64,000 nucleotides of DNA from Candidatus Deferrimicrobiaceae bacterium. Its GTDB lineage: Bacteria > Desulfobacterota > Deferrimicrobia > Deferrimicrobiales > Deferrimicrobiaceae. Numbering within the stretch: the stretch's first letter is position 1; each line of letters opens with the position of its first letter. Position numbers and translations under genes: made by a program. Below, piece by piece: positions 1 to 64,000 of the stretch. The stretch spans positions 320,001-384,000 of the forward strand of contig CAWBVY010000001.1 in NCBI GenBank assembly GCA_963792415.1, in the 5' to 3' direction. The notes under the pieces were generated by a model. The model made no database searches, was not told the DNA's origin, and worked only from the letters and a program-made list of their open reading frames with translations.

Positions 1-399
1 CGCGATGCTGGCGTCCATCGGCACCGTCTCGCCGTGGATCCGCTTCGCCTCCTCGGCCGAGAACCGGTACGTCTCGACCGACCGGGACACCTCTCCCATC
101 GAATATTTCCACGCCTTCCCCGCCTCGCGGCAGATGATCGTGGCGATCTCCTCCTGGCGCTCCTCGAGGAGGCGGGAGACGTTCGAAAGGATCTTGCACC
201 TCTTGTGGGCCGGCGTGCGCGACCAGGCCGGGAACGCCTCGTGGGCCGCGCGGATGGCGCGCTCCGTGGTTTCCCGCGACGCGACCGGCACGTTCGCGAA
301 CGTCTCGCCGGTGAACTTGTCGACGACCGGCATCGACTCCTTTTCCGACACCCACTTCCCGGCGACGTACAGCTTGTAACTCCGACCCGCAGCTTTCAT
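1..399 (-). CDS. Aldehyde dehydrogenase, N-terminal part (runs off window edge)
   Basis: Manual translation from ATG at 399: MKAAGRSYKLYVAGKWVS...AIRAAHEAFPAWSRTPAHKRCKIL...IICREAGK...AEEAKRIHGETVP, a typical ALDH N-terminus; not in the ORF track. Confidence 0.9.
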   Translation of the reverse strand, partial: MKAAGRSYKLYVAGKWVSEKESMPVVDKFTGETFANVPVASRETTERAIRAAHEAFPAWSRTPAHKRCKILSNVSRLLEERQEEIATIICREAGKAWKYSMGEVSRSVETYRFSAEEAKRIHGETVPMDASIA

Positions 400-435
400 G
401 GGGGAACTCTCCTTTTCGAAGGGGACTTCTTCCCC

Positions 436-1881
436 TTATTTCGTCTCCTTGCCCAAACCGATCACCTTCCTCGCCTGGCGCGTCTTCTCCGGCAGGTCCG
501 CCTGCCGAAGCATCACGATCCGCTGCGCCTGCGGGGAGCCGGCCCCGTGCAGCGCCTCCACCAGCGTGGACACCGACGTCATCCCCTCGATGTACCGGCA
601 CAGCTTCCGCTTGTCCTCCGTCGAGAACCCCTGCTTCCCGGCGAAATATTTCTCGAGCAGGCCGCCCACCTCGCTGCTCCGGAAGTCGGCGTCGGACGGC
701 AGGGTCGACAGGAGCCCCCCCGCGATGTCGTGCGTCAGCCGCCCCACCTGGTACACGAAGCGGGTCACGTTCTGCTTCACCGTGTTCGCCAGGAGCGGGT
801 CCACCAGCCAGTTCCCGGCGGGGAGCTGTTTCCCCAGCGCGGAGGAGCCGATCGCCCCCGCGAAGTTCGTCTCCACGAGGTGGACGATCTCGGTGAGCTT
901 GTCCCGCACGATGCTGTTCTTGATCGTCCCGTGGATCTCGGCCAGCAGGGCGGTCGCGCCGAGGAGAACGTCGGCGTTCCCCCCCTTGCAGCCGCCGTAG
1001 TTCGCCCGGTGCCACGCCGAGAAACGGTCGACGAGCGATCCCGCGAACTCCCCCTCCCCGTCCATGAAGACCCGTTCGTTCGGGACGAAGACGTTCTCGA
1101 AGATCAGCGTGCTCTCGCCGCCGACCACCCCCCACTCCGTGCCGCAGTCGATCGTTCCGGCCTCCTCCTTCCGCTCGTCGTTGCTCTGCCGGCCGAAGAC
1201 GAGCGAAAGCCCCGGCGCGTCGATCGGGACCGCGCAGGCGACCGCGTAGTCGGCCCCCTCCGGCGGAAGCCCGAGCGTGGGCATCACGAGGATCTCGTGG
1301 GAGTTCGCCGCCCCCGTGATGTGCGTCTTGGCGCCCCGGATCACGATCCCGTCGGGCCCCCGCTCGACGATGCGGACGTACAGGTCCGGGTCGGCCTGCT
1401 GCCAGGGGGCGAGGGACCGGTCCCCCTTCGCGTCGGTCATCGCCCCGGCCGACATGAGGTCCTCCTGCTGCAGCCGGGCGAGGAACTCCCGGAACCGCGG
1501 GTGGTACCCCGTCCCCTTCGCCTTGTCGACGTCGTACGTCACGGACCAGAGGGCGTTGATCGCGTCGAGCCCCACGCACCGCTGGAAGCAGGTCCCCGTC
1601 TCCCGCCCGATGAACCGGAGCATGGCGATCTTCCGGATCAGGTCCTCCACGCTCCAGAACAGGTGCGTGAACCGGGAGATCTTCGCCCCGTCCAGGTTCG
1701 ACGTCGCCGTCATGACCTCGTCGTACTGTCCCCCCGCCGCCAGGTCGTACGTCGCCGCCGCGGTCCGGACGTGGGGCGCGAGCGCGGGATGGTCGTACGG
1801 GTTGTCCAGCCGCACCCCGCGGTAGAAGATCCTCGGCTTCAGCATTTTCAGGCTTTTCACGTACTGCGCGCCGTTCATCAT
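436..1881 (-). CDS. abfD: 4-hydroxybutyryl-CoA dehydratase (AbfD/HpaB superfamily)
   Basis: Likely start MMNGAQY at 1881; TGTCFQRC and HRANYGGCK motifs (Fe-S ligands), GAMTDAKGDRS, HGAGSPQAQR. Confidence 0.85.
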   Translation of the reverse strand: MMNGAQYVKSLKMLKPRIFYRGVRLDNPYDHPALAPHVRTAAATYDLAAGGQYDEVMTATSNLDGAKISRFTHLFWSVEDLIRKIAMLRFIGRETGTCFQRCVGLDAINALWSVTYDVDKAKGTGYHPRFREFLARLQQEDLMSAGAMTDAKGDRSLAPWQQADPDLYVRIVERGPDGIVIRGAKTHITGAANSHEILVMPTLGLPPEGADYAVACAVPIDAPGLSLVFGRQSNDERKEEAGTIDCGTEWGVVGGESTLIFENVFVPNERVFMDGEGEFAGSLVDRFSAWHRANYGGCKGGNADVLLGATALLAEIHGTIKNSIVRDKLTEIVHLVETNFAGAIGSSALGKQLPAGNWLVDPLLANTVKQNVTRFVYQVGRLTHDIAGGLLSTLPSDADFRSSEVGGLLEKYFAGKQGFSTEDKRKLCRYIEGMTSVSTLVEALHGAGSPQAQRIVMLRQADLPEKTRQARKVIGLGKETK

Positions 1882-3434
1882 CGGGCTTCCTCCTGCGAGC
1901 GGCTCTCCCACTCTCTCCGTAATTCCTTCTTCAATATTTTCCCCCCGGGGTTCCGGGGGATCGCATCCGCGATCCCCACCTGGACCGGGACCTTGTAGTC
2001 CGCGAGGCGGGCGCGGCAGAACGCCTGGACCATCGAAGGGTCGATCGTGGCGCCGGGCAGCGGGACCAGGCGGGCCGCCGGGACCTCCCCGAACACGGGG
2101 TGGGGGATCCCGAACACCGCCGCCTCCGCGACCCCGGGGCACATGTAGAGGACGTTCTCCACCTCGAGGCTGTAGATCTTCTCCCCGCCCCGGTTGATCA
2201 TGTCCTTGGCCCGGTCGAGGATGTACACGAATCCGTCCCCGTCGATCCGGGCGACGTCCCCGGTCTTCAGCCACCCGTCGCGGATCGCCTCCCGCGTCTT
2301 TTCCGGCGCGCCGAAGTACCCCCGCACGATGTGCGGTCCCCGGAGGTACAGTTCGCCGGGCTCCCCGGGCGGAAGCGTCGCTCCGTCGGCGCCGCGCACC
2401 TCGGCCTCCGTCCCCGGGACGGCGAGCCCCACCGACTCGGACCGGGTGAGCGCGAACTCCGACGGGAGGACGGTCCCCAGCGACGAGCACTCCGTCAGCC
2501 CGTAGCAGTTGTGGAGCCGGGCGGGCATCGCCCGGTTCAGCGCCTCGATCGTCTCCGGCGCCATCGGCGCGCCGCCGTACGCCGCGATCCTCACCGACGA
2601 GAGATCGAAGCCGCCGAGGTCGCTCCGGAGCGTGAACAGCTTGTAGATCGCGGGGACGAAAAAGAGCGCCGTGACGCGGTTCCGGGCGATCCGCTCGAGA
2701 ACCTGCCCCGTGTCGTACTCCTTCTGCAGCGCCACCGTCGCGCCGCACGCCAGGAGGGCCACCAGCTGGGAGTGAAGCCCCGTGACGTGAAACAGGGGCA
2801 GCGCGATGAGACCCACGTCGTCCTCGCGGTACCCCAGCGTGGCGCGGCAGGAGTCGACGTTGAACAGGGTGTTCCGGTGGGAGATCATCGCCCCCTTGGG
2901 GAAGCCCGTCGTCCCCGACGTGTACAGGAGCACGGCCACGTCGTCGGGAGCCGCCGGCGCCGGCGCGGGGACCGGGTCCGGAGAGAGGGCGTCGCCGAAC
3001 GGGTGGGAACCTTCCCCCCCGCCGTCCACGAGGAGCCAGGTCCCCACCCCCCGGACACCTTCCTGCCCGGCGACCTTTCCGAACTGCTCCGAGGTCGTCA
3101 CGACGACGGAGGCGGCGCAATCCGACAGGATGTAGGCGATTTCGGGAGGGGAAAGCCGGTAGTTCACCGGCACCGCCACGCACCCGGCCGCGATCGCCCC
3201 GAAATACGCGACGACGAACTCCGGGACGTTCCGGAGGAGGAGGGCGACGCGTTCCCCGGGGGCGACGGGGCGGGACCGGAGGAAGGCGGCGAACCTGCGG
3301 CAACGGTCGTCCAGCGCGGCGTACGACAACGGATCCCCCGCGTCGGAGAGGACGGCCGTCTTCTCCCCCCGCAGCCGCGCCTGGAGAACCGGAATGTCGG
3401 CGATCGCGGCGAACGGCGGCTCCCGGGTCACCAT
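1878..3434 (-). CDS. Acyl-CoA synthetase (AMP-forming)
   Basis: LLYTSGTTGFPKG, YGLTE, GWLKTGD, NPGGKILK motifs; start MVTREP overlaps SDR stop. Confidence 0.9.
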   Translation of the reverse strand: MVTREPPFAAIADIPVLQARLRGEKTAVLSDAGDPLSYAALDDRCRRFAAFLRSRPVAPGERVALLLRNVPEFVVAYFGAIAAGCVAVPVNYRLSPPEIAYILSDCAASVVVTTSEQFGKVAGQEGVRGVGTWLLVDGGGEGSHPFGDALSPDPVPAPAPAAPDDVAVLLYTSGTTGFPKGAMISHRNTLFNVDSCRATLGYREDDVGLIALPLFHVTGLHSQLVALLACGATVALQKEYDTGQVLERIARNRVTALFFVPAIYKLFTLRSDLGGFDLSSVRIAAYGGAPMAPETIEALNRAMPARLHNCYGLTECSSLGTVLPSEFALTRSESVGLAVPGTEAEVRGADGATLPPGEPGELYLRGPHIVRGYFGAPEKTREAIRDGWLKTGDVARIDGDGFVYILDRAKDMINRGGEKIYSLEVENVLYMCPGVAEAAVFGIPHPVFGEVPAARLVPLPGATIDPSMVQAFCRARLADYKVPVQVGIADAIPRNPGGKILKKELRREWESRSQEEAR

Positions 3435-4192
3435 ATCGTCCACCCGCCGTCGACGTAGATCGTCTGCCCCGTGATGAAATCCGACGCCTTCGAGGCGAGG
3501 AAGATCACCGTCCCCTCGAGCTCCTCCGGCTGCCCCCAGCGGCCCATCGGCGTCCGCTCGTTGATGAACCGGAACCGCTCCGGGTCGTCCCGCAGCGTCG
3601 CCACCAGGGGGGTCTCGAAGTACGTCGGCCCGATGGCGTTCACCTGGACGTTGTGCGGCGCCCACTCGATCGCCATCACCTTCGTCATCTGGTTGATGCC
3701 GCCCTTGCTGCAGGCGTACGCCAGCTGGTTGTTCATCCCCACGGCGCCGAAGATCGAGGAGATGTGGATGACCTTCCCCCGCTGCCGCCGGATCATGTGC
3801 GGGGCGACGGCCTGCGCGACGAGAAAGTACCCCTTCAGGTTCGTGTCGAGGACGCGGTCCCACTCCCCCTCCGACAGGTCGAGGGTCGTCTTGCGGACGT
3901 TCACCCCGGCGTTGTTCACCAGGATGTCGATCCCGCCGAACGCGCCGGCGACCGCCTCGACGGCCTCCGCCACGCTCTCCCGGCGCAGGACGTCCATCGC
4001 GAACGTCTCCGCACGGACCCCCAGCGCCTCCGCCGCCGCGCGGGTCTCCCGAAGCCCCGCCGCGTCCCGGGCGCACAGCGCCAGGCCGCACCCCGCCTTC
4101 GCCAGCCCCAGCGCCATCGCGCGCCCGAGCCCCTTCGACGCGCCGGTGACCAGCGCCGCCTTCCCGGTCAGGTCGAACAGGTCCGTGCCCAC
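3428..4192 (-). CDS. Short-chain dehydrogenase/reductase
   Basis: TGASKGLG, NNAG, YACSK catalytic motif. Confidence 0.9.
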   Translation of the reverse strand: MGTDLFDLTGKAALVTGASKGLGRAMALGLAKAGCGLALCARDAAGLRETRAAAEALGVRAETFAMDVLRRESVAEAVEAVAGAFGGIDILVNNAGVNVRKTTLDLSEGEWDRVLDTNLKGYFLVAQAVAPHMIRRQRGKVIHISSIFGAVGMNNQLAYACSKGGINQMTKVMAIEWAPHNVQVNAIGPTYFETPLVATLRDDPERFRFINERTPMGRWGQPEELEGTVIFLASKASDFITGQTIYVDGGWTIW

Positions 4193-4202
4193 GTTGCGCG
4201 CC

Positions 4203-4904
4203 TCACACCACCAGGTATTTCCGGATGACCTCTTCGTTCCCCCAGATCTCCTCCATCCCCCCGCCGAACCGGACCGCCCCCTTCTCGAGGATGTACCCGC
4301 GGCCGCACACCTTCCGGCAGAACTTCAGGTTCTGGTCGGCGAGCAGGATCGTCACCCCCTGCCCGTGGATCCGGCCGAGCACCTCCACCAGGTTCGCCAC
4401 CACCAGCGGCGCGAGCCCCTCGGACGGCTCGTCGAGCAGGAGCACGGACGGGTTCGACATCAGCGCCCGGCCGATCCCCAGCATCTTCTTCTCCCCGCCC
4501 GACAGGTTGATCCCCTTCGCCGGGCCGAGGTCCGCGAGCTTCGGAAAGAGCTCGTACACCCGCTCCCGGTTCCAGTATCCGTCCCGCCGGGAGAGCCTGC
4601 GCGCGATCTCCAGGTTCTCCTCCGTCGTGAGATCGGGAAAGATCCGCAGGTCGTCGGGCACGTACGCCACCCCGAGGCGGGCGACCTCGTACGGCGGGAG
4701 GCCGGCGATCTCCTTCCCGCGCAGCCGGATCGACCCCCGCTTCGGCGGCGAGAGCCCCATGATCGAACGCAGGGTGGTGGTCTTGCCGACGCCGTTCCTC
4801 CCCAGCAGGGCGACCACCTCCCCTTCCCCCACGGAGAGCGAAACCTCCTGGAGGATGTGGCTCGTCCCGTAGAACGTGTCGACGTTCGACGCTTCGAGGA
4901 TCAT
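4203..4904 (-). CDS. Branched-chain-type ABC transporter ATPase (LivF-like)
   Basis: GRNGVGKTT, LSGGE, LLDEPSEGLAP. Confidence 0.9.
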   Translation of the reverse strand: MILEASNVDTFYGTSHILQEVSLSVGEGEVVALLGRNGVGKTTTLRSIMGLSPPKRGSIRLRGKEIAGLPPYEVARLGVAYVPDDLRIFPDLTTEENLEIARRLSRRDGYWNRERVYELFPKLADLGPAKGINLSGGEKKMLGIGRALMSNPSVLLLDEPSEGLAPLVVANLVEVLGRIHGQGVTILLADQNLKFCRKVCGRGYILEKGAVRFGGGMEEIWGNEEVIRKYLVV

Positions 4905-4908
4905 CGCC

Positions 4909-5691
4909 TCACTCCTCGTTGATCCGGAAGAGCTCGGACACGTCGTCCCCCAGGTACACCTCGCGCACCTTCGCGTCGGCCCGCACCTCCGCGGGGGTGC
5001 CGTCGCAGAGGATCTCCCCGCGGTGGAGGACGATGATCCGCTCGGAGAGGGAGAACACCACGTCCATGTCGTGCTCCACCACCACGAAGGTGGTGCGCCC
5101 CTCGCCGGCGAGCTCGCGGATGTTCTCGAGGAGGCGGACCCGCTCCACGGGGTTCATCCCCGCCGTGGGCTCGTCGAGGAAGAGCAGCGTCGGGGCGGCG
5201 GCGAGCGCGACGCCGACTTCGAGGAGGCGCAAGTCCCCGTGGGACAGCGCGGTGGCGGGGGTGTCCCGCTCCGGAAGCAGGCCGACCTTCTCGAGCATCG
5301 CTTCCGTCTCCCGCAGGACCGCGGTCTCCCGCGAGAGGCTCCGGACCGGGTTCCACGCCCTTCCCTTGCGCGCCAGCACCGGGATCATCACGTTCTGCAA
5401 GACGGTGAGCTCCGGGAAGACGTTGACGACCTGGAACGACCGGCAGATCCCCAGGCGGACCCGCTCGTGGATGGGGAGGCGGGTGATCTCCCGCCCCTGG
5501 AAGCGGATCTTCCCGGCCTGCACCGGGAGGTGCCCCGTGAGGAGGTTGATCAGCGTCGACTTCCCCGCCCCGTTCGGCCCGATGATGGAGGTGAGGACGC
5601 CCGGCTCGAACCGGAGGTCGAGATCGAGCGCGGTGCAGACCATCCCGAAGTGGTTCGACAGCTTCTCCGTCGTGAGGAGGGGCTCGCCCAT
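4909..5691 (-). CDS. Branched-chain-type ABC transporter ATPase (LivG-like)
   Basis: GPNGAGKST, LSHGD, LDEPTAG, EHDMDVVF. Confidence 0.9.
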   Translation of the reverse strand: MGEPLLTTEKLSNHFGMVCTALDLDLRFEPGVLTSIIGPNGAGKSTLINLLTGHLPVQAGKIRFQGREITRLPIHERVRLGICRSFQVVNVFPELTVLQNVMIPVLARKGRAWNPVRSLSRETAVLRETEAMLEKVGLLPERDTPATALSHGDLRLLEVGVALAAAPTLLFLDEPTAGMNPVERVRLLENIRELAGEGRTTFVVVEHDMDVVFSLSERIIVLHRGEILCDGTPAEVRADAKVREVYLGDDVSELFRINEE

Positions 5692-5695
5692 CGCG

Positions 5696-6664
5696 CTATC
5701 CCTTCCCCGGGGCGGCGGCCTTCCGGAACAGGGCCGACACGGTCCCGACGACCCCGCCGCGGAACCCCAGGATGATCACCAGGAGGACGATCCCGAACCA
5801 GAGCATCCAGTTCTCGGTGAACCGCTGGATGATCTCCCGCATCGCGACGAAGATCGCGCTCCCGACCAGGGGGCCCGCGAGCGACGACAGCCCGCCGAGC
5901 AGGCTGACCAGGACCGGCTCCGCGGAGTGGGTCCAGTGGGCCATGAAGGGGCGCGCGTTGCTCTCCAGGAGCGCCTCCAGCGCGCCGGCGAGGCCCGCGA
6001 ACGCCCCGCTCAGCGCGAAGACGGCCAGGCGGTAGCGCCGCACCGGGACGCCGGCGAATTCGCTGCGCCGGGCGTTCTCCCGGATCCCCGCCAGCGCCAG
6101 CCCGAAGGGGGATTGCCGGACCCGGTGGGCGGCCCACAGGCTCAGCGCGAAGAAGAAGAGCACGAAGAAGTAGAATTGCCGGTCCTTTCCGATCGGGATG
6201 GCGATCCCGCCGAAGAGCGACACGGGGGCCCGCAGGATGCCGATCAGCCCGTCGTCCCCGCCGGTGATCTCCCGGGCGTTCCAGAAGAAGGAGAAGGCCA
6301 TCATCCCGCACGCCAGGGTCAGCATCGCGAAGTAGATCTCCGTGTGGCGGACGCAGAGGTAGCCGACCAGGAGCGCGAGGAGGACCGCCGCGGCGATCCC
6401 CGCCGCCACCCCGAGAAGGGGGTGGGTCGAGACGTGGACCCCGAAAAGCCCCAGCCCGTAGGCGCCGGCGGCGTAGAACGCGCCGTGCCCGAAGGAGAGG
6501 AGCCCCGTCTGCCCGAGGAGGAGGTTGTACCCGACGGCGAAGATCCCCAGGAGCATGATCCGCATCGCGAGGTAGATCGTGAACTTTCCGGCGAGGAACG
6601 GCACCGCGCACAGTGCCAGGAGAACGGCCGCCGCGGCGACGGCGTTGCGCGTCTGCGCCTTCAT
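5696..6664 (-). CDS. ABC transporter permease (LivM-like)
   Basis: GLLSFGHGAF, YFAMLTLA, TGGDDG; hydrophobic. Confidence 0.9.
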   Translation of the reverse strand: MKAQTRNAVAAAAVLLALCAVPFLAGKFTIYLAMRIMLLGIFAVGYNLLLGQTGLLSFGHGAFYAAGAYGLGLFGVHVSTHPLLGVAAGIAAAVLLALLVGYLCVRHTEIYFAMLTLACGMMAFSFFWNAREITGGDDGLIGILRAPVSLFGGIAIPIGKDRQFYFFVLFFFALSLWAAHRVRQSPFGLALAGIRENARRSEFAGVPVRRYRLAVFALSGAFAGLAGALEALLESNARPFMAHWTHSAEPVLVSLLGGLSSLAGPLVGSAIFVAMREIIQRFTENWMLWFGIVLLVIILGFRGGVVGTVSALFRKAAAPGKG

Positions 6665-6671
6665 CGGCCGC

Positions 6672-7538
6672 TCACCGCGTCGCCCCGAAGAGTCCCTGCG
6701 GCCGCCACAGCAGGACCACCGCCATCAGGATGAAGGTGAGGGCCATGTCGAACGCGGGGAAGAACCGGGTCCCGAAGGCGGAGAGGACGCCGATCACCAG
6801 GGCCCCGACGAACGCCCCCTTCAGGCTCCCCAGCCCGCCGATCACGGCGACGATGAACGCCTCGATGATGATCGTGTCCCCCATGCCGGGGGTCAGCAGC
6901 CCCACGTAGGGGACCGCCAGCCCGCCGCCCAGGGCGCCGAGCCAGGTGCCGAAGACGAAGACGCCGGTGAAGAGGGCCGGGACCCGGACGCCCAGGCTGG
7001 CCGCCATTTCGCGGTCCGAGGAGGACGCCCGGATGATCCGCCCGTACCACGTCTTCTCCAGCAGGGCCCACAGGAGGAGCGCCACCGCGGGCCCCACGGC
7101 GATGATGAACAGGTTGTAGACCGGGAATTTCCGCCCCAGGATCGGGACCGACCCGCCGAGGAAGGAAAGGGAGGGGGGCGAGAGCGCCCCCCCTCCCCAG
7201 ACGATCTTCACGAGGTTGTCGAAGATCAGGACGAACGCGAACGTGAGCAGCAGCTGGTACGGCAGCGCGATCCGGTAGACGTGGCGCAGGAAGAACCGCT
7301 CCACCACGAACCCGACCGCGCAGACCGCCAGGGGGCCCAGGAGGAGCCCCGCCCAGTATCCGGCCCCGAGGTACCTGAGGACGGTGAAGGAGCAGTACGC
7401 CCCCAGCATGTAGAAGCTGCCGTGGGCGAAGTTCAGCACCCCGAGGACGCCGAAGATCAGCGTCAGCCCGCTGGCCACGAGCCAGATGAACATCCCGCTG
7501 GAAAGTCCGGCGAGGATCACGTGAACGTACGACTGCAT
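6672..7538 (-). CDS. ABC transporter permease (LivH-like)
   Basis: GLTLIFGVLGVLNFAHG, VIGGLGS, WRPQGLFG. Confidence 0.9.
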   Translation of the reverse strand: MQSYVHVILAGLSSGMFIWLVASGLTLIFGVLGVLNFAHGSFYMLGAYCSFTVLRYLGAGYWAGLLLGPLAVCAVGFVVERFFLRHVYRIALPYQLLLTFAFVLIFDNLVKIVWGGGALSPPSLSFLGGSVPILGRKFPVYNLFIIAVGPAVALLLWALLEKTWYGRIIRASSSDREMAASLGVRVPALFTGVFVFGTWLGALGGGLAVPYVGLLTPGMGDTIIIEAFIVAVIGGLGSLKGAFVGALVIGVLSAFGTRFFPAFDMALTFILMAVVLLWRPQGLFGATR

Positions 7539-7542
7539 TACA

Positions 7543-8838
7543 TCACTTGAACGGCGGAGTCGTCCCCGGCCCCTCGAACGGCGGCCGGTTGTAATAGTCC
7601 TTCGCCGGGATGACCTTCATGTTCTTCATGACCTTGAACGGGTATTTCGGGTCGGACACCGTCTGCCCCCAGGGGACGTCGTACATCGCCTGGTGGTCCT
7701 CTTTCCGGAAGACCCGCGTGCCCGCCGGGCAGACCTGCTCCATCCCCTCGAGCGCCGCGATGACCGCCTTGGTGTCCTTCGATCCCGCCTTCTCGACGGC
7801 CGCCTTGAACGCGTAGATCGCCGAGTAGCCGGTCTCGGAGACGTACGCCGGGTAATGGTTCCAGCGCTTCCGGAAGGCCGCCACCCAGTCGTTGTTCTCC
7901 TTGCTGTTCGGGTACTGGAAGAAGTACCGGGCCGAGATCCAGATGTTGTCGGGCATGTCCTTCCCGAGCCCCTCGAGGACGTCCATGGCCGCCCCGACCG
8001 GGAACATGACGTATTTCACCTTTTCGAAGAGGCCGGCTTCCTTCGCCTGCCGGACGAAGGAGATGAGCTCCCCCGCCCACTCGGTCGAATAGAGGGCGTC
8101 GGGCTTGGCGTCCATGATCGTGTTGATGTGGGAGCGGAAATCGGTGGTGCCGAAGGGGGCGAACGACTCCGCGACGAACTGGGCGGACGGCTTCAGCCCC
8201 TTCAGGGACTCCTGGAACATCTTCCAGCAGGTGAAGCCGTATTCGTACTTGGGGCTCACCGTGGCCCACTTCACGGCGGGGAAATCCTTCGCGATGAAGG
8301 CCGCCGCGTGCCCGTCGTTGTACACGGGCATGCAGTTCCGGAAGATCTGCTTGATCCCCTTCTTGAACACGAACTCCTCGGTCAGCTTCTCCGTGGCGCC
8401 GTGCGTCACCATCAGGACCCGGTCGAGCTGGGCCATCACCGGGGCCAGCGCCAGCGCCTGCCCCGAGGAGTCGATGCCGGCCAGGAAGTCGGCGCCCCAG
8501 CTGTCCACGAAGTAGCGGGCGTTCTTGATCGCCTCGTCGGCCTTCGTGGTCGAGTCGCGGAAATCCATCTCGACCTTCTGCCCGGCGATCCCCCCCTTCG
8601 CGTTGATCTCCTCGACCGCCATGGTCGCGCCCATCTTGTGGAACTCGCCGTACCCCGCGAGCGTCCCGGACAGGATCGCCTGGTACCCGATCTTGATCGG
8701 CCCCTTGACGGAAGGCGTCGCGCCCCAGACCCACTTCGGGGCGAGCAGGCCGCCGGCCAGCCCCCCTGTCGCCGCGGCCAGGGAACCGGCCCCGGTGAGC
8801 TTCAGGAAATCCCGTCGGTTCATCCCTCTCTTTCCCAT
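7543..8838 (-). CDS. ABC substrate-binding protein (LivJ/Peripla_BP_6 family) with Tat signal
   Basis: NRRDFLK twin-arginine signal; IKIG...EEINAKGGIAG. Confidence 0.88.
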   Translation of the reverse strand: MGKRGMNRRDFLKLTGAGSLAAATGGLAGGLLAPKWVWGATPSVKGPIKIGYQAILSGTLAGYGEFHKMGATMAVEEINAKGGIAGQKVEMDFRDSTTKADEAIKNARYFVDSWGADFLAGIDSSGQALALAPVMAQLDRVLMVTHGATEKLTEEFVFKKGIKQIFRNCMPVYNDGHAAAFIAKDFPAVKWATVSPKYEYGFTCWKMFQESLKGLKPSAQFVAESFAPFGTTDFRSHINTIMDAKPDALYSTEWAGELISFVRQAKEAGLFEKVKYVMFPVGAAMDVLEGLGKDMPDNIWISARYFFQYPNSKENNDWVAAFRKRWNHYPAYVSETGYSAIYAFKAAVEKAGSKDTKAVIAALEGMEQVCPAGTRVFRKEDHQAMYDVPWGQTVSDPKYPFKVMKNMKVIPAKDYYNRPPFEGPGTTPPFK

Positions 8839-8866
8839 AGGTCCTCCCTCAACGCGTGATCTCGTG

Positions 8867-8902
8867 AATGCATCGACGCGTCAGGCGACGCCTCGACGCA
8901 TT
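8867..8902 (-). other. Intergenic hairpin (16-bp imperfect stem)
   Basis: aatgcatcgacgcgtc-aggc-gacgcctcgacgcatt between E1 beta and the binding-protein gene. Confidence 0.4.
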
Positions 8903-8941
8903 GACGGCGGTGGTGAACGGTCATCATACCCCGGCGATTCC

Positions 8942-9916
8942 TCAGAAATCCATCGACGCGCGGATCGCCCGCAGCGTCCTGTCCGGGTCCGGCAGGTACG
9001 ACGTTTCGAGGGCGTAGGGGAACGGGGTGTCGTACCCCGTCACGCGCGCGACGGGCGCCTTCAGGTGCAGGAAGCACCGCTCCTGGACGAGCGCGGAAAC
9101 TTCCGCGCCGAAGCCGCACGTCCGGGGCGCCTCGTGGAGGACGACGGCCCGGCCCGTCCGCCTGACCGACGCCTCGATCATCGCGATGTCCAGCGGCCAC
9201 AGGGTGCGCGGGTCGATGACCTCGACGTCGACCCCTTCGGACGCAGCGGCAGCGGCCGCCTTTTCGGCGACCGGCACCATCGCCCCCCACGCGATGAGCG
9301 TCACGTCGGCCCCGGGCCGGACGATCCGCCCCACGCCAAGCGGAACGAGGTGCTCCCCCTCCGGCACCTCCCCCTTCACGGTCCGGTAGAGCGCCTTCGG
9401 CTCGAGGAAGATCACCGGGTCCTCCCCGCGGATCGCCGAGGAGAGGAGCCCCTTCGCGTCGGCCGGCGTCGACGGCATCGCGACGACCAGCCCCGCGGTG
9501 TGGATGTAGTACGCCTCCGGGCTCTGGGAGTGGTAGTGCCCTCCCCGGATCCCGCCGCCCGAGGGGGCGCGCAGCACGACCGCCGCCGTGAACTGCCCCG
9601 CGGAGCGGTACCGCATCTTCGACATCTCCGAGACGATCTGGTCGAACGCCGTGTGGATGAAATCGGAGAACTCGATCTCGGCGACCGGGCGCAGGCCGCT
9701 CATCGCCATCCCGATCGCCATCCCGACGATCCCGACCTCGTTCAGCGGCGTGTCGATCACCCGCTCCGGACCGAATCGCCGGAGCAATCCTTCCGTCGTC
9801 CGGAAGACCCCCCCCGCGCGGCCGATGTCCTCCCCGAGGAGGCAGACCGACGGGTCCCGCGCCATCTCGGTCGCGAGCGCGTCGTTGATCGCCTTGATCA
9901 GCGTCATCTCGGCCAT
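8942..9916 (-). CDS. 2-oxoacid dehydrogenase E1 beta subunit
   Basis: GEDIGRAGGVFR, DTPLNE, GGHYHSQSPE, RVTGYDTPFP. Confidence 0.92.
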   Translation of the reverse strand: MAEMTLIKAINDALATEMARDPSVCLLGEDIGRAGGVFRTTEGLLRRFGPERVIDTPLNEVGIVGMAIGMAMSGLRPVAEIEFSDFIHTAFDQIVSEMSKMRYRSAGQFTAAVVLRAPSGGGIRGGHYHSQSPEAYYIHTAGLVVAMPSTPADAKGLLSSAIRGEDPVIFLEPKALYRTVKGEVPEGEHLVPLGVGRIVRPGADVTLIAWGAMVPVAEKAAAAAASEGVDVEVIDPRTLWPLDIAMIEASVRRTGRAVVLHEAPRTCGFGAEVSALVQERCFLHLKAPVARVTGYDTPFPYALETSYLPDPDRTLRAIRASMDF

Positions 9917-9920
9917 CGCC

Positions 9921-10992
9921 TCACCCCTTTCCGGAGAGCAGGGCGTCGCGCTGCTCGGCGAGGTGCCACGGGATTTCCGCGTAGACGTCCTCGAACATGC
10001 TGGACAGCGGCACGGGGGGTGCGGCCTCCGCCGCCTCGACCGCGCCGCGCACGGCCTCCTTCGCCCCCGCCTCCTCCGCGGCCGGGTCCGCGAGCAGGCC
10101 CCGCCCCTGGAGGAACGCGGCGAACCGCCGGATCGGGTCCTTCTCCCTCCAGGCCGCCACCTCCTCGTCCGACCGGTAGACCGTCGGGTCGTCGGAGGTC
10201 GAGTGCGGCCCGAGGCGATACGTGAGCGCCTCGATCATCGTGCCCCCACCCCCGGCCCGCGCGCGCTCCATCGCGTCCCCGACGACCTTGCGGACCGCCA
10301 GCACGTCGTTCCCGTCGACGCGGACGCCGGGAAGGCCGTACGCCGCGGCCTTCTCCGCCAGCGTCCCGGTCGCCGTCTGGCGCTCCACGGGGACGGAGAT
10401 CGCGTACCGGTTGTTCTCGCAGAAGAAGACCACCGGCAGCCGGAAGACCCCGGTGAAGTTCATCGACGCGTGGAAGTCCCCCGTGGAGGTCCCGCCGTCG
10501 CCGAACGTGGTGAGGACGGCGATCCGCTCCCCGCGCACCTTCGCAGCGTACGCCGCCCCGACGGCGTGGGGGAGCTGCGTGGCCACCGGGGAGGAGACCG
10601 ACACCAGGCGGATGGACCGGTCGCACCAGTGGTTCGGCATCTGCCGCCCCCGCGTCGCGTCCGTCGCGCGCCCGATCATCTGGCCGACCAGGGCGGCGAG
10701 CGGGTACCCCCGCATCAGCCCGACCCCGTGGTCCCGGTACGCCGGAAAGATCCAGTCCCCCTCGCGCACGGCGTGTCCCGCCCCGATCGAGCACGCCTCC
10801 TGGCCGGTCGACGGGACGAAGAAGCCGATCCGGCCGGACCGCTGGAGGGCGACCGCCTTCTCGTCGATCGCCCGCAGCAGCACCATGTGCCGGTAGAGGG
10901 AGAGCAGCTCCGGATCGGGCAGCCCGGGATCGAGCAGACGGGTCGACCGTCCCGTCCTTCCGCAGGACCGACAGGATTCCCGCGTCCGCCAT
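9921..10992 (-). CDS. 2-oxoacid dehydrogenase E1 alpha subunit (apparent frameshift near 10935)
   Basis: GQEA, GDG TPP motif (FGDGGTS...ENN), HSTSDDP; N-terminus MADAGILSVL lies in another frame. Confidence 0.88.
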
Positions 10993-11042
10993 GACGTTCC
11001 TCCCTTCTTCGCGCTGCCGGGCGGCGCCCGCCCCCCGACGCC

Positions 11043-12224
11043 TTATCGCTTCCGGATCACGCCCCTCGCGCGCAGGCCGGCGATCTCCTCGGCCGAATAC
11101 CCCAGCTCCGCGAGGACCTCGTCGTCGTGTTCCCCCAGGCGGGGCGCCCTCCCGGGAGCGCGCTCCCCCTCCCCCGCGATCTTGATCGGAAGGCCGAGCT
11201 GCCGCTCCGTCCCCCCGAGGGGGGAAGCGACCTCCACGACCATGCGGCGCGCGAGGGTGTTGGGGTGGGACATCGCCTCGTCGAGCGACAGGACGGGGGA
11301 GATGCAGACGTCCTCCCCGTCGAAGAAACGGATCCATTCGTCCCGCGTCTTCCCGAGGAAGATCGCCTGGAGATCCCGCCGCACCCCGTCCGCCGACTCC
11401 CCCACCGCGTACTGCAGTTCGTCGAAATCCCCCCTCCCCAGGCGGGTGACGAGCTTTTTCCAGAACCACGGCTCCAGCCCCCCCAGGCTCACGTACCCCC
11501 CGTCCGAACACCGGTAGGTGTCGTAGCAGGGGAGCAATCCGGCCAGCGGCAACGACCCCCGCTCCTGGGGGATCCCCCCTCCCAGAAGATTGGACGCGGG
11601 GATCGCCAGCGACGCGACCGAGCCGTCGGTCATCGAGATGTCGATCCACGCCCCCTTCCCCGTCCGCTGCCGGGAGAGGAGCGCCATCAGGATCCCGGAG
11701 AGCGCCATCATCGACCCGCCGTAGACGTCCCCCACCTGGACGGGAAGCAGCGCCGGCGGCTCTTCCGGACGCCCGGAAAGGCCCAGGACCCCGGCGTACG
11801 AGAGGTAGTTCACGTCGTGGCCGGCGACGTCGCGCATCGGCCCCGTCTGCCCGTAGCCGGAGATCGAGCAGTACACCAGCCCCGGGTTCGCCGCCGACAA
11901 GGTTTCGTACTCCACGCCGAGGCGCTTCACCACCCCCGGGCGGAACCCTTCCACGACGACGTCGGCGGTCGCCGCCATCTTCCGGAAGATCTCCTGCCCC
12001 TCCGCGGATTTCAGGTTCAGGGTGACGCTCCTCTTCCCGCGGTTCAGGTACCGGTCGAGCGGTCCCGTCCCGGGATCCTCGGCGGCGAACGGGTTGCGCG
12101 CCCGCGGGCTCGGCTCGTCGATCTTCACGACGTCCGCCCCGTGGTCCGCCATCATCATCGTGCAGAACGGCCCCGGCAGCTGGAGCGAGAGGTCCAGCAC
12201 GCGGACCCCCGAGAGCAGCGTCAT
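11043..12224 (-). CDS. CaiB/BaiF family CoA-transferase (methylacyl-CoA racemase-like)
   Basis: LSGVRVLDLS, LNRGKRS, FRPGV, GHDVNY, APRLGEH. Confidence 0.92.
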   Translation of the reverse strand: MTLLSGVRVLDLSLQLPGPFCTMMMADHGADVVKIDEPSPRARNPFAAEDPGTGPLDRYLNRGKRSVTLNLKSAEGQEIFRKMAATADVVVEGFRPGVVKRLGVEYETLSAANPGLVYCSISGYGQTGPMRDVAGHDVNYLSYAGVLGLSGRPEEPPALLPVQVGDVYGGSMMALSGILMALLSRQRTGKGAWIDISMTDGSVASLAIPASNLLGGGIPQERGSLPLAGLLPCYDTYRCSDGGYVSLGGLEPWFWKKLVTRLGRGDFDELQYAVGESADGVRRDLQAIFLGKTRDEWIRFFDGEDVCISPVLSLDEAMSHPNTLARRMVVEVASPLGGTERQLGLPIKIAGEGERAPGRAPRLGEHDDEVLAELGYSAEEIAGLRARGVIRKR

Positions 12225-12269
12225 CCCCGATCCTCCGTTGGAATCTCTTGTGCTATCTTAATATCTCCT

Positions 12270-13037
12270 ATGGAAAAAGGGTTTCCGATCTCTCCGGACC
12301 GGGCGATCTTCCTCGCGGACGCGCACCTGAACCAGGAAGACATCCACACCCGAAACTTCCTCGCCCTCGCCGACAAGGCGGCGGCGGAGAAGGTGCCCCT
12401 GTTCCTCCTCGGGGACGTGTTCGACCTCTGGTTCGGCAACCCCGGGCTCACCTTCGGGTTCCAGAAACCGATCATCGCGCATCTGCGGAAATTGCGGCGG
12501 GAGGGGTTGCGCCTGTACTACGTGGAGGGGAACCGCGACTTCTACCTCAAACGGGAACACGAGGGGACGACGTTCGACGCGGTCTCGGAGGGGGATACGC
12601 CGGCGGCGGTCGGGAAGAAGCGGCTGGTCCTGTCCCACGGGGACACGGTGAACCGCGCCGATTTCGTCTACCGGTTCTGGAAGGGGATCTCGAAGAGCCG
12701 CCTCGCCAACGAAGCGGTCGCCCACCTGCCTCCCTCCATCATCCTCCCCATGGCGGACTGGATCGAGCGGAACTTCAAGCGGTCCAACCGGCGATACAGG
12801 GGGTCGTTCCCCGAGCGGGAGTGCCGGGAGTACGCGATGCGCCTCTTCCGCGAGGGGGTCGACTTCCTCATCCTCGGGCACTTCCACCAGGAGCGGCTGA
12901 ACCGCTTTTCCAACGAGGAGGCGACGAAGGTCGTCGCGGTCCTGCCGTCGTGGAAGGATCAGTGGCGCTACTTCTACCTCACCGCCGAGGGGGCGTACGG
13001 CTTCCGCGGGTTCAAGCCCGGCGAACCGCTGCTCTGA
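12270..13037 (+). CDS. lpxH: UDP-2,3-diacylglucosamine diphosphatase (LpxH-like metallophosphoesterase)
   Basis: ADAHL, LGDVFDLW, GNRDF, HGD, GHFH motifs; start MEKGF at 12270. Confidence 0.75.
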   Translation: MEKGFPISPDRAIFLADAHLNQEDIHTRNFLALADKAAAEKVPLFLLGDVFDLWFGNPGLTFGFQKPIIAHLRKLRREGLRLYYVEGNRDFYLKREHEGTTFDAVSEGDTPAAVGKKRLVLSHGDTVNRADFVYRFWKGISKSRLANEAVAHLPPSIILPMADWIERNFKRSNRRYRGSFPERECREYAMRLFREGVDFLILGHFHQERLNRFSNEEATKVVAVLPSWKDQWRYFYLTAEGAYGFRGFKPGEPLL

Positions 13038-13081
13038 AAACCGAAGCGGGGAGGGAACCCGCGCGCCGGCGGGAGATCACC

Positions 13082-13750
13082 TCACTTCGCGGAAACCGCA
13101 TCCTTGCCGTACCCCTTTATGAGAGGCCCCGGGGGAAGGGTGTGGATCACCCCGTTGTTCGCCTGCCGGGCGAGGGGCATGTAGTTCGGGGCGGCCTTGG
13201 TGACCGCCGCCGCCACCGCCATGCCGACGAGGTCGACGAAGGGATTGCCGGATCCCCTGCTCTGTCCCGCGGACGAGTTCACCACCCGCCGGTGCTCCTT
13301 CCAGATCGTGTCCCCCGTCTTCGCGTCCTTCATCTCGTAGTCGAACTCCACGGTCACCGTGGTGTCCAGGAGCAGGTACTGCGCGGTCCACGCCTCGATC
13401 GTCACGAAGAGCACCGCGTCCGCCCCGAAGAGATTGCACAACCGTGCGGGGTCGGCCATGTGGACCAGGTCCGCGTCCGACAACCCCTCGTCCTCCAGCA
13501 CCCGCTTCACCATGTTCACCGGGAAGACGTAGTACCCCCGCTCCGCCACGGGGATGGACAGGGTCGACAGGAACAGGCTGGGAGCCTCGACGTTGTTGGT
13601 GTTGTTGACGACGGGGACGACCAGGATCGAGCGGGGGTCCGCCGCGCGAAACGCCGAGTAATCCCTCTTCGGCGGGGCGTGGGCGGCGGCGCACCCGAGG
13701 GAGAGGAGCAGGCACCCGAGCAGGGGGAGAAGGATCCCTTTCCGGCTCAT
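13082..13750 (-). CDS. DUF799 (GNA1162-like) lipoprotein
   Basis: Lipobox SLGC; PRSILVVP, AERGYYVFPV, FGADAVLF. Confidence 0.8.
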   Translation of the reverse strand: MSRKGILLPLLGCLLLSLGCAAAHAPPKRDYSAFRAADPRSILVVPVVNNTNNVEAPSLFLSTLSIPVAERGYYVFPVNMVKRVLEDEGLSDADLVHMADPARLCNLFGADAVLFVTIEAWTAQYLLLDTTVTVEFDYEMKDAKTGDTIWKEHRRVVNSSAGQSRGSGNPFVDLVGMAVAAAVTKAAPNYMPLARQANNGVIHTLPPGPLIKGYGKDAVSAK

Positions 13751-14193
13751 TTCTCGCCCCCGGCCGGCGCGGCCTCCGGGGGAGCCCCTGCCGGAGGAGG
13801 CAGCTCCCCGCCCGGCGCGGGCCCCGGACGGTTCTCCTTCAGCCGCCGGGTGTTCCGGATCATCTTGTCCATGAAGACGCGGGACTCCTGCCACTCCTCC
13901 CGCTCCTTCCCGTAATACGTGATCGCCTCGTCGAGCCGCCCCGCCTCGAAGAGCGCGTACCCGTACTCGGCGTACAGGCCGGGCGGCACCTTGTCCTTCT
14001 CGACCTCCGCCTTCTGCACGATCCGCCCCAGCCGTTCGACGTACCGCTCGGTGTCCTGGGGGTACCGGTAATGGTCGTACAGCGCGGAATCGTAGTCCCC
14101 CCAGAGGTAGGCGGTCTTCGGGGCGCATCCGCCCGCCGCCGCCGCGACCGCGAGCGCGGCCAGCAGCAGGAAGGAGGGACGACGGGGAGTCAC
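13747..14193 (-). CDS. DUF4810 lipoprotein
   Basis: Lipobox GGC; YLWGDY, VPPGLYAEYG. Confidence 0.8.
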   Translation of the reverse strand: MTPRRPSFLLLAALAVAAAAGGCAPKTAYLWGDYDSALYDHYRYPQDTERYVERLGRIVQKAEVEKDKVPPGLYAEYGYALFEAGRLDEAITYYGKEREEWQESRVFMDKMIRNTRRLKENRPGPAPGGELPPPAGAPPEAAPAGGEK

Positions 14194-14194
14194 C

Positions 14195-14494
14195 TCAGTG
14201 GACCTTGAGCGTCTTCAACTCGCTTTCGACGAACACCTTCTGCTCCAGCAGGACGGCCCCGTCCGCCCCCTTGACCGTCACGAGGTGGGTGCCCGGCTCG
14301 ACGCGGAGGACGTTGGGCTGGCCGTCGTACTGGCCCGCGAGGCCCGTCGGGACCCCGTCGAGGAACAGGACCGCCCCCTCCGGCGCCCCCTCGAAGGCGA
14401 GGCTCGGGCGCGTGTCCGGCGTCTTGACCACCGTGGACGGCATGGAGCACGCCGCGAGGAGAATCATCAGGGAAATGGCGAGAGGTTTGCGCAT
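14195..14494 (-). CDS. Small lipoprotein with PEGA-like beta domain
   Basis: LAAC lipobox; GAVLFLDG...VEPGTHLVTV. Confidence 0.65.
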   Translation of the reverse strand: MRKPLAISLMILLAACSMPSTVVKTPDTRPSLAFEGAPEGAVLFLDGVPTGLAGQYDGQPNVLRVEPGTHLVTVKGADGAVLLEQKVFVESELKTLKVH

Positions 14495-14504
14495 CCCGTG
14501 CCCC

Positions 14505-15467
14505 CTACCTTGTGGGTTCCGCGACGTACAGCCTCGGGGAGAGCGGCGCGGCGATGGAACCGCCGGCCAGCTCGCAGACGGCCCCCTCGTCGGTCTCCGT
14601 CTCGCCGAACAGGCTCACCACCCTGAGCGTGGCCACCTGCCGCGGCGGGAGCGTCACGTCGAATCCCGTCTGCCTGCTCTTCACGGTGTCGCCGGCCTCC
14701 ATCACGGCCAGCGTGTCCCCTTCCCGCATCCCCTGCCGGCGGCCGCCGGTGACGAAGACCTGGCTCCCCCGGATCTCGAGGATGTCCGTCCTCCACTTCC
14801 GGTCCTGGAGCCGGGACACCAGCCGGTCGATGACGTCGGAGATGGCCGCCCCGATGGCGCGGTCGTTCAGCGTGGCGTCGTAGTCCGCGCGGCTGCCGAA
14901 GCCGGCGATCTCCCCCGACTCGGCGCTCGCCTCCCCCGCCCCGATGGCGGAGAAGTAGGCGTGCCCGGTCTTCACGTCCACCAGCCGGATGTCGACCTTC
15001 GCCTTGGCGGTCTGCACCTTGGTGCTGCTGAGGAACCCGGACTTCCCGCCCACCGACCGCCCGAATTCGGTGACCGACCCGATGATCAGGGTGTCCGACC
15101 CGACCAGCTTCGCGTCGCCCGCGATCTGCTGCTCCTTCAGGACCTTGTTCAGGTCGGTGCGCTCCAGGACGACGAACTGACCGGACTGGATCAGGCGGGA
15201 GGTGAGCATGTCGGACGCCTGCTTCCCGATCCGGTCCAGGTCGGCGTCGTTCAGGAGGGAGCGCCCGTAGTTGGTCTCGTTGGTGAATCGGCCCACCGCG
15301 ACCTTGATCTTGTACCGCTTCGCGGCGGGGGCCGCCGCCGCTTCCTGCGCCTTCTGCTGCCGGGCCGCCGGGACCGGCGACTCCTGGGGCGCCGGGGGCG
15401 TGGAGACGGTGGCGCACCCGGTCAGGAGCAGTGCGACGATCAGCGGGGAAAAGGCTTTCCTCGTCAC
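14505..15467 (-). CDS. CsgG/HfaB family lipoprotein
   Basis: LTGC lipobox; VAVGRFTNETNYG, FVVLER, GSVTEFGR, DIRLVDVKTG. Confidence 0.85.
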   Translation of the reverse strand: MTRKAFSPLIVALLLTGCATVSTPPAPQESPVPAARQQKAQEAAAAPAAKRYKIKVAVGRFTNETNYGRSLLNDADLDRIGKQASDMLTSRLIQSGQFVVLERTDLNKVLKEQQIAGDAKLVGSDTLIIGSVTEFGRSVGGKSGFLSSTKVQTAKAKVDIRLVDVKTGHAYFSAIGAGEASAESGEIAGFGSRADYDATLNDRAIGAAISDVIDRLVSRLQDRKWRTDILEIRGSQVFVTGGRRQGMREGDTLAVMEAGDTVKSRQTGFDVTLPPRQVATLRVVSLFGETETDEGAVCELAGGSIAAPLSPRLYVAEPTR

Positions 15468-15508
15468 TTGGGATTCCCTCCGCGGTTGCCGGGGCCGGCG
15501 GATTTCCG

Positions 15509-16093
15509 TCAGAACCGGTACCCGATGTTCGCCGTCACGGTGGCGCCATCGAGCCGGGTGTCGACCCCGAAGGTGCTGGTCGTGAGCCAGAGATACTTCC
15601 CCTCCAGGCCAAGGAACACGTTCCTCGTCGCGTGGTACCGGCCTCCGAGGCCCAGGTGGAGCCCCAGGTCCGCGGAGCTGTCCGACCCTCCCGACGCGCC
15701 GAAGGCCGGGGCGGAGATCTCGTCCTTCACCATGTAGACGCCGAGACCCCCCATCCCGTACGCCTCGAACTGCCCGAAGGGGGCGACCCCCAGGACACTG
15801 AAAACGAGGGGCGTGACCTTGAACTTCCGCTCCACATGCCCCGAGGTTTGCCCCTTCGTCTCGAAGTAGCCGAGGCTTCCCTCGACCGCGAAGCCGGGGG
15901 CGAGGTACCGGCCGAACGTCACTTCCCCGTTGAAGCCGGAATCGAAGCTGTCCGCGTCGCCGGCCATCGGGAAATACCCCCCCAGCTTCGCCTCCACGTA
16001 ATTGGGCGGTGGCGGGGCGGGGTGGACCGGATCCGGAACCAGGAGGACGATCGTTGCGAGGAGCGCCAGGACCGGCAGGACGGGACGGCTCAT
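15509..16093 (-). CDS. Outer-membrane beta-barrel protein (8-strand type)
   Basis: Signal peptide, alternating beta strands, C-terminal GYRF. Confidence 0.75.
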   Translation of the reverse strand: MSRPVLPVLALLATIVLLVPDPVHPAPPPPNYVEAKLGGYFPMAGDADSFDSGFNGEVTFGRYLAPGFAVEGSLGYFETKGQTSGHVERKFKVTPLVFSVLGVAPFGQFEAYGMGGLGVYMVKDEISAPAFGASGGSDSSADLGLHLGLGGRYHATRNVFLGLEGKYLWLTTSTFGVDTRLDGATVTANIGYRF

Positions 16094-16220
16094 AGGTGAC
16101 TCCTCCCTCGGCCGACGTGAGAACGGTCTATCGACAAGTATGTCCCCTCCCGCAAAGGCGGTCAATTCCCATCCCGGATACCACGCATGGGGGGCGTGAG
16201 ACGGGCCGGGGCTTCCTCTT

Positions 16221-16958
16221 TCAGAGATTCGCGACCAGCGCCACGGTCAGCCCCGTATCGGTTTTCTCCAGGTCCGCCGGGACCGGCTTGTGGTCGTGCC
16301 GCACGGTGTACGCCGCCTTGAGGGAGAAGATGTCGGTGAGGGCCGCGATGACCGCCGTCTCGGCGTTCACCTTGAAGTGCGAGGAGTCGGAGAAATCGTA
16401 CAGGTACTCCACCGACTGCGAGAGCCTGTTCTTCTTCGTGATCGCGTATTCGTACTTGCCGAAGAGGCGCCCCGTGAGGAAACCGCTGCTCGTGTTGTCG
16501 GTATAGTTCTCCTGCGTGTAGTTCAGCCCGGCCTCGCCCAACAGGAAATGCTTCGGCCCGAGGAGGAACTTGTAGCCCGCGCCGCCGCCGCCGTAGTACC
16601 GCTGGTCGATCCCCGCGAACCGGTCCTTGTTCCACCCGACCATCGCGAACGTGTAGACCCTTTCCGTGTGCATGTAGTCCAGCCGCAGCTCGCTGGCGTA
16701 CTGCTCCGCCGTGGTGACACCGCTGTCCGCGCCATAGAGGCCGCCGATCCTCCACGTCCCCGTGGCCCGCGGAAGAAACCGGTACGACAGCGTGTTCTTC
16801 CCCGCCATGCTGGTGGTGTCGGTGTTTCCGGTCGTCTTCACGAAGGACAGTTCCGCCTGGTCGCTCCAGACATTGTCGTTCTTCGGTTCCGCGGCGAACG
16901 CGGCGGGCGCGGCAAGCAGGAAAACCGCGGCGGCGAGCAGATACAGATTCCTCTTCAT
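16221..16958 (-). CDS. DUF481/YdiY family outer-membrane protein
   Basis: Signal peptide; TTGNTDT, DRFAGID, GAGYKF. Confidence 0.8.
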   Translation of the reverse strand: MKRNLYLLAAAVFLLAAPAAFAAEPKNDNVWSDQAELSFVKTTGNTDTTSMAGKNTLSYRFLPRATGTWRIGGLYGADSGVTTAEQYASELRLDYMHTERVYTFAMVGWNKDRFAGIDQRYYGGGGAGYKFLLGPKHFLLGEAGLNYTQENYTDNTSSGFLTGRLFGKYEYAITKKNRLSQSVEYLYDFSDSSHFKVNAETAVIAALTDIFSLKAAYTVRHDHKPVPADLEKTDTGLTVALVANL

Positions 16959-17055
16959 TTCGCGGTTCCTCCTCTCTTGTCAGGGAATGCCTGTGCGATG
17001 CAAGCGGAATCCGTCGGGTTTCGGGACGGGGGGACGGGACCGTCCCGGTTCTGCT

Positions 17056-17215
17056 CAATGCGCGATCCGATGACATCGCCTCGCGCATCCGGACGAACGC
17101 CCGCATGATGGCAACGTTAACCCGTATCGCGCGGGAACGATTGAGAACACCGGAGAGCATTGCGACTCCTTGTTCCGTGAAGGCCGGCGGGAGGGTCGGC
17201 GTCGGCCGCCCCGAC
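17056..17215 (-). pseudogene. ORF6N-domain gene, C-terminal remnant
   Basis: [16 protein letters not shown]...[14 protein letters not shown], closely similar to 24411-24913. Confidence 0.8.
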
Positions 17216-17239
17216 AGGGAGTGAGAGAGCTGCCCGACT

Positions 17240-17527
17240 TTATCCCAAAGCCTCTGCAACAGCTTCAGGATTTTCGGAGGCCACCATCAGCAAGGCACGG
17301 GCAGGTCCCTCTGGAGAGCGACGGCCCTGTTCCCAATTCCGAAGGGTGGAAACGCTCACACCTATCAACAGGGCGAATTCGCTCTGGGATTTCCCGAGAC
17401 GATCACGGATCGCCTTGATATCGGCCGGAGCAAATTTGATAATGCGAGAAGCTTTCATTTCGCCCCGCCGAATCTTGCCAGCCTGCTTGACACTCTCGAC
17501 CAGTTTGTCGAAATCCTGCTTCCTCAT
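17240..17527 (-). CDS. XRE/HTH antitoxin (HigA-like)
   Basis: SQSEFALLIGVSVSTLRNWEQGRR; overlaps toxin stop. Confidence 0.85.
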   Translation of the reverse strand: MRKQDFDKLVESVKQAGKIRRGEMKASRIIKFAPADIKAIRDRLGKSQSEFALLIGVSVSTLRNWEQGRRSPEGPARALLMVASENPEAVAEALG

Positions 17528-17841
17528 TTGAAATCCTCCCGGACCAGGCGGCTGAGCACACGAAGCTGTGTGGGCGTCAGGTCTTCTTGCACATTCTTTG
17601 GATAGACGAACAGCATGTGGAAAATCTCCTCTTCCGCGGCCCAATAGTAAATCACCCTGAGACCTCCGCGCTTCCCGCGACCACCGACGCCCCATCTCAA
17701 CTTGCGAAGGCCACCACTCCCTGGAATGACAGCGCCCTGCTCCGGCCGAAATAACAAGGCCAACTGTAAGGCACGATATTCATCGTCAGTAAGGTGGTCG
17801 CGTGCCTCCTTGGTGAAGACGGAGGTTTCAACGAACCGCAT
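17524..17841 (-). CDS. RelE/HigB family toxin
   Basis: FVETSVF, GGLRKLRW, GKRGGLRVIYY, YPKNVQEDL. Confidence 0.88.
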   Translation of the reverse strand: MRFVETSVFTKEARDHLTDDEYRALQLALLFRPEQGAVIPGSGGLRKLRWGVGGRGKRGGLRVIYYWAAEEEIFHMLFVYPKNVQEDLTPTQLRVLSRLVREDFK

Positions 17842-17848
17842 AATCGAT

Positions 17849-17867
17849 CATACGCCAATGGCGTATG
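17849..17867. promoter_or_regulatory. Perfect 9-1-9 palindrome, probable TA operator
   Basis: catacgcca-a-tggcgtatg, 7 nt upstream of toxin ATG. Confidence 0.65.
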
Positions 17868-17899
17868 GGGAGCAACATCACGGATCCAGTGCCTTCCCG

Positions 17900-17959
17900 A
17901 GAAATATGTCCAGGCATTGTGGATATCCGGTTCTCCACTCGTTCCATCGGTACGGTCAT
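17900..17959 (-). pseudogene. ORF6N-domain gene, N-terminal remnant
   Basis: [12 protein letters not shown] with the same ggagaacag leader as at 24325 and 24913. Confidence 0.75.
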
Positions 17960-18094
17960 CGGTCTGTTCTCCCCGGGGAAAGGATTTTCATCCGATGAGA
18001 GCATGTATTGTGCCGATCGATCCCACATAGACGAAAGCCCCCGGGAGGGGGCTCTCTTATGGAACCCCAGAACCGGGACGTCCCCGTTTTGGGG

Positions 18095-18245
18095 TTAGTA
18101 ATAGTACTTGGTGGCGTCGGCCTGGCGGTTCAGCACGATTCCCAGGACCTTCTCCTTCGGGTACATCCCCAGCGCCTTACGCACGTCCGCCATCGACGAC
18201 TTTTCCGCCTGGACGACGAACAGGATATGGTCCACGAGAGGGGCC
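18095..18245 (-). pseudogene. CpsD/CapB tyrosine kinase, C-terminal remnant
   Basis: VDHILFVVQAEK...KEKVLGIVLN...KYYY; no N-terminus. Confidence 0.7.
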
Positions 18246-18291
18246 TGATCTTTGACAGCCCCCCCTTGGATTGCGAAACCAGTGCTCTCGA

Positions 18292-18663
18292 CTATTGCGG
18301 GTTCTTGGACCCGTTGAGCCGGTACACGAAATTCGGCTGAACCGCTTTGACGTGACTGTCCTGCGTGCGGAGTTCCTCCATCCGGTCCGGTCCCGGGTCT
18401 TCGGTGAGGGTCACCAGGAAGATGTTGTGTCCCAGGTCCTTTGTGCCCTTGATCCCGAAACGACCGTAGAGGGCGGCGATGACCTTGACATCGGCCCCCT
18501 CGGCCAGTGTAACGAGGTATTCCCCCGGTACCCTCGTTTGCTGGGACCAAGCGCCCGCAGGCCCCGCCTGCAGATTGCCCGACGTATGGCCGCAGGCACA
18601 TACCATGGCGGCACCTGCCAGGGCCACGGCAAGACCGATGAAGCATGCCATCCCGTACTTCAT
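18292..18663 (-). CDS. Secreted/lipoprotein stand-alone subtilase propeptide-like protein
   Basis: Signal with CAC; VPGEYLV...VKAVQPNFVY resembles the prodomain of the adjacent S8 protease (VAGEVLV...VEYVQPNYIY). Confidence 0.6.
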   Translation of the reverse strand: MKYGMACFIGLAVALAGAAMVCACGHTSGNLQAGPAGAWSQQTRVPGEYLVTLAEGADVKVIAALYGRFGIKGTKDLGHNIFLVTLTEDPGPDRMEELRTQDSHVKAVQPNFVYRLNGSKNPQ

Positions 18664-18671
18664 TCCGCCTT

Positions 18672-20492
18672 CTATTCCACCGTGGCCGTCAGGCCAGTAG
18701 GCGGGTTGATATACGCCAGGGACGACATGACGTCGATCACCTTGCCGGTAGTGGTCTTCCCGGCGAGGGCGGCCACCGCCCGACCACGCTGCTTGATGGA
18801 GTTGACGACATCGGAGTAGGTATATTGCGGGTTGCGTGCACGCAGCATCGTTGCAAGCCCGGCGACCTCGGGCGAGGCCATCGACGTTCCGCTGATCGTG
18901 TTGTAGCTCGTCGCATTGAGGGTCATCGTATCGATACGAACCCCCGTAATTGCCACGCCGAGATCCGTAAGGGAAGAATTGGATTTCAACTGAAACCCGA
19001 TGCTGCAGTTTGCACTGATGCAATCCGCTATATCCTCTGTCAGCGTGAGCAAATACGGGTATGTCGCTATCCCCGTGAAGCTATAGGGGATTATTCCAAC
19101 GTCAAACGGATCTCCACCCCCGCTAGAATAACCGATCCGGAAGTAGTCGCCGCTGCTGACATCGATTGCGAAACTTGCCTTCAGCAGTGCTACGTCGACA
19201 CCTGCAAGGTTAAACGATTTGTATCCCCGATCGTCCGTGTTGTCGTTGTATTGGCCGGTGGGATACGTCCCTGGATCGACCAGAAACGGGGTGGGAATCC
19301 CATCCACTGAAAGGGATTTATAGGCCCAGCCACCGCTCGTGGTGGTACTGACCGTCCACCCCGACGTCAGGCTGTCCGTAATCAAACCTTCCGTTCCTGC
19401 CCACGCGCTCAGGATATTCGTGCCCGGCGCGCCGACGTCCACGCTCGTCGATCCGTAATTGGAGAAGTAGGCGAGTTGATAGAACTGATCCAGGGCGGCG
19501 ACGCAGATGAGATTGGGTTGAGGGAAATTACACGGATAGGTCGGCGTGGTTACGTTGTCGTTATTCGACCCATCGTTGCCTGCGGAGACAACCACTACGA
19601 CATCACTGGTTTGCGCATTCGTGATGGTATCGCTATAAGCATTGTCAAAGGCACCACCTCCGATGCTCATATTGATCACCTTGGCCCCATTCGCGACCGC
19701 AAAATTCACACCCTGTATGATACTGGCTGTGGTGCCATGACCTGTTGCATCCAATACACGCACGGCCATGATGCTTGCCTTCCAACAGACCCCTGTAGTG
19801 CCCTTGGCGTTATTGCCCGCGGCTCCAATGATGCCCGCGACGTGTGTCCCGTGTCCGTGGAGATCCATCGGGTCGTTGTTGTTATTGACGTAATTGTAAC
19901 CATGGTTGGGGTAGGCCGATCCCCCGTTCCACATATTGCCCGCGAGTTCCTCCTGGTTGTAGTTGACCCCCGAATCTATAACCGCCGTTACAACGCTGCT
20001 GCAGTCGGTGACGTGATCCCAGGCCTTCTCGATGTTGATGTCGGCACCCGGCATTCCGAAATTGGGTATATACGTTCCGGTACTGACGACCTGTCCGGTG
20101 TTCTTGAACGCCCAGAGTTGGCCGTATTGCGTGTCGTTGGGAACAGCGGTCAAGTGGTAGATATAGTTGGGCTGGACATATTCGACATTCGGATCGTTCC
20201 GGTAGGCCGCAAGCGCCTGGTCCACCGTCTGGTTGGCGCCTACCTTGAGCTGCACCCATCCGGGTTGATTCAGGTTGGCCAGGACGGAATGACCTTGGGC
20301 CATCACGGTCGCTTTGCGAATGGACGTGGTGATCATCGGCTTGAATTTGACAAGCACCTCCCCCGCCACATATTTGGCCGCGGCAGGATGGACCTGGGTG
20401 TACAGGTCGGCGCCGATAGCGTTGGAAAGGGTAAGGACTGCGCTGGCGAGGACGACAATAAAGATCGCACACAACGGTGTTTTCGTCTTCAT
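18672..20492 (-). CDS. S8 family serine peptidase (subtilase)
   Basis: AVIDSG, HGTHVAG, SGTSMASP catalytic triad; signal peptide. Confidence 0.95.
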   Translation of the reverse strand: MKTKTPLCAIFIVVLASAVLTLSNAIGADLYTQVHPAAAKYVAGEVLVKFKPMITTSIRKATVMAQGHSVLANLNQPGWVQLKVGANQTVDQALAAYRNDPNVEYVQPNYIYHLTAVPNDTQYGQLWAFKNTGQVVSTGTYIPNFGMPGADINIEKAWDHVTDCSSVVTAVIDSGVNYNQEELAGNMWNGGSAYPNHGYNYVNNNNDPMDLHGHGTHVAGIIGAAGNNAKGTTGVCWKASIMAVRVLDATGHGTTASIIQGVNFAVANGAKVINMSIGGGAFDNAYSDTITNAQTSDVVVVVSAGNDGSNNDNVTTPTYPCNFPQPNLICVAALDQFYQLAYFSNYGSTSVDVGAPGTNILSAWAGTEGLITDSLTSGWTVSTTTSGGWAYKSLSVDGIPTPFLVDPGTYPTGQYNDNTDDRGYKSFNLAGVDVALLKASFAIDVSSGDYFRIGYSSGGGDPFDVGIIPYSFTGIATYPYLLTLTEDIADCISANCSIGFQLKSNSSLTDLGVAITGVRIDTMTLNATSYNTISGTSMASPEVAGLATMLRARNPQYTYSDVVNSIKQRGRAVAALAGKTTTGKVIDVMSSLAYINPPTGLTATVE

Positions 20493-20507
20493 GGGGTCAT
20501 CCTCTCG

Positions 20508-22082
20508 TTAAGGGACGTTGATGGTAATTGGTGCCGAGGGAGCGCTGAGACTGCCACCGCTGCCGCCTTGCGCATCCAACGCCGCGTAGGCCTTTACCGT
20601 TACCGTGTAGGTCCCTGCCTGCAAAGAGACCGTGGTAGAGGTCGGCGCCGTGGGACCGGACGTGTAGGGCACGTTGATCGCGGGCTGCCCGCTGATCAAA
20701 ACCTGGTAGCCGCCGCCCGTGCTGTTCACGCCGCTTTCACGGTTTGGCGCCCAGGACAGGACGACATCGCGGGTCGCTATCGCCGCCGGCGTGAAACTCG
20801 CGATGTTTCCTTTCGTTGTCCCGGAACCGTTGCTGGCGGCGACCCGGTAGTAATACGTGGTCCCCGTGGACAGTCCCGTTACCCCGGCATTGATTGGCTG
20901 GCTGGTGGATCCGGCCCCCATCGCCTGCGGCGATGTGCTGCCGGGAGAGGCAAGAGACGAATCCGTCCCGTACTCGAACCATGCACTCGTCGCCAGACCG
21001 TTGGGCGTTACGCTGCCGTTCAGGGTCGCAGTGGTCGCGCCGACCGATGTCGCAGCCAAGGTGGAAACTCCGGGGGCGGCGCCTGGGATGAAACTCGCGA
21101 TGTTTCCTTTCGTTGTCCCGGAACCGTTGCTGGCGGCGACCCGGTAGTAATACGTGGTCCCCGTGGACAGTCCCGTTACACCGGCATTGACCAACTGGCT
21201 GGTGGATCCGGCCCCCATCGCCTGCGGCGATGTGCTGCCGGGAGAGGCAAGAGACGAATCCGTCCCGTACTCGAACCATGCACTCGTCGCCAGGCCGTTG
21301 GGCGTTACGCTGCCGTTCAGGGTCGCAGTGGTCGCGCCGACCGATGTCGCAGCCAAGGTGGAAACTCCGGGGGCGGCGCCTGGGATGAAACTCGCGATGC
21401 TTCCTTTCGTTGTCCCGGAACCGTTGCTGGCGGCGACCCGATAGTAATACGTGGTCCCCGTGGACAGTCCCGTTACCCCGGCATTGATCGGCTGGCTGGT
21501 GGATCCGGCCCCCATCGCCTGCGGCGATGTGCTGCCGGGAGAGGCAAGAGACGGGTCCGTCCCGTACTCGAACCATGCACTCGTCGCCAGGCCGTTGGGC
21601 GTTACATTGCCGTTCAGGGTCGCAGTGGTCGCACCGACCGATGTCGCAGCCAAGGTGGAAACTGCGGGGGCGGCGCCGGGCGAGGAGGTTAAAAAACCGG
21701 CGATCGTGCTTTTCGTCGATCCCTTCGCGTTTCTACCGCACACTCTGTAGTAATAAGTCGTTCCACCTGTACATCCGCTGATCGACTGATTGACCGGCAC
21801 TGCGTTCAGCCCTTGCCCGATTGCCTGCTCGGGTGTGCTTGTGTTGGCAAGCAAGCCAGGATCGGTGCCATACTCAAACCACACCTGGGTATCCAGCCCG
21901 TTCGGGGTTACGATCCCGTTCAGTACGGCCCCGCTCTGGGTAATCGAGGTCGTCGCGGAAACCGATGCGATCGGAGTGCCGCCGCTTCCTTGCGGGGTAT
22001 CCCCACCCCCTCCACCCCCGCCTCCGCACCCACCGCAAACGACAAGAAAGCCCGCAACAAGCAGGCCGGCGATTCTTTTCAC
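20508..22082 (-). CDS. Fibronectin type III repeat lipoprotein
   Basis: GTG start after GGAGG; GC-GGGG lipoprotein N-terminus; repeated ATLNG.VTPNG...WFEYG...TTYYYRV. Confidence 0.8.
   Translation of the reverse strand: MKRIAGLLVAGFLVVCGGCGGGGGGGGDTPQGSGGTPIASVSATTSITQSGAVLNGIVTPNGLDTQVWFEYGTDPGLLANTSTPEQAIGQGLNAVPVNQSISGCTGGTTYYYRVCGRNAKGSTKSTIAGFLTSSPGAAPAVSTLAATSVGATTATLNGNVTPNGLATSAWFEYGTDPSLASPGSTSPQAMGAGSTSQPINAGVTGLSTGTTYYYRVAASNGSGTTKGSIASFIPGAAPGVSTLAATSVGATTATLNGSVTPNGLATSAWFEYGTDSSLASPGSTSPQAMGAGSTSQLVNAGVTGLSTGTTYYYRVAASNGSGTTKGNIASFIPGAAPGVSTLAATSVGATTATLNGSVTPNGLATSAWFEYGTDSSLASPGSTSPQAMGAGSTSQPINAGVTGLSTGTTYYYRVAASNGSGTTKGNIASFTPAAIATRDVVLSWAPNRESGVNSTGGGYQVLISGQPAINVPYTSGPTAPTSTTVSLQAGTYTVTVKAYAALDAQGGSGGSLSAPSAPITINVP
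20793..21680. repeat. Three near-identical 297-bp tandem repeats (FN3 domains)
   Basis: gaaactcgcgatg recurs at 20793, 21090, 21387. Confidence 0.9.
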
Positions 22083-22391
22083 AGATGCCTCCTTCCGGAG
22101 AATTCCAGATTCGCACACGTACGCGATGTACCACGCAATATGCATACCGACACCAAGGACATCTAATTCCTTGTAATATTTGTATTTATTACCAGGAATC
22201 CCTATCGCCACAACGCAAATTTGGTTATGTGAAATATATTTCCCAATTTTGCCAATGATTTACCTACCTCATCCTTCGATGCGTTCCCGGATGTTGACCT
22301 TCGGGGGGAATCGGAATAGGACCTGCCCCCAACGCCTTTGCATCTTATAATGAGTACCAGCGGGAAGCCGAACCGGGCGGGGGGCGCGGGA

Positions 22392-22559
22392 ATGATCTAT
22401 GCCCAGGGGATCGCCGAATATGCGTCCATTCTTTCCGCGATCGGTGGAGGGATCCTTGGAGGCATTTCCAGTCTTACCCATCTCGATGTCACATGGAATA
22501 TCCTTCTGATAGGCGGTGTCTTCGGTTTCCTGTTCTGGTACATCGTCTTCAAAATGTGA
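22392..22559 (+). CDS. Small membrane protein
   Basis: 55-aa hydrophobic ORF upstream of the PAP2 gene. Confidence 0.45.
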   Translation: MIYAQGIAEYASILSAIGGGILGGISSLTHLDVTWNILLIGGVFGFLFWYIVFKM

Positions 22560-22620
22560 GCGGGTGCCTCGTCGGCATCCTGTGGTTCGACGGACCGAAA
22601 GACTGCCGAAGGGGGCGGAA

Positions 22621-23277
22621 ATGGAACGCATGACCGCCCCGGGGAAACTCCGGCTCACAGCGGGCGGTTTCCTCCTGACCGCCAACCTCGTCGTCATCAG
22701 CTACGCGTTCCTGGACGAGCGGATCGCCCTGTGGATCTACCGGCTGCTCCGGTCCCATGGCCTGCTTTCCCTTTATACCTCCCGCATCCCCAGCCTTCTG
22801 CTCCCGGCGGTCCTGGTCCTGTCCGGGGTCATGTGGGTCCTGTACCTCCTGGAGGTGCGAAGGGGGGAGCGCGACGGCCGCTCGACGTTCTTTCTGCTGA
22901 CGGGTATCGCATTGCCCGCGACGTTCGTCGTGAAACTGGCGCTGAAGCACGTCTTCGGGCGGATGGGCCCCCGCGCCTGGCTGGGAAGCGCCGCGGATCC
23001 CTCCTTCCACTGGTTTCATGGAGGGGGGAACCTCACGGGTTTTCCGTCCGGACACATGGCGGTATTCACCGCCCTGGCGGCCGCCTGCTGGCTCTTCTTT
23101 CCGAAGGCTCGTCCCGCATGCGTCGCCGGAATCGCGGTCCTGGGGATCGCCCTGATCGCCACGGGACAGCATTTCCTGAGCGATGTGATCGCCGGAGGGT
23201 ACGTCGGCTGGGCGGTTCTCGTATGCACGGATCGCGGCCTGGCGATCCTGCGGGGTTTGCTCCAGAAGTCCCGATGA
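22621..23277 (+). CDS. PAP2 family membrane phosphatase
   Basis: KHVFGRMGP, FPSGH, HFLSDVIAG. Confidence 0.88.
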   Translation: MERMTAPGKLRLTAGGFLLTANLVVISYAFLDERIALWIYRLLRSHGLLSLYTSRIPSLLLPAVLVLSGVMWVLYLLEVRRGERDGRSTFFLLTGIALPATFVVKLALKHVFGRMGPRAWLGSAADPSFHWFHGGGNLTGFPSGHMAVFTALAAACWLFFPKARPACVAGIAVLGIALIATGQHFLSDVIAGGYVGWAVLVCTDRGLAILRGLLQKSR

Positions 23278-23313
23278 ATTCATCGGGACTTCTGGGGAAC
23301 GTCCCTGCTCCGC

Positions 23314-23497
23314 TCAATACCCGATCCGCCGCCTCGTCTTTGCCGGCGGTTCCATCAGCGCCCGGATGGCGTCGAACACCACCTTGAATTGCGCGTCATA
23401 CCAACGTACGGATTGGTTCGTCGACCGCCGCGCCCTGGCTTTGAGATCGCAATTTGCGATTTCAAAGCGGTGAATTCCTCCGCAGTCATCTGAAACA
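23314..23497 (-). pseudogene. ORF6N-domain gene, middle and C-terminal remnant
   Basis: FQMTAEEFTALKSQIAISKPGRGGRR then [19 protein letters not shown]...RRIGY*. Confidence 0.75.
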
Positions 23498-23529
23498 GGC
23501 AGGCATGTCCCTATCGAGCTACTCCAAGA

Positions 23530-23904
23530 TCAAACGGCAATGTCCAGATTGATCGAATCGTATGGGACGATCGGTTTAACCTTCCCCCGCGGCGTCTTCG
23601 TTTTCATGAGTTCGACCACACCCAATTGCTCAAGGATCGCAAGGTCGGCCGAAACGTTTTTCACGTCCCTCATGACAATCTTCGCCAACGCGTAAATCGA
23701 GTCCGGGTTCTTCGACCTGATCGCACGCAACAGGGCAAGTCTCTGGTCTGTCAGCGCCCGACGGAACGCTCGCAAGTCGGTGAAATACAACCCCTTCTTT
23801 GGAGTCACCTGCTCTCCCCGTTCAATCGCCTTGGCGGTTTCGACGAAATCTCCCAAGACTTCGTCTACGCTTCTGATCCCGATACTGAGTTTCTTGACCT
23901 TCAT
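23530..23904 (-). CDS. Winged-helix antitoxin-like regulator (HVO_A0114/MarR-like)
   Basis: LTDQRLALL...SIYALAK...RDVKNVSADL..LEQLG...KPIVPYD. Confidence 0.75.
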   Translation of the reverse strand: MKVKKLSIGIRSVDEVLGDFVETAKAIERGEQVTPKKGLYFTDLRAFRRALTDQRLALLRAIRSKNPDSIYALAKIVMRDVKNVSADLAILEQLGVVELMKTKTPRGKVKPIVPYDSINLDIAV

Positions 23905-24185
23905 CTTTCCCCCCTCCACTTGGCAACATCCGCCAAAAAGTCGCTCACCAACCGGTCAAGGGAGGTAAACCGATAAGGTTCCTCCCTATTCCCGTCGTGC
24001 CGATGATCGCCCCGCCGTTCCGCGTTATCGTAGCCGATGACGCGCCTCCCCTCTGCAATGTAAACCAGGGAGTACCTGTACCCGTGAGGTTTATCGGGAG
24101 ACGCCGGCACGCCCCACAACTTCACCTCGATCAACCCGCCGTCGGCGAATCGCAACCGCGTGTGGCGGATCAGGACGGCTTTTAT
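23901..24185 (-). CDS. DUF6516 (TumE-like) toxin; start codon uncertain
   Basis: KPHGYRYSL, GYDNAERRGDHRH; probable start ATA at 24185 or ATG at 24221. Confidence 0.75.
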   Translation of the reverse strand: MKAVLIRHTRLRFADGGLIEVKLWGVPASPDKPHGYRYSLVYIAEGRRVIGYDNAERRGDHRHDGNREEPYRFTSLDRLVSDFLADVAKWRGER

Positions 24186-24186
24186 A

Positions 24187-24205
24187 GGGGTGATATTATC
24201 ACCCC
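24187..24205. promoter_or_regulatory. Perfect 9-1-9 palindrome, probable TA operator
   Basis: ggggtgata-t-tatcacccc immediately upstream of toxin coding region. Confidence 0.65.
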
Positions 24206-24249
24206 CTTCCGAAATTTTCATCCCCAAGTCCTTTTCGGTGACCTTGGAA

Positions 24250-24325
24250 TATCGACCTCCAATACCACCCGTTTTCCCCGGATCGACAGGATCCGGTCTC
24301 CCACTCGTTCCATCGGTACGGTCAT
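24250..24325 (-). pseudogene. ORF6N-domain gene, N-terminal remnant
   Basis: [17 protein letters not shown], upstream region duplicated from 24913-24998. Confidence 0.75.
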
Positions 24326-24410
24326 CGATCTGTTCTCCCCGGGGAATTGGTTTCCATCCGGAGGAACGCATCTACCGTGCCGCCGGGGCCGGAAATGCGA
24401 ACGCCCCCGG

Positions 24411-24913
24411 TCAATACCCGATCCGCCGCCTCGGCTTTACCGGCGGTTCCATCAGCGCACGGATGGCGTCGAAGATCCCAGTGATACGAACATCATGCGC
24501 GGCATACTTCTTTTCGAGCGCATCCAATCGCCTGGCGAGTTCCCGGTCCGAAACATCGCCTCACGCATCCGGACGAACGCCCGCATAATGGCAACGTTGA
24601 CCTTTACCGCGCGGGGACTATTGAGAACCCCTGAGAGCATCGCAACTCCTTGTTCTGTGAAGGCCAGCGGGAGGGATCGGCGTCGTCCGCCCCAGCCGTT
24701 TGAAATCACAATCTGTGATTTCAAGTATGCCCCCTCCTCGGCCGTCAATCGGAACATGAAATCGCCGGGGAACCGCTCCGCGTTCCTCTTCACGGCCTGA
24801 TTGAGCGCCCCTGTCGTCACATCGTAAAGCACCGCCAGGTCGGCGTCCAACATCACCCGATGTCCCGCGGATGGTCAGGATCCGGTTGCCACTCGTTCCA
24901 TCGGTACGGTCAT
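24411..24913 (-). CDS. ORF6N domain protein (full length, apparent frameshifts)
   Basis: [47 protein letters not shown]. Confidence 0.85.
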
Positions 24914-25042
24914 CGGTCTGTTCTCCCCGTCGAAATGAATCCCGTCCGGAGGAGAGCATGTACCGTGCCGCCAGGGCCGGAAATGCGAACGCCCCCGGAA
25001 GGGGGCGTTCCTGCATGACGAGCGCGGGTCGACCGGGAGGGG

Positions 25043-25987
25043 TTACCCCGGAAGAACCCCCGGATGCGACCGGAAATATTCGATCGTGCGGACGAGACCG
25101 TCGCGCAGCGGGATCGTCGGCTCCCAGCGAAGCTTCGCCTTCGCCAGGGTGATGTCCGGGCAGCGGCGGACCGGGTCATCCTGCGGGAGCGGCTGGAAAA
25201 CGATCTCCGATTTCGAGCCGGTGAGCTCCTTGACCAGCGTTGCCAGCTGGAGGATCGTGAACTCCCCGGGGTTCCCCAGGTTCACCGGCCCGATCAGCTC
25301 GTCCTGGTCCATCATCGCGATCATCCCGGTGACGAGGTCGTCCACGTAGCAGAAGGAGCGCGTCTGGCTCCCCGTTCCGAACAGCGTGATCGGCTTCCCC
25401 TTCAGCGCCTGGACGATGAAGTTCGACACCACGCGGCCGTCGTTGGGGTGCATCCGCGGGCCGTACGTGTTGAAGATCCGGATCACGCGGATCTGCAGTT
25501 TGTGCTGGCGATGATAGTCGAAGAAGAGCGTCTCCGCGCACCGCTTCGCTTCGTCGTAGCAGGCCCGCGGGCCGATCGGGTTCACGTTCCCCCAGTACGA
25601 CTCCGTCTGCGGGTGCTGCGCCGGGTCGCCGTACACCTCGGAGGTGGAGGATTGGAGGATGCGCACCTTGAGGCGCTTGGCGAGCCCGAGCATGTTGATC
25701 GAGCCGTGCACGCAGGTCTTCGTCGTCTGCACCGGGTCGAACTGGTAATGGACGGGGGAGGCGGGGCAGGCGAGGTTGTAGATCTGGTCCACCTCGACGT
25801 AGAGCGGCCAGGTGATGTCGTGGCGCAGGAACTCGAACTGCGGGTTGCCGACGAGGTGGGCGATGTTCTGCCGGCGGGAGGTGAAGAAGTTGTCGACGCA
25901 CAGGACCTCGTCCCCCCGCGCCAGCAGCCGCTCGCACAGGTGCGATCCGATGAACCCGGCGCCGCCGGTGACCAGTACCCGTTTCAT
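25043..25987 (-). CDS. UDP-glucuronic acid decarboxylase (UDP-xylose synthase family)
   Basis: [36 protein letters not shown]. Confidence 0.93.
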
Positions 25988-26056
25988 CGCTCCCCTCCCC
26001 GGTTCAGTGGTATTTCAGTATGCACCAGATGGCGCGAAGTTCCCGTCAAGGAGGCG

Positions 26057-26918
26057 TCAGGGGTCGAGATATCCCTTTTTTATATACTTCTCTCTCAGCG
26101 CCTCATTCCACGAGTATTTTTTCAGATTTTCCGTCTGCAATATGATTTCATCGGTGGTTGGATCCTGGTACACGGCGGCCTTGAGCACGAATCGCGGATC
26201 TCTATAGATATGATGATCCATAAGATAGGGGTATCTTGGATCGACCCTGTCCTTTGGATGCCCCAAAGGATGGCCTAAATATCTGCCAATATTGAATATT
26301 GGAAATGACTTGTAGGGATGCGGGAAATGGATGCCAGCGGCTGCATATGCTGCTATTGCAAGCTGTTGACATGAAAATTGATTCTGTTTATGAAACTATG
26401 TTAGGCAGACCAAATGCGTATGGCAACATTTTATATCTCCATCTTGACTGATCAAATTCTGAACCTACCTTTGATTTTGCAAAATCAACGATTATTTTCT
26501 TTGTTCCTCATCAATCCCTTCAAATTTCAAGTATTTCCATTCTGCGTCTCACTTCGGGATTTTCATTGGTAAATTTTCTTGGAGTTATATGCTGAATATG
26601 AACACCTTTCTCTATAGTTGAATGAATAATCCAATTGTTGATTCTTTTGTGATTTTTTCTCTTTCTACTAATATAATATATTCCTACATGCCAAGTAGTC
26701 AAATCATCCCTGTCAAATCCAAGCCATGGTCTCCATCCAGGATATCCTCCCAAATTCCTCTTCTCAAATATTTGCTTCTACATTATCCTTTGTCGGTTTT
26801 ATTATGATAACTAGTTATAAAAAATATAATATCTCCAGGTTCGGCAACAGGATAGGAACATTACAAATTTGAATAATATTTCGTTTATTTTTCTTTGTTT
26901 ACTTAAGTTATTGCTCAT
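26057..26918 (-). CDS. AT-rich permuted papain-like (YiiX/NlpC-P60) protein, frameshifted
   Basis: Joined frames give EPGDIIF...WHVGIY...FAKSKVG...FSCQQL (His before Cys). Confidence 0.55.
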
Positions 26919-26996
26919 ATTAGACACGATCCCCATATCCTTTTAAAAAATTAGCAATTCAACCTTGAAGAATAGGGTCTAAGCGCAAAGCTTCCC

Positions 26997-27387
26997 TTCG
27001 TCGTAGCAGGCCCGCAGACCGATCGGGTTCACGTTCCCCCAGTACGACTCCGTCTGCGGGTGCTGGGCCGGATCGCCGTACACCACGGATGTGGAGAATT
27101 GGAGGATGCGCACTCGAGGCCTTGGAGCCCGAGCATGTTGATGGAGCCGTGCACGCAGGTCTTCGTCGTCTGCACCGGGTCGAACTGGTAATGGACGGGG
27201 GAGGCGGGACACGCGAGGTTGTAGATCCGGTCGACCTCGACGTAGAGTGGCCAGGTGATGTCGTGGCGCATGAACTCGAACAGGGGGTTGCCGACCAGGT
27301 GGGCGATGTTCTGCCGGCGGGAGGTGAAGAAGTTGTCGACGCACAGGACCTCGTCCCCCCGCGCCAGCAGCCGCTCGCACAGGTGCG
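26997..27387 (-). pseudogene. Partial duplicate of the UDP-glucuronate decarboxylase 5' half
   Basis: Near-identical to 25549-25944; lacks first codons and C-terminus. Confidence 0.9.
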
Positions 27388-27696
27388 TGAGGATGATCCA
27401 ACGAGGTGTGTGTCCTTGGTGGTCAGGCGGTCACTCTTAATTTATCCCAGGCAAGTCGTGGTGGCGGAGGATGTTTTATATCAAGTTCCAATAATTAGTT
27501 GAGCAGTTCCGTCCCACCCTACCGAGGGATTTCATAAAATCGTTTAAGATTCTTTTATCCATCAACTCGAACAATCAAAACGGTACCAATTCAACAATTA
27601 TGGCACCGTCATCTATCGGCCCCAATATTTTTTTAGAGCAGCTCCGTCCCGCCTTGGCGGGATTACATAAATTTTTCAACGAAAAATTTATTCAGT

Positions 27697-27771
27697 CTTG
27701 AACCTTGAACCTTGTACCTTGAACCCTGAAGCTTTTACCTTTCACCTTTGAGCTTCCCAGCTTCCAGGCTT
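27697..27771. repeat. Degenerate heptamer tandem repeat
   Basis: cttgaac cttgaac cttgtac cttgaac cctgaag cttttac ctttcac ctttgag. Confidence 0.75.
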
Positions 27772-27825
27772 AGTTTTTTAGAGCAGCTCCGCTGCGTTTC
27801 ATAAATTTTTCCCGGGAAAAATTTA

Positions 27826-29491
27826 TTGGCACAACCCACCCTCCAACTCGACGACCTCCAGAACCTGTTTGACAACCAGGCCGGCCAACCGGAAAGCCAG
27901 CTCGACATCGGCTATTATGTCAACCTGGTGCTGCGCCGGCGCTGGTTTGTCATCATTCCCCTCTGTTTGGCCCTGATCGCAGGGATTTACCTGGCCGTTG
28001 CGCTGCCCAAGAAATATCAGGCCGAAACCCTGATTTTGATCGAACCCCAGAGAGTGCCGGACAATTACGTGCAGGCCATCGTATCGAGCGATCTCGAAGC
28101 GCGCATCGCCACCCTCAAGGAAATGATCTTGAGCCGGACCAACCTGTTCAAGATTATAGAAGATTTCAACCTGCTCAGCGATCCCAAGTATGCCGACATG
28201 TTCCTGGATGAGAAGATCCAAGTCATGCGCAAACGCACGACGGTGGATATTGTCAGCGATAGACGAAATCGCACCGCCAATGCCTTTAAGATAACCTTTG
28301 AAGGTGAAGAACCCCGTAAGGTGATGCAGGTGGTCAACGCCATGGCCACGCTTGTCATCGATCAAAACCTGAAGGTGCGCGAATCACAGGCTATCGGCAC
28401 CGTCGAGTTTCTCGAAAATGAACGGGTCAAAATGCGCCGCAGGCTCGAGGAAGTCGAAGCCGCGCTCAAGGATTTCCGCGAGACCCACATGGGAGAGTTG
28501 CCGGATCAGCTGGCCGGCAACCTGATGGTACTTGAACGCGTGCAGCAGCAGTTGAGTGACAGACAAAAGAGCCTGCGCGACGAAAAATACAGGCTGATCT
28601 CCTTAAATAACCAGCTTAAGCTTGTCCGGGAGCAGGCCGCTATGACGGAGGTGGCTACTCCAATACCCGAAATCGGTGAGCCCACCACCCTCGAAGGTCT
28701 GAAACAGCAGCTGGCGGACTACAGAATCCGCTACACGCCGCAGCACCCGGATGTGATCAGGCTCCAAAGGAAAATAGAAGAGCTGGAAAAGCAAAGCCCG
28801 ACGCCTTCCACTGATTCCACTGACGCCGGTTTGACGCGCGTGGCTGGCGGCGTCGGCTTCCCGGGGGTGAGAAGGAGCGTCGAAGCCGATTTGATCGCGC
28901 AGCGTAACAATGCCGCCAGGGAGATTGCCGCCATCAAGGAAGAAATCTCAGCCTTGCACGAGCAAATCACTTTCTACCAAGGGCGCATCGAAAATACACC
29001 CAAGCTGGAACAAGAGCTCTTGTCCCTCAACCGCGATTACGACAATACCCAGAAAACATATGAATCACTGTTGACCCGCAAACAGGAAGCCGAGGTAGCC
29101 GCCAACATGGAGCGCCAGCAGAAGGGCGAACAGTTTCGCATTCTGGATCCCGCCCGCCTGCCCGACAAACCCCAAGTCGCCCGACATGCGCAAGCTGTTT
29201 TTAATGTGCGTCATGGCCGGACTGGGATTAGGCGGCGGCCTCATCTTTTTGCTGGAGTTTCTCGACAAATCCGTGAAGAAACTCGAGAGCGTTCCTGCTA
29301 AATTGGGGATCCCCATTTTGGTCGCTATACCATCAATCAGACGTCCTAAGGATATCATCAAACGCCGCATCAACGATGGCCTCAGCGTCCTCGCGGCAAT
29401 GATTTGCATGGCCCTCCTGGTCCTTTTCGCCGCCGTCTCCGTCCTCGGCATGCCCGGACCGACAGAGTTTGTAAAAAGTTTAATAACGTGA
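27826..29491 (+). CDS. Polysaccharide chain-length determinant (Wzz/GumC), frameshift near 29175
   Basis: N-terminal TM, LPKKYQAET, YTPQHPDV, LNRDY, GEQFRILDPA, C-terminal TMs in next frame. Confidence 0.88.
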
Positions 29492-29556
29492 TTTGTATGT
29501 TGTCGGTTGTTGGTGGTATGTAGTTAGTTGCAGAAATAGAACTAATCGAATTTATT

Positions 29557-29904
29557 TTACCACAGAGGCACAGAGTACGCAGAGATTTTTCCTTTTTTTC
29601 ATTGTCGGTGATCCCAGTACCATCTAATAGAGCTACGGGACAAGGAGGCCGACAATGAAAAACCAATCTACAATTTCTATGAAATTAAGTGCCGGATTTT
29701 ATTTATAGGCTGCAAAGCATATTCCACTGGGATCAAAGGATATGCCCCCCTTTAGGCAATAAAACACAATCTGTCGTAATCCCGGCGTCTATAGGAAAAA
29801 TTTAAAATTGAAGCGGATATCTTTATGTTTGCCGCCCTATCAACGGCAAACATAAAACAAGTACCCTCTTCTTCCTCCGTGCCTCGAGCGCAGCGGGTGG
29901 TGAA
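29557..29904. mobile_element. Intergenic element family 1, empty copy
   Basis: Left end ttaccacagaggcacagag; two subterminal hairpins; right end ccgtgcctc-gagcgcagcggg-tggtgaa. Confidence 0.65.
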
Positions 29905-29920
29905 AACCTAAAGAAAGATC

Positions 29921-30120
29921 TCACCACAGAGACACCGAGGACACAGCGAATTTTATTTTTCACCAAATCGGGAGACGACGATTTGATGAAACTTCTGTCC
30001 ACAAATATCCAAATTTCACCCCAGAAGGTGAGCGGTTTTCATTGAGCGATGTCTCCTGCTCAATGAAAAAAATCTTAAACTCTCAGTGCTCTCTGTGCCT
30101 CAAGCGCAGCGGGTGGTGAA
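29921..30120. mobile_element. Intergenic element family 1, empty copy
   Basis: tcaccacagagacaccgag...ctctgtgcctc-aagcgcagcggg-tggtgaa with two hairpins. Confidence 0.65.
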
Positions 30121-30159
30121 ACCCTATTGATCCCCAACCTCCATTTGCGCAGCAAATAA

Positions 30160-31311
30160 ATGTCCAAAATCGTTAAAGCCCTCGAAAAGTATAAAAAAGA
30201 ACACAACCTGACTTCGTCCCAGGTTTTCAATCTCGATCATGCGAAACCGCCTGAATCTGCACTGGATTCCGATGAAGACCAGTATATTCAGGAAAACGTC
30301 GATGCCGATGCGGCAAAAGAGTCGACGCAGCCGTATCCACAGCAAGAAGAAAGAATCGCTGTGCAAGTTGTTGATTCTCGCGAGGCATCGCAGCCGCAGG
30401 CTGATAGGCCTTTAAGTGAGCCGGCGAACATCGCGCCGAAACGAAGCCCCCATTTTGTTTTGGCCGATAAACAACCTGCAAAAACAGCATCCACAGAAAT
30501 CGAAAACAAAGGGAGGGTACCTCTCCTCGGTGACGAAAAGGCCAACCCGGCAACGCAACCACCAGAACTCACTTCGGCTGCCCCATCGGAGCCGACCTGC
30601 GCTTGCATGCCGTCAAATCGGTTCGCCCCGGACCTCATATCGATTGTCAATCCTCGCTGTGTCGAAGCGGAAATATTCAAGGTGCTGAGGGGTAAGATCC
30701 TTTTCCCGACTTCCGGCAAACCGCCGCGGTCCATAATGGTCACCAGCACGGTCCCGGGCGAGGGGAAATCCTTCGTTGCCGCTAATCTCGCCGTGAACAT
30801 GGCCCACAACATCGAAAAACACGTCCTGCTGGTAGACTGCGACATCCGCAGGCCGACCATTCACAAACTCTTTGGGATCGGCATGGTCAAGGGGCTGAGC
30901 GAGCACCTGTCGAATGGCAACAAGCTTCCCTCCTTGCTTCTCAAAACCGGAGTCGATAAGTTGACCATTCTGCCCAGCGGAACACCGCCCGCCAATCCAT
31001 CGGAACTCTTGTCCTCCGATAAAATGGCCGCCCTCATTGAGGAGCTCAAATCCCGCTATGATGACCGTTTTTTGATTATCGATTCCCCCCCGCCCATGCT
31101 GGGTCCGGAAACCACTGCCATCGCCAAGCAGGTCGACGGCATCATCGTGGTGATCAAGTTCGGCAGCACCCCGATGGATGCGGTCGAAGAGCTGATCGAC
31201 AACCTGGGCAAAGAAAAGATCATCGGCGCGGTCATCAACCGCTTCGATGGCCGCACCTCCAGATACTACGGCTACAAGAAATACGGGAAATATTACCGCA
31301 GCAAACCGTAG
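30160..31311 (+). CDS. Polysaccharide biosynthesis tyrosine autokinase (CpsD/CapB)
   Basis: PGEGKS Walker A, LLVDCDIRRP, IIDSPP, Tyr-rich C-terminus. Confidence 0.92.
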   Translation: MSKIVKALEKYKKEHNLTSSQVFNLDHAKPPESALDSDEDQYIQENVDADAAKESTQPYPQQEERIAVQVVDSREASQPQADRPLSEPANIAPKRSPHFVLADKQPAKTASTEIENKGRVPLLGDEKANPATQPPELTSAAPSEPTCACMPSNRFAPDLISIVNPRCVEAEIFKVLRGKILFPTSGKPPRSIMVTSTVPGEGKSFVAANLAVNMAHNIEKHVLLVDCDIRRPTIHKLFGIGMVKGLSEHLSNGNKLPSLLLKTGVDKLTILPSGTPPANPSELLSSDKMAALIEELKSRYDDRFLIIDSPPPMLGPETTAIAKQVDGIIVVIKFGSTPMDAVEELIDNLGKEKIIGAVINRFDGRTSRYYGYKKYGKYYRSKP

Positions 31312-31368
31312 GTTTGTGTTTGTTGCGGGTTGTGTGTTGATTCAAGAGAAGTAAGCAGAGCAGCTGAA

Positions 31369-31881
31369 GGAATGGATTCGATTTGATGCTGAAAAGAATT
31401 AGACAGGATAATCAGGATAAACATAAATATTCCTGGCTTTCCAGATGAAAGCCAGGAAGGCACTATCCGCCGCTTCACTCAATGATATTTTGATCTTTCG
31501 CCGAAGGCGATTGAGTTTTGCCTGTTTCATCCGGAAACAGGCAAAGCTAATAATTCAACAGATCCTGTAAATCCCGTCCAATAAAAAATCTTAAAATCGA
31601 ATCCATTCCACTAAAATAAGAACTGGACAGGATAGACAAGATTGTCAGGTTAAATTTCCGGTTTCCAGCCTGCCCGCTGTGTCCTTTTTGGACTTCGGGA
31701 AGAAACCGAAAAACCAACACCCGCTTTCAGCGACAATAATATTTTTCGTATAACTGAAATGGTAGCCCTTCTCCGAAGGCGATTGAATTTTATAACTTTC
31801 TTCAGGAAAGTTATAAACAAAAAAATCCAAAAAATCCTGTAAATCCTGTCCAATAAAAAAACTTAAGATCGAATCCATTCC
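31369..31881. mobile_element. Intergenic element family 2, two tandem copies
   Basis: Perfect 16-bp IR ggaatggattcgattt (31369) / aaatcgaatccattcc (31594); gacaggat/atcctgt periodic repeats; second right end at 31881. Confidence 0.65.
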
Positions 31882-31895
31882 TCCAAGAGAAAAAT

Positions 31896-33033
31896 ATGCA
31901 AATCCCTTTCTTAGATCTCAAAGCCCAATACAAACAAATCGAGTCTGAAGTCGTCCCCGCCGTCACCGAAGCCATGGCCACCGGTATGTTCATCGGCGGC
32001 CCCCAGGTGTCCGGCTTCGAAGACGAATTCGCCCAATTTTGCGACAGCAAATACTGCATCGGCGTCGGTTCCGGCACTGACGCCCTCCGCTTCGCCCTCA
32101 TGGCGGCCGGCATCGGCCCGGGCGACGCGGTCATCACGGTCCCCAACACCTTCATCGCCACCACCGAAGCCATATCCCAGGTCGGCGCCACCCCGATCTT
32201 CGTCGACGTCGACCCCAAAACCTACACCATGGACCCCCAAAAACTAGCCGATTTACTGAAAAACAATCATAACAACAATCAAACCCACAACAATCCAAAT
32301 CGCCAAAGGCGTTATCCCCGTCCACCTCTACGGCCAGCCGGCCGACATGGACCCGATCCTCGACATTGCCCGGCAATACGACCTTGTCGTCATCGAAGAC
32401 GCCTGCCAGGCACACGGCGCCTCGTATAAAAACAGGAAGGCCGGATCACTGAGCACGGCCGGCTGCTTCAGCTTCTACCCCGGAAAGAATCTCGGCGCCT
32501 TCGGCGAAGCCGGGGCCGTCGTGACCCAGGATGAAGAGATGGCACAGAAGATGCGCATGATCCGGGATCACGGGCAGGCGCAGAAATATTTTCACGACCT
32601 CGAAGGCTACAACGGCCGCCTCGATGCGATCCAGGCCGCGGTGCTCCGCATCAAGCTGAAGCGGTTGCAGGGCTGGAACCGATCCCGCCGGAAAAATGCG
32701 GCCCTTTACACCGAACTCTTGCAGGACGTTCCCGGCATTACGCTGCCCGTGGAAGCCGAGTTCGCCGAATCGGTCTATCATCTCTACGTGATCCTTGCAG
32801 ACAACCGCGATGGGCTTCAGAAGTTCCTTTCAGAAAAAGGCATCGCCACCGGCCTGCACTACCCGCTGCCGCTCCATCTGCAGAAAGCCTACGCTCACCT
32901 CGGCTATAAAAAAGGCGACTTCCCGGTCGCCGAGCACGCCGCCGAACGCCTCCTCTCGCTCCCCATGTACCCTGAGCTGACAGCAGAGCAGATCGATTAC
33001 GTCTGTTCATCTATCAGAGAATATTTTAAATAG
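31896..33033 (+). CDS. DegT/DnrJ/EryC1/StrS sugar aminotransferase, frameshift near 32290
   Basis: IPFLDL, GSGTDAL, IEDACQAHG, SFYPGKNLGA. Confidence 0.92.
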
Positions 33034-33036
33034 TAA

Positions 33037-33309
33037 TTCACCACAGAGGCACAGAGAGCACAGAGAATACTTTTTTCTTTTCCTTTGCCGGTAGACAGCG
33101 GCAAAGGAAAACCAATCTGCACTTTCTACGAAATGAATTGCTGGATTGTATTCATAGGCTGCAAAGCATATTCCACTCGGATCAGCGAAAAAATAGATAA
33201 CCGTAAAGCCTGCCGCAGGCATGAGTTTATTTCATTTGCCGGTATCTCCCGGCAAATGAATGAACTAGACTCTCAGTGATCTCTGTGCCTCGAGCGAAGC
33301 GGGCGGTAA
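33037..33309. mobile_element. Intergenic element family 1, empty copy
   Basis: ttcaccacagaggcacagagagcacagag 3 nt after a stop codon; two hairpins; right end ctctgtgcctcgagcgaagcgggcggtaa. Confidence 0.7.
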
Positions 33310-33327
33310 AAACCAAATAATAGATAC

Positions 33328-33679
33328 TAACCACAGAGACACAGGGAACACAGAGATATTTATTTTCTTTTCCTTTGCCGGTGCTTGCATCCCGTCTTGG
33401 CGGGGAAGACGACGGCAAAGGAAACCCAATCTGCCATCTGAGCAGGATTGCTTTACCTTCTTGAGTCTTTTGAACCTAATATAGAGGTGGCTATAAAATA
33501 CATTGGAGTTAAGTGTTCCATATTTGGAAAAACTTCTGAACCTTACTCCCACAGGGATGAGTCCTTTTGTTCAATCGTCGCCAGCCCGCCATCGCTCCCT
33601 CGCTCAGGCGAGGCGGGCGGGTCTCCCGATTGAACAAAAAATAAAAAATCTCTCAGTGTCCTCAGTGTCTCTGTGGTAA
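33328..33679. mobile_element. Intergenic element family 1, empty copy with nested mini-inserts
   Basis: taaccacagagacacagggaacacagag...ctcagtgtctctgtggtaa. Confidence 0.7.
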
Positions 33680-33742
33680 AAAACATCATTAAACTCTCTT
33701 CGCACTTTGCGTCTCAGCAGTGAATGAATTAAAGGAGGAAAG

Positions 33743-34754
33743 ATGATTAAAATAGGGCTTATAGGATACGGCTATTGGGGACCGAACTTGGCCCGCAACT
33801 TCCACTTCAACAACGACCTCGAGCTCATCGCCATCTGTGATTTTTCAAGCGATCGCCTGAAAGCCTCGTGCAAGCTCTACCCCCAAGTAGACTGCTATGA
33901 CAACGTCGACGATTTTTTCGCCAACACCGACATGGACGCCGTGGCCATCGCCACTCCGGTCGGCACCCACTTTGAGCTGGCCAAGCGGGCCATCGAGAGC
34001 GGTCGGCACCTGTGGCTGGAAAAGCCGATGACCGAAACGGTCGAGCAGGGCAGGGCAGCTGATCAAGCTGGCCAAAAAGAAAAAAAAGGTTCTCCTCGTC
34101 GACCACACCTTCGTCTACACCGGGGCGGTCCGCAAGATCAAAGACCTGATCCGCAAGGGCGAGCTGGGGCATATCATCTATTACGACTCGACCCGCATCA
34201 ACCTGGGACTTTTCCAGCAGGACATCAACGTCATCTGGGACTTGGCGCCGCATGACATCTCTATCATGGACTTTCTGATGCCCTTCGAAAAGGTGGCCGT
34301 TTCGGCTACCGGCAGCCACTATTACGGCAACGGCATTGTGCCTAAATCGCTTTTGACCATCTATATGGCCGCCGATATCGTCGCCCACATCAACGTGAGC
34401 TGGGTCTCACCGGTCAAGATCCGCCAGACCCTGATCGGCGGCAGCCTGAAGATGATTCTCTACGACGACACACACCCCAGCGAAAAGGTCAAGATCTACG
34501 ACTCGGGCGTGGACCTCGACTTTACCAAGGAGGAACTCTACCACATGAAGGTCCAGTACCGGGTCGGGGACATGTACGCCCCCAAGCTGGAAGGCCACGA
34601 GGCCCTGGCTCTCGAAACCGAACATTTCGTCGACTGTCTGATCAACGGCACCGAGCCCTTGACCGGCGGCCGCGAAGGCCTCCAAATAGTAAAAATCCTC
34701 ACCGCTGCCGAGCAGTCCCTAAAAAACAAAGGCACTCCCGTCGAATTGGTGTAG
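33743..34754 (+). CDS. Gfo/Idh/MocA oxidoreductase, frameshift near 34050
   Basis: GYGYWGPN, IATP, EKPM, WDLAPHD. Confidence 0.9.
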
Positions 34755-34756
34755 GA

Positions 34757-35131
34757 TTCACCGCAGAAAGAACAAATTTCACCACAGAGGCACAGAGGGC
34801 ACAGAGATATTTCCTTTTTTTCATTGTCGGTGTGAGAGGCCGACAAGCAAAAGACAACTCACTGCAATAAATACTGAATATTGTAGATCTGCGTTTATTA
34901 CTGGATTATAGTACATAGGGTATGAAAACAACTGATTGTAAGGGTCGCAAATGAACTCCCTGTGACTCATGAGTGGAAAAACATAACTTCTTCGTCTCCG
35001 TGCCTCAGCGACGGATCTTCATTTGCCGGTCCTCTCACGGCAAATGAATATAATCAAATTCTCAGTGATCTCAGTGCCTCTGTGGTTAAAAACATCATTA
35101 AAGCTTGCGCTCTCTGTGCCTCTGTGGTGAA
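34757..35131. mobile_element. Intergenic element family 1, nested copies
   Basis: Left ends at 34757 (truncated) and 34778; right ends at 35089 and 35131. Confidence 0.65.
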
Positions 35132-35139
35132 TAATATTA

Positions 35140-35510
35140 ATGGACATCAATCAGCTAACCAGCAAGATCATCGGTGCGGCAATAGAGGTTCACAAAACAA
35201 TTGGTCCTGGTTTGTTAGAGGGGATATACGAAGACTGTTTATGCATTGAGTTAGAAAGGCGAGGAATTCCTTTTGAGCGGCAGAAAAGGATTGATATCGA
35301 ATATAAAGGAGTAAAATTAAATAATCAATATCGACTTGACCTTGTTGTCAATAACATGGCTGTAGTTGAACTAAAACCGTAGATGAACTCGCACCAATTC
35401 ATGATGCTCAGGTATTGACCTATCTCAAATTAACGGGCTTAAAGGTTGGTTTGCTCATCAATTTTAATACTGCAATACTTAAGGACGGTATAAAGCGTTT
35501 GATAATGTAG
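35140..35510 (+). CDS. GxxExxY protein (PD-(D/E)XK-like), frameshift near 35375
   Basis: [31 protein letters not shown]; AQVLTYLK...GLLINF in next frame. Confidence 0.9.
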
Positions 35511-35834
35511 AGTCAAGAGGTGATCATTACTTTTGCCCTATCGCCGTCTCCCGATAGGACAAAAAACAAAATATCTCTCAGTGTCCTCAGTGTCGCTGTG
35601 GTAAATAAATAGCATCTTTTCTTAATTTTTCCAGTGCTTAAAGAAGGTATAAAACGACCTGTACCGTAGATTTACGAATTGCCGGAATTTCATCGACATA
35701 GCCTGCCGCAGGCATGAGTGTGTTTCATTTGCCGGTATCCTCGCCCCGTAGCTCCAGCAGATGGTACCGGGGTTCCGGCAAATGAAATAAATATATCCTC
35801 TTTGCTCACTCTGCGCCTCTGTGGTAAATAAATA

Positions 35835-36304
35835 ATGAAAAAAATAGCACCAGATGTCATCCTTGGCAAAGACGTCCAACTGAACGAATTCATCAACCTT
35901 TACGGCTGCACCATCGGCGACGGCACCAAGATCGGCCCCTTCGTCGAAATCCAAAAAAACGCCTCCATCGGCAAGAACTGCAAGATCCAGAGCCACACCT
36001 TCATCTGCGAGGGCGTCACCATCGAGGACGAGGTCTTCGTCGGTCACGGCGTCATGTTCATCAACGACAAATACCCCAAGGCCACCACCGACAGCGGCGG
36101 CCTGCAGACCGAAGCCGACTGGCAGGTCGTTCCCACGGTCGTCAAAACCAGAGCTTCTCTCGGCTCCAACGCCACCATCCTCTGCGGCGTCACCATCGGC
36201 GAAGGACGCCGTCGATCGGCGCCGGCAGCGTCGTCACCAAAGATGTACCGGCCAACACAGTAGTCGCAGGAAATCCAGCGTGCGTTTTGAAAAAACGCGG
36301 TTAA
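35835..36304 (+). CDS. Hexapeptide-repeat sugar N-acetyltransferase (WbpD/WlbB-like), frameshift near 36205
   Basis: NLYGCTIG, KIQSHTFICEGV, MFINDKYP, VVAGNPA. Confidence 0.88.
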
Positions 36305-36818
36305 TGAGTTTATTGTGTTAATTGAGTGTAAAACAAGTGATTGAAATGGAAAAAAACGGCGCTCAGTCTCCTTGCAGTTCCCAATACATTAGTGTATGGT
36401 TATCATGCGCTATGGATTAGGAGATGATGAATGAAGCCGCACGTTCCTAACAAACATAACCAATAAAACTGATAAAACCAATTCAAAAAAACGAATTGTG
36501 TTATCTTATATAACCCATATTCCGGAAAACTTTTTGAAAAACATTTCATTACAGTTTGTTAGGCGTCTCATTTTATGGGCTACAATTCTGGTGACGAAAT
36601 CGTAAACCCCCATCAATTGTGCCGCTATAACGTTTTTGAAAATTATTTTCCGGATTAGGGGCTATAACCAAAATTTTCTTAGAAAATGAAAATTATATAC
36701 GATCAAGAAACCGACACCATGTTCTTGCCAACAATGTTTTCGTGAAATATTCGAGCAGACAGGGTTTGACCGTAAATTGTTTTAAATTATCCACAGGTAA
36801 AATCTTGGAGAAGGAAAA

Positions 36819-36995
36819 ATGAGAGGTATCCAATATGTAGTGGATGATTCCGGCCGGAAGAAGGCTGTTATCATCGACCTGGAAGAATGGGGAGAGTTGT
36901 GGGAAGATTTCTCTGACATACTCGTCTCCGAAACGCGACGAGAAGAGCCGGTTGTACGGTGGGAAAAGCTAAAAGCCGAAACAATGAAAAAATAG
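36819..36995 (+). CDS. Small antitoxin
   Basis: MRGIQYVVDDSGRKKAVIIDLEEWGELWEDF, 58 aa, RBS present, directly upstream of RelE. Confidence 0.7.
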   Translation: MRGIQYVVDDSGRKKAVIIDLEEWGELWEDFSDILVSETRREEPVVRWEKLKAETMKK

Positions 36996-37008
36996 ATCCA
37001 AAGCATCG

Positions 37009-37263
37009 ATGTATAAAATTGAATTATTGAAATCTGCAGCGAAAGAGTTTCGTGATCTGGATGATACAACAAAGAGGCGAATCACTGAAAAAATAGATAA
37101 ACTGATTGAGGAACCTCGCCCTAGAGGAGTACGAAAGCTTAGAGGGCATAAAAGTCTATATAGGATTCGCGTTGGATCTTTCAGGATCGTTTATGATATT
37201 AATGAGGAAATAGAATTGATTCAAGTAACCAGGATCAGACATCGAAGTGAAGTATATAAATAG
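37009..37263 (+). CDS. RelE/ParE family toxin
   Basis: PRPRGVRKLRG...YRIRVGSFRIVY...IRHRSEVYK. Confidence 0.9.
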   Translation: MYKIELLKSAAKEFRDLDDTTKRRITEKIDKLIEEPRPRGVRKLRGHKSLYRIRVGSFRIVYDINEEIELIQVTRIRHRSEVYK

Positions 37264-37394
37264 GAAGAGTTTGCTATCATTTTTACCCATTGGTGCTCCG
37301 GACAAAAAAACCCATTTAATCCTGCCTGCCCTGTTAAATCATTACCATTTAACCGGGGTAGCCCCTGCAGACGGTACTGGGGTCAACGATAAAT

Positions 37395-37591
37395 AGAAAA
37401 AATGTTTTTATTCACCTGACTTGGAAGGGTTTTCTGGAATAGGCGACTCTATAGAGGATTGCCGGTTTAAAGCTAAGTGGGGTATGAAGGAACTTGTTGA
37501 ATTACTAAAAGAACAGGGTCTTTTCGTTCCTTTAAAAAATCCAGATCCTAAAATTATAATTCAAAACGAAAAGAAATTGGCTGTAGAGTGA
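37395..37591 (+). pseudogene. HicB-like antitoxin remnant
   Basis: FYSPDLEGFSGIGDSIEDC...; 5' end interrupted by repeats. Confidence 0.55.
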
Positions 37592-37789
37592 TCTTGTATT
37601 GACGATAATGAATGTGAAGACATTGAATTAGAAGTTATTTTTTCGCCTCAGGCGATTGGATTTTTTAACTTTCGTCCGGAAAGTTAAAAACAAAAAGAAT
37701 CCTAAAAATCCAGTAAATCCTGTCCAATAAATTCATTTCTGTGTTTTATACATTGGTTGACTGTCGTAGCATATTGAGGAGGAAACCAT

Positions 37790-38053
37790 ATGCTTATTGA
37801 ATATGTCAATAAAGCAATGAGTAAGGCGGTGTACGATAAGATGGATGATGGCACTTTTAATGGAAAGATACCGCAGTGCCCCGGCGTTGTCGCCTTTGGA
37901 GAATCACTATATCAGTGCGAGCAAGAGTTGAGATCCTCTCTTGAAGGATGGTTAATTGTCAAAATAAGACATGGCGATAAACTTCCGGTGATTGGAAAAA
38001 TAAACTTAAACAAAAAAATGCCGGATATTCGAGGGGCTACCGTGAATGGCTAA
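37790..38053 (+). CDS. hicB: HicB family antitoxin
   Basis: GKIPQCPGVVAFGESL...LEGW...LPVI. Confidence 0.85.
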   Translation: MLIEYVNKAMSKAVYDKMDDGTFNGKIPQCPGVVAFGESLYQCEQELRSSLEGWLIVKIRHGDKLPVIGKINLNKKMPDIRGATVNG

Positions 38054-38276
38054 ATGGAGGCCTTGCAAACGAAGGGATTTCATAAAAAAGCTTAAGAAGC
38101 TCGGTTTCGGCTCACCTGAACCGGGCGGCCGCCATTTTTATATGCGTTATGGTTCATATACATTTACGCTACCAAGCAACAAGGAATTCTCTGTTCAGCA
38201 AGTCAAAATGCTCATAGATGAGATTGAACATGGGATAGGGAAGAATATTTCAATTGAAGAGTGGGAAAAGCTATAG
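38046..38276 (+). CDS. hicA: HicA family toxin
   Basis: KKLKKLGF...GGRHFYM; overlaps hicB. Confidence 0.82.
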   Translation: MAKWRPCKRRDFIKKLKKLGFGSPEPGGRHFYMRYGSYTFTLPSNKEFSVQQVKMLIDEIEHGIGKNISIEEWEKL

Positions 38277-38813
38277 CATAGAAAGAACTTGCGCTTTATG
38301 AGGTATTAAAGCACTAACCGATTCTCTTGATGCGCCTTACCTGCGACCTCTTTTACCGTCATGTCGGATGGCCGGATTGGCAAGTTGAGTGTTTAATGTG
38401 TTTCTCGTTTTTGCTTTTTTTAGAGCGACAAAGTCGCGTTTCATAAATTTTTCGCCAGAAAAATCTATTTGCGCCTTTTACCTTTCTCCATTAACCTTTT
38501 ACCAGTAATTACAAATAAACTCTATCAACCTTCAGCCCGTTAAATTTGCGTAAGCAATAGTGCAACGAATTTAACTGGGCCAATAAATTTAGCCTGTGAA
38601 ATTTACGATAGTAACAGTGCAACGCATTTCACTGGGCATAAATAACTCAAAAAACGCAATAAACTCTATAAACTATTACCAATGACTCCTTTACTTTTTT
38701 GAGAGCGGCAAGGCCGCGTTTCATAAATTTTTCACAGAAAAATTTATTTAAAATCAATTAATCAAGGTTTTGACCCTAAAATCAATAAGACGAGATAAAA
38801 AAAAGGAAAAAAT

Positions 38814-39044
38814 ATGAATGGCTTTATAGTTGTCGATCCGAAAATTTGCTCGGTAAAACCGGTTATCAAGGGCACGTGAATCATGGTGAAAAACATCCTT
38901 GGCATGGTGGCTGGCGGATATTCAGCGGATAGAATTTTGGAGGCTTATCCTGAACTGACACGTGAAATGGTTCAAGCGGCATTGGAATATGCTGCCATCG
39001 TAATTGACGAAGAGCAAGTTATTGGTACGATTGCCTCATCATAA
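38814..39044 (+). pseudogene. DUF433 antitoxin with internal stop
   Basis: IVVDPKICSVKPVIKGT*IMV...ILEAYPELT...AALEYA; TGA at the conserved Arg of GTRI. Confidence 0.75.
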
Positions 39045-39252
39045 TCGATAATAACAAAATTCTTGAAAGAAAAATTAAGCGGCTTTAGCGTACCGGCCAG
39101 CAGAAGAATCCATAAACCAACTCTGCCTCAGGTGGATGGACAATTTCAGTTTCTTCAGGAAACTGAAAATATATATTAATCCATTTAATCCCATGGATCC
39201 TGTCTAATTGATAATATAAATCGAATCCAAACCTTGTTAATCAATAACATAT

Positions 39253-39546
39253 TTTCTATACGACGACATGGAAGTCAGTGAAAAGATAAAGGTGTATGAC
39301 AAAAGCGTTCAGGTAAATGGACCGGAAAAGGTGCACGAAACTCTCATTTCCTATCGGCTGGGCGACATGTGGGCAACGGAACTCGACAACACGAAGGACC
39401 TCCGACTCGTAGCCACTGAATTCATCGACTCGATTCAATCAGGCCGGAACCCGATCAACGATGGAATCAGTGGCCTAAAGGTTGTTAAAATATTGGAGGC
39501 TTTGGAGATGTCGATCAAACGCAAAGGCCGCGAGGTAAAATTGTAA
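39253..39546 (+). pseudogene. Gfo/Idh/MocA oxidoreductase C-terminal remnant
   Basis: YDD...SEKIKVYD...YRLGDMW parallels the C-terminus of 33743-34754. Confidence 0.75.
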
Positions 39547-39668
39547 TGGCCGGAGTGCCACGGAACCGCCTTTGAAATTGTTGCCGAGAGGAGATTCTTA
39601 ATAAGTTTTCCACTTTTTATTTGCACTTATTTGAGTTAAGATCAAATTATAAATCTTTTCTATAGTCA

Positions 39669-40379
39669 ATGGTAGACAAAGTGGGTCACAACCAAAAAAT
39701 CGTCAATGCATTTCACAGCCGAAAAGAGATTGTAGAGGACCCTGAATTTGAAATCAAACTCAGCCAATCTCTTAAAAACCAGTACAGCCGAGAAGGTCTG
39801 ATTGAACTGTACGGGCGTTTTGCAGACGGAGAAGGGTATGTCGATACCCTTATGAGGCGCGCCATCTGGCGTGCTGCGGCACACCGCTTCGGCAGCGGCA
39901 TCCATATCGGGAGCGGCACGGGATTCAAGCACATCGAAACCTTTGAGATTGGAGACGGTGTTTTCATCGGGTCCCAGTCGTATATTCAGGGCAGAATCGG
40001 AGGGAAATGCACGATTGGCAGAAAGACCTGGATCGGGCCGCAGAGTTATTTCGATGCCCGTGATCTGGTGATTGGAGATCACGTCGGATGGGGACCCGGT
40101 GCAAAGGTTCTGGGGTCGGCTCACGTCGGCATTCCGGTTGATATTCCCATCATTCAGACAGATCTGGAAATCAAACCGGTGACGATCGAGCCGTGGGCGG
40201 ATATCGGGGTCAATGCGGTGATACTTCCCGGAGTGACAATCGGCAAGGGCAGCCAGGTCGGCGCCGGTGCCGTGGTAACCGCCGACGTTCCCCCGTTCGC
40301 TGTTGTTGCCGGGGTTCCTGCGAAATTTATCAGGTGGCGGAAAGGAGACGATGGTAAACATCATGGAACTGAGAAATAG
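39669..40379 (+). CDS. Hexapeptide-repeat acyltransferase
   Basis: IGVNAVILPGVTIG, VVAGVPAK. Confidence 0.88.
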   Translation: MVDKVGHNQKIVNAFHSRKEIVEDPEFEIKLSQSLKNQYSREGLIELYGRFADGEGYVDTLMRRAIWRAAAHRFGSGIHIGSGTGFKHIETFEIGDGVFIGSQSYIQGRIGGKCTIGRKTWIGPQSYFDARDLVIGDHVGWGPGAKVLGSAHVGIPVDIPIIQTDLEIKPVTIEPWADIGVNAVILPGVTIGKGSQVGAGAVVTADVPPFAVVAGVPAKFIRWRKGDDGKHHGTEK

Positions 40380-41375
40380 GAGAGCATTGATAACGGGAGG
40401 CGCGGGGCTGGTCGGGTCGCATATTGCCGATCTTCTGGTCGAAGAAGGGGTTTCCGAGATCGTTGTTTTCGATAATTTTGATCGCGGCGGCGGGAAAATC
40501 TGGCCTGGGCCATCGAAAACGGTCCGGTCACCATCATCGAGGGGGATATCCGCGACAGAGAATTGCTGGCCCGTTCAATGCAGGGAATCGACGTGCTGTT
40601 TCACCAGGCCGCCATCAGGATCACGCAGTGCGCCCAGGAACCGCGACTGGCACTCGAAGTACTGGTTGACGGTTCCTACAATGTCGTCGAAGCCGCCTTA
40701 AATGCCAAAGTCGAGAAGGTCGTCGCCGCCTCCTCCGCATCCGTCTACGGAGCCGCCGAAGATTTCCCCACCACGGAAAAACACCACTCTTACAACAACC
40801 GGACAATATACGGTGCGGCGAAAGTCTTTAACGAATCTTTACTGAGAAGTTTCAATGAAATGTACGGTCTCGATTATGTCGCCCTGCGGTATTTCAACAT
40901 ATACGGACCGCGAATGGACGCTTTTGGCGTCTACACCGAGGTGTTTATTCGCTGGATGGAGGCCATCGAGGCGGGAAAGGCACCCATGATTTTCGGGGAC
41001 GGAACCCAGACCATGGACTTCATTCATGTAAAGGATATCGCCAGGTCCAACATTCTCGCGGCGAAGTCGGCTGTGACCGACGATGTCATCAACATTGCCA
41101 GCGGTGAGGAGACCAGCCTGACCCAGCTCGCCGAGACGCTGCTGAAAGTGATGAAAAGTGATTTGCGGCCGGAATATGGTCCCGTAAGAAAGGTCAACAA
41201 CGTTCAACGCAGGCTCGCCTATACCGACAAGGCCAGAGAACTGCTGGGCTTTGAGACAACCATATCCCTGGAGGAAGGGTTGGCCGGCATGGTGGATTGG
41301 TGGCGCGAAGTAACCGCCAATCATAAAATGGCGGATCAATCGAAGGGGCAAGAACTTAGGCAGGCTGCAAACTAA
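40351..41375 (+). CDS. NAD-dependent epimerase/dehydratase, frameshift near 40490
   Basis: TGGAGLVG, SSASVYG, YGAAK, LRYFNIYGP. Confidence 0.9.
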
Positions 41376-41387
41376 GCATAAAATCGC

Positions 41388-42194
41388 GTGCGATTTTATA
41401 AGGCCATCATACCGGCGGCCGGTTTAGGGGAACGGTTGCACCCGGTTACCCAGGTGTTACCCAAAGAGATGTTTCCGGTTGGACGCCACCCGGCGATCGA
41501 ATGGGTGATCGCAGAGGCCGTGGCCGGTGGCTGCCGGGAAATAGCGGTCGTCATCAGCCCCCGCAAGCAGGTTATACGGGAATACCTCACCAAATACTGC
41601 AGCATCGCCTCGTCACTTTGCGAACTGACGTTTATTATCCAATCCGAGCCTTTGGGTTTGGGGCATGCCCTGCTGCTGGCGAAGGAATTCGCCGACGGGC
41701 AGCCGGTTGCCGTTTTGCTGCCGGATGAGCTGACTGCCGGAACCCAGCTGCCGATTCTGCAACTCAACGAAGCATTTACAGACCTTGGGTGGTGCTGTTT
41801 TTGCCCTGGGGTCGGCGGAGTCTGCCGCCAACCCCGAGCTGGTCGGAGCGGTGGCATCTGACAAAAGTCGACAGCCGAATCTATAAGGTGCAGCCGTCTC
41901 GAGCCGGCGCATCATCGGAAAAAAGACCGGACCAATTCGCGGGAATGGGGCGCTATATCCTCTCACCCGAGTGCCTCGATGACGCGGCCTCCCTGTTCAA
42001 TGAAAGACCCCACGCGCGGCCTCGACGACGGAATGATCTTCGAGTTCATGTGTACCGCCGACAAACCCGTTCACGGTTATGTCTTCGAAGGCCGGCGTTT
42101 CGATATTTCAACGGTCGCCGGCTACATAGACGCCTGGCAGACCCTGGGAAATTCGGACCCCCTTAGCCTTTTTCCTCAAATCCCGGCTATTTGA
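41388..42194 (+). CDS. Sugar-phosphate nucleotidyltransferase (GalU-like), frameshifted
   Basis: KAIIPAAGLGERL.P...PKEM, QSEPLGLGHA, GRYIL. Confidence 0.8.
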
Positions 42195-42211
42195 AACTCA
42201 GGTGTATATTA

Positions 42212-42554
42212 TTCACCGCTAGAGGCACAGAGGCCCGCCTGCCTTTCCTGCAGTGAGCCGGATGAAGCTAAAATGTATTACACATGTGGACTACTGACAA
42301 ACTTTATGTTGGATAGTCCCCAACGATGAATGATTGGAACATATAAGATCTGTCGGCTGACGTTGATAAGTTGATTTCACAGTATATTCATAACCTCGGC
42401 CGCAGGGATAGAGTTCTTTTGTTCAATCGATCTTTCCCGATTGAATAAAAACTGAAATACTTACTCTTGCGACCTCTGTGCCTCGCAGCAGAGCGGGTGG
42501 TTAAAAATTCAAAACATCATGTGACCTCTGTGTCTCGAGCGAAGCGGGCGGTGA
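42212..42554. mobile_element. Intergenic element family 1 copy with doubled right end
   Basis: ttcaccgctagaggcacagag; hairpin ttcaatcg...cgattgaa; right ends at ~42504 and 42554. Confidence 0.6.
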
Positions 42555-42915
42555 GCTCATTTCTAAACATGAAAGCGTACTCACAAAAAACAACCACCAT
42601 CAAGCGCTTTTAACCCGATTTATGCCCATCCACGGTTTCCTGCTATTTCTTTTCTCCACAGAACTATTACCTCGATGTAACAGCCCAATTAAGTGTAGTT
42701 CATTGTAAAACAAACCCCAACCATATAACTATCCAATTATTATCAAATTTTCCGTTAGCCTGTATTCCCGCGCAATTTTCCACTCATTCGTTAACGGCAT
42801 CTAAATTGCTGTTATTAATTGTTCTGTATCTATGACCTGCGACGAACAACATCCCCAGGATTTATTCTTTACCGTTTCGAAGGACCCTGGTGGGACCACT
42901 AAAAGAAGGTGCGCT

Positions 42916-45900
42916 ATGAATCGGATGAACGGATTGATTCGGCATCTCTGCTTTTTCGTCCATCATCGCTTTATCCTTCTTGTTTTTCCTGAATTCCGGG
43001 GCATCCGCGAGTTCCATATGGGATGATACATTCATCCCGACGATTCTGTCCGATTCGGATACGAGTGCGGTGGAGCTGGGGGTCAAGTTTCAGAGCGATG
43101 TCGACGGGTACATCACGGGTCTGCGGTTCTACAAGTCTGCGGCGAACACCGGCACGCACGTGGGCAACCTGTGGACGGCCGGCGGCACATTGCTGGCCAG
43201 CGTGACCTTCACCAACGAAACCGCCTCCGGTTGGCAGGAGATGGCCCTGCCCACTCCGGTGGCCATCACGGCCAACACGACCTATGTCGCCTCCTATCAC
43301 ACCAACGTGGGACGCTACTCGGCCGATTCGGCCTACTTCACTTCCGCCTATGACAATCCGCCTCTGCGGGCGCCGTCCAACGGTGAGAGCGGCGGCAACG
43401 GTGTCTACCTTTACGGTGCCGGTGGGTTTCCGAATCAGACCTGGAATGCCACCAACTACTGGGTCGATGTGGTGTTTCAGGAGAGCTGGGGCCGGACACG
43501 ACCCCGCCCACGGTGATCTCAACCCTGCCGGTCAGTGACGCTGTTAATGTGAGCATTAACGCATCTGTTACGGTCGACCTTCAACGAGGCGATGGACCCG
43601 GCGACGATCAACGAGAGCACCTTCGAGCTGCGGGATGCTGCGGATGCGCCGGTGGCCGCTGTGGTCTCCTATGACAGCGGCACGAACACGGCCACGCTTG
43701 ACCCCCTCTGCCCCGCTGGCCAATTCTGAGACTTATACGGCCAGTGTGCTGGGCGATACCGGCGGTGTGACGGATTTGGCCGGCAATGCCTTGGCCGCCA
43801 CCTATACATGGTCTTTCACCACCGCTGCTGCCGGCACATCCGGTTCTTACAGCTTGTGGGACGATACCTTCATCCCGACGATTCTGGCCGATTCGGATAC
43901 GAGTGCGGTGGAGCTGGGGGTCAAGTTTCAGAGCGATCTCGACGGGTACATCACGGCCCTGCGCTTCTACAAGTCCGCGACCAATACCGGCACGCACGTG
44001 GGCAACCTGTGGACCGCCGCCGGCACGTTGCTTTCCAGCGTGACCTTCACCAACGAGACCGCCTCCGGGTGGCAGGAAATGGCCCTGCCCACTCCGGTGG
44101 CCATCACGGCCGGTACGACCTATATGGCCTCTTACCACGCTCCGGTGGGGCGCTACTCGGCCGACTCGGCCTACTTCACCTCCGCATACGACAATCCGCC
44201 TCTGACGGCGCCGTCCAGCAGCGCGAGCGGCGGCAACGGGGTGTATCGCTACGGGGCCAGCGCCTTCCCCAACCAGACCTACAATGCCACCAACTACTGG
44301 GTTGATGTGGTGTTTCAGGAGAACCTGGAGCCGGACACGACGCCGCCCAACGTGAGTTCGGTTTCTCCAACCGATGGCGCAACCGACGTTGCAACCGATG
44401 GGGTCGTCACGGCGACCTTCAGCGAGGAAATGGATCCCGCCACGATCGGCGGGAGCACCTTCGAGCTGCGGGATGCTGCGGATGCGCCGGTGGCCGCTGT
44501 AATCTCCTATGACAGCGGCACAAGCACGGCCACGTTGACCCCCTCTGCCCCGCTGGCCAACTCTGAGACATACACGGCCAGTGTGCTGGGTGGTACCGGC
44601 GGTGTGACGGATTTGGCCGGCAATGCCTTGGCCGCCACCTCCACGTGGTCATTCACCACCGCTGCGCCCTCAGGTGATACGACGCCGCCAACGGTAACAG
44701 CGGTGCTGCCCCTTGACGGTGCAACTGACGTGGCCACCAGCACGGTCGTCACGGCGACCTTCAGCGAGGAAATGGATCCCACCACGATCGGCGGGAGCAC
44801 CTTCGAGCTGCGGGATGCTGCGGATGCGCCGGTGGCCGCTGTAATCTCCTATGACAGCGGCACAAGCACGGCCACGTTGACCCCCTCTGCCCCGCTGGCC
44901 AACTCTGAGACATACACGGCCAGTGTGCTGGGCGGTACCGGCGGTGTGACGGATTTGGCCGGCAATCTCTTGGCCGCCACCTCCACGTGGTCATTCACCA
45001 CCGCTGCGCCTTCAGGTGATACGACGCCGCCAACAGTAACAGCGGTGCTGCCCCTTGACGGTGCAACTGACGTGGCCACCAGCACGGTCGTCACGGCGAC
45101 CTTCAGCGAGGAAATGGATCCCGCCACGATCGGCGGGAGCACCTTCGAGCTGCGGGATGCTGCGGATGCGCCGGTGGCCGCTGTAATCTCCTATGACAGC
45201 GGCACAAGCACGGCCACGTTGACCCCCTCTGCCCCGCTGGCCAACTCTGAGACATACACGGCCAGTGTGCTGGGTGGTACCGGCGGTGTGACGGATTTGG
45301 CCGGCAATGCCTTGGCCGCCACCTCCACGTGGTCATTCACCACCGCTGCGCTCTTCAGGCGATACGACGCCGCCAACAGTAACAGCGTTGCTACCCCTCG
45401 ACGGTGCAACTGACGTGGCCACCAGCACGGTCGTCACGGCGACCTTCAGCGGGCAATGGATCCGCCACGATCGGCGGGAGCACCTTCGAGCTGCGGATGC
45501 TGCGGATGCGCCGGTGGCCGCTGTAATCTCCTATGACAGCGGTACGAGCTACGGCCACGCTGACCCCCTCTGCCCCGCTGGCCAACTCTGAGACATCCAC
45601 GGCCAGTCGTGCTGGGCGACCGGCGGCTGGTCGGCGACGCCCCGACTTCCTACACCTTCGCGACAGCCGGCAGCAAGACCCTGTATGCCTGGGCCAAGGA
45701 CGCCGCCGGCAACGTGTCGGCGAGTCGGAGCGCTTCCGTTACCATTACCCTCCCGTCGGCGGGCCCGGAGCCGGCCGGCTGGTATGCGGGCGACATGCAT
45801 GTGCACAGGAGCTGCGGTGGATGCCCCGATACGATATGGGCACCATGCTGCGATACCATGGACGCCGCAGAATTTGGCCGTCATATCGCTGCTGGCCGAT

Positions 45901-48900
45901 ATGGGCAATGGCGAGGTCCAGGACCCCGTTACGGATTTGCCGCTCGTGAACGGGCAGGACGACCCCGTATCGACGCCCGATCGGATCGTGCACTGGGATG
46001 CCGAGTGGCACTGGGATGCGACCTATACTCAGTTCCCGCACCAGGCCCTGGGCGGGCATATTGTGGCTTTGGGGCTGACGGAGGCGCATCAGATCTGGGA
46101 AGAATACACGTATCCGATTTTCGAGTGGGCGCATCAGCAGGACGGCATCGCCGGGTTTGCGCACATGCAGTACCTGGATGACGGCATTCCGCAGAGCCTC
46201 GACTGCTGCAAGCCCATCGAATATCCGGTCGAAGTGGCCTTGGGGTCGGCCGATTTCATATCGGAGGATGTCAACGGCAGCGATTCCTTCATTCGGGCCT
46301 ATTACCGCCTGCTCAACACCGGCTTTCGGCCCGGTTTCGCGGCCGGTTCGGACTTTCCCTGCGGCCAAGATGTGGGCGCTCTCCTGACCTATGTCCAGGT
46401 CGCGGGCGGCGAGATGACTTACCGCAACTGGATCGACGGCATTGCCCAGGGACGAACGGTCGTATCGCGCAACGGGCACAACGAATTTCTGAACCTGACG
46501 GTCAACGGCAGCGCGACACCGGGGGATGAGATCAACTTGACCGGCGGCGGCAGTGTGCCGGTGACGATTCAGTGGACCGCGAATCAGAACCTGTCCGGGA
46601 CGATCGAGCTGGTAAAAAACGGCGTCGTCGTGGCCAGTGTGTCAAGAATCCGTTGCACCGGGCGCTCCGGCGAGTTTGAACACAACCGTGGATTTTACAA
46701 GCAGCGGCTGGCTGGCGGCGCGGCGGATGGACGGCAACGGCCATCAGGTGCACACGGCCGCCGTGTTCGTGACGGTCGACGGTGCGCCGGTGCGGGCGAG
46801 CGTCGCCGATGCCGAGTTTTACGTGCAGTGGATGGACAACCTGTTGGCAAAGACGTCGCCGGGCGGGGACTGGAACTCGTTTTTCCCGACCAGCCTGGCA
46901 GAAGCGCAAGCGCGGTACCAGGCAGGCAAGAGATATATTTCAGCAGATTGCCATGGAAGCCGGCGGCGGTGATCAACCACCCACGGTGATCTCGGTTTCA
47001 CCGGCCGGCAGGTGCGACGAATGTGAACACCGGAACGGCTGTCACGGTGACCTTCAGCGAGCCGATGGACCCGGCGACAATCAATGGGACAACCTTCGAA
47101 CTGATGAATCCTTCGAGTCAACTGGTACCGGCCGCGGTCGCCTACAACGGGCCTACGAACACGGCCACGCTGACCCCCGCGGCCCCGCTGGCCAACTCGA
47201 CGACTTACACGGCCAGGGTGGTGGGCGGAGCCGCCGGTGTGACCGATGTGACCGGCAATCCGCTGGCGACCGATTACACGTGGTCTTTCACCACCGCGGC
47301 GGCCGGTTCATCCGACTCCGCCAGCCTGTGGGATGATACCTTCATTCCGACGATTCTGTCCGATTCGGACACCAATGCGGTGGAGCTGGGCGTCAAGTTT
47401 CAGAGCGATGTCGACGGGTACATCACGGCCCTGCGCTTTTACAAGTCCGCGACCAACACCGGCACGCACGTGGGCAACCTGTGGACCGCCGGCGGCACGC
47501 TGCTCGCCAGCGTGACCTTCACCAACGAGACCGCCTCCGGGTGGCAGGAGATGGCCCTGCCCACTCCGGTGGCCATCACGGCCAACACGACCTATATCGC
47601 CTCTTACCACACCAACGTAGGGCGCTATTCGGCCGACTCGGCCTACTTCGCTTCCGCTTACGACAATCCGCCGCTGACGGGCGCTGGCCGACGGCGAGAG
47701 CGGCGGCAACGGCGTTTACCGCTACGGCGCGGCCGGCGGCTTTCCCAACCAGACCTGGAATGCCACCAACTACTGGGTCGATGTGGTGTTTCAGGAGAAT
47801 ATAGGACCACCCGACACCACACCGCCGACGGTGACATCGGTTTTTCCGGCGGATGGGGCGACCGAGGTCAGCCCGACGGCCGCCGTCAGTGCCGTCTTCA
47901 GCGAGGCCATGGATCCGGCCACGATAAACGGGAGCAGCTTCGTGCTGCGCGACGCCGCCAATAATGTGGTGTCGGCCACCGTCGGCTACAGCGCCGGATC
48001 CAAAACGGCCACCCTGTCGCCTGCTGCCCCCTCGAGTCCGGCGAAACGTACACTGCGACTGTATTGGGCGATGTCGATGGCGTGGCCGATCTGGCCGGAA
48101 ATCCGCTGGATATGGATTATATTTGGTCGTTCACCACCACGGCAGCACACGGGAGACACGACCCCGCCGACGGTCATAGCGGTGCAGCCGGCGGACGGAG
48201 CCGTCGGGTGTCGAGCATCGCGACCGTCGTGACGGCGACGTTCAGCGAGGCGATGAATCCGGCAACCATCGGCGGAACCACCTTTGAACTGCAGGAGACC
48301 GGTGGCGGGACCTGTACCCGCTGTCGTCGCCTACAACAGCGCCACCAACACGGCCACCCTGACACCGGATAGTCCCTTGTCGAACAACACGACCTACACG
48401 GCGGTCGTCAGCGGGGGTCCGGGCGGTGTCAGCGATCTGGCCGGCAATGAGCTGGCGTCCGATGACAGCTGGTCGTTTACCACCGCGGTATCCTCCGACA
48501 CGACGCCGCCGGTCGTCAGTTCGACCTCGCCGGCCGACGGCGCCACGGGCGTGAGCATCGGGACCCAGGTTGTCGCGATCTTCAGCGAGGCGATGGATCC
48601 GGCCACGATCACCACCACGACCTTCACGCTGAACGGCGTTGCCGCCGCGGTCGCCTACAACGACACCACGAACACGGCCACGCTGACCCCCGCGGCTCCG
48701 CTGGCCAACGCGACGACCTACACGGCCACGGTGGTAGGGCGGCACCAGCCGGGGTGAAGGACGCCGCCGGCAATCCGCTGACGGCCGATTACAGCTGGTC
48801 TTTCACCACCGCATCGTCTTCGGGCGGCGATACGACACCGCCCACGGTGACGGCCGTGCTGCCGCCCAACGATGCGCCCGCGGTCAGCACCGGAACGCGT

Positions 48901-51900
48901 CTCACGGTCACTTTCAGCGAGGCGATGATGGCGGCGACCATCAACACCGGGACCATCGAGCTGCGGAATGCCTCGGGCGCTCCTGGTGTCGGCCGCCGTC
49001 ACCTATGACGGCGCAGCCAACCGGGCGACCGTTGACCCCCAACAGTCCCCTGGCGGTTTCTTCGGCCTATACAGCCATCGTCAAGGGCGGTGTCCGGCGG
49101 CGTGAAAGATGCGGCCGGAAATCCGTTAGGCCGCCGATTACGGCTGGGGATTCGTCAGCAGCGCGTCCAATCCGTTCGGCAATGGTCCCGGCGGACCGAT
49201 TCTGGTCGTCACCTCCGCCTCCAGCCCCTTCAGCCGCTATTACGCCGAGATTCTGCGGGCCGAAGGGCTGAACGCCTTCGCCCTGCAGCGACCTGTCATC
49301 TGTCACGGCGACGATTCTCGACCAGTACGATGTCGTCGATCCTGGGGGAGATGCCGCTGACATCGACCCAGGTGACCATGTTCACCAACTGGGTCACCGC
49401 CGGCGGCAACCTGATCGCCATGCGGCCGGACAAGCAGCTGGCCGGGCTGCTCGGGTTGACCGACTCTCGGGACGACCCTGTCGGAAGGCTACCTGCTGGT
49501 CGACACGTCCTCCGATCCGGGGGCCGGCATCGTCGGGCAGACGATCCAGTTCCACGGCACGGCCGACCGCTACACCCTGGAGAGCGCCGCCGCCCTGGCA
49601 ACGCTCTATTCGACGGCCACCACCGCGACCGCGAACCCGGCCGTCACCTTGCGCAGCGTGGGGTCGAACGGCGGGCAGGCCGCCGCCTTCACCTTCGACC
49701 TGGCGCGCTCCATCGTCTACACCCGCCAGGGCAACCCGGCCTGGGTCGGACAGGAGCGCGACGGGATATCGCCGATCCGCTCCGATGATCTTTTCTACGG
49801 CAATGCGCCGGCGACTCCAGCCCGACTGGATCGATCTGAACAAGGTGGCCATTCCGCAGGCGGACGAGCAGCAGCGGCTGCTGGCCAACATGATCATCCG
49901 GATGAACGCCGACAAAAAGCCGCTGCCGCGGTTCTGGTACTTCCCGAACGACCATGAGGCGGTGGTCATCATGACCGGCGACGATCATGGCCATGACGGG
50001 ACCGCCGGGCGCTTCAACGCCGAGATCATCAGCAGTCCTCCGGGCTGCTCGGTCGACGACTGGGAGTGCATCCGCAGCTCTTCCTACATCTATCCCGATC
50101 CGGACGGTGCGGTGACCGACGCCGAGGCGGCGGCCTACGATGCCCACGGCTTTGAAATCGGCCTTCACGTCAACACCTTCTGCGCCGACTACACGGCCGG
50201 TATGCTCGAGACCTATTTCAGCGATCAGATGGGGGCCTGGTATGGCGTTGTTTCCGAGCCTGGCCCCGCCGGTCAGTCATCGGCAGCACTGCATCGCCTG
50301 GAGCGGTTACACGGTTCTGCCGGAGGAAGAGGCGAAATACGGCATCCGCCTGGATGTGAACTACTACTACTGGCCCCCGGACTGGATTGCAAACCGGCCG
50401 GGTTTCTTCACCGGCTCCGGCATGCCGATGCGGTTTGCGGCCCTGAACGGCACCCTCATCGATGTCTACCAGGCCACCACCCAGATGACCGACGAATCCG
50501 GGCAGACCTATCCCTACACGATAAACACGCTGCTCGACCGGGCCATCGGGCCCGAGAAGTACTACGGGGTCTTTACCGCCAACATGCACACCGATTATGC
50601 GACTCTCCGGTGATTACGATGCCCTCATCGCCTCGGCCCAGGCGCGGGGCGTGCCGGTGATTTCCGCGCGGCAGATGCTCAAATGGCTCGACGGGCGCAA
50701 CGGGTCGTCCTTCGGCTCGATCGCCTGGAACGGCACGCGTTCTCAGTTTCACGGTTTCAGCGCGGGCAGGGGGCCAACGGTCTGCAGGCGATGGTGCCGC
50801 TTGCGCCGGGGGTTACGGTGACGAACATCACCCGCAACGGCAGCGCGATCGGTTATGTGATCAAAGAGGTCAAAGGCATCAGTTATGCCGTATTTTCCGC
50901 CTCGGCCGGTTCCTATGCGGTAACGATGGCTGCCGATGTGACGCCGCCCACGGTCATCGACAATACGCCGTCGGATGGTGCGGTCGACGTGAGCACAGGG
51001 ACGGCAGTGACGGTTACCTTCAGCGAGCCCATGGATGCGGCAACGGTCGAACCAGACGACCTTTGAGTTGCGCGATTCTTCGAATGCTCCAGTGTCTGCC
51101 GCTGTCTCGTACAACACCGGCACGAACACGGCAACGTTGACATCCGAACTCAAGGTTGAGCGCAGCGAAGACCTATACGGCGACCTTGCTTGGTGATGCC
51201 GGAGGGGCGGCCGACTTTAGCCGGGAACCCGCTTGCCGTTGACTACGCTTGGTCGTTTACCACCGCTGCTGCTGGAACTTCGGTTTCCTACAGCTTATGG
51301 GACGATGCAACTGATACCGTCGATTCTTGAGGACCCGGACCGAACCGCCCAGTCTCAGGGAATTGAGCTGGGCGTCAAGTTTCAGAGTGTGACGGATGGC
51401 TACATCACCGGGCTGCGGTTTTACAAGGGACCGAACAACACCGGCACCCACGTGGGCAATCTGTGGACGGCCGGCGGCACGTTGCTGGCCAGTGTGACCT
51501 TCACCAACGAGACGGCCTCGGGTGGCAGGAGATGGTTCTGCCGGCACCGGTGGCGATCACGGCCGACACGACCTACGTGGCCTCCTATCATGCGCCTGTG
51601 GGGCGTTATTCGGCCAATTCGGGTATTTCACGGCACGGGATTTCGACAATCCGCCGCTGCGGGCACTGGCGGATGGTGAAGATGGCGGCAACGGCGTTTA
51701 CCGCTATGGCGCCAGCGCGTTTCCGAACCTGACATATCAAGGCGAAAACTACTGGGTGGATGTGGTGTTTCAGGAGAGCTGGGGCCGGATACGACGCCGC
51801 CCACAGTGACACGCGACCGTGCCGGCAGCCGGTGCCGTCAATGTGAATCCTGCCGCGGTTGTCACGGTGACCTTCAGCGAGGCGATGGATGCGGCAACGA

Positions 51901-52624
51901 TCGACGACAACCACTTTTGAGCTGATGGATGCCGGCAGCATGCCTGTACCCGCCGTTGTCACTTACAACGGTTCAACTCGGACGGCGACCCTGATCCCGG
52001 CTGCGGCGCTGGCAAACACGGCGACCTACACGGCCGTTGTCAGGGGAGGGGCTGTTGGTGTGACCGATGCGGCCGGCAACCCGTTGGTCGCCAATCACAG
52101 CTGGTCGTTCACCACTGCTGCCGCTGGGACATCGGTTTCCTACAGCTTGTGGGACAATACGTTCACCCCGGCAATTCTGTCCGATTCGGATACCAGTGCG
52201 GTGGAGCTGGGGGTAAAGTTTCAGAGCAATGTCAACGGGTACATCACGGCCCTGCGGTTCTACAAGGCTGCAGCGAATACCGGCACGCACGTGGGCAACC
52301 TGTGGACCGCCAGCGGCACGTTGTTGGCCAGTGTGACCTTCACCAACGAGACCGCCTCAGGGTGGCAGGAGATGGCACTGCCGTCACCGGTGGCGATAAC
52401 CGCCAACACGACCTACATAGCCTCCTACCACACCACCGTGGGGCGCTACTCGGCCAATTCGGCCTACTTCACTTCCGCCTATGACAATTCCCCGTTGCGG
52501 GCGCCGTCCAGCAGCGCGAGCGGCGGCAACGGCGTGTACCGGTACGGCGCAGCCAGCGCGTTTCCCCACCGACACTTGGAATGCAAGCAACTACTGGGTC
52601 GACGTGGTGTTTCAGGAGCAATGA
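42916..52624 (+). CDS. Giant secreted protein: 5x DUF4082, about 12 Ig-like (Big_5) domains, PHP-type metallohydrolase and deacetylase-like domains; many frameshifts
   Basis: Repeated VELGVKF...ITALRFYK...NETASGWQ...NYWVDVVF; DTTPPTV...TFSE.MDP...D.AGN...WSFTT; WYAGDMHVH...AGSDF; TGDDH...EIGLH...RQHC. Confidence 0.8.
44406..45610. repeat. About 3.5 near-identical 342-bp tandem repeats (Ig-like domains)
   Basis: gtcacggcgaccttcagcg recurs at 44406, 44748, 45090, 45433. Confidence 0.9.
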
Positions 52625-52645
52625 AATTGAATGTTCAATATCGGG

Positions 52646-52941
52646 CTCACCGCAGAGGCGCTAAGGATGCAGAGAATTTTGGATTTTTTGCTTTTCGCTG
52701 AGACGCCGAAAAGCAAAAAGCAACTTGCCCTTCGAATACAAGTGTCGACAAAAGAGTTATCAATTTAATTGGAAATAATAGATCACTTTAGATAATATCA
52801 GTCGGGATTATTCGCCAAAGGCGACAGCGTTTTTATGTTTTCCAGCGTCCCTGTCTTGTTGAATGAAAAGCAAATTCAACTGGGACCAGCGGAAAACATA
52901 AAGAAGAATAAGCTCTGCGCTCTCTGGGTCTCTGCGGTGAA
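52646..52941. mobile_element. Intergenic element family 1, empty copy
   Basis: ctcaccgcagaggcgctaag...ctctgggtctctgcggtgaa with two hairpins. Confidence 0.7.
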
Positions 52942-53232
52942 TAATAAATATGTTGAGTCATACAGCCGATCCGTCTCCGGCAAACATAAAGGGCAATCCG
53001 CATTAAATGCGATAATTTCACGCCAAATTTCTAAAACTTAAAAGTTGTCACGAGCTTTAACCTCTTAGCACACAGAAGAAAGATAGAGATGCATGCAGTT
53101 TTGATTTCCTTTATCGTCCACTCAACGATAAAGGAAAAAAATATTTAAACTCTGCGCCCTCTGCGTCTCGAGCGAAGCCCCGGTGAAATGGCTTTCTGAT
53201 TTCACAGGGTAGGCGGGCGGTGAATTCCTAAA

Positions 53233-53628
53233 ATGGACATCAATCAACTAACCAGTAAAATCATAGGCGCAGCAATTGAAGTTCATAAACATCTCGGTCC
53301 AGGACTCTTGGAATCGGCTTATGAAGAATGCCTTTGCCATGAATTAGAATTGCGCAGAATCAGATTCGATAGGCAGAAACCATTACCGATAGAATACAAA
53401 GGACGGAAGCTTGACTGTGGCTACAGACTCGATGTCCTGGTAGAGGATAAGGTTGTTTTAGAATTGAAATCCTGTGAAAAAATTGAACCTATCCACAAGG
53501 CACAGTTGCTGACATATCTCAAACTATCGAATATAAATTTAGGCTTACTGTTGAATTTCAATAGCATAACAATGAAAGAAGGAATAGTGCGCATCGCAAA
53601 TGAACTTCCCGATCGACAGGTAAATTAG
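53233..53628 (+). CDS. GxxExxY protein, intact
   Basis: [37 protein letters not shown]. Confidence 0.93.
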
Positions 53629-53747
53629 TAGAGATTAAATCGTTTTCATTTCCGACCTCTCAACGGAAATGAAAATAATAAAACTACTCTGCGCTCTCTG
53701 CGCCTCGAGCGAAGCGGGCGGTGAAACATTTAAAAAAGGACAACCCT

Positions 53748-54960
53748 ATGCCCGAATCTCCCAAAATTATCCCCGTTGCCCGCCCCTGGCTCGACGAACG
53801 CGAAGCCGAAGCCGCCAAGCGCCCCATCATGAGCGGCTGGGTCACCCAGGGGCCCGAGGTGGCGGCCTTTGAAAAGGAGTTTGCCGACTACGTCGGGGCG
53901 AAGCATGCCTGCGCGGTGTCGAGTTGCACCACGGCCCTTCATCTGGCGCTTTTGGCCGTCGGCGTGAAACCCGGCGACGAGGTGATCACCGTCAGCCATT
54001 CCTTTATCGCCACGGCCAACAGCGTCGTGTATTGCGGCGCCAAGCCGGTTTTTGTGGATATCCAGCCGGAGACCTTCAACATCGACCCCAACCTTATCGA
54101 AAAGGTCATCACAGCCAAGACGCGCGCCATCCTGTGTGTGCACCAGATGGGGATGCCCTGCGATTTGGCGGCGATCACGGATCTTGCCAAAAAGAAGGGT
54201 CTGCCGGTCGTTGAAGATGCTGCCTGTGCCATCGGCAGCGAAATTCTGTGGAACGGGAATTGGGAAAAAATCGGAAAGCCGCAGGGCGATGCGGCCTGTT
54301 TTTCGTTTCATCCCCGCAAGGTCATCACGACCGGCGACGGCGGCATGATCACAACCGACAACGCGGAATGGGACAAGTTGTTTCGCCTCTTGCGGGTCCA
54401 CGGCATGAGCATGGACAGCTCGGCCAGGCATCGAGCCGGAAGCGTCGCGTTTGAATCCTATCTGGATCTCGGATATAATTACCGCATGACCGACATTCAG
54501 GCCGCCATCGGCCGCGAGCAGCTCAAACGCCTGCCGGAAATCGTTGCTCAGCGCCGGAAACTTGGGGATCGATACCGAAAACTCCTTGCCGACATTCCAG
54601 GGGTAATCCCTCCCTCAGAGCCCACATGGGCGCGGAGCAACTGGCAGAGCTACTGTGTGCGACTTACCGGAAGGGTGCGACCAGGTCAAGGTCATGCAGG
54701 AAATGCTCGAGGCCGGGGTTTCGACAAGACGCGGCATCATGTGCTCTCACCGGGAACCGGCCTACGCCAACGAACAGCCGTGGTCGTGCGGCAACGGACC
54801 CGGCGATTGCGGCTGCCCGCCCGGTAGCTGTAAAAACTTACCGGAAAGCGAGAACGCCCAGGATCACAGTATCTTACTGCCGCTCTATCATCAAATGACC
54901 GAGGAAGACCAGGACCGTGTGGTCGAGGCTCTCAAATCCGCTTGCAGTGCTAAGAAATGA
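53748..54960 (+). CDS. DegT/DnrJ aminotransferase, frameshift near 54665
   Basis: SSCTTALHL, VEDAACA, SFHPRKVITTGDGG, GYNYRMTD. Confidence 0.92.
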
Positions 54961-55427
54961 ATTCACCACCCGCTTCGCTCGAGACGCAGAGTGCGCAGAG
55001 AAAAGAATATTCATTTTCCTTTGCCGTTGAGAGGACGGCAAAGGAAAAAATCGTCTTTGCTGCAGGTTTAAGGTACTTTTGTTAATCGTTATTTAAGACA
55101 GCTTTTTTAATATCGAAGTCGTTCAAAGCAGTATAATCAGTGTTGCCACTGTCTATCAGATTACAAAGATAAATTTTTAGAGGTTCATTGCCACTAACCC
55201 CAGTACCATCTGCCAGAGCTACCCCAGAGGAATAGGCTACACATTCCACGGGGCAGGCGCGGCAGGGAGGATGGCAATCATAAAGAATAATCTGCTTTAA
55301 ACACGAGCACAACTTGACATGAAATATGTGATGCATGAGCTGTTTCACAACACCACTTGTAACAACCAAATAATATGTGTATTTTGTATTGGATAGGGAC
55401 AACAGTACGTTTTTAAAGGAGGTAATA

Positions 55428-55722
55428 ATGGCAGAGATAATATTGAAAACAAATAAGCCGGAAAAGGCTGCCGATATTTTGAGGGAAGCATTGGAAAAAG
55501 AAGCTTCGCGATTAAAATATAGTTTAAATCTCGCAAAAAAACGGCTTAAGAGATATGAAATAAAATACAATATTTCATCGGACAAAGTTCATTAAAGAAT
55601 GGAGCGCTGAAGACTTGAAAGGGAAGGATTTGGAATATGTGGAATGGGCCGGAGAATATCAATTATATTCAAGCTTAAATGAGCGTTTGAAAGTCTTGCA
55701 AAGTATAGAAAATGTCGCTTAA
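55428..55722 (+). CDS. Antitoxin-like protein (DUF6516 partner type), frameshift near 55588
   Basis: RYEIKYNISSD...DLEYVEWAGEY; RBS aaggagg; overlaps a truncated ORF starting MSLNKYL. Confidence 0.55.
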
Positions 55723-55867
55723 TAAGTACCTGAAGCAGTTCCGGCAAGCTGTTGGAAAGTTTGAAAGTTATGGATATGCAGAATCAGTAGAGATTAGAGA
55801 AGAAATACGGCCAAACAAACAAGCGGTTGTCAAAGCAAAAATCGTCCTCATTGATAGGAGATAAGAA

Positions 55868-56071
55868 ATGGAAACAATAGACAAAAAATTCATTGTCGAT
55901 GAGGACAATAAAAAAATAGCAGTACAAATTCCCATTGAAACCTTCGAAAAAATTGAAAAAGTTTTGGAGAATTATGCTCTATTCCAATTGATTAAAGAAA
56001 ATGAAGGTGAAGAAATTTTTGGACTGACAGAGGCAAAGGCATATTATGATCGGCTGGAAAAGACACAATGA
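55868..56071 (+). CDS. Small antitoxin-like protein
   Basis: KFIVDEDNKKIAVQIPIETFEKI; similar type to 36819; partner truncated after an ATGA overlap. Confidence 0.6.
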   Translation: METIDKKFIVDEDNKKIAVQIPIETFEKIEKVLENYALFQLIKENEGEEIFGLTEAKAYYDRLEKTQ

Positions 56072-56346
56072 AAATCGCTATTTCCCTTAACTCGAAAGAT
56101 TATAGTGGCCTAAATTTCCTTAAAAAAATCGTGACTATTTGTTTTGTTCGGAAGTTCCAAAAATAGCTTCGGGGCCTGCCCTGCTTGCCCTGTTAAATCA
56201 TTCCCATTTAACCGGGGTAGCTCCGGAAGACGGTACCAGGGCCTGCCCCGTAGCTCCAGAAGATGGTACTGGGGTCAACAACAAAGGAAAAAAGAAACAA
56301 AGCACTCTGTGCCCTCAGCCTGCCCAGTTAAATTGCCGGAAAATCA

Positions 56347-56636
56347 ATGTATTATACTTACGTTTTATTGAGCAAGTTGGATAGAGCCCTTTATGTAGGA
56401 TTCACTAATGATTTAAAGAAAAGACTTTTAGAACACAAAAAAGCTTGGTCCCCTCGACTAAACCAAGACGACCCCTAATGCTTATTTATTATGAAGCATG
56501 TTTAAATAGAAATGATGCTGTTAAAAGAGAAAAGTATTTTAAGACTGGTTATGGAAGACGTTTCCTTAACGGTCGATTGGAAAATTACTTAAAGAGTATT
56601 GGTAAATCAGGCACGCGACCAGACGGTTTCGTTTAA
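56347..56636 (+). CDS. Small GIY-YIG nuclease, frameshifted
   Basis: YYTYVLLS...LYVGFTNDLKKRL.EH...TKPRRP..LIYYEA...A.KREKYFK. Confidence 0.8.
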
Positions 56637-57037
56637 GCTTAAAAGAATATCTAGTAGTACATAGATAGGTTTTTAAGACAAAGGTTATAATAAACACAAA
56701 ACTCTGTATTCTCTGCCCCCCGCCTGCCTCGCCTGAGCCCGCCTGCCTCGTAAGCTTTGCGGGCAGGTCCGCCCTCCTGCCAAGCAGAGTGAGGTGGACG
56801 GGTCTGAGGTAAAAAATCTAAACGGAGAATCTGCGAACAGTTGACCTCCGGCAAACATAAATTGATTCCGCTTCGATAGTGGTCCTTGGATTACATTAGG
56901 GAAACTGAAATAATTTTGCTTATGTGCCTGCTATAAGCGTCGATGACAGTGTAATTTTTCTTTGTCGTCAACTCAAAGACAAAGAAAAAAGTCAAAACTC
57001 TCTGCTTTCTCTGTGCCTCTGTGGTGAAATTATTATT

Positions 57038-57200
57038 ATGACTTCAACTTCCCAAAACACCACCATCACAACTCTCTTGGCAGAAGAAATACCACCAACG
57101 GATGAGAAATCCCCTGCTGAAAAAGACACTTACGGCCAGATACTAAAGTCCTCAGCCTTGGTTGGCTGCTCTTCGGTACTGAATATCGGATTCGATATTC
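57038..57200 (+). pseudogene. Diverged 5' fragment of the O-antigen translocase
   Basis: MTSTSQNTTITT...TYGQILKSSAL matches the N-terminus at 60068. Confidence 0.85.
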
Positions 57201-57281
57201 TTGCGCGAAGGTTTTTACCATGTCTCATTTAGAACCGTAAATGAATCGGAACGATATGACTATGAGTGAAAGGAAAAAGTA

Positions 57282-58286
57282 ATGGAAACATGTTTAGTGA
57301 CAGGTGGTGCAGGATTTATAGGTTCGCATGTAGCTAAAAATCTAATCGATAGCGGATATAAAGTCATCGTATTAGATGATTTGAGTGGCGGATTTATGGA
57401 AAATGTGCCATCAAAAGCAGAATTTATTGAGGGAACAATAACTGATAGGAATTTAATTAATGAAATCGTAAAAAATCAAAAAATTGATTATATTTTTCAC
57501 CTCGCGGCATACGCTGCTGAGGGCTTAAGCCATTTTATAAAAAAATTTAACTATGAGAACAATTTAATAGGCTCCATTAACCTCATTAATGCAGCTGTAA
57601 ATTACAATGTCAGATGTTTTGTTTTTACATCGTCAATAGCAGTGTACGGTACTGCGCAATTACCAATGACAGAAGACATGACGCCAAAACCGGAAGATTC
57701 GTATGGAATAGCCAAATATGCAGTCGAATTAGAGCTAAAAGAAACACATGAAATGTTTGGTTTAAATTACATCATTTTTAGACCTCATAATGTTTATGGA
57801 GAGCATCAAAATATTGGAGACAGATATAGGAATGTAATTGGAATTTTCATGAACCAATTAATGAATCATAAAAATATGACAATATTTGGGGATGGGCAAC
57901 AAACAAGAGCCTTTACCTACATAGATGATGTCGCGCCAGTGATAGCAAAATCAATAGAAGTAAAGAATTCTTACAATGAAGTTTTTAACATAGGAGCTGA
58001 TAAAGCATACACTGTCAATGAACTTGCCAAAATTGTCGCAAAAAAGTTTAAGAATGAGTTTAATATAGATTATTTAGAACCAAGAAAAGAAGTCGTTCAC
58101 GCATTTTCAGATCATAAAAAATTAGAAAATATATTTGGAAACAATCCTAAAATACGGTTAGAAGAAGGTATTGAAAAAATGGCAAAATGGGCATTAAAAG
58201 TTGGGCCTAGGAAAAGCCAAAAATTTGGTAGCATTGAAATACTAAAAAATATGCCTGATAGCTGGAGGAAAGAGTTTAGCGATTAA
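57282..58286 (+). CDS. NAD-dependent epimerase/dehydratase (AT-rich)
   Basis: [24 protein letters not shown]. Confidence 0.92.
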   Translation: METCLVTGGAGFIGSHVAKNLIDSGYKVIVLDDLSGGFMENVPSKAEFIEGTITDRNLINEIVKNQKIDYIFHLAAYAAEGLSHFIKKFNYENNLIGSINLINAAVNYNVRCFVFTSSIAVYGTAQLPMTEDMTPKPEDSYGIAKYAVELELKETHEMFGLNYIIFRPHNVYGEHQNIGDRYRNVIGIFMNQLMNHKNMTIFGDGQQTRAFTYIDDVAPVIAKSIEVKNSYNEVFNIGADKAYTVNELAKIVAKKFKNEFNIDYLEPRKEVVHAFSDHKKLENIFGNNPKIRLEEGIEKMAKWALKVGPRKSQKFGSIEILKNMPDSWRKEFSD

Positions 58287-58343
58287 ATACAAACTATTAC
58301 AATAAGTTTAAGCTCCATACACATAACATATAGAGGGTCATCT

Positions 58344-59296
58344 ATGAAAAAACCCTTAATGCTGACAATATCGATCGTAAATACAAATAATAGAGACTTG
58401 TTAAGGAACTGTTTAATATCCATATATGAAACCGTAAAGAGATACAGGTACGAAATAATATTGGTCGATAATTGCTCGAAAGACGGTAGCGTTGAGATGG
58501 TAATGAAAAATTTTAAAGATGTCATTATCATTCAAAATAAAGGTACAATGGGATACGGATTCTGTCATAATCGTGCAATTAAAATAGCAAGAGGTAAATA
58601 TGTTTTAATTTTTAATGAGGATATGATTGTCAAAAAAAATGCCATTGATTTAATGATTGAGAGGATTGAAAAAGATGAAACAATAGGCGTATTAGGTTGT
58701 AAACTTTTAAACCCTGATGGAAGTATACAATACTCTAGCTGCTCAAACTTTCCAAGTATAAAGCAACATATTGTTGATACATTCATACCGACGAATAGTG
58801 GCTTTAAAAATAATAAAAATAGAAGATTTTTATATTTTTTTGACTATAAAACTGAGAAGGATGTTAACATAATACAAGGTAGTTGCATGTTAATACCAAA
58901 AAAAGTTTTAGATGATGTAGGAATATTTGATACGCAGTTTTTCGTTTATTCTGAAGAAGACGATCTTTGCAAAAGAATAAAGAACGGTGGCTATAAAATT
59001 ATTATTATATCCTGATGCTGAGATCATACATATTGGCGGACAAACATCAAAAAAAATGTCACTGAAGGATGGCGTTGATAATGATAGAGAGTAAAATAAA
59101 ATATTATCAAAAACATCACAGCAGGATAGAATTGACAATGTTTAAAATGATATATTTCTGTGGAAGTACTTTTAGATTAATTGGCTGGAGTGCAGCAGCC
59201 CTCACGAAAGCATACGACAAAAAATACTGTAAAGAAAACATTATTTTGAATCTCAAATCTTTAGAGTTAATAAGTAAAAAATTATTAGAAATTTAA
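58344..59296 (+). CDS. Glycosyltransferase family 2 (AT-rich), frameshifted
   Basis: ILVDNCSKDGS, GSCML, FFVYSEEDDLCKR, IHIGGQT. Confidence 0.88.
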
Positions 59297-59450
59297 TAAA
59301 AAGTAAAGATAGAATATCAAACCACAATTAACAACAAACTTTCCGCGTTCACTATCATGTAGACTTATTCCAGCTGAGTTTAAGGTTTTAAAGGAATCAC
59401 TGCAGGGACGATGAAGACGCAAAGAGTTTTTGTTATAATAATTTTCGCTG

Positions 59451-60054
59451 AAACCCGCCTTCCTCGCCTGAACCCGTCTGCTTCGCAAGCATTGCGGGCA
59501 GGCGAGAGCTATGGCGGGCAGGGGGCGGAGAGATGATTAAATTTTTTCATTGTCGGTGAGGGGCCGACAATGAAAAAGGCATCCGCCTTTTCTGATTTAC
59601 ATTCTTATTGAATCGTAGTCGATAATTTTGCGTTTGATCCATTACTCATCAATTGGGCGTTAAAAGATGGAAGACAGCATAGTAAGGAATCGCAAATGAA
59701 TTGCCAGAGTGACCAAATAAACTTGTAGAGGTTTCCCTTATTCATTCCCGGTAGTCCCTGTCCAGTTGAATGCAAGCATATTCACTGGGATCACGGGAAT
59801 GAATAAATAAATAATATTCTCCTGTGCCCTCCGCGCTTCGAGCGAAGCGGGCGGTGAATAGCAAATTGGATTTACTGTTGAATTTCATACCTGTACCATG
59901 AAACAAGGTATCTCCAGAGAAGAAAGTGTATTACCTGTGTGACCATATAAAACCTGCGGAGATTATCCATATTCATTTTCGTCCTCTCAACGAAAATGAA
60001 TATAAAAATATTACTCTCTGCGTCCTCCGCGTCTCGAGCGCAGCGGGTGGTGAA
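59451..60054. mobile_element. Family 1 copy followed by a GxxExxY remnant and a second hairpin/right end
   Basis: Hairpins at ~59541, 59738, 59969; right ends at 59858 and 60054. Confidence 0.6.
59865..59920 (+). pseudogene. GxxExxY C-terminal remnant
   Basis: ttactgttgaatttca identical to ~53545; reads LLLNF...MKQGISR. Confidence 0.6.
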
Positions 60055-60067
60055 TAAAAAATAAGAA

Positions 60068-61662
60068 ATGTCATCTACGCCTCAAAATTCCACCATCACA
60101 ACTCCCTTGACAGACGAAATACCCCAACCTGAGCAGGAAGCCCCTGCCGAGAAAAACACCTACGGCCAGATACTGAAATCCTCGGCCCTGATCGGCGGAT
60201 CACAGGTGCTGAACATCGGCATCGGGATCGTTCGCACCAAGGTCTTTGCTGTGTTGCTCGGTCCGGCCGGCTTCGGATTGATGGGCTTGTACAGTTCAAT
60301 TGTCGACCTTGCTCAGAGCATTGCCGGTATGGGCGTCAACAGCAGCGGTGTACGCCAGATCGCCGAATCTGTGGGCACGGGAGATGAAGAGCGGATTGCT
60401 CGAACAGTTGTCGTACTGAGAAAAACATCGATTGTATTGGGATTATTGGGCGCAATTTTTCTCGTCATATTTTCAAAACAGGTTTCAAACATAACATTCG
60501 GCAGTTATCAACACACTAGGTGCCGTTGCGGTGCTGTCGCTCGCTGTATTTTTCCGTATATTATCTGCAAACCAAGGGCGCCTTGATTCAAGGAATGCGG
60601 CGCATCGGCGATCTCGCCCGAATGGGTGTATTGAGTGCGTTCTTCGGTACAATTATCGGTATCCCCTTCGTGTATTTTTTTCGCGAAAAGGGAGTGGCAC
60701 CGGCCTTGGTGGGCCTTGCTGCCATGATGTTGTTTTTCTCATGGTGGTACAGCCGAAATGTAAAAGTTCAATCACCGGCAATGACCGTCTCCCAACTCCG
60801 ACAGTGAAACCGGATCTCTGTTAAAACTTGGCTTCGTTTTCATGGCCAGCGGGTTTCTGATGATGGGCGCCGCCTACGCAGTCCGTATTATAATAACCCG
60901 AAAAGTTGGTCTTGATGCAGCCGGATTCTACCAATCTGCCTGGACGCTGGGTGGATTATATGTGGGCTTTATTCTCCAAGCCATGGGAGCGGACTTCTAT
61001 CCTCGTCTTACCGGCGTGTTGCAAGGATAATAATGAATGCAACGCGGTTGGTAAACGAGCAGACGCTGATCAGCCTTTTATTGGCAGGACCGGGTGTGAT
61101 AGCCACACTTACTTTCGCTCCTTTAGTGATTGCAGTTGTTTTACAGTGCCAAGTTCTTGGCAGCGGTTGACATTTTGCGCTGGATTTGTCTCGGCATGGC
61201 TCTCCGAGTGATTACTTGGCCAATGGGTTATATCATTATTGCAAAAGGTGAGAAAAAACTATTTTTTTTCACAGAACTGGCCTGGACAGTCGTCAATGTT
61301 GGACTCTCGTGGATATGTGTGAAATATTTCGGATTGAATGGTGCCGGAATTGCGTTTTTTGGATCGTACGTCTTTCATGGATTATGATTTATCCGATTGT
61401 AAGACGGCTTAGCGGTTTTAGTTGGTCCAACACTAATAAACGTACAGGCCTGCTTTTTCTCGCCATAATTGCAATTGTTTTTTGCGGGGTTTATTTGTTA
61501 CCGTTCTTTTTGTCGACAGTAATTGGGGTATCAGCAATGGTTTTTATTGGTGTTTACTCTATTCGGATGATAATTAATTTAATCCCTTTAGAACGGATTC
61601 CACTCCCAATACAAAGTTTTCTGATGAGATTTAGTAACTTAAAATCTGGTTTTAAAAAGTGA
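60068..61662 (+). CDS. wzx: O-antigen translocase/flippase (Wzx), frameshifted
   Basis: YGQILKSSALIGG, LGPAGFG, GFYQSAW, MGADFYPRL; multi-TM. Confidence 0.85.
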
Positions 61663-61713
61663 AGTAAAAAAAGTAATATGAAAGAGCGTGTTATTTTTTA
61701 GCAGCATCAGGTA

Positions 61714-61760
61714 TTATAGTCACTTTACCAACCACCTTGAAGGTGGTAAGGTGACTATAA
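61714..61760. repeat. REP-like imperfect palindrome
   Basis: ttatagtcac...accacc-ttgaa-ggtggt...gtgactataa. Confidence 0.6.
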
Positions 61761-62011
61761 ATAAGGGTGTAGCTCTTTTGTGACGACCTAAAAACCGCTT
61801 AAAAACGGTCAGTTATACAATTTATTGAGTCAATCATATGCCTGGTTATTCCGAGATAGCATTCGGCTAAATTGATAGGTCTGCATTTTTTACCAGTTTG
61901 AAAGCGAGAGTGGTTAGGGGGCAGCCGTGATAAATATTTCCGGCCGCGCGCATTTTTTGCTGGACAAGACGCCATTGTTCTGCTACGTGATAATAGAGAA
62001 AGGACAATGGC

Positions 62012-62905
62012 ATGCAAACAGCAACAGATCAACAGAGGTTCTGTGGTCGGGAATTTACCGCAGAAGAGGTGTCGCTGATCCAAGAGGTTGTCGAGACCTG
62101 TGCAGGGATCAGCCGGCTGGAGCTGGCCCACACGGTATGCGAACTGCTTGGAGTGGAAGCGCCCCGGCGGCGGACTCAAGGCGCGGGAGTGCCGGGATCT
62201 TCTGGAGCGTCTGGAGAGCCAGGGGGTTTTGAGGCTTCCGGACAAAAAGTCGTGTGGATCGAGCAAACCCAGAAAGTGTATTGCGCCCGCTGAAAAGGGG
62301 CAGGTTCATAGCGAGCTTACCGGCAGTGTGGAGGAATTTGCCCCCCTGGATGTAGAGCTGGTAGAAAGCCGGCAGCAGCGGCAGCTGTTTCAAGAACTTT
62401 TGAGCCGTTACCACTATCTGGGCTACGCGATGCCCTACGGTGCGCGGCTGCAGTATCTGGTCTACGTCAGACGACCCCGGCGCGAAGTGGTCGGGTGCGT
62501 GCAGTTTTCGAGCCCTGCCTGGCGGATGAAGGTTCGAGATCAATGGATCGGCTGGGACGATGCGACCCGCAAGCTGCGACTGCAGCACATCGTCAATAAC
62601 AGCCGTCTTCTGGTGGTGGCGCGCATCCGCAACCTGGCCAGCATGACGCTGTCTGGTGCTCTTAAGCGGCTGCGCGCCGACTGGCAGCAGCAATATGGGG
62701 TGGCTCTTGGCTGGTGGAGACACTGGTGGACCGTCAGCGGTTTTACGGGGGGTGTTATCGTGCGGCCAACTGGATGGTTCTGGGAGAAACCAGCGGCCGT
62801 GGACGTATGGACCGGACCCACCAGCGTCACGGAGCCCAGGTAAAAACCGTATTGGTTTATCCGCTGGTCAAAAATGCCAGGCGCAGGCTCACAGGTGGAG
62901 AGTAA
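62012..62905 (+). CDS. DUF4338 (DruA-like) protein, frameshifted
   Basis: RFCGREF, YHYLGY, RDQWIGW, VNNSR, NLAS, ETLVD, CYRAANW..LGETSGRGR. Confidence 0.85.
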
Positions 62906-62911
62906 CAGGCG

Positions 62912-64000
62912 ATGACGGCACTGGCTGAACTCTCGCCCCTGGAACACTCCTACGATCAGGCGCGAGAAGAATTTGAGAATATCGTAGGGCATCTTGACTC
63001 TAAAGAGGCCTCTGGGATGACCCACAGCGAACTTGAGCGCGAGCTTGAAAAGAAGGGTCGGGAGCTGATGCGCATGCTGCTGCAGGAGCACCTTGATAAC
63101 CGCGGCCCCGGCCAATGCGACCAACCGGTTTGCGGTGTAGACGGTCAAGAGCGATCGCGGATGCGTCTTCAGAAGCGAAAGCTGGAAACGGTGTTTGGAA
63201 CTGTCTCGATAGAGCGAGCCGGATACGATCAGCAAGGGGTAAAGAGTCTGCATCCTTTGGATGCTGAGCTCAACCTGCCCGATGAGCGCTACTCTCTTGA
63301 GATGCGCCGCCGCGTGGCCGAAGAAGCCGCCAAGAGTTCCTTTGACGAAACACTGGAGAGCATTGGCAAAAACACCGGCGGCCATGTCCCCAAGCGCCAG
63401 GTCGAAGAGTTGGTGATGCGAGCGGCCCGGGACTTCGACGCCTTTTACCAGACGCGCCAGGCGCTGCCCGGCGAGGCTCAAGGCGCCGGTTCGGTATTGG
63501 CCATCAGCGTCGATGGTAAAGGTGTGACGATGCGAACTCAGGACCTGCGGGAGCAGACCCGCAAAGCCGCCGAGGTGCGTGCACACAAAATGGGTACGCG
63601 GCTGTCCAAGGGGGAAAAGAAAAATTCCAAGCGCATGGCCACCGTGGCCGCTGTCTATACGATTGCGCCGTTTGTGCGAACGGCCGAGGAGCTGGTTGGC
63701 AACAGCAGTTCCCCCCATCCCGGCCCGCCACGCCCCCGGCCGGAGCAAAAGCGTGTCTGGGCAAGTCTCGAGAAAGAACCCGAACAGGTCATTGAAGAAG
63801 CGTTGGCCGAAGCCCGCCATCGAGACCCGACCGATAAGAAGACCTGGGTTGCGCTGGTCGATGGCAATAAGAGTCAAATCCGCATCCTGAAACGCCTGGC
63901 AAAAAAGAACGGCCTTGATCTTACGATCATTGTCGATTTGATCCACGTCATCGAGTACCTGTGGGATGCCGGAAGGGTCGATTCACCCTGCCTCCGGGTC
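62912..64000 (+). CDS. ISKra4 family transposase (partial)
   Basis: Manual translation: HSELERELEKKGRELMR.LLQEHL, TVFG, LHPLDAELNLP, SVDGKGV.MR, WVALVDG, DLIHVIEYLW. Confidence 0.85.
   Translation, partial: MTALAELSPLEHSYDQAREEFENIVGHLDSKEASGMTHSELERELEKKGRELMRMLLQEHLDNRGPGQCDQPVCGVDGQERSRMRLQKRKLETVFGTVSIERAGYDQQGVKSLHPLDAELNLPDERYSLEMRRRVAEEAAKSSFDETLESIGKNTGGHVPKRQVEELVMRAARDFDAFYQTRQALPGEAQGAGSVLAISVDGKGVTMRTQDLREQTRKAAEVRAHKMGTRLSKGEKKNSKRMATVAAVYTIAPFVRTAEELVGNSSSPHPGPPRPRPEQKRVWASLEKEPEQVIEEALAEARHRDPTDKKTWVALVDGNKSQIRILKRLAKKNGLDLTIIVDLIHVIEYLWDAGRVDSPCLRV

Follow-up and report, generated by a model that had tools for sequence, protein, structure and literature searches.

A GxxExxY gene and inverted heptamer-array ends as one unit across phyla: candidate very small selfish elements in a polysaccharide locus

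Short inverted repeats are dispersed through a polysaccharide locus of a Deferrimicrobiaceae bacterium, a low-GC locus that has been horizontally acquired. On balance, we lean towards reading these repeats as the ends of very small selfish elements, which would measure 430–730 nt with a gene and 75–350 nt without one. The gene concerned encodes a GxxExxY protein: gene and ends form one unit, and this unit is spread across phyla. Its gene-less derivatives are multi-copy, and the slots into which they insert are polymorphic between close relatives.

The window, which is the whole 64,000-nt stretch of DNA that was analysed, holds 12 matches to TTCACCRCAGAGRCACAGAG with at most three mismatches, compared with 0 in each of 100 dinucleotide shuffles; the repeat copies of the preliminary description are therefore real. 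Its listed positions agree to within 1 nt with the left ends as read again, at 29556, 29920, 33037, 33327, 34757/34778, 42212 (weak), 52646 and 54962 (insert-bearing), while the left part at 59451 is of a different, GC-rich type. The proposed layout of end, AT spacer, hairpin, interior, hairpin, AT spacer and end is likewise correct. An end is built from TTCAC and three C-R-C-N-N-A-G heptamers; a hairpin whose loop reads TGAGAGG often comes next. Right ends finish in GGTGAA or GGTAAA and occupy 15 coordinate ranges in the window (29870-29906, 30080-30122, 33268-33312, 33646-33682, 35059-35091; 35098-35133, 35574-35607, 35797-35830, 42464-42556, 52911-52943; 53150-53227, 53686-53727, 56996-57030, 59815-59860, 60013-60056). 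Scanned with a slightly relaxed TTCACCRCAGAGRCACAGAG, the 2.84-Mb genome (72 kb of it masked) has 13 matches, and all 13 lie at 29556-57028 of the window. An optional insert, CTCGAGCG(A/C)AGCGGG(C/T)GGTGA, is present in eight copies in the genome, again all within the polysaccharide locus. In the source genome the elements are restricted to this one low-GC locus, which the preliminary description had not seen. The copies and genes are as follows.

29556..29906, + strand: gene-less element 1 (CAC type); left end 29556-29584, hairpins 29596-29657 (nested palindrome in its loop) and 29824-29856, right end 29870-29906 with GAGCGCAGCGGG insert
29920..30122, + strand: gene-less element 2 (CAC type); left end 29920-29948, hairpin 30040-30075, right end 30080-30122 with insert, then 38 nt to the start of a ParA-like kinase gene (30160)
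33037..33312, + strand: gene-less element 3; starts 3 nt past the DegT stop (33033); interior about 85–90% like that of element 1 (two sequences compared by eye)
33327..33682, + strand: gene-less element 4; left end 33327-33357, hairpins 33369-33426 and 33559-33638, right end 33646-33682
34757..35091, + strand: gene-less element 5; starts 2 nt past the GFO/MocA stop; left end 34778-34806, hairpin 34818-34848 (loop TGAGAGG), GxxExxY C-terminal remnant 34874-34961, hairpin 35019-35051 (loop CCTCTCA), right end 35059-35091
35098..35133, + strand: solo right end (CAC type), its GGTGA 9 nt upstream of the ATG of GxxExxY gene 1
35140..35510, + strand: GxxExxY gene 1; one frameshift near 35375; 60% identity to gene 2, without the long C-terminal tail
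35531..35607, + strand: hairpin 35531-35566 and right end 35574-35607, directly 3' of GxxExxY gene 1
35723..35830, + strand: nested-palindrome hairpin 35723-35793 and right end 35797-35830, 4 nt before the ATG of a hexapeptide transferase (35835)
42212..42556, + strand: degenerate element; weak left end 42212-42233, hairpin 42416-42449, two right ends 42464-42500 and 42518-42556
52646..52943, + strand: gene-less element (CGC type); left end 52646-52676, hairpins 52688-52725 and 52838-52896, right end 52911-52943
53106..53227, + strand: hairpin 53106-53138 (loop CCACTCA) and right end 53150-53227, interrupted by ~40 nt, its GGTGA 10 nt upstream of the ATG of GxxExxY gene 2
53233..53628, + strand: GxxExxY gene 2; intact, 131 aa; PF13366 E 3e-46, TIGR04256 159 bits
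53644..53727, + strand: hairpin 53644-53674 (loop CCTCTCA) and right end 53686-53727 with insert, between GxxExxY gene 2 and the next DegT gene
54962..55048, + strand: left end with inverted insert 54962-55000 and hairpin 55014-55048 (loop TGAGAGG); starts 2 nt past a DegT stop
56286..56343, + strand: degenerate right-end-like stretch directly 5' of a broken GIY-YIG gene (56347-56633)
56948..57030, + strand: hairpin and right end (CAC type), GGTGA 10 nt before the ATG at 57039
59451..59860, + strand: gene-less element; GC-rich left part of the other type, hairpin 59544-59577, GxxExxY C-terminal remnant 59638-59709, hairpin 59744-59802, right end 59815-59860 with insert
59857..59936, + strand: GxxExxY remnant, last ~30 residues
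59969..60056, + strand: hairpin 59969-60003 (loop CCTCTCA) and right end 60013-60056 with insert, before a flippase-like gene (60068)

The two GxxExxY genes are surrounded by at least eight gene-less or decayed copies and fall into two sub-families, with CAC-type ends at 29.5-42.5 kb around the gene at 35140 and CGC-type ends at 52.6-60 kb around the gene at 53233. As had been described, each gene is preceded by a right end and followed by a hairpin and a further right end. The remnant proposed near 59865 is weakly suggested by a tblastn match of E 0.07 and a second co-linear piece. Descent of the empty copies from gene-bearing ones is borne out by the C-terminal GxxExxY remnants that sit inside three of the gene-less window copies. 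Among 119 stop-to-stop frames of at least 45 aa from the intergenic fill of the window there is no transposase or integrase, in agreement with the preliminary description.

The only two PF13366 genes of the source genome are those of the polysaccharide locus. The product of gene 2 has the predicted catalytic residues E37, D67, E77 and K79, and it also has the stretch Q91..Y95; the four residues are invariant across 78 GxxExxY sequences. An AlphaFold model of the protein has a mean pLDDT of 94.1, and in a fold search its best matches are all PD-(D/E)XK nucleases, led by the nuclease domain of BpuSI (Z 7.8, rmsd 3.0, 94 aligned) and SSO0001 (Z 7.4, rmsd 4.8, 103 aligned), with every Z below 8, a range that the search tool rates as common arrangements. 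SSO0001 shares its fold with chains titled Cas4 further down the list of matches.

The unit of gene and ends recurs far beyond this genome. A second pass covered 74 loci in at least 15 phyla, some of them archaeal; at 50 of these loci the GxxExxY gene is flanked by inverted ends, and the elements measure 426-727 nt. A flanking inverted repeat scoring at least 12 was found at 53 of the 76 loci with full 160-nt flanks, in many phyla, while the same test gave 2 with reversed and 11 with complemented controls. Within 220 nt of the gene there are 3.8 three-heptamer arrays per kb, and farther away in the same 80 loci 0.17 per kb; this 22-fold difference ties the ends to GxxExxY, as the preliminary description had supposed. 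In the distant genome G048, all five GxxExxY genes lie between their own inverted ends of three sub-repeats. The usual order is left end, gene, right end, and the right end before the gene is a minority arrangement (2/80 loci elsewhere). In short-form elements the ends hug the ORF, and the left end is translated as its N-terminus.

The co-occurrence of ends and gene that had been proposed for testing was also found among 151 genomes of the phylum: 27 contain both the end pattern and a PF13366 gene, 12 the pattern only, 25 the gene only and 87 neither (odds ratio 7.8; the Fisher p of 3e-7 overstates the significance, as related genomes are not independent). Among genomes with at least five end matches, 21/25 carry the gene, and the reversed pattern has no match in any of the 151. 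The 12 of 39 pattern-bearing genomes with no detectable PF13366 gene count against strict dependence, and both these and the 25 with the gene but not the strict pattern speak against our preferred explanation.

Several observations point to mobility. GxxExxY proteins of 61–78% identity are found in Thermodesulfobacteriota, Acidobacteriota, Planctomycetota, Verrucomicrobiota, Nitrospirota, Chloroflexota, Actinomycetota, Methanoperedens, Methanothrix and others. The protein tree crosses host phyla, with 27 switches of phylum where the minimum possible is 14, and end type tracks the protein: CAC and CGC ends switch 6 times compared with a shuffled mean of 11.4, and 0/300 shuffles are as low. The link between end type and protein residues (K/E at 89, C-terminal tail) is inseparable from shared descent, with one independent pair on supported branches. 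The end motif is absent from 36 genomes of the same family, yet it has 33 matches in G048. Gene-less copies of 75-350 nt are dispersed, with up to 70 end matches per genome, and four congeneric genomes have 27-70 strict matches each, many of them identical 29-mers.

Empty-site alleles, which the preliminary description had suggested looking for, exist: close relatives differ in whether a given orthologous intergenic slot is occupied by a copy. Where G048 has a copy of 84 nt, G064 has a spacer of 4 nt. G066 and G172 share a 125-nt copy whose place is taken in G106 and G141 by 32-36 nt of unrelated sequence; the flanks are ~90-96% identical. In G066 one copy sits inside another palindrome, at its centre, and in G172 that centre is empty. 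In the window itself the gap between the GFO and hexapeptide-transferase genes is 1081 nt, compared with 13 nt or a 4-nt overlap in same-genus homologues. At the polymorphic slots, filled and empty alleles differ by replacement and not by simple insertion; neither a target-site duplication nor a clean insertion junction was found in 40 end pairs or the four slots.

How are the arms conserved? Left and right arms disagree in 0-2% of cases at heptamer positions 1, 2, 3, 6 and 7 and in 3% within the terminal TTCAC. Position 4 differs in 24% of cases, position 5 in 9% and the spacers in 45%. Among the transitions, 37 would give G·U and 43 would give A·C, which is no bias towards G·U. The arms are conserved as motif arrays and not as a stem. 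Since the heptamers agree while the spacers differ, with no G·U bias, they look, from sequence, like arrays of putative protein-binding sites rather than an RNA stem. At the hairpins, at least 10 of 14 arm positions are paired in 43 of 59 occurrences of TGAGAGG, and all 14 pairs show changes on both sides.

Could GxxExxY be mere cargo of these elements? It is conceivable, although rather unlikely, that the ends belong to a mobile element and that the protein is a selfish, addiction- or defence-type nuclease or a heptamer-binding autoregulator, movement being due to an enzyme in trans (a RAYT-type Y1/HUH transposase or a host recombinase) or to recombination between copies. End-rich genomes with no detectable PF13366 gene fit this (G083 with 25 end matches, G151 with 27, G070 and G114 with 14 each), as do Y1_Tnp genes in four of five genomes checked (19 in G048, 5 in G066, 5 in G083, 1 in G151). 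A four-helix-bundle gene of a non-nuclease family is framed by analogous sub-repeat ends, so the architecture needs no nuclease inside, a point that also weighs against our own explanation; GIY-YIG genes, too, have repeat flanks of their own. Different element families fill the same intergenic slot in congeners, as expected of a shared, family-independent entry. However, the one Y1 transposase gene of G048 whose flanks were read has GTAG-hairpin REPs, rather than heptamer ends, on its borders, and the source genome has no Y1_Tnp match. The tracking of end type along the GxxExxY tree, the clustering of each end sub-type in the window with a gene of matching type, the invariant catalytic residues and a left end so close that it becomes the N-terminus also argue against a passenger.

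A role mainly at the RNA level appears improbable. Here the modules would be co-transcribed with the operon, the ends pairing into a long stem cut by RNase III, as in Correia elements and rRNA intervening sequences, with hairpins that set mRNA stability, GGTGA as the ribosome-binding site of the next gene and GxxExxY possibly an RNA-processing nuclease. The position of the elements, which is also part of the explanation that we favour, suits this idea. They occupy short gaps between co-directional genes, starting a few bases past the upstream stop codon, and their orientation follows that of their neighbours (upstream 23 co-directional and 1 opposed, downstream 20 and 3). Window right ends stop 4-25 nt upstream of start codons, and in other genomes a long ORF begins 4-38 nt past the terminal GGTGA in 17/24 loci. 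The loops TGAGAGG and CCTCTCA are mutually complementary, and the PD-(D/E)XK fold includes tRNA-splicing endonucleases (Z 5.1-5.2 in the fold search). Against it stand the arms, in which pairing is not selected, and the hairpin stems, with ~9 G·U among 532 cells compared with 32 other mismatches. Some gene-less copies combine arms of different heptamer types and could form no clean stem, which also weighs against our own explanation. Rfam has no match within the window, and an RNA role would leave both the spread across phyla and the dispersed identical copies unexplained.

That the repeats are local debris, from duplications in one acquired locus or assembly errors, with a coincidental GxxExxY neighbour, is highly improbable: all copies of the source genome do lie in one 30-kb locus, where the many genes split by frameshifts make assembly quality doubtful, but this reading is contradicted by the same ends flanking GxxExxY genes in dozens of unrelated genomes, by their scatter over many contigs in G048, G066 and others, by the reversed-pattern control and by the array density near the gene.

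For the selfish element that we favour, a tentative cycle can be drawn. The full element has an outer TTCAC, three C-R-C-N-N-A-G heptamers 8-9 nt apart and the same end inverted on the far side, to which the long form adds a spacer rich in T and a TGAGAGG-loop hairpin; its sole ORF encodes the GxxExxY protein of ~125 aa with its predicted PD-(D/E)XK nuclease fold. Multimers of this protein may recognise the heptamer arrays of the two ends and cleave at the boundary marked by TTCAC. The segment, either freed or copied, would then enter AT-rich intergenic DNA or the centres of other palindromes through host repair or recombination, leaving no target duplication and often replacing a few tens of bases. 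A ~125-aa nuclease with no obvious strand-transfer activity weighs against this explanation, as does the confinement of the source genome's copies, many of them decayed, to one acquired locus. In many cases the element finishes in GGTGA just a few bases upstream of the following start codon, which leaves the operon working. The family is widespread and apparently undescribed; we found no publication describing GxxExxY-bearing mini-elements. From the association of gene and ends, the invariant catalytic residues and arms resembling binding-site arrays, we infer that GxxExxY moves or processes these elements.

The repeats lie in a polysaccharide gene cluster on the plus strand (window 27.8–61.7 kb). 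It encodes Wzz/GNVR, a ParA-like kinase, two DegT aminotransferases, a GFO/MocA oxidoreductase, hexapeptide transferases, epimerases, a nucleotidyl transferase, a GT2 glycosyltransferase and a flippase, with a giant Big_5/DUF4082 repeat gene mid-cluster. The G+C content of this locus is 36–55%, compared to 63–73% in the first 16 kb of the window. When the intergenic fill of the window was read as 119 stop-to-stop frames of at least 45 residues, no transposase or integrase family was found among them, in line with the preliminary description, which had noted none within the elements. The families that do occur in this fill are the following.

Family matches among the intergenic frames of the window
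36801–37260, RelB-like/ParE
37778–38273, HicB/HicA
38880–39041, DUF433
55865–56068, a second RelB-like gene
56347–56633, a small GIY-YIG nuclease gene broken by a frameshift, with a degenerate right-end-like stretch in front of it

Many genes of the cluster are split into at least two frames (31896–33033, 33743–34754, 41388–42194, 42938–52701 and 60068–61662; DegT, GFO/MocA, nucleotidyl transferase, Big_5/DUF4082 and flippase). These splits reflect either decay of an acquired locus or assembly indel errors in low-GC DNA, a question that also bears on whether the GxxExxY gene at 35140 is truly broken. Upstream of the locus, a stretch of about 390 nt (27000–27388) has a second copy at 25553–25944 with 94% identity. 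It is 84–94% conserved in most genomes of the genus, often in two copies, and overlaps a 140-residue ORF on the minus strand (26979–27401).

The 20-nt end motif initially recognized matches the window 12 times with at most three mismatches, and not once in any of 100 dinucleotide-preserving shuffles. A relaxed version gives 13 matches in the genome (2.84 Mb scanned on 11 contigs, with 72 kb masked), every one of them within window positions 29556–57028. A loose two-heptamer expression was dropped as too permissive for this GC-rich genome, where it matches 147 times. Reading the intergenic stretches recovers the proposed layout, namely TTCACC, heptamers, a T-rich spacer, a hairpin, a variable interior and the same parts inverted up to GGTGAA. 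The heptamers are CACAGAG, CACTGAG or CGCAGAG, two or three per end and spaced 8–9 nt. About half of the ends carry an extra block beside the terminus, CTCGAGCG(A/C)AGCGGG(C/T), which occurs eight times in the genome, always in the polysaccharide locus; the GCGAAGC or GCGCAGC inside it presumably belongs to the class of very stable DNA mini-hairpins. Left ends start 2–3 nt past the upstream stop codon at three junctions (33037, 34757 and 54962), and right ends stop 4–25 nt short of a start codon (35133, 35830, 53227, 57030 and 60056). A search of the 64-kb window with Rfam 15 returned no structured-RNA family at gathering score. Among sequencing runs covering 52600–54000, none of RNA was found, and those of DNA had small shares only.

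Two further repeats are found in the same surroundings. A palindrome of about 30 nt with the core CCGTAGCTCCAGMAGATGGTAC occurs three times in the genome, all in the polysaccharide locus: the copies at 29617–29638 and 35746–35767 sit inside the loop of an element hairpin, the one at 56248–56269 outside any listed hairpin. This placement looks as if hairpin tips were insertion targets. The other is a GC-rich repeat (CCCGCCTGCCTCG and relatives) at 33609, 56719–56750 and 59451–59535, which stands in for a heptamer-type left end in two places and may represent a further type of end or an element nested there.

The only PF13366 matches in the genome are the two GxxExxY genes of the window. The intact one (53233–53628) scores 156.9 bits against PF13366 (cut-off 22) and 159.2 bits against TIGR04256 (cut-off 35); the other (35140–35510), with one frameshift, scores 97.4 bits against PF13366 over its first frame. 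In 78 aligned sequences G24, E27, Y30, E37, D67, E77 and K79 are invariant, that is, the eponymous G-x-x-E-x-x-Y together with a catalytic D...E-x-K; eight of the 80 loci examined were left out of this alignment, as the match runs through a stop codon. An AlphaFold model (pLDDT 94.1, pTM 0.87) was compared with known structures using VIA-align wide, and all best matches are PD-(D/E)XK nucleases. The list is headed by the nuclease domain of BpuSI (Z 7.8, rmsd 3.0, 94 aligned residues) and SSO0001 (Z 7.4, rmsd 4.8, 103 aligned), followed by NucS, Hjc, AdnAB/AddAB, alkaline exonuclease, MGME1, Dna2 and tRNA-splicing endonucleases. The model thus predicts a member of the PD-(D/E)XK fold; since all matches have a Z-score below 8, the fold is supported and no specific sub-family can be assigned.

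Sequence-based searches add little to this picture. PADLOC gives weak Cas4 profile matches only (E 2e-4), searches against the PDB found no matching solved structure (one match at E 0.057, then none), and the ESM Atlas has neither a usable match once PF13366 is excluded nor a model of this protein. Neither an Fe-S cluster domain nor partner genes were found. Three cysteines of the intact protein (C33, C35 and C62) are at least 90% conserved in this sub-family and missing from more distant paralogues in G048, a genome of the same phylum; they may form a metal site. The only published classification found gives the function of the family as ‘Unknown’ (PMC3424549). In a search of mainly open-access articles, nothing was found that describes these ends or assigns a role to GxxExxY.

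How far do the ends and the gene belong together? The end motif is absent from all 36 other genomes of the same taxonomic family that were scanned. It reappears in G048, a distant genome of the phylum, with 33 matches on many contigs. All five PF13366 genes of that genome lie between inverted ends of their own, each built of three sub-repeats (CACAGAG, CACGAAG, CACAAAG, CGCGGAT and CACGAAG/CACTAAG). A protein search with the GxxExxY protein of the window, taking one genome per species, gave 538 relatives. The best 80 of these are 61–78% identical and come from Thermodesulfobacteriota, Acidobacteriota, Planctomycetota, Verrucomicrobiota, Nitrospirota, Chloroflexota, Actinomycetota, Patescibacteria, Methanoperedens, Methanothrix and others; as close relatives from a single query, these 80 loci stand for part of the GxxExxY family only. 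A flanking inverted repeat with a score of at least 12 is present in 53 of the 76 loci with full 160-nt flanks, compared to 2 in a reversed and 11 in a complement control. In a second pass 50 of 74 loci qualified, with element sizes of 426–727 nt and in two forms, a short one with ends touching the ORF and a long one with hairpins.

Up to 220 nt from the gene, exact arrays of three heptamers reach a density of 3.8 per kb, compared to 0.17 per kb in the farther flanks of the 80 loci; the ends are indeed commoner beside GxxExxY genes than farther away. A forward array lies upstream in 58 of the 80, a reverse array downstream in 48, and both are present in 36. The arrangement of the window, where the gene has a reverse array on either side, is found in only two of the 80 loci; the copies of the window are therefore probably rearranged. 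On the level of whole genomes, 27 of 151 from the phylum have both end pattern and gene, 12 the pattern only, 25 the gene only and 87 neither. The co-occurrence suggested as a check is thus found, with an odds ratio of 7.8; Fisher's test gives p = 3e-7, a value that overstates the case because related genomes are not independent. Among the 25 genomes with at least five end matches, 21 carry a GxxExxY gene, the exceptions being G070, G083, G114 and G151. The initial repeat observation holds and reaches far beyond the window.

The ends have a characteristic build. In 40 end pairs aligned on the first heptamer, conservation begins at TTCAC with none outside, and no direct repeat that would indicate a target-site duplication was found beyond them. 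Left and right arm mismatch in 3% of cases at the terminus and in 0–2% at heptamer positions 1, 2, 3, 6 and 7, but in 24% at position 4, 9% at position 5 and 45% in the spacers of 1–3 nt. As the heptamers were located on the left arm by pattern, it is the agreement of the right arm that carries the information. Transitions between the arms would give G·U in a transcript in 37 cases and A·C in 43. Both the positional mismatches and these counts indicate that the arms are conserved as arrays of short motifs at fixed spacing and not as halves of a stem. To judge from the sequence pattern, such an array looks like a set of binding sites for a multimeric protein.

In the long form the hairpin loop is invariant, TGAGAGG on the left and the complement on the right. 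This heptamer occurs 59 times near GxxExxY genes or in the locus of the window, and in 43 of these at least 10 of 14 arm positions are paired, with a bimodal distribution. An alignment of 42 of the 43 (locus L016, with 10 of 14 paired, was left out) shows changes on both sides in all 14 pairs, with values that no shuffle out of 500 attains. That so many positions are paired is partly due to selection, as the sequences were chosen for it. G·U pairs are rare in the 42 hairpins.

Several lines of evidence speak for mobility. The protein tree requires 27 changes of host phylum, with a minimum possible of 14, but only 6 between the CAC and CGC end types, versus a shuffled mean of 11.4, and none of 300 shuffles is as low; the ends thus travel with the gene and not with the host. 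In the window, CAC-type ends cluster at 29.5–42.5 kb around gene 35140, with one more at 57.0 kb, and CGC-type ends at 52.6–60 kb around gene 53233. In the protein of the former, residue 89 is acidic and the C-terminus short; that of the latter has K89 and a long C-terminus. Across 34 typed loci, CAC-type and CGC-type elements can be told apart by residue 89 (lysine or glutamate) and by the C-terminal tail, and the split in the window agrees; this link is inseparable from shared descent, because only one independent pair lies on supported branches.

A strict end pattern is found in the 39 genomes already counted and, reversed as a control, in none, with 25–70 matches in some genomes. Four congeners have 70 (G066), 55 (G141), 41 (G172) and 27 (G106), and many 29-mers are identical at dozens of sites. 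Gene-less copies of 75–350 nt carry the same ends and are, like MITEs, short, non-coding and bounded by terminal inverted repeats. They are dispersed in multiple copies in G048 and the four congeners; all copies in the genome of the window lie in one locus. Pieces of the GxxExxY C-terminus survive inside three gene-less copies of the window (34874–34961, 59638–59709 and 59857–59936), which supports the earlier suggestion that the empty copies derive from gene-bearing elements.

Presence/absence polymorphism at orthologous slots, a further expectation from the start, was found as well. Where G048 has an 84-nt copy between two nir-like genes, the spacer in G064 measures 4 nt. Both genomes share the neighboring GxxExxY element, with heptamer types that differ in both arms, and a third genome, G063, has only the ends at this site, without the gene. 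A 125-nt copy is shared by G066 and G172; G106 and G141 instead have 32–36 unrelated nt between flanks that are about 90–96% identical. In G066 one copy is inserted precisely at the centre of another palindromic element; G172 has nothing at this centre, and G106 has an element of a third kind. In the window itself, the gap between the GFO and hexapeptide transferase genes measures 1081 nt, compared to 13 nt or a 4-nt overlap in same-genus homologues. At none of the polymorphic sites was a clean insertion junction seen; filled and empty alleles differ by replacement, which would fit repair-mediated copying. All in all, it is well supported and very probable that GxxExxY and its heptamer-array ends form a mobile unit with gene-less derivatives.

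These elements favor a particular context. Where strands could be called, the upstream neighbor is co-directional in 23 cases and opposed in 1, the downstream neighbor co-directional in 20 and opposed in 3. The left end usually begins 2–20 nt past the upstream stop, and a long ORF begins 4–38 nt after the terminal GGTGA in 17 of 24 loci. Elements hence sit in operon spacers and leave the downstream ribosome-binding region usable.

What moves them? The preliminary description took GxxExxY for the mobilizing or processing nuclease and the empty copies for non-autonomous derivatives. The unit and its derivatives have stood; that GxxExxY is the enzyme moving the element is the best available reading, to which we lean by a little, with the four end-rich genomes that lack the gene speaking against it. 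The parent form encodes GxxExxY only, where a MITE would have a parent with a known transposase. Y1 (HUH) transposase genes are common in end-rich genomes, G048 alone having 19 Y1_Tnp matches, and the genome of the window has no match to PF01797 (Y1_Tnp). A RAYT as the mover was rejected for the one G048 copy whose flanks were read, which has GTAG-hairpin REPs instead of heptamer ends.

RAYT-like Y1 transposase genes with classic GTAG-hairpin REPs were seen at two loci, L001 7880–8680 and L116 10939–11598, the latter in a 20-kb stretch of G066. This second case is a 575-nt insertion, rejected as a GxxExxY element since its translation reads RAYT-like; it is absent at the same site of G172 and, within the compared stretch, of G106.

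Judged by analogy, the closest system in logic is the REPIN-RAYT pair, and in context and form Correia-type MITEs together with rRNA intervening sequences (IVS) that hold a small ORF. Their defining features (a Y1 transposase, a GTAG hairpin, target duplication and rRNA location) are all missing from GxxExxY elements. REPIN/RAYT systems are REP doublets with a REP-associated tyrosine transposase (PMC3116915). They share with GxxExxY elements a small nuclease-type gene between its own short inverted repeats, dispersed gene-less palindromic doublets in intergenic DNA, no target duplication, and joint inheritance of gene and repeat type. They differ in having the HUH/Y1 fold and a GTAG-type hairpin in place of a PD-(D/E)XK fold with three heptamers and TTCAC. 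Both kinds coexist in G048, where true RAYT genes with GTAG-hairpin REPs are distinct from the GxxExxY elements. RAYTs are for the most part single genes passed on vertically, whereas GxxExxY genes occur in multiple copies and spread by horizontal transfer.

Correia elements of Neisseria and other MITEs (PMC2649163, PMC10969869) are likewise short gene-less copies bounded by terminal inverted repeats, intergenic and beside genes, co-transcribed with their neighbors, polymorphic between relatives and with an unknown mobilizing enzyme. A 2024 MITE review contains neither the word nuclease nor RAYT (PMC10969869). GxxExxY elements differ by their ORF-bearing parent form, by unrelated sequences and by arms without a sign of selection for RNA pairing. 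Correia ends carry a TA duplication, whereas none accompanies the 40 GxxExxY end pairs. The 23S rRNA IVS with an S23p/four-helix-bundle ORF, as in Coxiella (PMC4990558), is also a tiny selfish element bounded by inverted repeats. Its single small ORF has no known function, and the transcribed unit in which it lies is not destroyed by it. GxxExxY elements, however, lie between protein-coding genes, and both the ORF family, PF13366, and the end sequence are different. PF05635, the family of the IVS ORF, has no match in the genome of the window.

Other nuclease systems are also comparable. Free-standing homing endonuclease genes of phages are small nuclease genes wedged between conserved operon genes, sporadic, without target duplication and with one cognate target. 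The wedged gene, the sporadic distribution and the missing duplication recur in GxxExxY, but its copies are at many unrelated intergenic sites, which argues against a single homing target, and have long structured inverted ends and gene-less multi-copy derivatives; the bases replaced at filled sites would, however, fit copying by repair. Cas4/RecB-type and other PD-(D/E)XK nucleases share the fold and the catalytic D...ExK with GxxExxY, which at about 125 residues is the minimal core only; RecB-type nucleases have a Q..Y stretch after this core, and GxxExxY has a similar one. TnsA of Tn7 is a PD-(D/E)XK nuclease that works in transposition with the DDE transposase TnsB, but a TnsB-like partner is absent from GxxExxY elements (119 intergenic frames of the window).

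Ends built of sub-repeats are not restricted to this nuclease. A four-helix-bundle gene of TIGR02436, the ‘23S rRNA IVS protein’ family, lies inside inverted ends in G048 (L093, 385–725). Its ends consist of 7-nt sub-repeats, GGTTTAC and GTGAACC, of the same design as the GxxExxY ends but different in sequence. GIY-YIG genes of the same genome have repeat flanks of their own. Together with the slots shared by several families, these cases indicate that the architecture is not unique to the nuclease and that the entry route is possibly shared: different element families may enter by one common path.

Further observations concern these neighbors. Small GIY-YIG genes were seen in G048 at L094 (375–760) and L096. 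One stands immediately ahead of a tRNA gene, and upstream of it the 5′ half of this tRNA is partially copied. Another lies between C5/G5-rich palindromes, and the same kind of palindrome is a gene-less insert in G066 (L116 12580–12714). In the four congeners G066, G172, G106 and G141, small palindromic elements of different families occupy identical intergenic slots (L116 1293–1397, 4020–4175, 6068–6190, 9364–9582, 12580–12714 and 17315–17449, and the orthologous places in the other three). The types are heptamer, CAGC, GGTTCAC, GTCATTCC and C5/G5, which replace one another between flanks that are about 90–96% identical. One 155-nt unit among them has dozens of copies at 90–94% identity.

A wider reading, tentative and on the doubtful side when taken as a whole, would place GxxExxY elements in a new class among the mobile elements of prokaryotes. 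A minimal PD-(D/E)XK nuclease of about 125 residues, which reads the three-heptamer array at each end, would move them without a DDE, HUH, serine, tyrosine or Cas1-type recombinase. They would be one of a guild of parallel mini-elements that compete for, and replace each other in, operon slots and palindrome centres of bacteria and archaea. As part of this same tentative reading, the guild would also include four-helix-bundle genes with GGTTTAC-type ends, GIY-YIG genes with C5/G5 palindromes and gene-less families.

PF13366/TIGR04256 is a large family, with 538 close relatives from one query and a gene in 52 of 151 sampled genomes of the phylum. Tying it to a defined DNA architecture of TTCAC, three heptamers and a hairpin with a TGAGAGG loop turns an ‘unknown’ function into one that can be tested at the bench. 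The elements explain why some predicted proteins have odd N-termini encoded by repeats, where much of the intergenic ‘junk’ in polysaccharide and other operons comes from, and why intergenic DNA turns over so fast among close relatives. Should the nuclease be the mobilizer, a recombinase-free way of moving would be added to those of prokaryotic transposable elements. If it is not, the elements are still an abundant, undescribed MITE-like family with another mover.

Follow-up and report, generated by a model that had tools for sequence, protein, structure and literature searches.

Several described systems place short structured DNA between genes or at the ends of mobile elements. Integron attC sites, defined by their fold rather than their sequence, lie between co-oriented cassettes and have inverted core sites of the form RYYYAAC / GTTRRRY; IS200/IS605 elements carry subterminal hairpins that are read as structure, both on one strand and without inverted ends; and REPs are species-specific sequences with a conserved GTAG at the foot that are paired with a Y1/HUH gene. 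The hairpins described here lie in a 64,000-nucleotide stretch of a Candidatus Deferrimicrobiaceae genome (the window) and had originally been predicted to conserve pairing rather than sequence and to form an ssDNA, cruciform or RNA structure, as attC or HUH-type ends do. On balance, we think it somewhat probable that they are a module of the inverted ends of GxxExxY mini-elements, most copies being MITE-like decay products in which the hairpin is kept as a DNA structure.

Twenty-two hairpins of ~13 bp are spread across two low-GC islands of the window (29.5-35.9, 42.4 and 52.6-60.1 kb). A whole-window scan (stem of at least 10, loop 3-60) listed 32 perfect inverted repeats: 18 of this hairpin family, 5 of a second family, 3 of a third and 6 unrelated. 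For perfect stems of 12 or more, 100 dinucleotide shuffles averaged 0.02 for 29400-36000 and 0.03 for 52500-60100 (maximum 1), and the observed numbers were 11 and 9; one lay in 1-26000 and none in 43000-52500. When the search was begun from end motifs instead of perfect repeats, 21 of the 22 hairpins were found at 38-54 nt inward of such a motif (at 87 nt where a nested insertion separates the two), and the end of the 22nd is overwritten by another repeat. The stems originally quoted at 29822, 33078, 55014, 52685, 53105, 53643 and 59969 were all found in place, with the left (ttgagagga, ctgagacgc) and right (acctctcaa, tcctctcaa) loops as given. Folded as DNA, the region 33031-33312 reaches -59.5 kcal/mol (z = -7.9).

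The hairpins form the inner part of oriented half-elements of ~85 nt, each of which reads, inward from its end: TTCACC (sometimes followed by a 14-nt GC-rich insert), two to four CACAGAG heptamers spaced 8-9 nt, a T-rich spacer of 8-14 nt and the 13-bp hairpin, whose 5' arm is T-rich with CG at its end and whose loop is of the type (T)GAGAGG, GGAGACGA or GAGATR. Within one intergenic element the left hairpin does not have the same sequence as the right one, and the half-element is therefore the unit.

The first half-element of the window (29556..29662, plus strand) shows the end motif, CACAGAG heptamers, T-rich spacer and hairpin (29595-29662), with a nested mini-palindrome in its 40-nt loop. 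It is followed by 29822..29904 (minus; hairpin 29822-29856; end with a CCGCTGCGCTCGAG insert), by 29921..29987 (plus; end CTCACCAC; hairpin ~29954-29987, read by eye and left out of the 25-hairpin count below; loop ggagacga) and by 30036..30120 (minus; hairpin 30036-30069), whose end is 42 nt upstream of the ATG at 30160. Next come 33037..33111 (plus; hairpin 33078-33111), which begins 4 nt past the stop of a DegT gene, 33229..33310 (minus; hairpin 33229-33262), 33328..33425 (plus; end CTAACCAC; hairpin 33368-33425 with a 32-nt loop) and 33565..33680 (minus; hairpin 33565-33639), whose loop houses a nested 49-nt GC-rich palindrome. The half-element at 34778..34853 (plus) has a decayed hairpin (34817-34853, 10/13 pairs), that at 35015..35089 (minus; hairpin 35015-35051) has a second end next to it at 35100-35128, that at 35530..35605 (minus; hairpin 35530-35563) has 12/13 pairs with one T.G, and that at 35723..35828 (minus; hairpin 35723-35787 with a nested insert in its loop) ends 9 nt upstream of the ATG at 35835. 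A half-element with a doubled end stands at 42417..42555 (minus; hairpin 42417-42450, 12/13 pairs); the fourth decayed stem, at ~29951 in the copy read by eye, likewise has 12/13 pairs, with one C.A.

The remaining copies are 52647..52719 (plus; end CTCACCGC; hairpin 52685-52719), 52832..52941 (minus; hairpin 52832-52902, nested insert in loop), 53105..53224 (minus; hairpin 53105-53137; end interrupted by a 34-nt mini-palindrome), 53643..53725 (minus; hairpin 53643-53675), 54962..55048 (plus; hairpin 55014-55048; beginning 1 nt past a DegT stop), 56955..57028 (minus; hairpin 56955-56989), a plus-strand hairpin at 59543..59577 where a GC-rich palindromic repeat has taken the place of the end motif, 59738..59858 (minus; hairpin 59738-59806, nested insert in loop) and 59969..60054 (minus; hairpin 59969-60003), which ends 16 nt upstream of the ATG at 60068.

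GxxExxY sequence accompanies these ends: the window holds one intact gene, one pseudogene and three to five remnants; those given below with coordinate ranges are on the plus strand. The intact gene (53233..53628, 131 aa, with D67, E77 and K79 present) sits between two right-type ends rather than a left and a right one, and the hairpin at 53643 lies directly past its stop. The pseudogene (35140..35501) has a stop after 80 codons, after which the frame continues. C-terminal remnants lie at 34926..34961 (residues 115-126, score 45), 59638..59709 (score 36) and 59865..59936 (residues 103-126, score 51), where the null distribution has its 95% point at 32 and its maximum at 43. All five are directly upstream of a right-hand hairpin, and weaker signals occur in the same position at 53031 and 35637. 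The protein belongs to the PD-(D/E)XK family PF13366 / TIGR04256 (E = 3.3e-46 for Pfam, 4.4e-47 for TIGR04256), and an alignment of 70 sequences shows no variation at the catalytic D...ExK residues D67, E77 and K79. A search with the structure model (pLDDT 94.3) gave weak, generic PD-(D/E)XK matches, the best being Cas4 SSO0001 (E = 2e-3, TM 0.46), with Holliday-junction resolvases at E ~0.1. The gene is tiny and very widespread: with 24,293 representatives of 50%-identity clusters at E <= 0.001 (tandem-fused forms included), GxxExxY is among the largest uncharacterised small-protein families.

The hairpins were confirmed, and it is pairing rather than sequence that is conserved, as had been predicted from stems that differ and yet pair. 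A count over 25 hairpins (21 of the window plus 4 of other genomes, 23 of them distinct) gave 284 Watson-Crick, 3 G.T and 12 other cells among 299 stem cells; compensated double changes occur at 10 of 13 stem positions, and compensated cells number 64 against a shuffle mean of 15.3 (maximum 25 in 2000). In a gap-free alignment of eight sequences, 97.1% of cells are paired without bulges, both sides have changed in 8 of 13 pairs and one side alone in none, and the covariation score is 0.577 versus 0.184 in shuffles, none of 500 of which reach it; sliding the partner by 1-3 columns lowers the paired fraction to 44-58%. The copies at 29550 and 33031 (29557 and 33037 in the original prediction, which had noted a shared interior with different stems) have ends and interior in common and differ at three stem pairs, all compensated. 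These results are to be read with the ascertainment in mind, as most hairpins were first picked up as perfect repeats and the copies are related to each other.

The loops are indeed asymmetric, but the asymmetry follows from orientation to the nearest end, left and right half-elements being inverted, and is no property of the chromosome strand. A covariance model trained on eight hairpins was applied to 10 hairpins outside the training set and gave the better score to the orientation expected from the nearest end in 8 of them, including all three from other genomes (one in locus L027, two in L115); the two exceptions differ by <2 bits. The layout is repeated in a second, unrelated hairpin family of the window, in which all 5 loops are oriented. 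In 6 of the 22 window hairpins, and in that of locus L112, a mini-palindrome is nested in the loop, mostly right after GA, and none lies in a stem; the loops are thus accessible to insertion or tolerant of it.

The heptamer-repeat ends recur in many phyla. Inverted repeats abut the ORF in all five plasmid-collection records that match GxxExxY; in four these are heptamer-repeat ends (variants CACAGAG, CGCAGAG and CGCGAAG), and the fifth, a Treponema copy, has a different 11-bp inverted repeat, with a hairpin after each end whose loop is the same and whose stem is different. Heptamer ends also flank GxxExxY in one acidobacterial locus and in the window, the loci outside the window with the gene between such ends being L127, L126, L128, L129 and L097 (in L097, between a left and a right end). 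Gene-less palindromes with these ends occur between operon genes in many phyla, and elements also occur singly between housekeeping genes; with 300-500 nt fetched per side, only 1 of 125 loci contained GxxExxY. In Bacteroides ovatus and B. finegoldii a 100-nt gmd-fcl spacer houses an element, whereas in Phocaeicola the stop and start codons overlap there. The 125 loci contain 50 inward-facing end pairs and the window another 3, giving 53 in total with spans of 54-348 nt. The window's hairpin type is rare, found only in L027, L115 and L112 of the 125 loci and in none of the Bacteroides, Bernardetia, Gemmatirosa and Sphingomonas copies, and is therefore dispensable for the family's basic life.

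Several other explanations have to be weighed. Ordinary intrinsic terminators, a possibility raised with the original prediction, have a G+C-rich stem and a 3' T-run, and were rejected: a terminator scan stayed near expectation (15 found versus 12.7 expected, and 7 versus 8.2), listing 55014 alone of the hairpins, and marginally, and on either strand the stems begin with a T-run at 5' and finish with an A-run at 3', opposite to the terminator layout. We consider it unlikely, if worth serious thought, that the elements are RNA cis elements in a polycistronic mRNA, left and right halves pairing into a long stem that serves as a processing site (e.g., for RNase III), the hairpins shielding the new 3' and 5' ends, and the outer GGUGA providing the ribosome-binding site of the next gene. 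E. coli REP elements and ORF-bearing 23S rRNA intervening sequences act in this way, and the placement would suit it: elements fill spacers between co-oriented genes, left ends lie 1-4 nt past the stop (33033, 34754, 54960), right ends lie 9-25 nt before a start codon (35128, 35825, 53722, 60051) or 42 nt before it (30117), GGTGAA is 6-13 nt from the ATG in 6 of 8 cases (read by eye), and the T-first, A-last polarity avoids termination in both directions. However, the stems nearly lack G.T pairs and one-sided changes, and the arms of 32 elements contain 43 wobble versus 64 A.C mismatches, no excess on the mRNA strand (a comparison with crude gene calls and few mismatches). Moreover, the loops of the two ends are reverse complements, so that one RNA would show two different loops; no Rfam family matched the window at gathering score, E-value scans giving chance-level matches alone; and the outer motif is kept in Bacteroidota copies, where Shine-Dalgarno sites are little used. 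The G-U comparison suggested with the original prediction thus favours DNA-level structure over RNA, since wobble pairs are nearly absent from these hairpins, which are related copies partly ascertained as perfect repeats.

Somewhat more doubtful is that the palindromes have no function, their stems being perfect only through intrastrand templated correction or repair and their loop and polarity being ancestral. One-sided intermediate states are nearly absent, the four decayed copies exist and most relatives have no hairpin module, as this would lead one to expect, but loop motif and orientation persist across 23 or more distinct stems and also in three MAGs from other phyla, the unrelated second family repeats the same oriented layout, and nested insertions spare the stems. 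We give very little credence to double-stranded palindromic sites bound, without hairpin extrusion, by a dimeric protein that co-evolves in specificity with each element. PD-(D/E)XK enzymes are often homodimers, tandem-fused GxxExxY forms exist and arm variation between copies would fit diverging specificities; against this, a 131-aa protein should specify far fewer than 13 bp per arm, one locus with one intact gene has at least 15 stem types, and the conserved part is the asymmetric centre. Least probable of all are attC sites or ends of the IS200/IS605 or REP-RAYT (HUH) type, even though structured repeats here separate co-oriented small genes (toxin-antitoxin pairs included) and are conserved in structure, not sequence. 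No match to Phage_integrase was found in 70 + 68 window ORFs, nor any to Y1_Tnp (HUH) or RAYT among the scanned ORFs; the stems are perfect, without extrahelical bases or core-site motifs; the borders, judged by eye, are TTCACC ... GGTGAA with CACAGAG heptamers; the REP foot motif is absent from the T-rich hairpins; and similar elements stand singly between housekeeping genes elsewhere. The structural part of the original proposal therefore stands as a DNA-level one, and membership in the attC/HUH group does not.

We thus return to GxxExxY mini-elements, for which direct evidence covers the anatomy, the loop orientation rule, the compensated stem changes and the association of the ends with GxxExxY in several phyla; nuclease activity and mobility are putative. 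A miniature selfish element would have two facing half-elements as its inverted ends and, in its gene-bearing form, would carry the GxxExxY PD-(D/E)XK nuclease gene, and the window's polysaccharide locus would have been colonised many times, most copies having lost the gene and being MITE-like. The stem would be kept as a DNA hairpin or cruciform, not as RNA, and each end is probably read by structure together with loop sequence. No known transposase is present in the window, and the reader would most likely be the element's own predicted nuclease, acting in nicking, synapsis or repair-mediated copying; the stems probably owe their perfection in part to templated correction from arm to arm. 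More tentatively, GxxExxY proteins could possibly be the mobility nucleases of a previously unrecognised class of very small mobile elements, of ~0.5 kb, with heptamer-repeat inverted ends and, in some lineages, hairpins. If so, such elements would seed MITE-like palindromes between operon genes in most bacterial phyla, gut Bacteroides included; the ends of some lineages would have gained DNA hairpins recognised via shape and loop sequence; and a structure-guided step would be carried out by a protein with a restriction-enzyme fold and not by an enzyme of the DDE, HUH, serine or tyrosine type.

Among known systems, MITEs (Correia, ERIC, RUP, Nezha) likewise have inverted ends, measure 60-350 bp, are non-coding and occur in many copies, and they share their ends with a gene-bearing form whose remnants are visible inside. 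The window's elements have terminal inverted repeats, are small, non-coding and multi-copy (22 half-elements), and have ends in common with a putative gene-bearing partner. They differ in that the partner gene is no known transposase and that the two halves carry different hairpins, and perhaps in target-site duplication: no direct repeat was seen at the flanks, whose insertion borders are approximate and where the inverted symmetry runs on for 3 nt and then gives way to A-rich sequence on the left and T-rich sequence on the right. ORF-bearing 23S rRNA intervening sequences and free-standing homing endonuclease genes also combine a small selfish ORF with inverted repeats, or wedge it between conserved genes, in a patchy cross-phylum distribution, but here the elements lie between protein-coding genes, have heptamer-array ends and give no evidence of RNA excision. 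In contrast to IS200/IS605, left and right hairpins are mirror images with reverse-complementary loops because they are housed in inverted half-elements with heptamer-repeat ends, and therefore are not on one strand. Other mini-palindromes of the window insert into single-strand-like loop positions, a separate likeness to IS200/IS605. Finally, REP/BIME/REPIN sequences are similarly short structured palindromes in operon spacers, modular and mosaic, with inverted doublets in both arrangements and structure outweighing sequence, whereas the ends in the window are heptamer repeats kept across phyla and the gene that goes with them encodes a PD-(D/E)XK nuclease.

The best-supported reading of the hairpins in the window is that each is the inner, lineage-specific part of an inverted end of a GxxExxY mini-element (the gene encodes a small PD-(D/E)XK nuclease), most copies here having decayed to MITE-like remnants. 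They follow a single layout, which from the nearest repeat end inward consists of TTCACC (or TTTACC, TTAACC or CTCACC), an optional 14-nt insert, two to four CACAGAG-type heptamers, a T-rich spacer and the hairpin.

The stems and loops quoted in the original prediction were all found, and its central claim, that pairing is kept while sequence changes, was borne out: with eight hairpins aligned without gaps, pairing holds in 97.1% of cells, 8 of 13 pairs show two-sided change and none of the 13 one-sided change, and the covariation score was reached by 0 of 500 shuffles. Perfect stems of at least 12 bp with loops of 3–60 nt number 11 in 29400–36000 and 9 in 52500–60100, against means of 0.02 and 0.03 in 100 dinucleotide shuffles. 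Across 25 hairpins (23 distinct), 284 of 299 stem cells hold Watson-Crick pairs, with 3 G.T and 12 of other kinds, and 64 cells are compensated, against a maximum of 25 in 2000 shuffles, all of these pairing figures being inflated by ascertainment and by the kinship of copies. The copies at 29550 and 33031, said to share an interior beneath different stems, do have common ends and interior, and their three differing stem pairs are all compensated. A count that took the end motifs as its starting point still placed 21 of the 22 hairpins at a constant distance from the end.

From the end inward, the loops read TTGAGAGGA, TGAGAGGAC, GGAGACGA or GAGATR; therefore the asymmetry described earlier, purine-rich on the left and pyrimidine-rich on the right, is present, but as one motif in two orientations, set by the nearest end. 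Every window match of a covariance model built from the eight hairpins falls inside the two low-G+C islands, and the orientation predicted from the end scored higher in 8 of 10 hairpins outside the training set, among them every one of the three from other genomes. Within one intergenic element the two hairpins differ in their stems, and the unit is the half-element, not the pair. The 14-nt insert holds GCGAAGC (six times) or GCGCAGC (three times), at 29885, 30105, 33290, 42535, 53180, 53710, 54975, 59835 and 60035; both would fit a C-GNA-G mini-hairpin and resemble the GNA-loop mini-hairpins that are highly stable in DNA.

Ordinary intrinsic terminators are ruled out by a terminator scan that stayed at shuffle level, and the stems carry a T-run 5′ and an A-run 3′ on both strands. 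No Rfam family matched the hairpins, and membership tests rejected attC, HUH and REP elements, so that the comparison with attC or HUH-type ends does not survive as a statement of membership. A role as RNA in operon transcripts is a live alternative, for which a G-U bias between strands had been suggested as the deciding sign. Wobble pairs are nearly missing from the hairpin stems, and on the mRNA strand of the long arms the bias runs in the wrong direction for RNA, with 43 wobble pairs vs 64 A.C mismatches (p = 0.05, with crude gene calls) in the 32 of 53 inward-facing elements whose flanks were called co-directional; the remaining 21, whose calls were opposed or missing, were dropped. A small palindrome is nested in the loop of 6 of the 22 window hairpins and of the hairpin at L112 (a locus from outside the window), mostly just after GA, and in the stem of none of them. 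The few wobbles and the loop-only insertions favour, and do not prove, a structure at the DNA level; purely templated maintenance of the stems is likewise a live alternative.

The reading of the hairpins as part of a GxxExxY element draws on the position of the genes. A hairpin and right end come 14 nt past the intact gene (53233–53628), the same layout recurs at the pseudogene (35140), and C-terminal remnants stand directly upstream of three further right-hand hairpins (34926, 59638 and 59865), with weaker remnants at 53031 and 35637. An acidobacterial locus (L097) has the gene flanked by one left and one right end. A blastn search of the cassette against plasmids matched the gene only; a protein search of the plasmid collection gave five GxxExxY records, and inverted repeats abut the ORF in all five: Bacteroides finegoldii (between radA and the next gene), Bernardetia, Gemmatirosa (with CGCAGAG variant ends), Sphingomonas (with CGCGAAG variant ends, between fabD and fabG) and Treponema (with an 11-bp repeat). 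Each end of the Treponema copy is followed by an 8-bp hairpin, with a TAAC loop in both and different stems. Four elements, of which one carries the gene, occur in one 24.8-kb B. finegoldii record; the gmd-fcl spacer is 100 nt with the palindrome in B. ovatus and B. finegoldii, and in Phocaeicola massiliensis the stop and start codons overlap. Taken together, the association of element and gene is well supported; the nuclease may move the element, and the hairpin may act as extruded DNA.

A CDS annotated as “zinc ribbon domain-containing protein” in a B. finegoldii record (NZ_OY725952.1) has its start overlapped by a gene-less element at 8725–8917; annotated ORFs may run through such repeats. 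Several spurious window ORFs of 60–95 aa do so, and the repeats are better masked or labelled than called as small ORFs.

The ends are spread far beyond this lineage. A 17-nt degenerate end motif, scanned against a species-representative genome set of 596 Gb (in which an estimated ~280 single matches are expected by chance), was found at no fewer than 125 loci in Acidobacteriota, Planctomycetota, Cyanobacteria, Pseudomonadota, Myxococcota, Desulfobacterota, Bacteroidota, Chloroflexota and Spirochaetota, among others, plus two archaea. Two matches occur in 24 of the 80 loci with match positions, and in 17 of these the two face inward as an inverted pair within 200 nt. A relaxed end pattern gave 50 inward-facing pairs within the at least 125 loci; such paired inverted matches are not due to chance. 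The elements sit between genes (e.g., prfA-prmC and hypD-hypE); in GC-rich flanks ORF calls are unreliable. Among these loci, at least 125, the T-rich hairpin module was found in only three (L027, L115 and L112).

The window GxxExxY protein matches PF13366 and TIGR04256, keeps D67, E77 and K79, and has relatives at 73–86% identity under the source names Desulfatiglandales, Thermodesulfobacteriota and Scalindua; the family counts 24,293 cluster representatives. Some members are tandem-fused (~275 aa with two matched stretches; P0121–P0130 and others), a hint that the single-domain form may work as a dimer. The structure model is confident (pLDDT 94.3; an earlier, poor model from a shallow alignment, pLDDT 60, was discarded), and its fold matches are generic PD-(D/E)XK nucleases only, the top ones being Cas4, lambda exonuclease and AddAB, all at E ≥ 2e-3. 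A PDB sequence search gave no match below E = 0.6. A survey gives the function of the family as unknown, with multiple transfers (PMC3424549), and another paper only mentions the domain beside a reverse transcriptase (PMC8934634).

The genome is 68% G+C, and a polysaccharide-synthesis locus, with every gene on the + strand, occupies both low-G+C islands (~26–43 kb and 52.5–62 kb). It encodes Wzz, a P-loop tyrosine-kinase-like protein, two DegT aminotransferases, a Gfo/Idh/MocA oxidoreductase, hexapeptide acetyltransferases, epimerases, a family-2 glycosyltransferase and a flippase, and scattered among these are small genes for GxxExxY (two), ParE, HicB/HicA and a RelB-like protein. The DegT, Gfo/Idh/MocA, epimerase and flippase genes are broken into 2–5 overlapping ORFs by frameshifts, often at homopolymer runs (31896–33033, 33743–34754, 40303–41375, 54655–54960 and 60068–61662); these are either real pseudogenes or assembly indel errors, and the runs of T and A at the base of the stems could be affected as well. 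Integrase, Y1/HUH and DDE transposase families were absent from the 70 + 68 window ORFs scanned, save for a weak UPF0236 (transposase-like) match (62912–64000), which lies with a DruA (Druantia defence) domain ORF (62088–62843) at the island's right edge. At 43000–52700 a giant, fragmented series of ORFs has Big_5 (Ig-like) and DUF4082 repeats and periodic DNA repeats of 342 bp and 838 bp (identity 85–100%); a 297-bp repeat stands three times in tandem (96–98% identical) within an fn3/PhoD_N-like ORF on the - strand (20792–21682); and a 275-bp duplicate (25682–25956 and 27125–27399, 95% identical) of a GDP-mannose-dehydratase-like gene fragment lies at the island edge. The sole ARAGORN call, tRNA-Ala(GGC) at 41058–41133 (-), lies inside an epimerase ORF but on the other strand, has no Rfam tRNA match at gathering score and is probably a false positive; nothing beyond this call, unsupported by Rfam, pointed to tRNA or tmRNA kinship of the hairpins.

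A second repeat family of the same design has ends that contain GGAATGGATTCGATTT and (A)CAGGAT repeats; the hairpins that come after them take the form TT-N7-TTTC, loop CNGAN, GAAA-N7-AA and lie at 31430, 31517, 31789, 37662 and 39144 (regions 31340–31890, 37640–37760 and 39130–39240). Its stems are variable yet paired, its loops are oriented relative to the end in 5 of 5, and a small TCGCC-NNN-GGCGA hairpin often comes before the stems; its outer motif has GGATTCGATTT in common with the inverted repeat of the Treponema GxxExxY gene. A third family (27600–27830 and 38400–38750) has a ATAAATTTTTC / GAAAAATTTAT hairpin with TTTTAGAGC and a small GC hairpin ahead, and adjoins tandem 7–8-mers (CTTGAAC, CTTTTAC and similar). 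Mini-palindromes of 30–45 nt with one bulged base, of CCCAGT.../...ACTGGG and CCCCGTAGC.../...GGTAC...GGGG types, occur at 29609–29648, 35737–35775, 37300–37370, 38530–38640, 52847–52890, 53182–53215, 55195–55230, 56180–56280 and 59751–59793, and at 387–427 of L112; their insertion sites are T-rich hairpin loops, for the most part just past GA, and in one case an end (53182), perhaps with 2 bp duplicated, and they have the look of a separate repeat family that targets structure. A GC-rich palindromic repeat, CCCGCCCGCCTCGCC...GGCGGGCAGG (33578–33626, 56700–56800 and 59450–59530; 250–300 of L027), also present in a Syntrophobacteria MAG, is nested in one hairpin loop and stands in for one element end.

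An exact-sequence literature search with the end motifs gave nothing relevant (the matches were eukaryotic primers by title), and among the papers listed for intervening-sequence proteins, STRR repeats, Sorangium MITEs or PDDEXK with inverted repeats none bore on the subject; no description of these ends or of mobility of GxxExxY was found in the literature open to search. In polysaccharide loci, dense, near-identical 85-nt modules are substrates for recombination between genes. If the link between element and gene is true, it would assign a role to GxxExxY, a very large family, and account for a class of palindromic repeats by which operons and assemblies are interrupted in many phyla; a compact system of nuclease plus structured ends would then join the known ways in which DNA moves.
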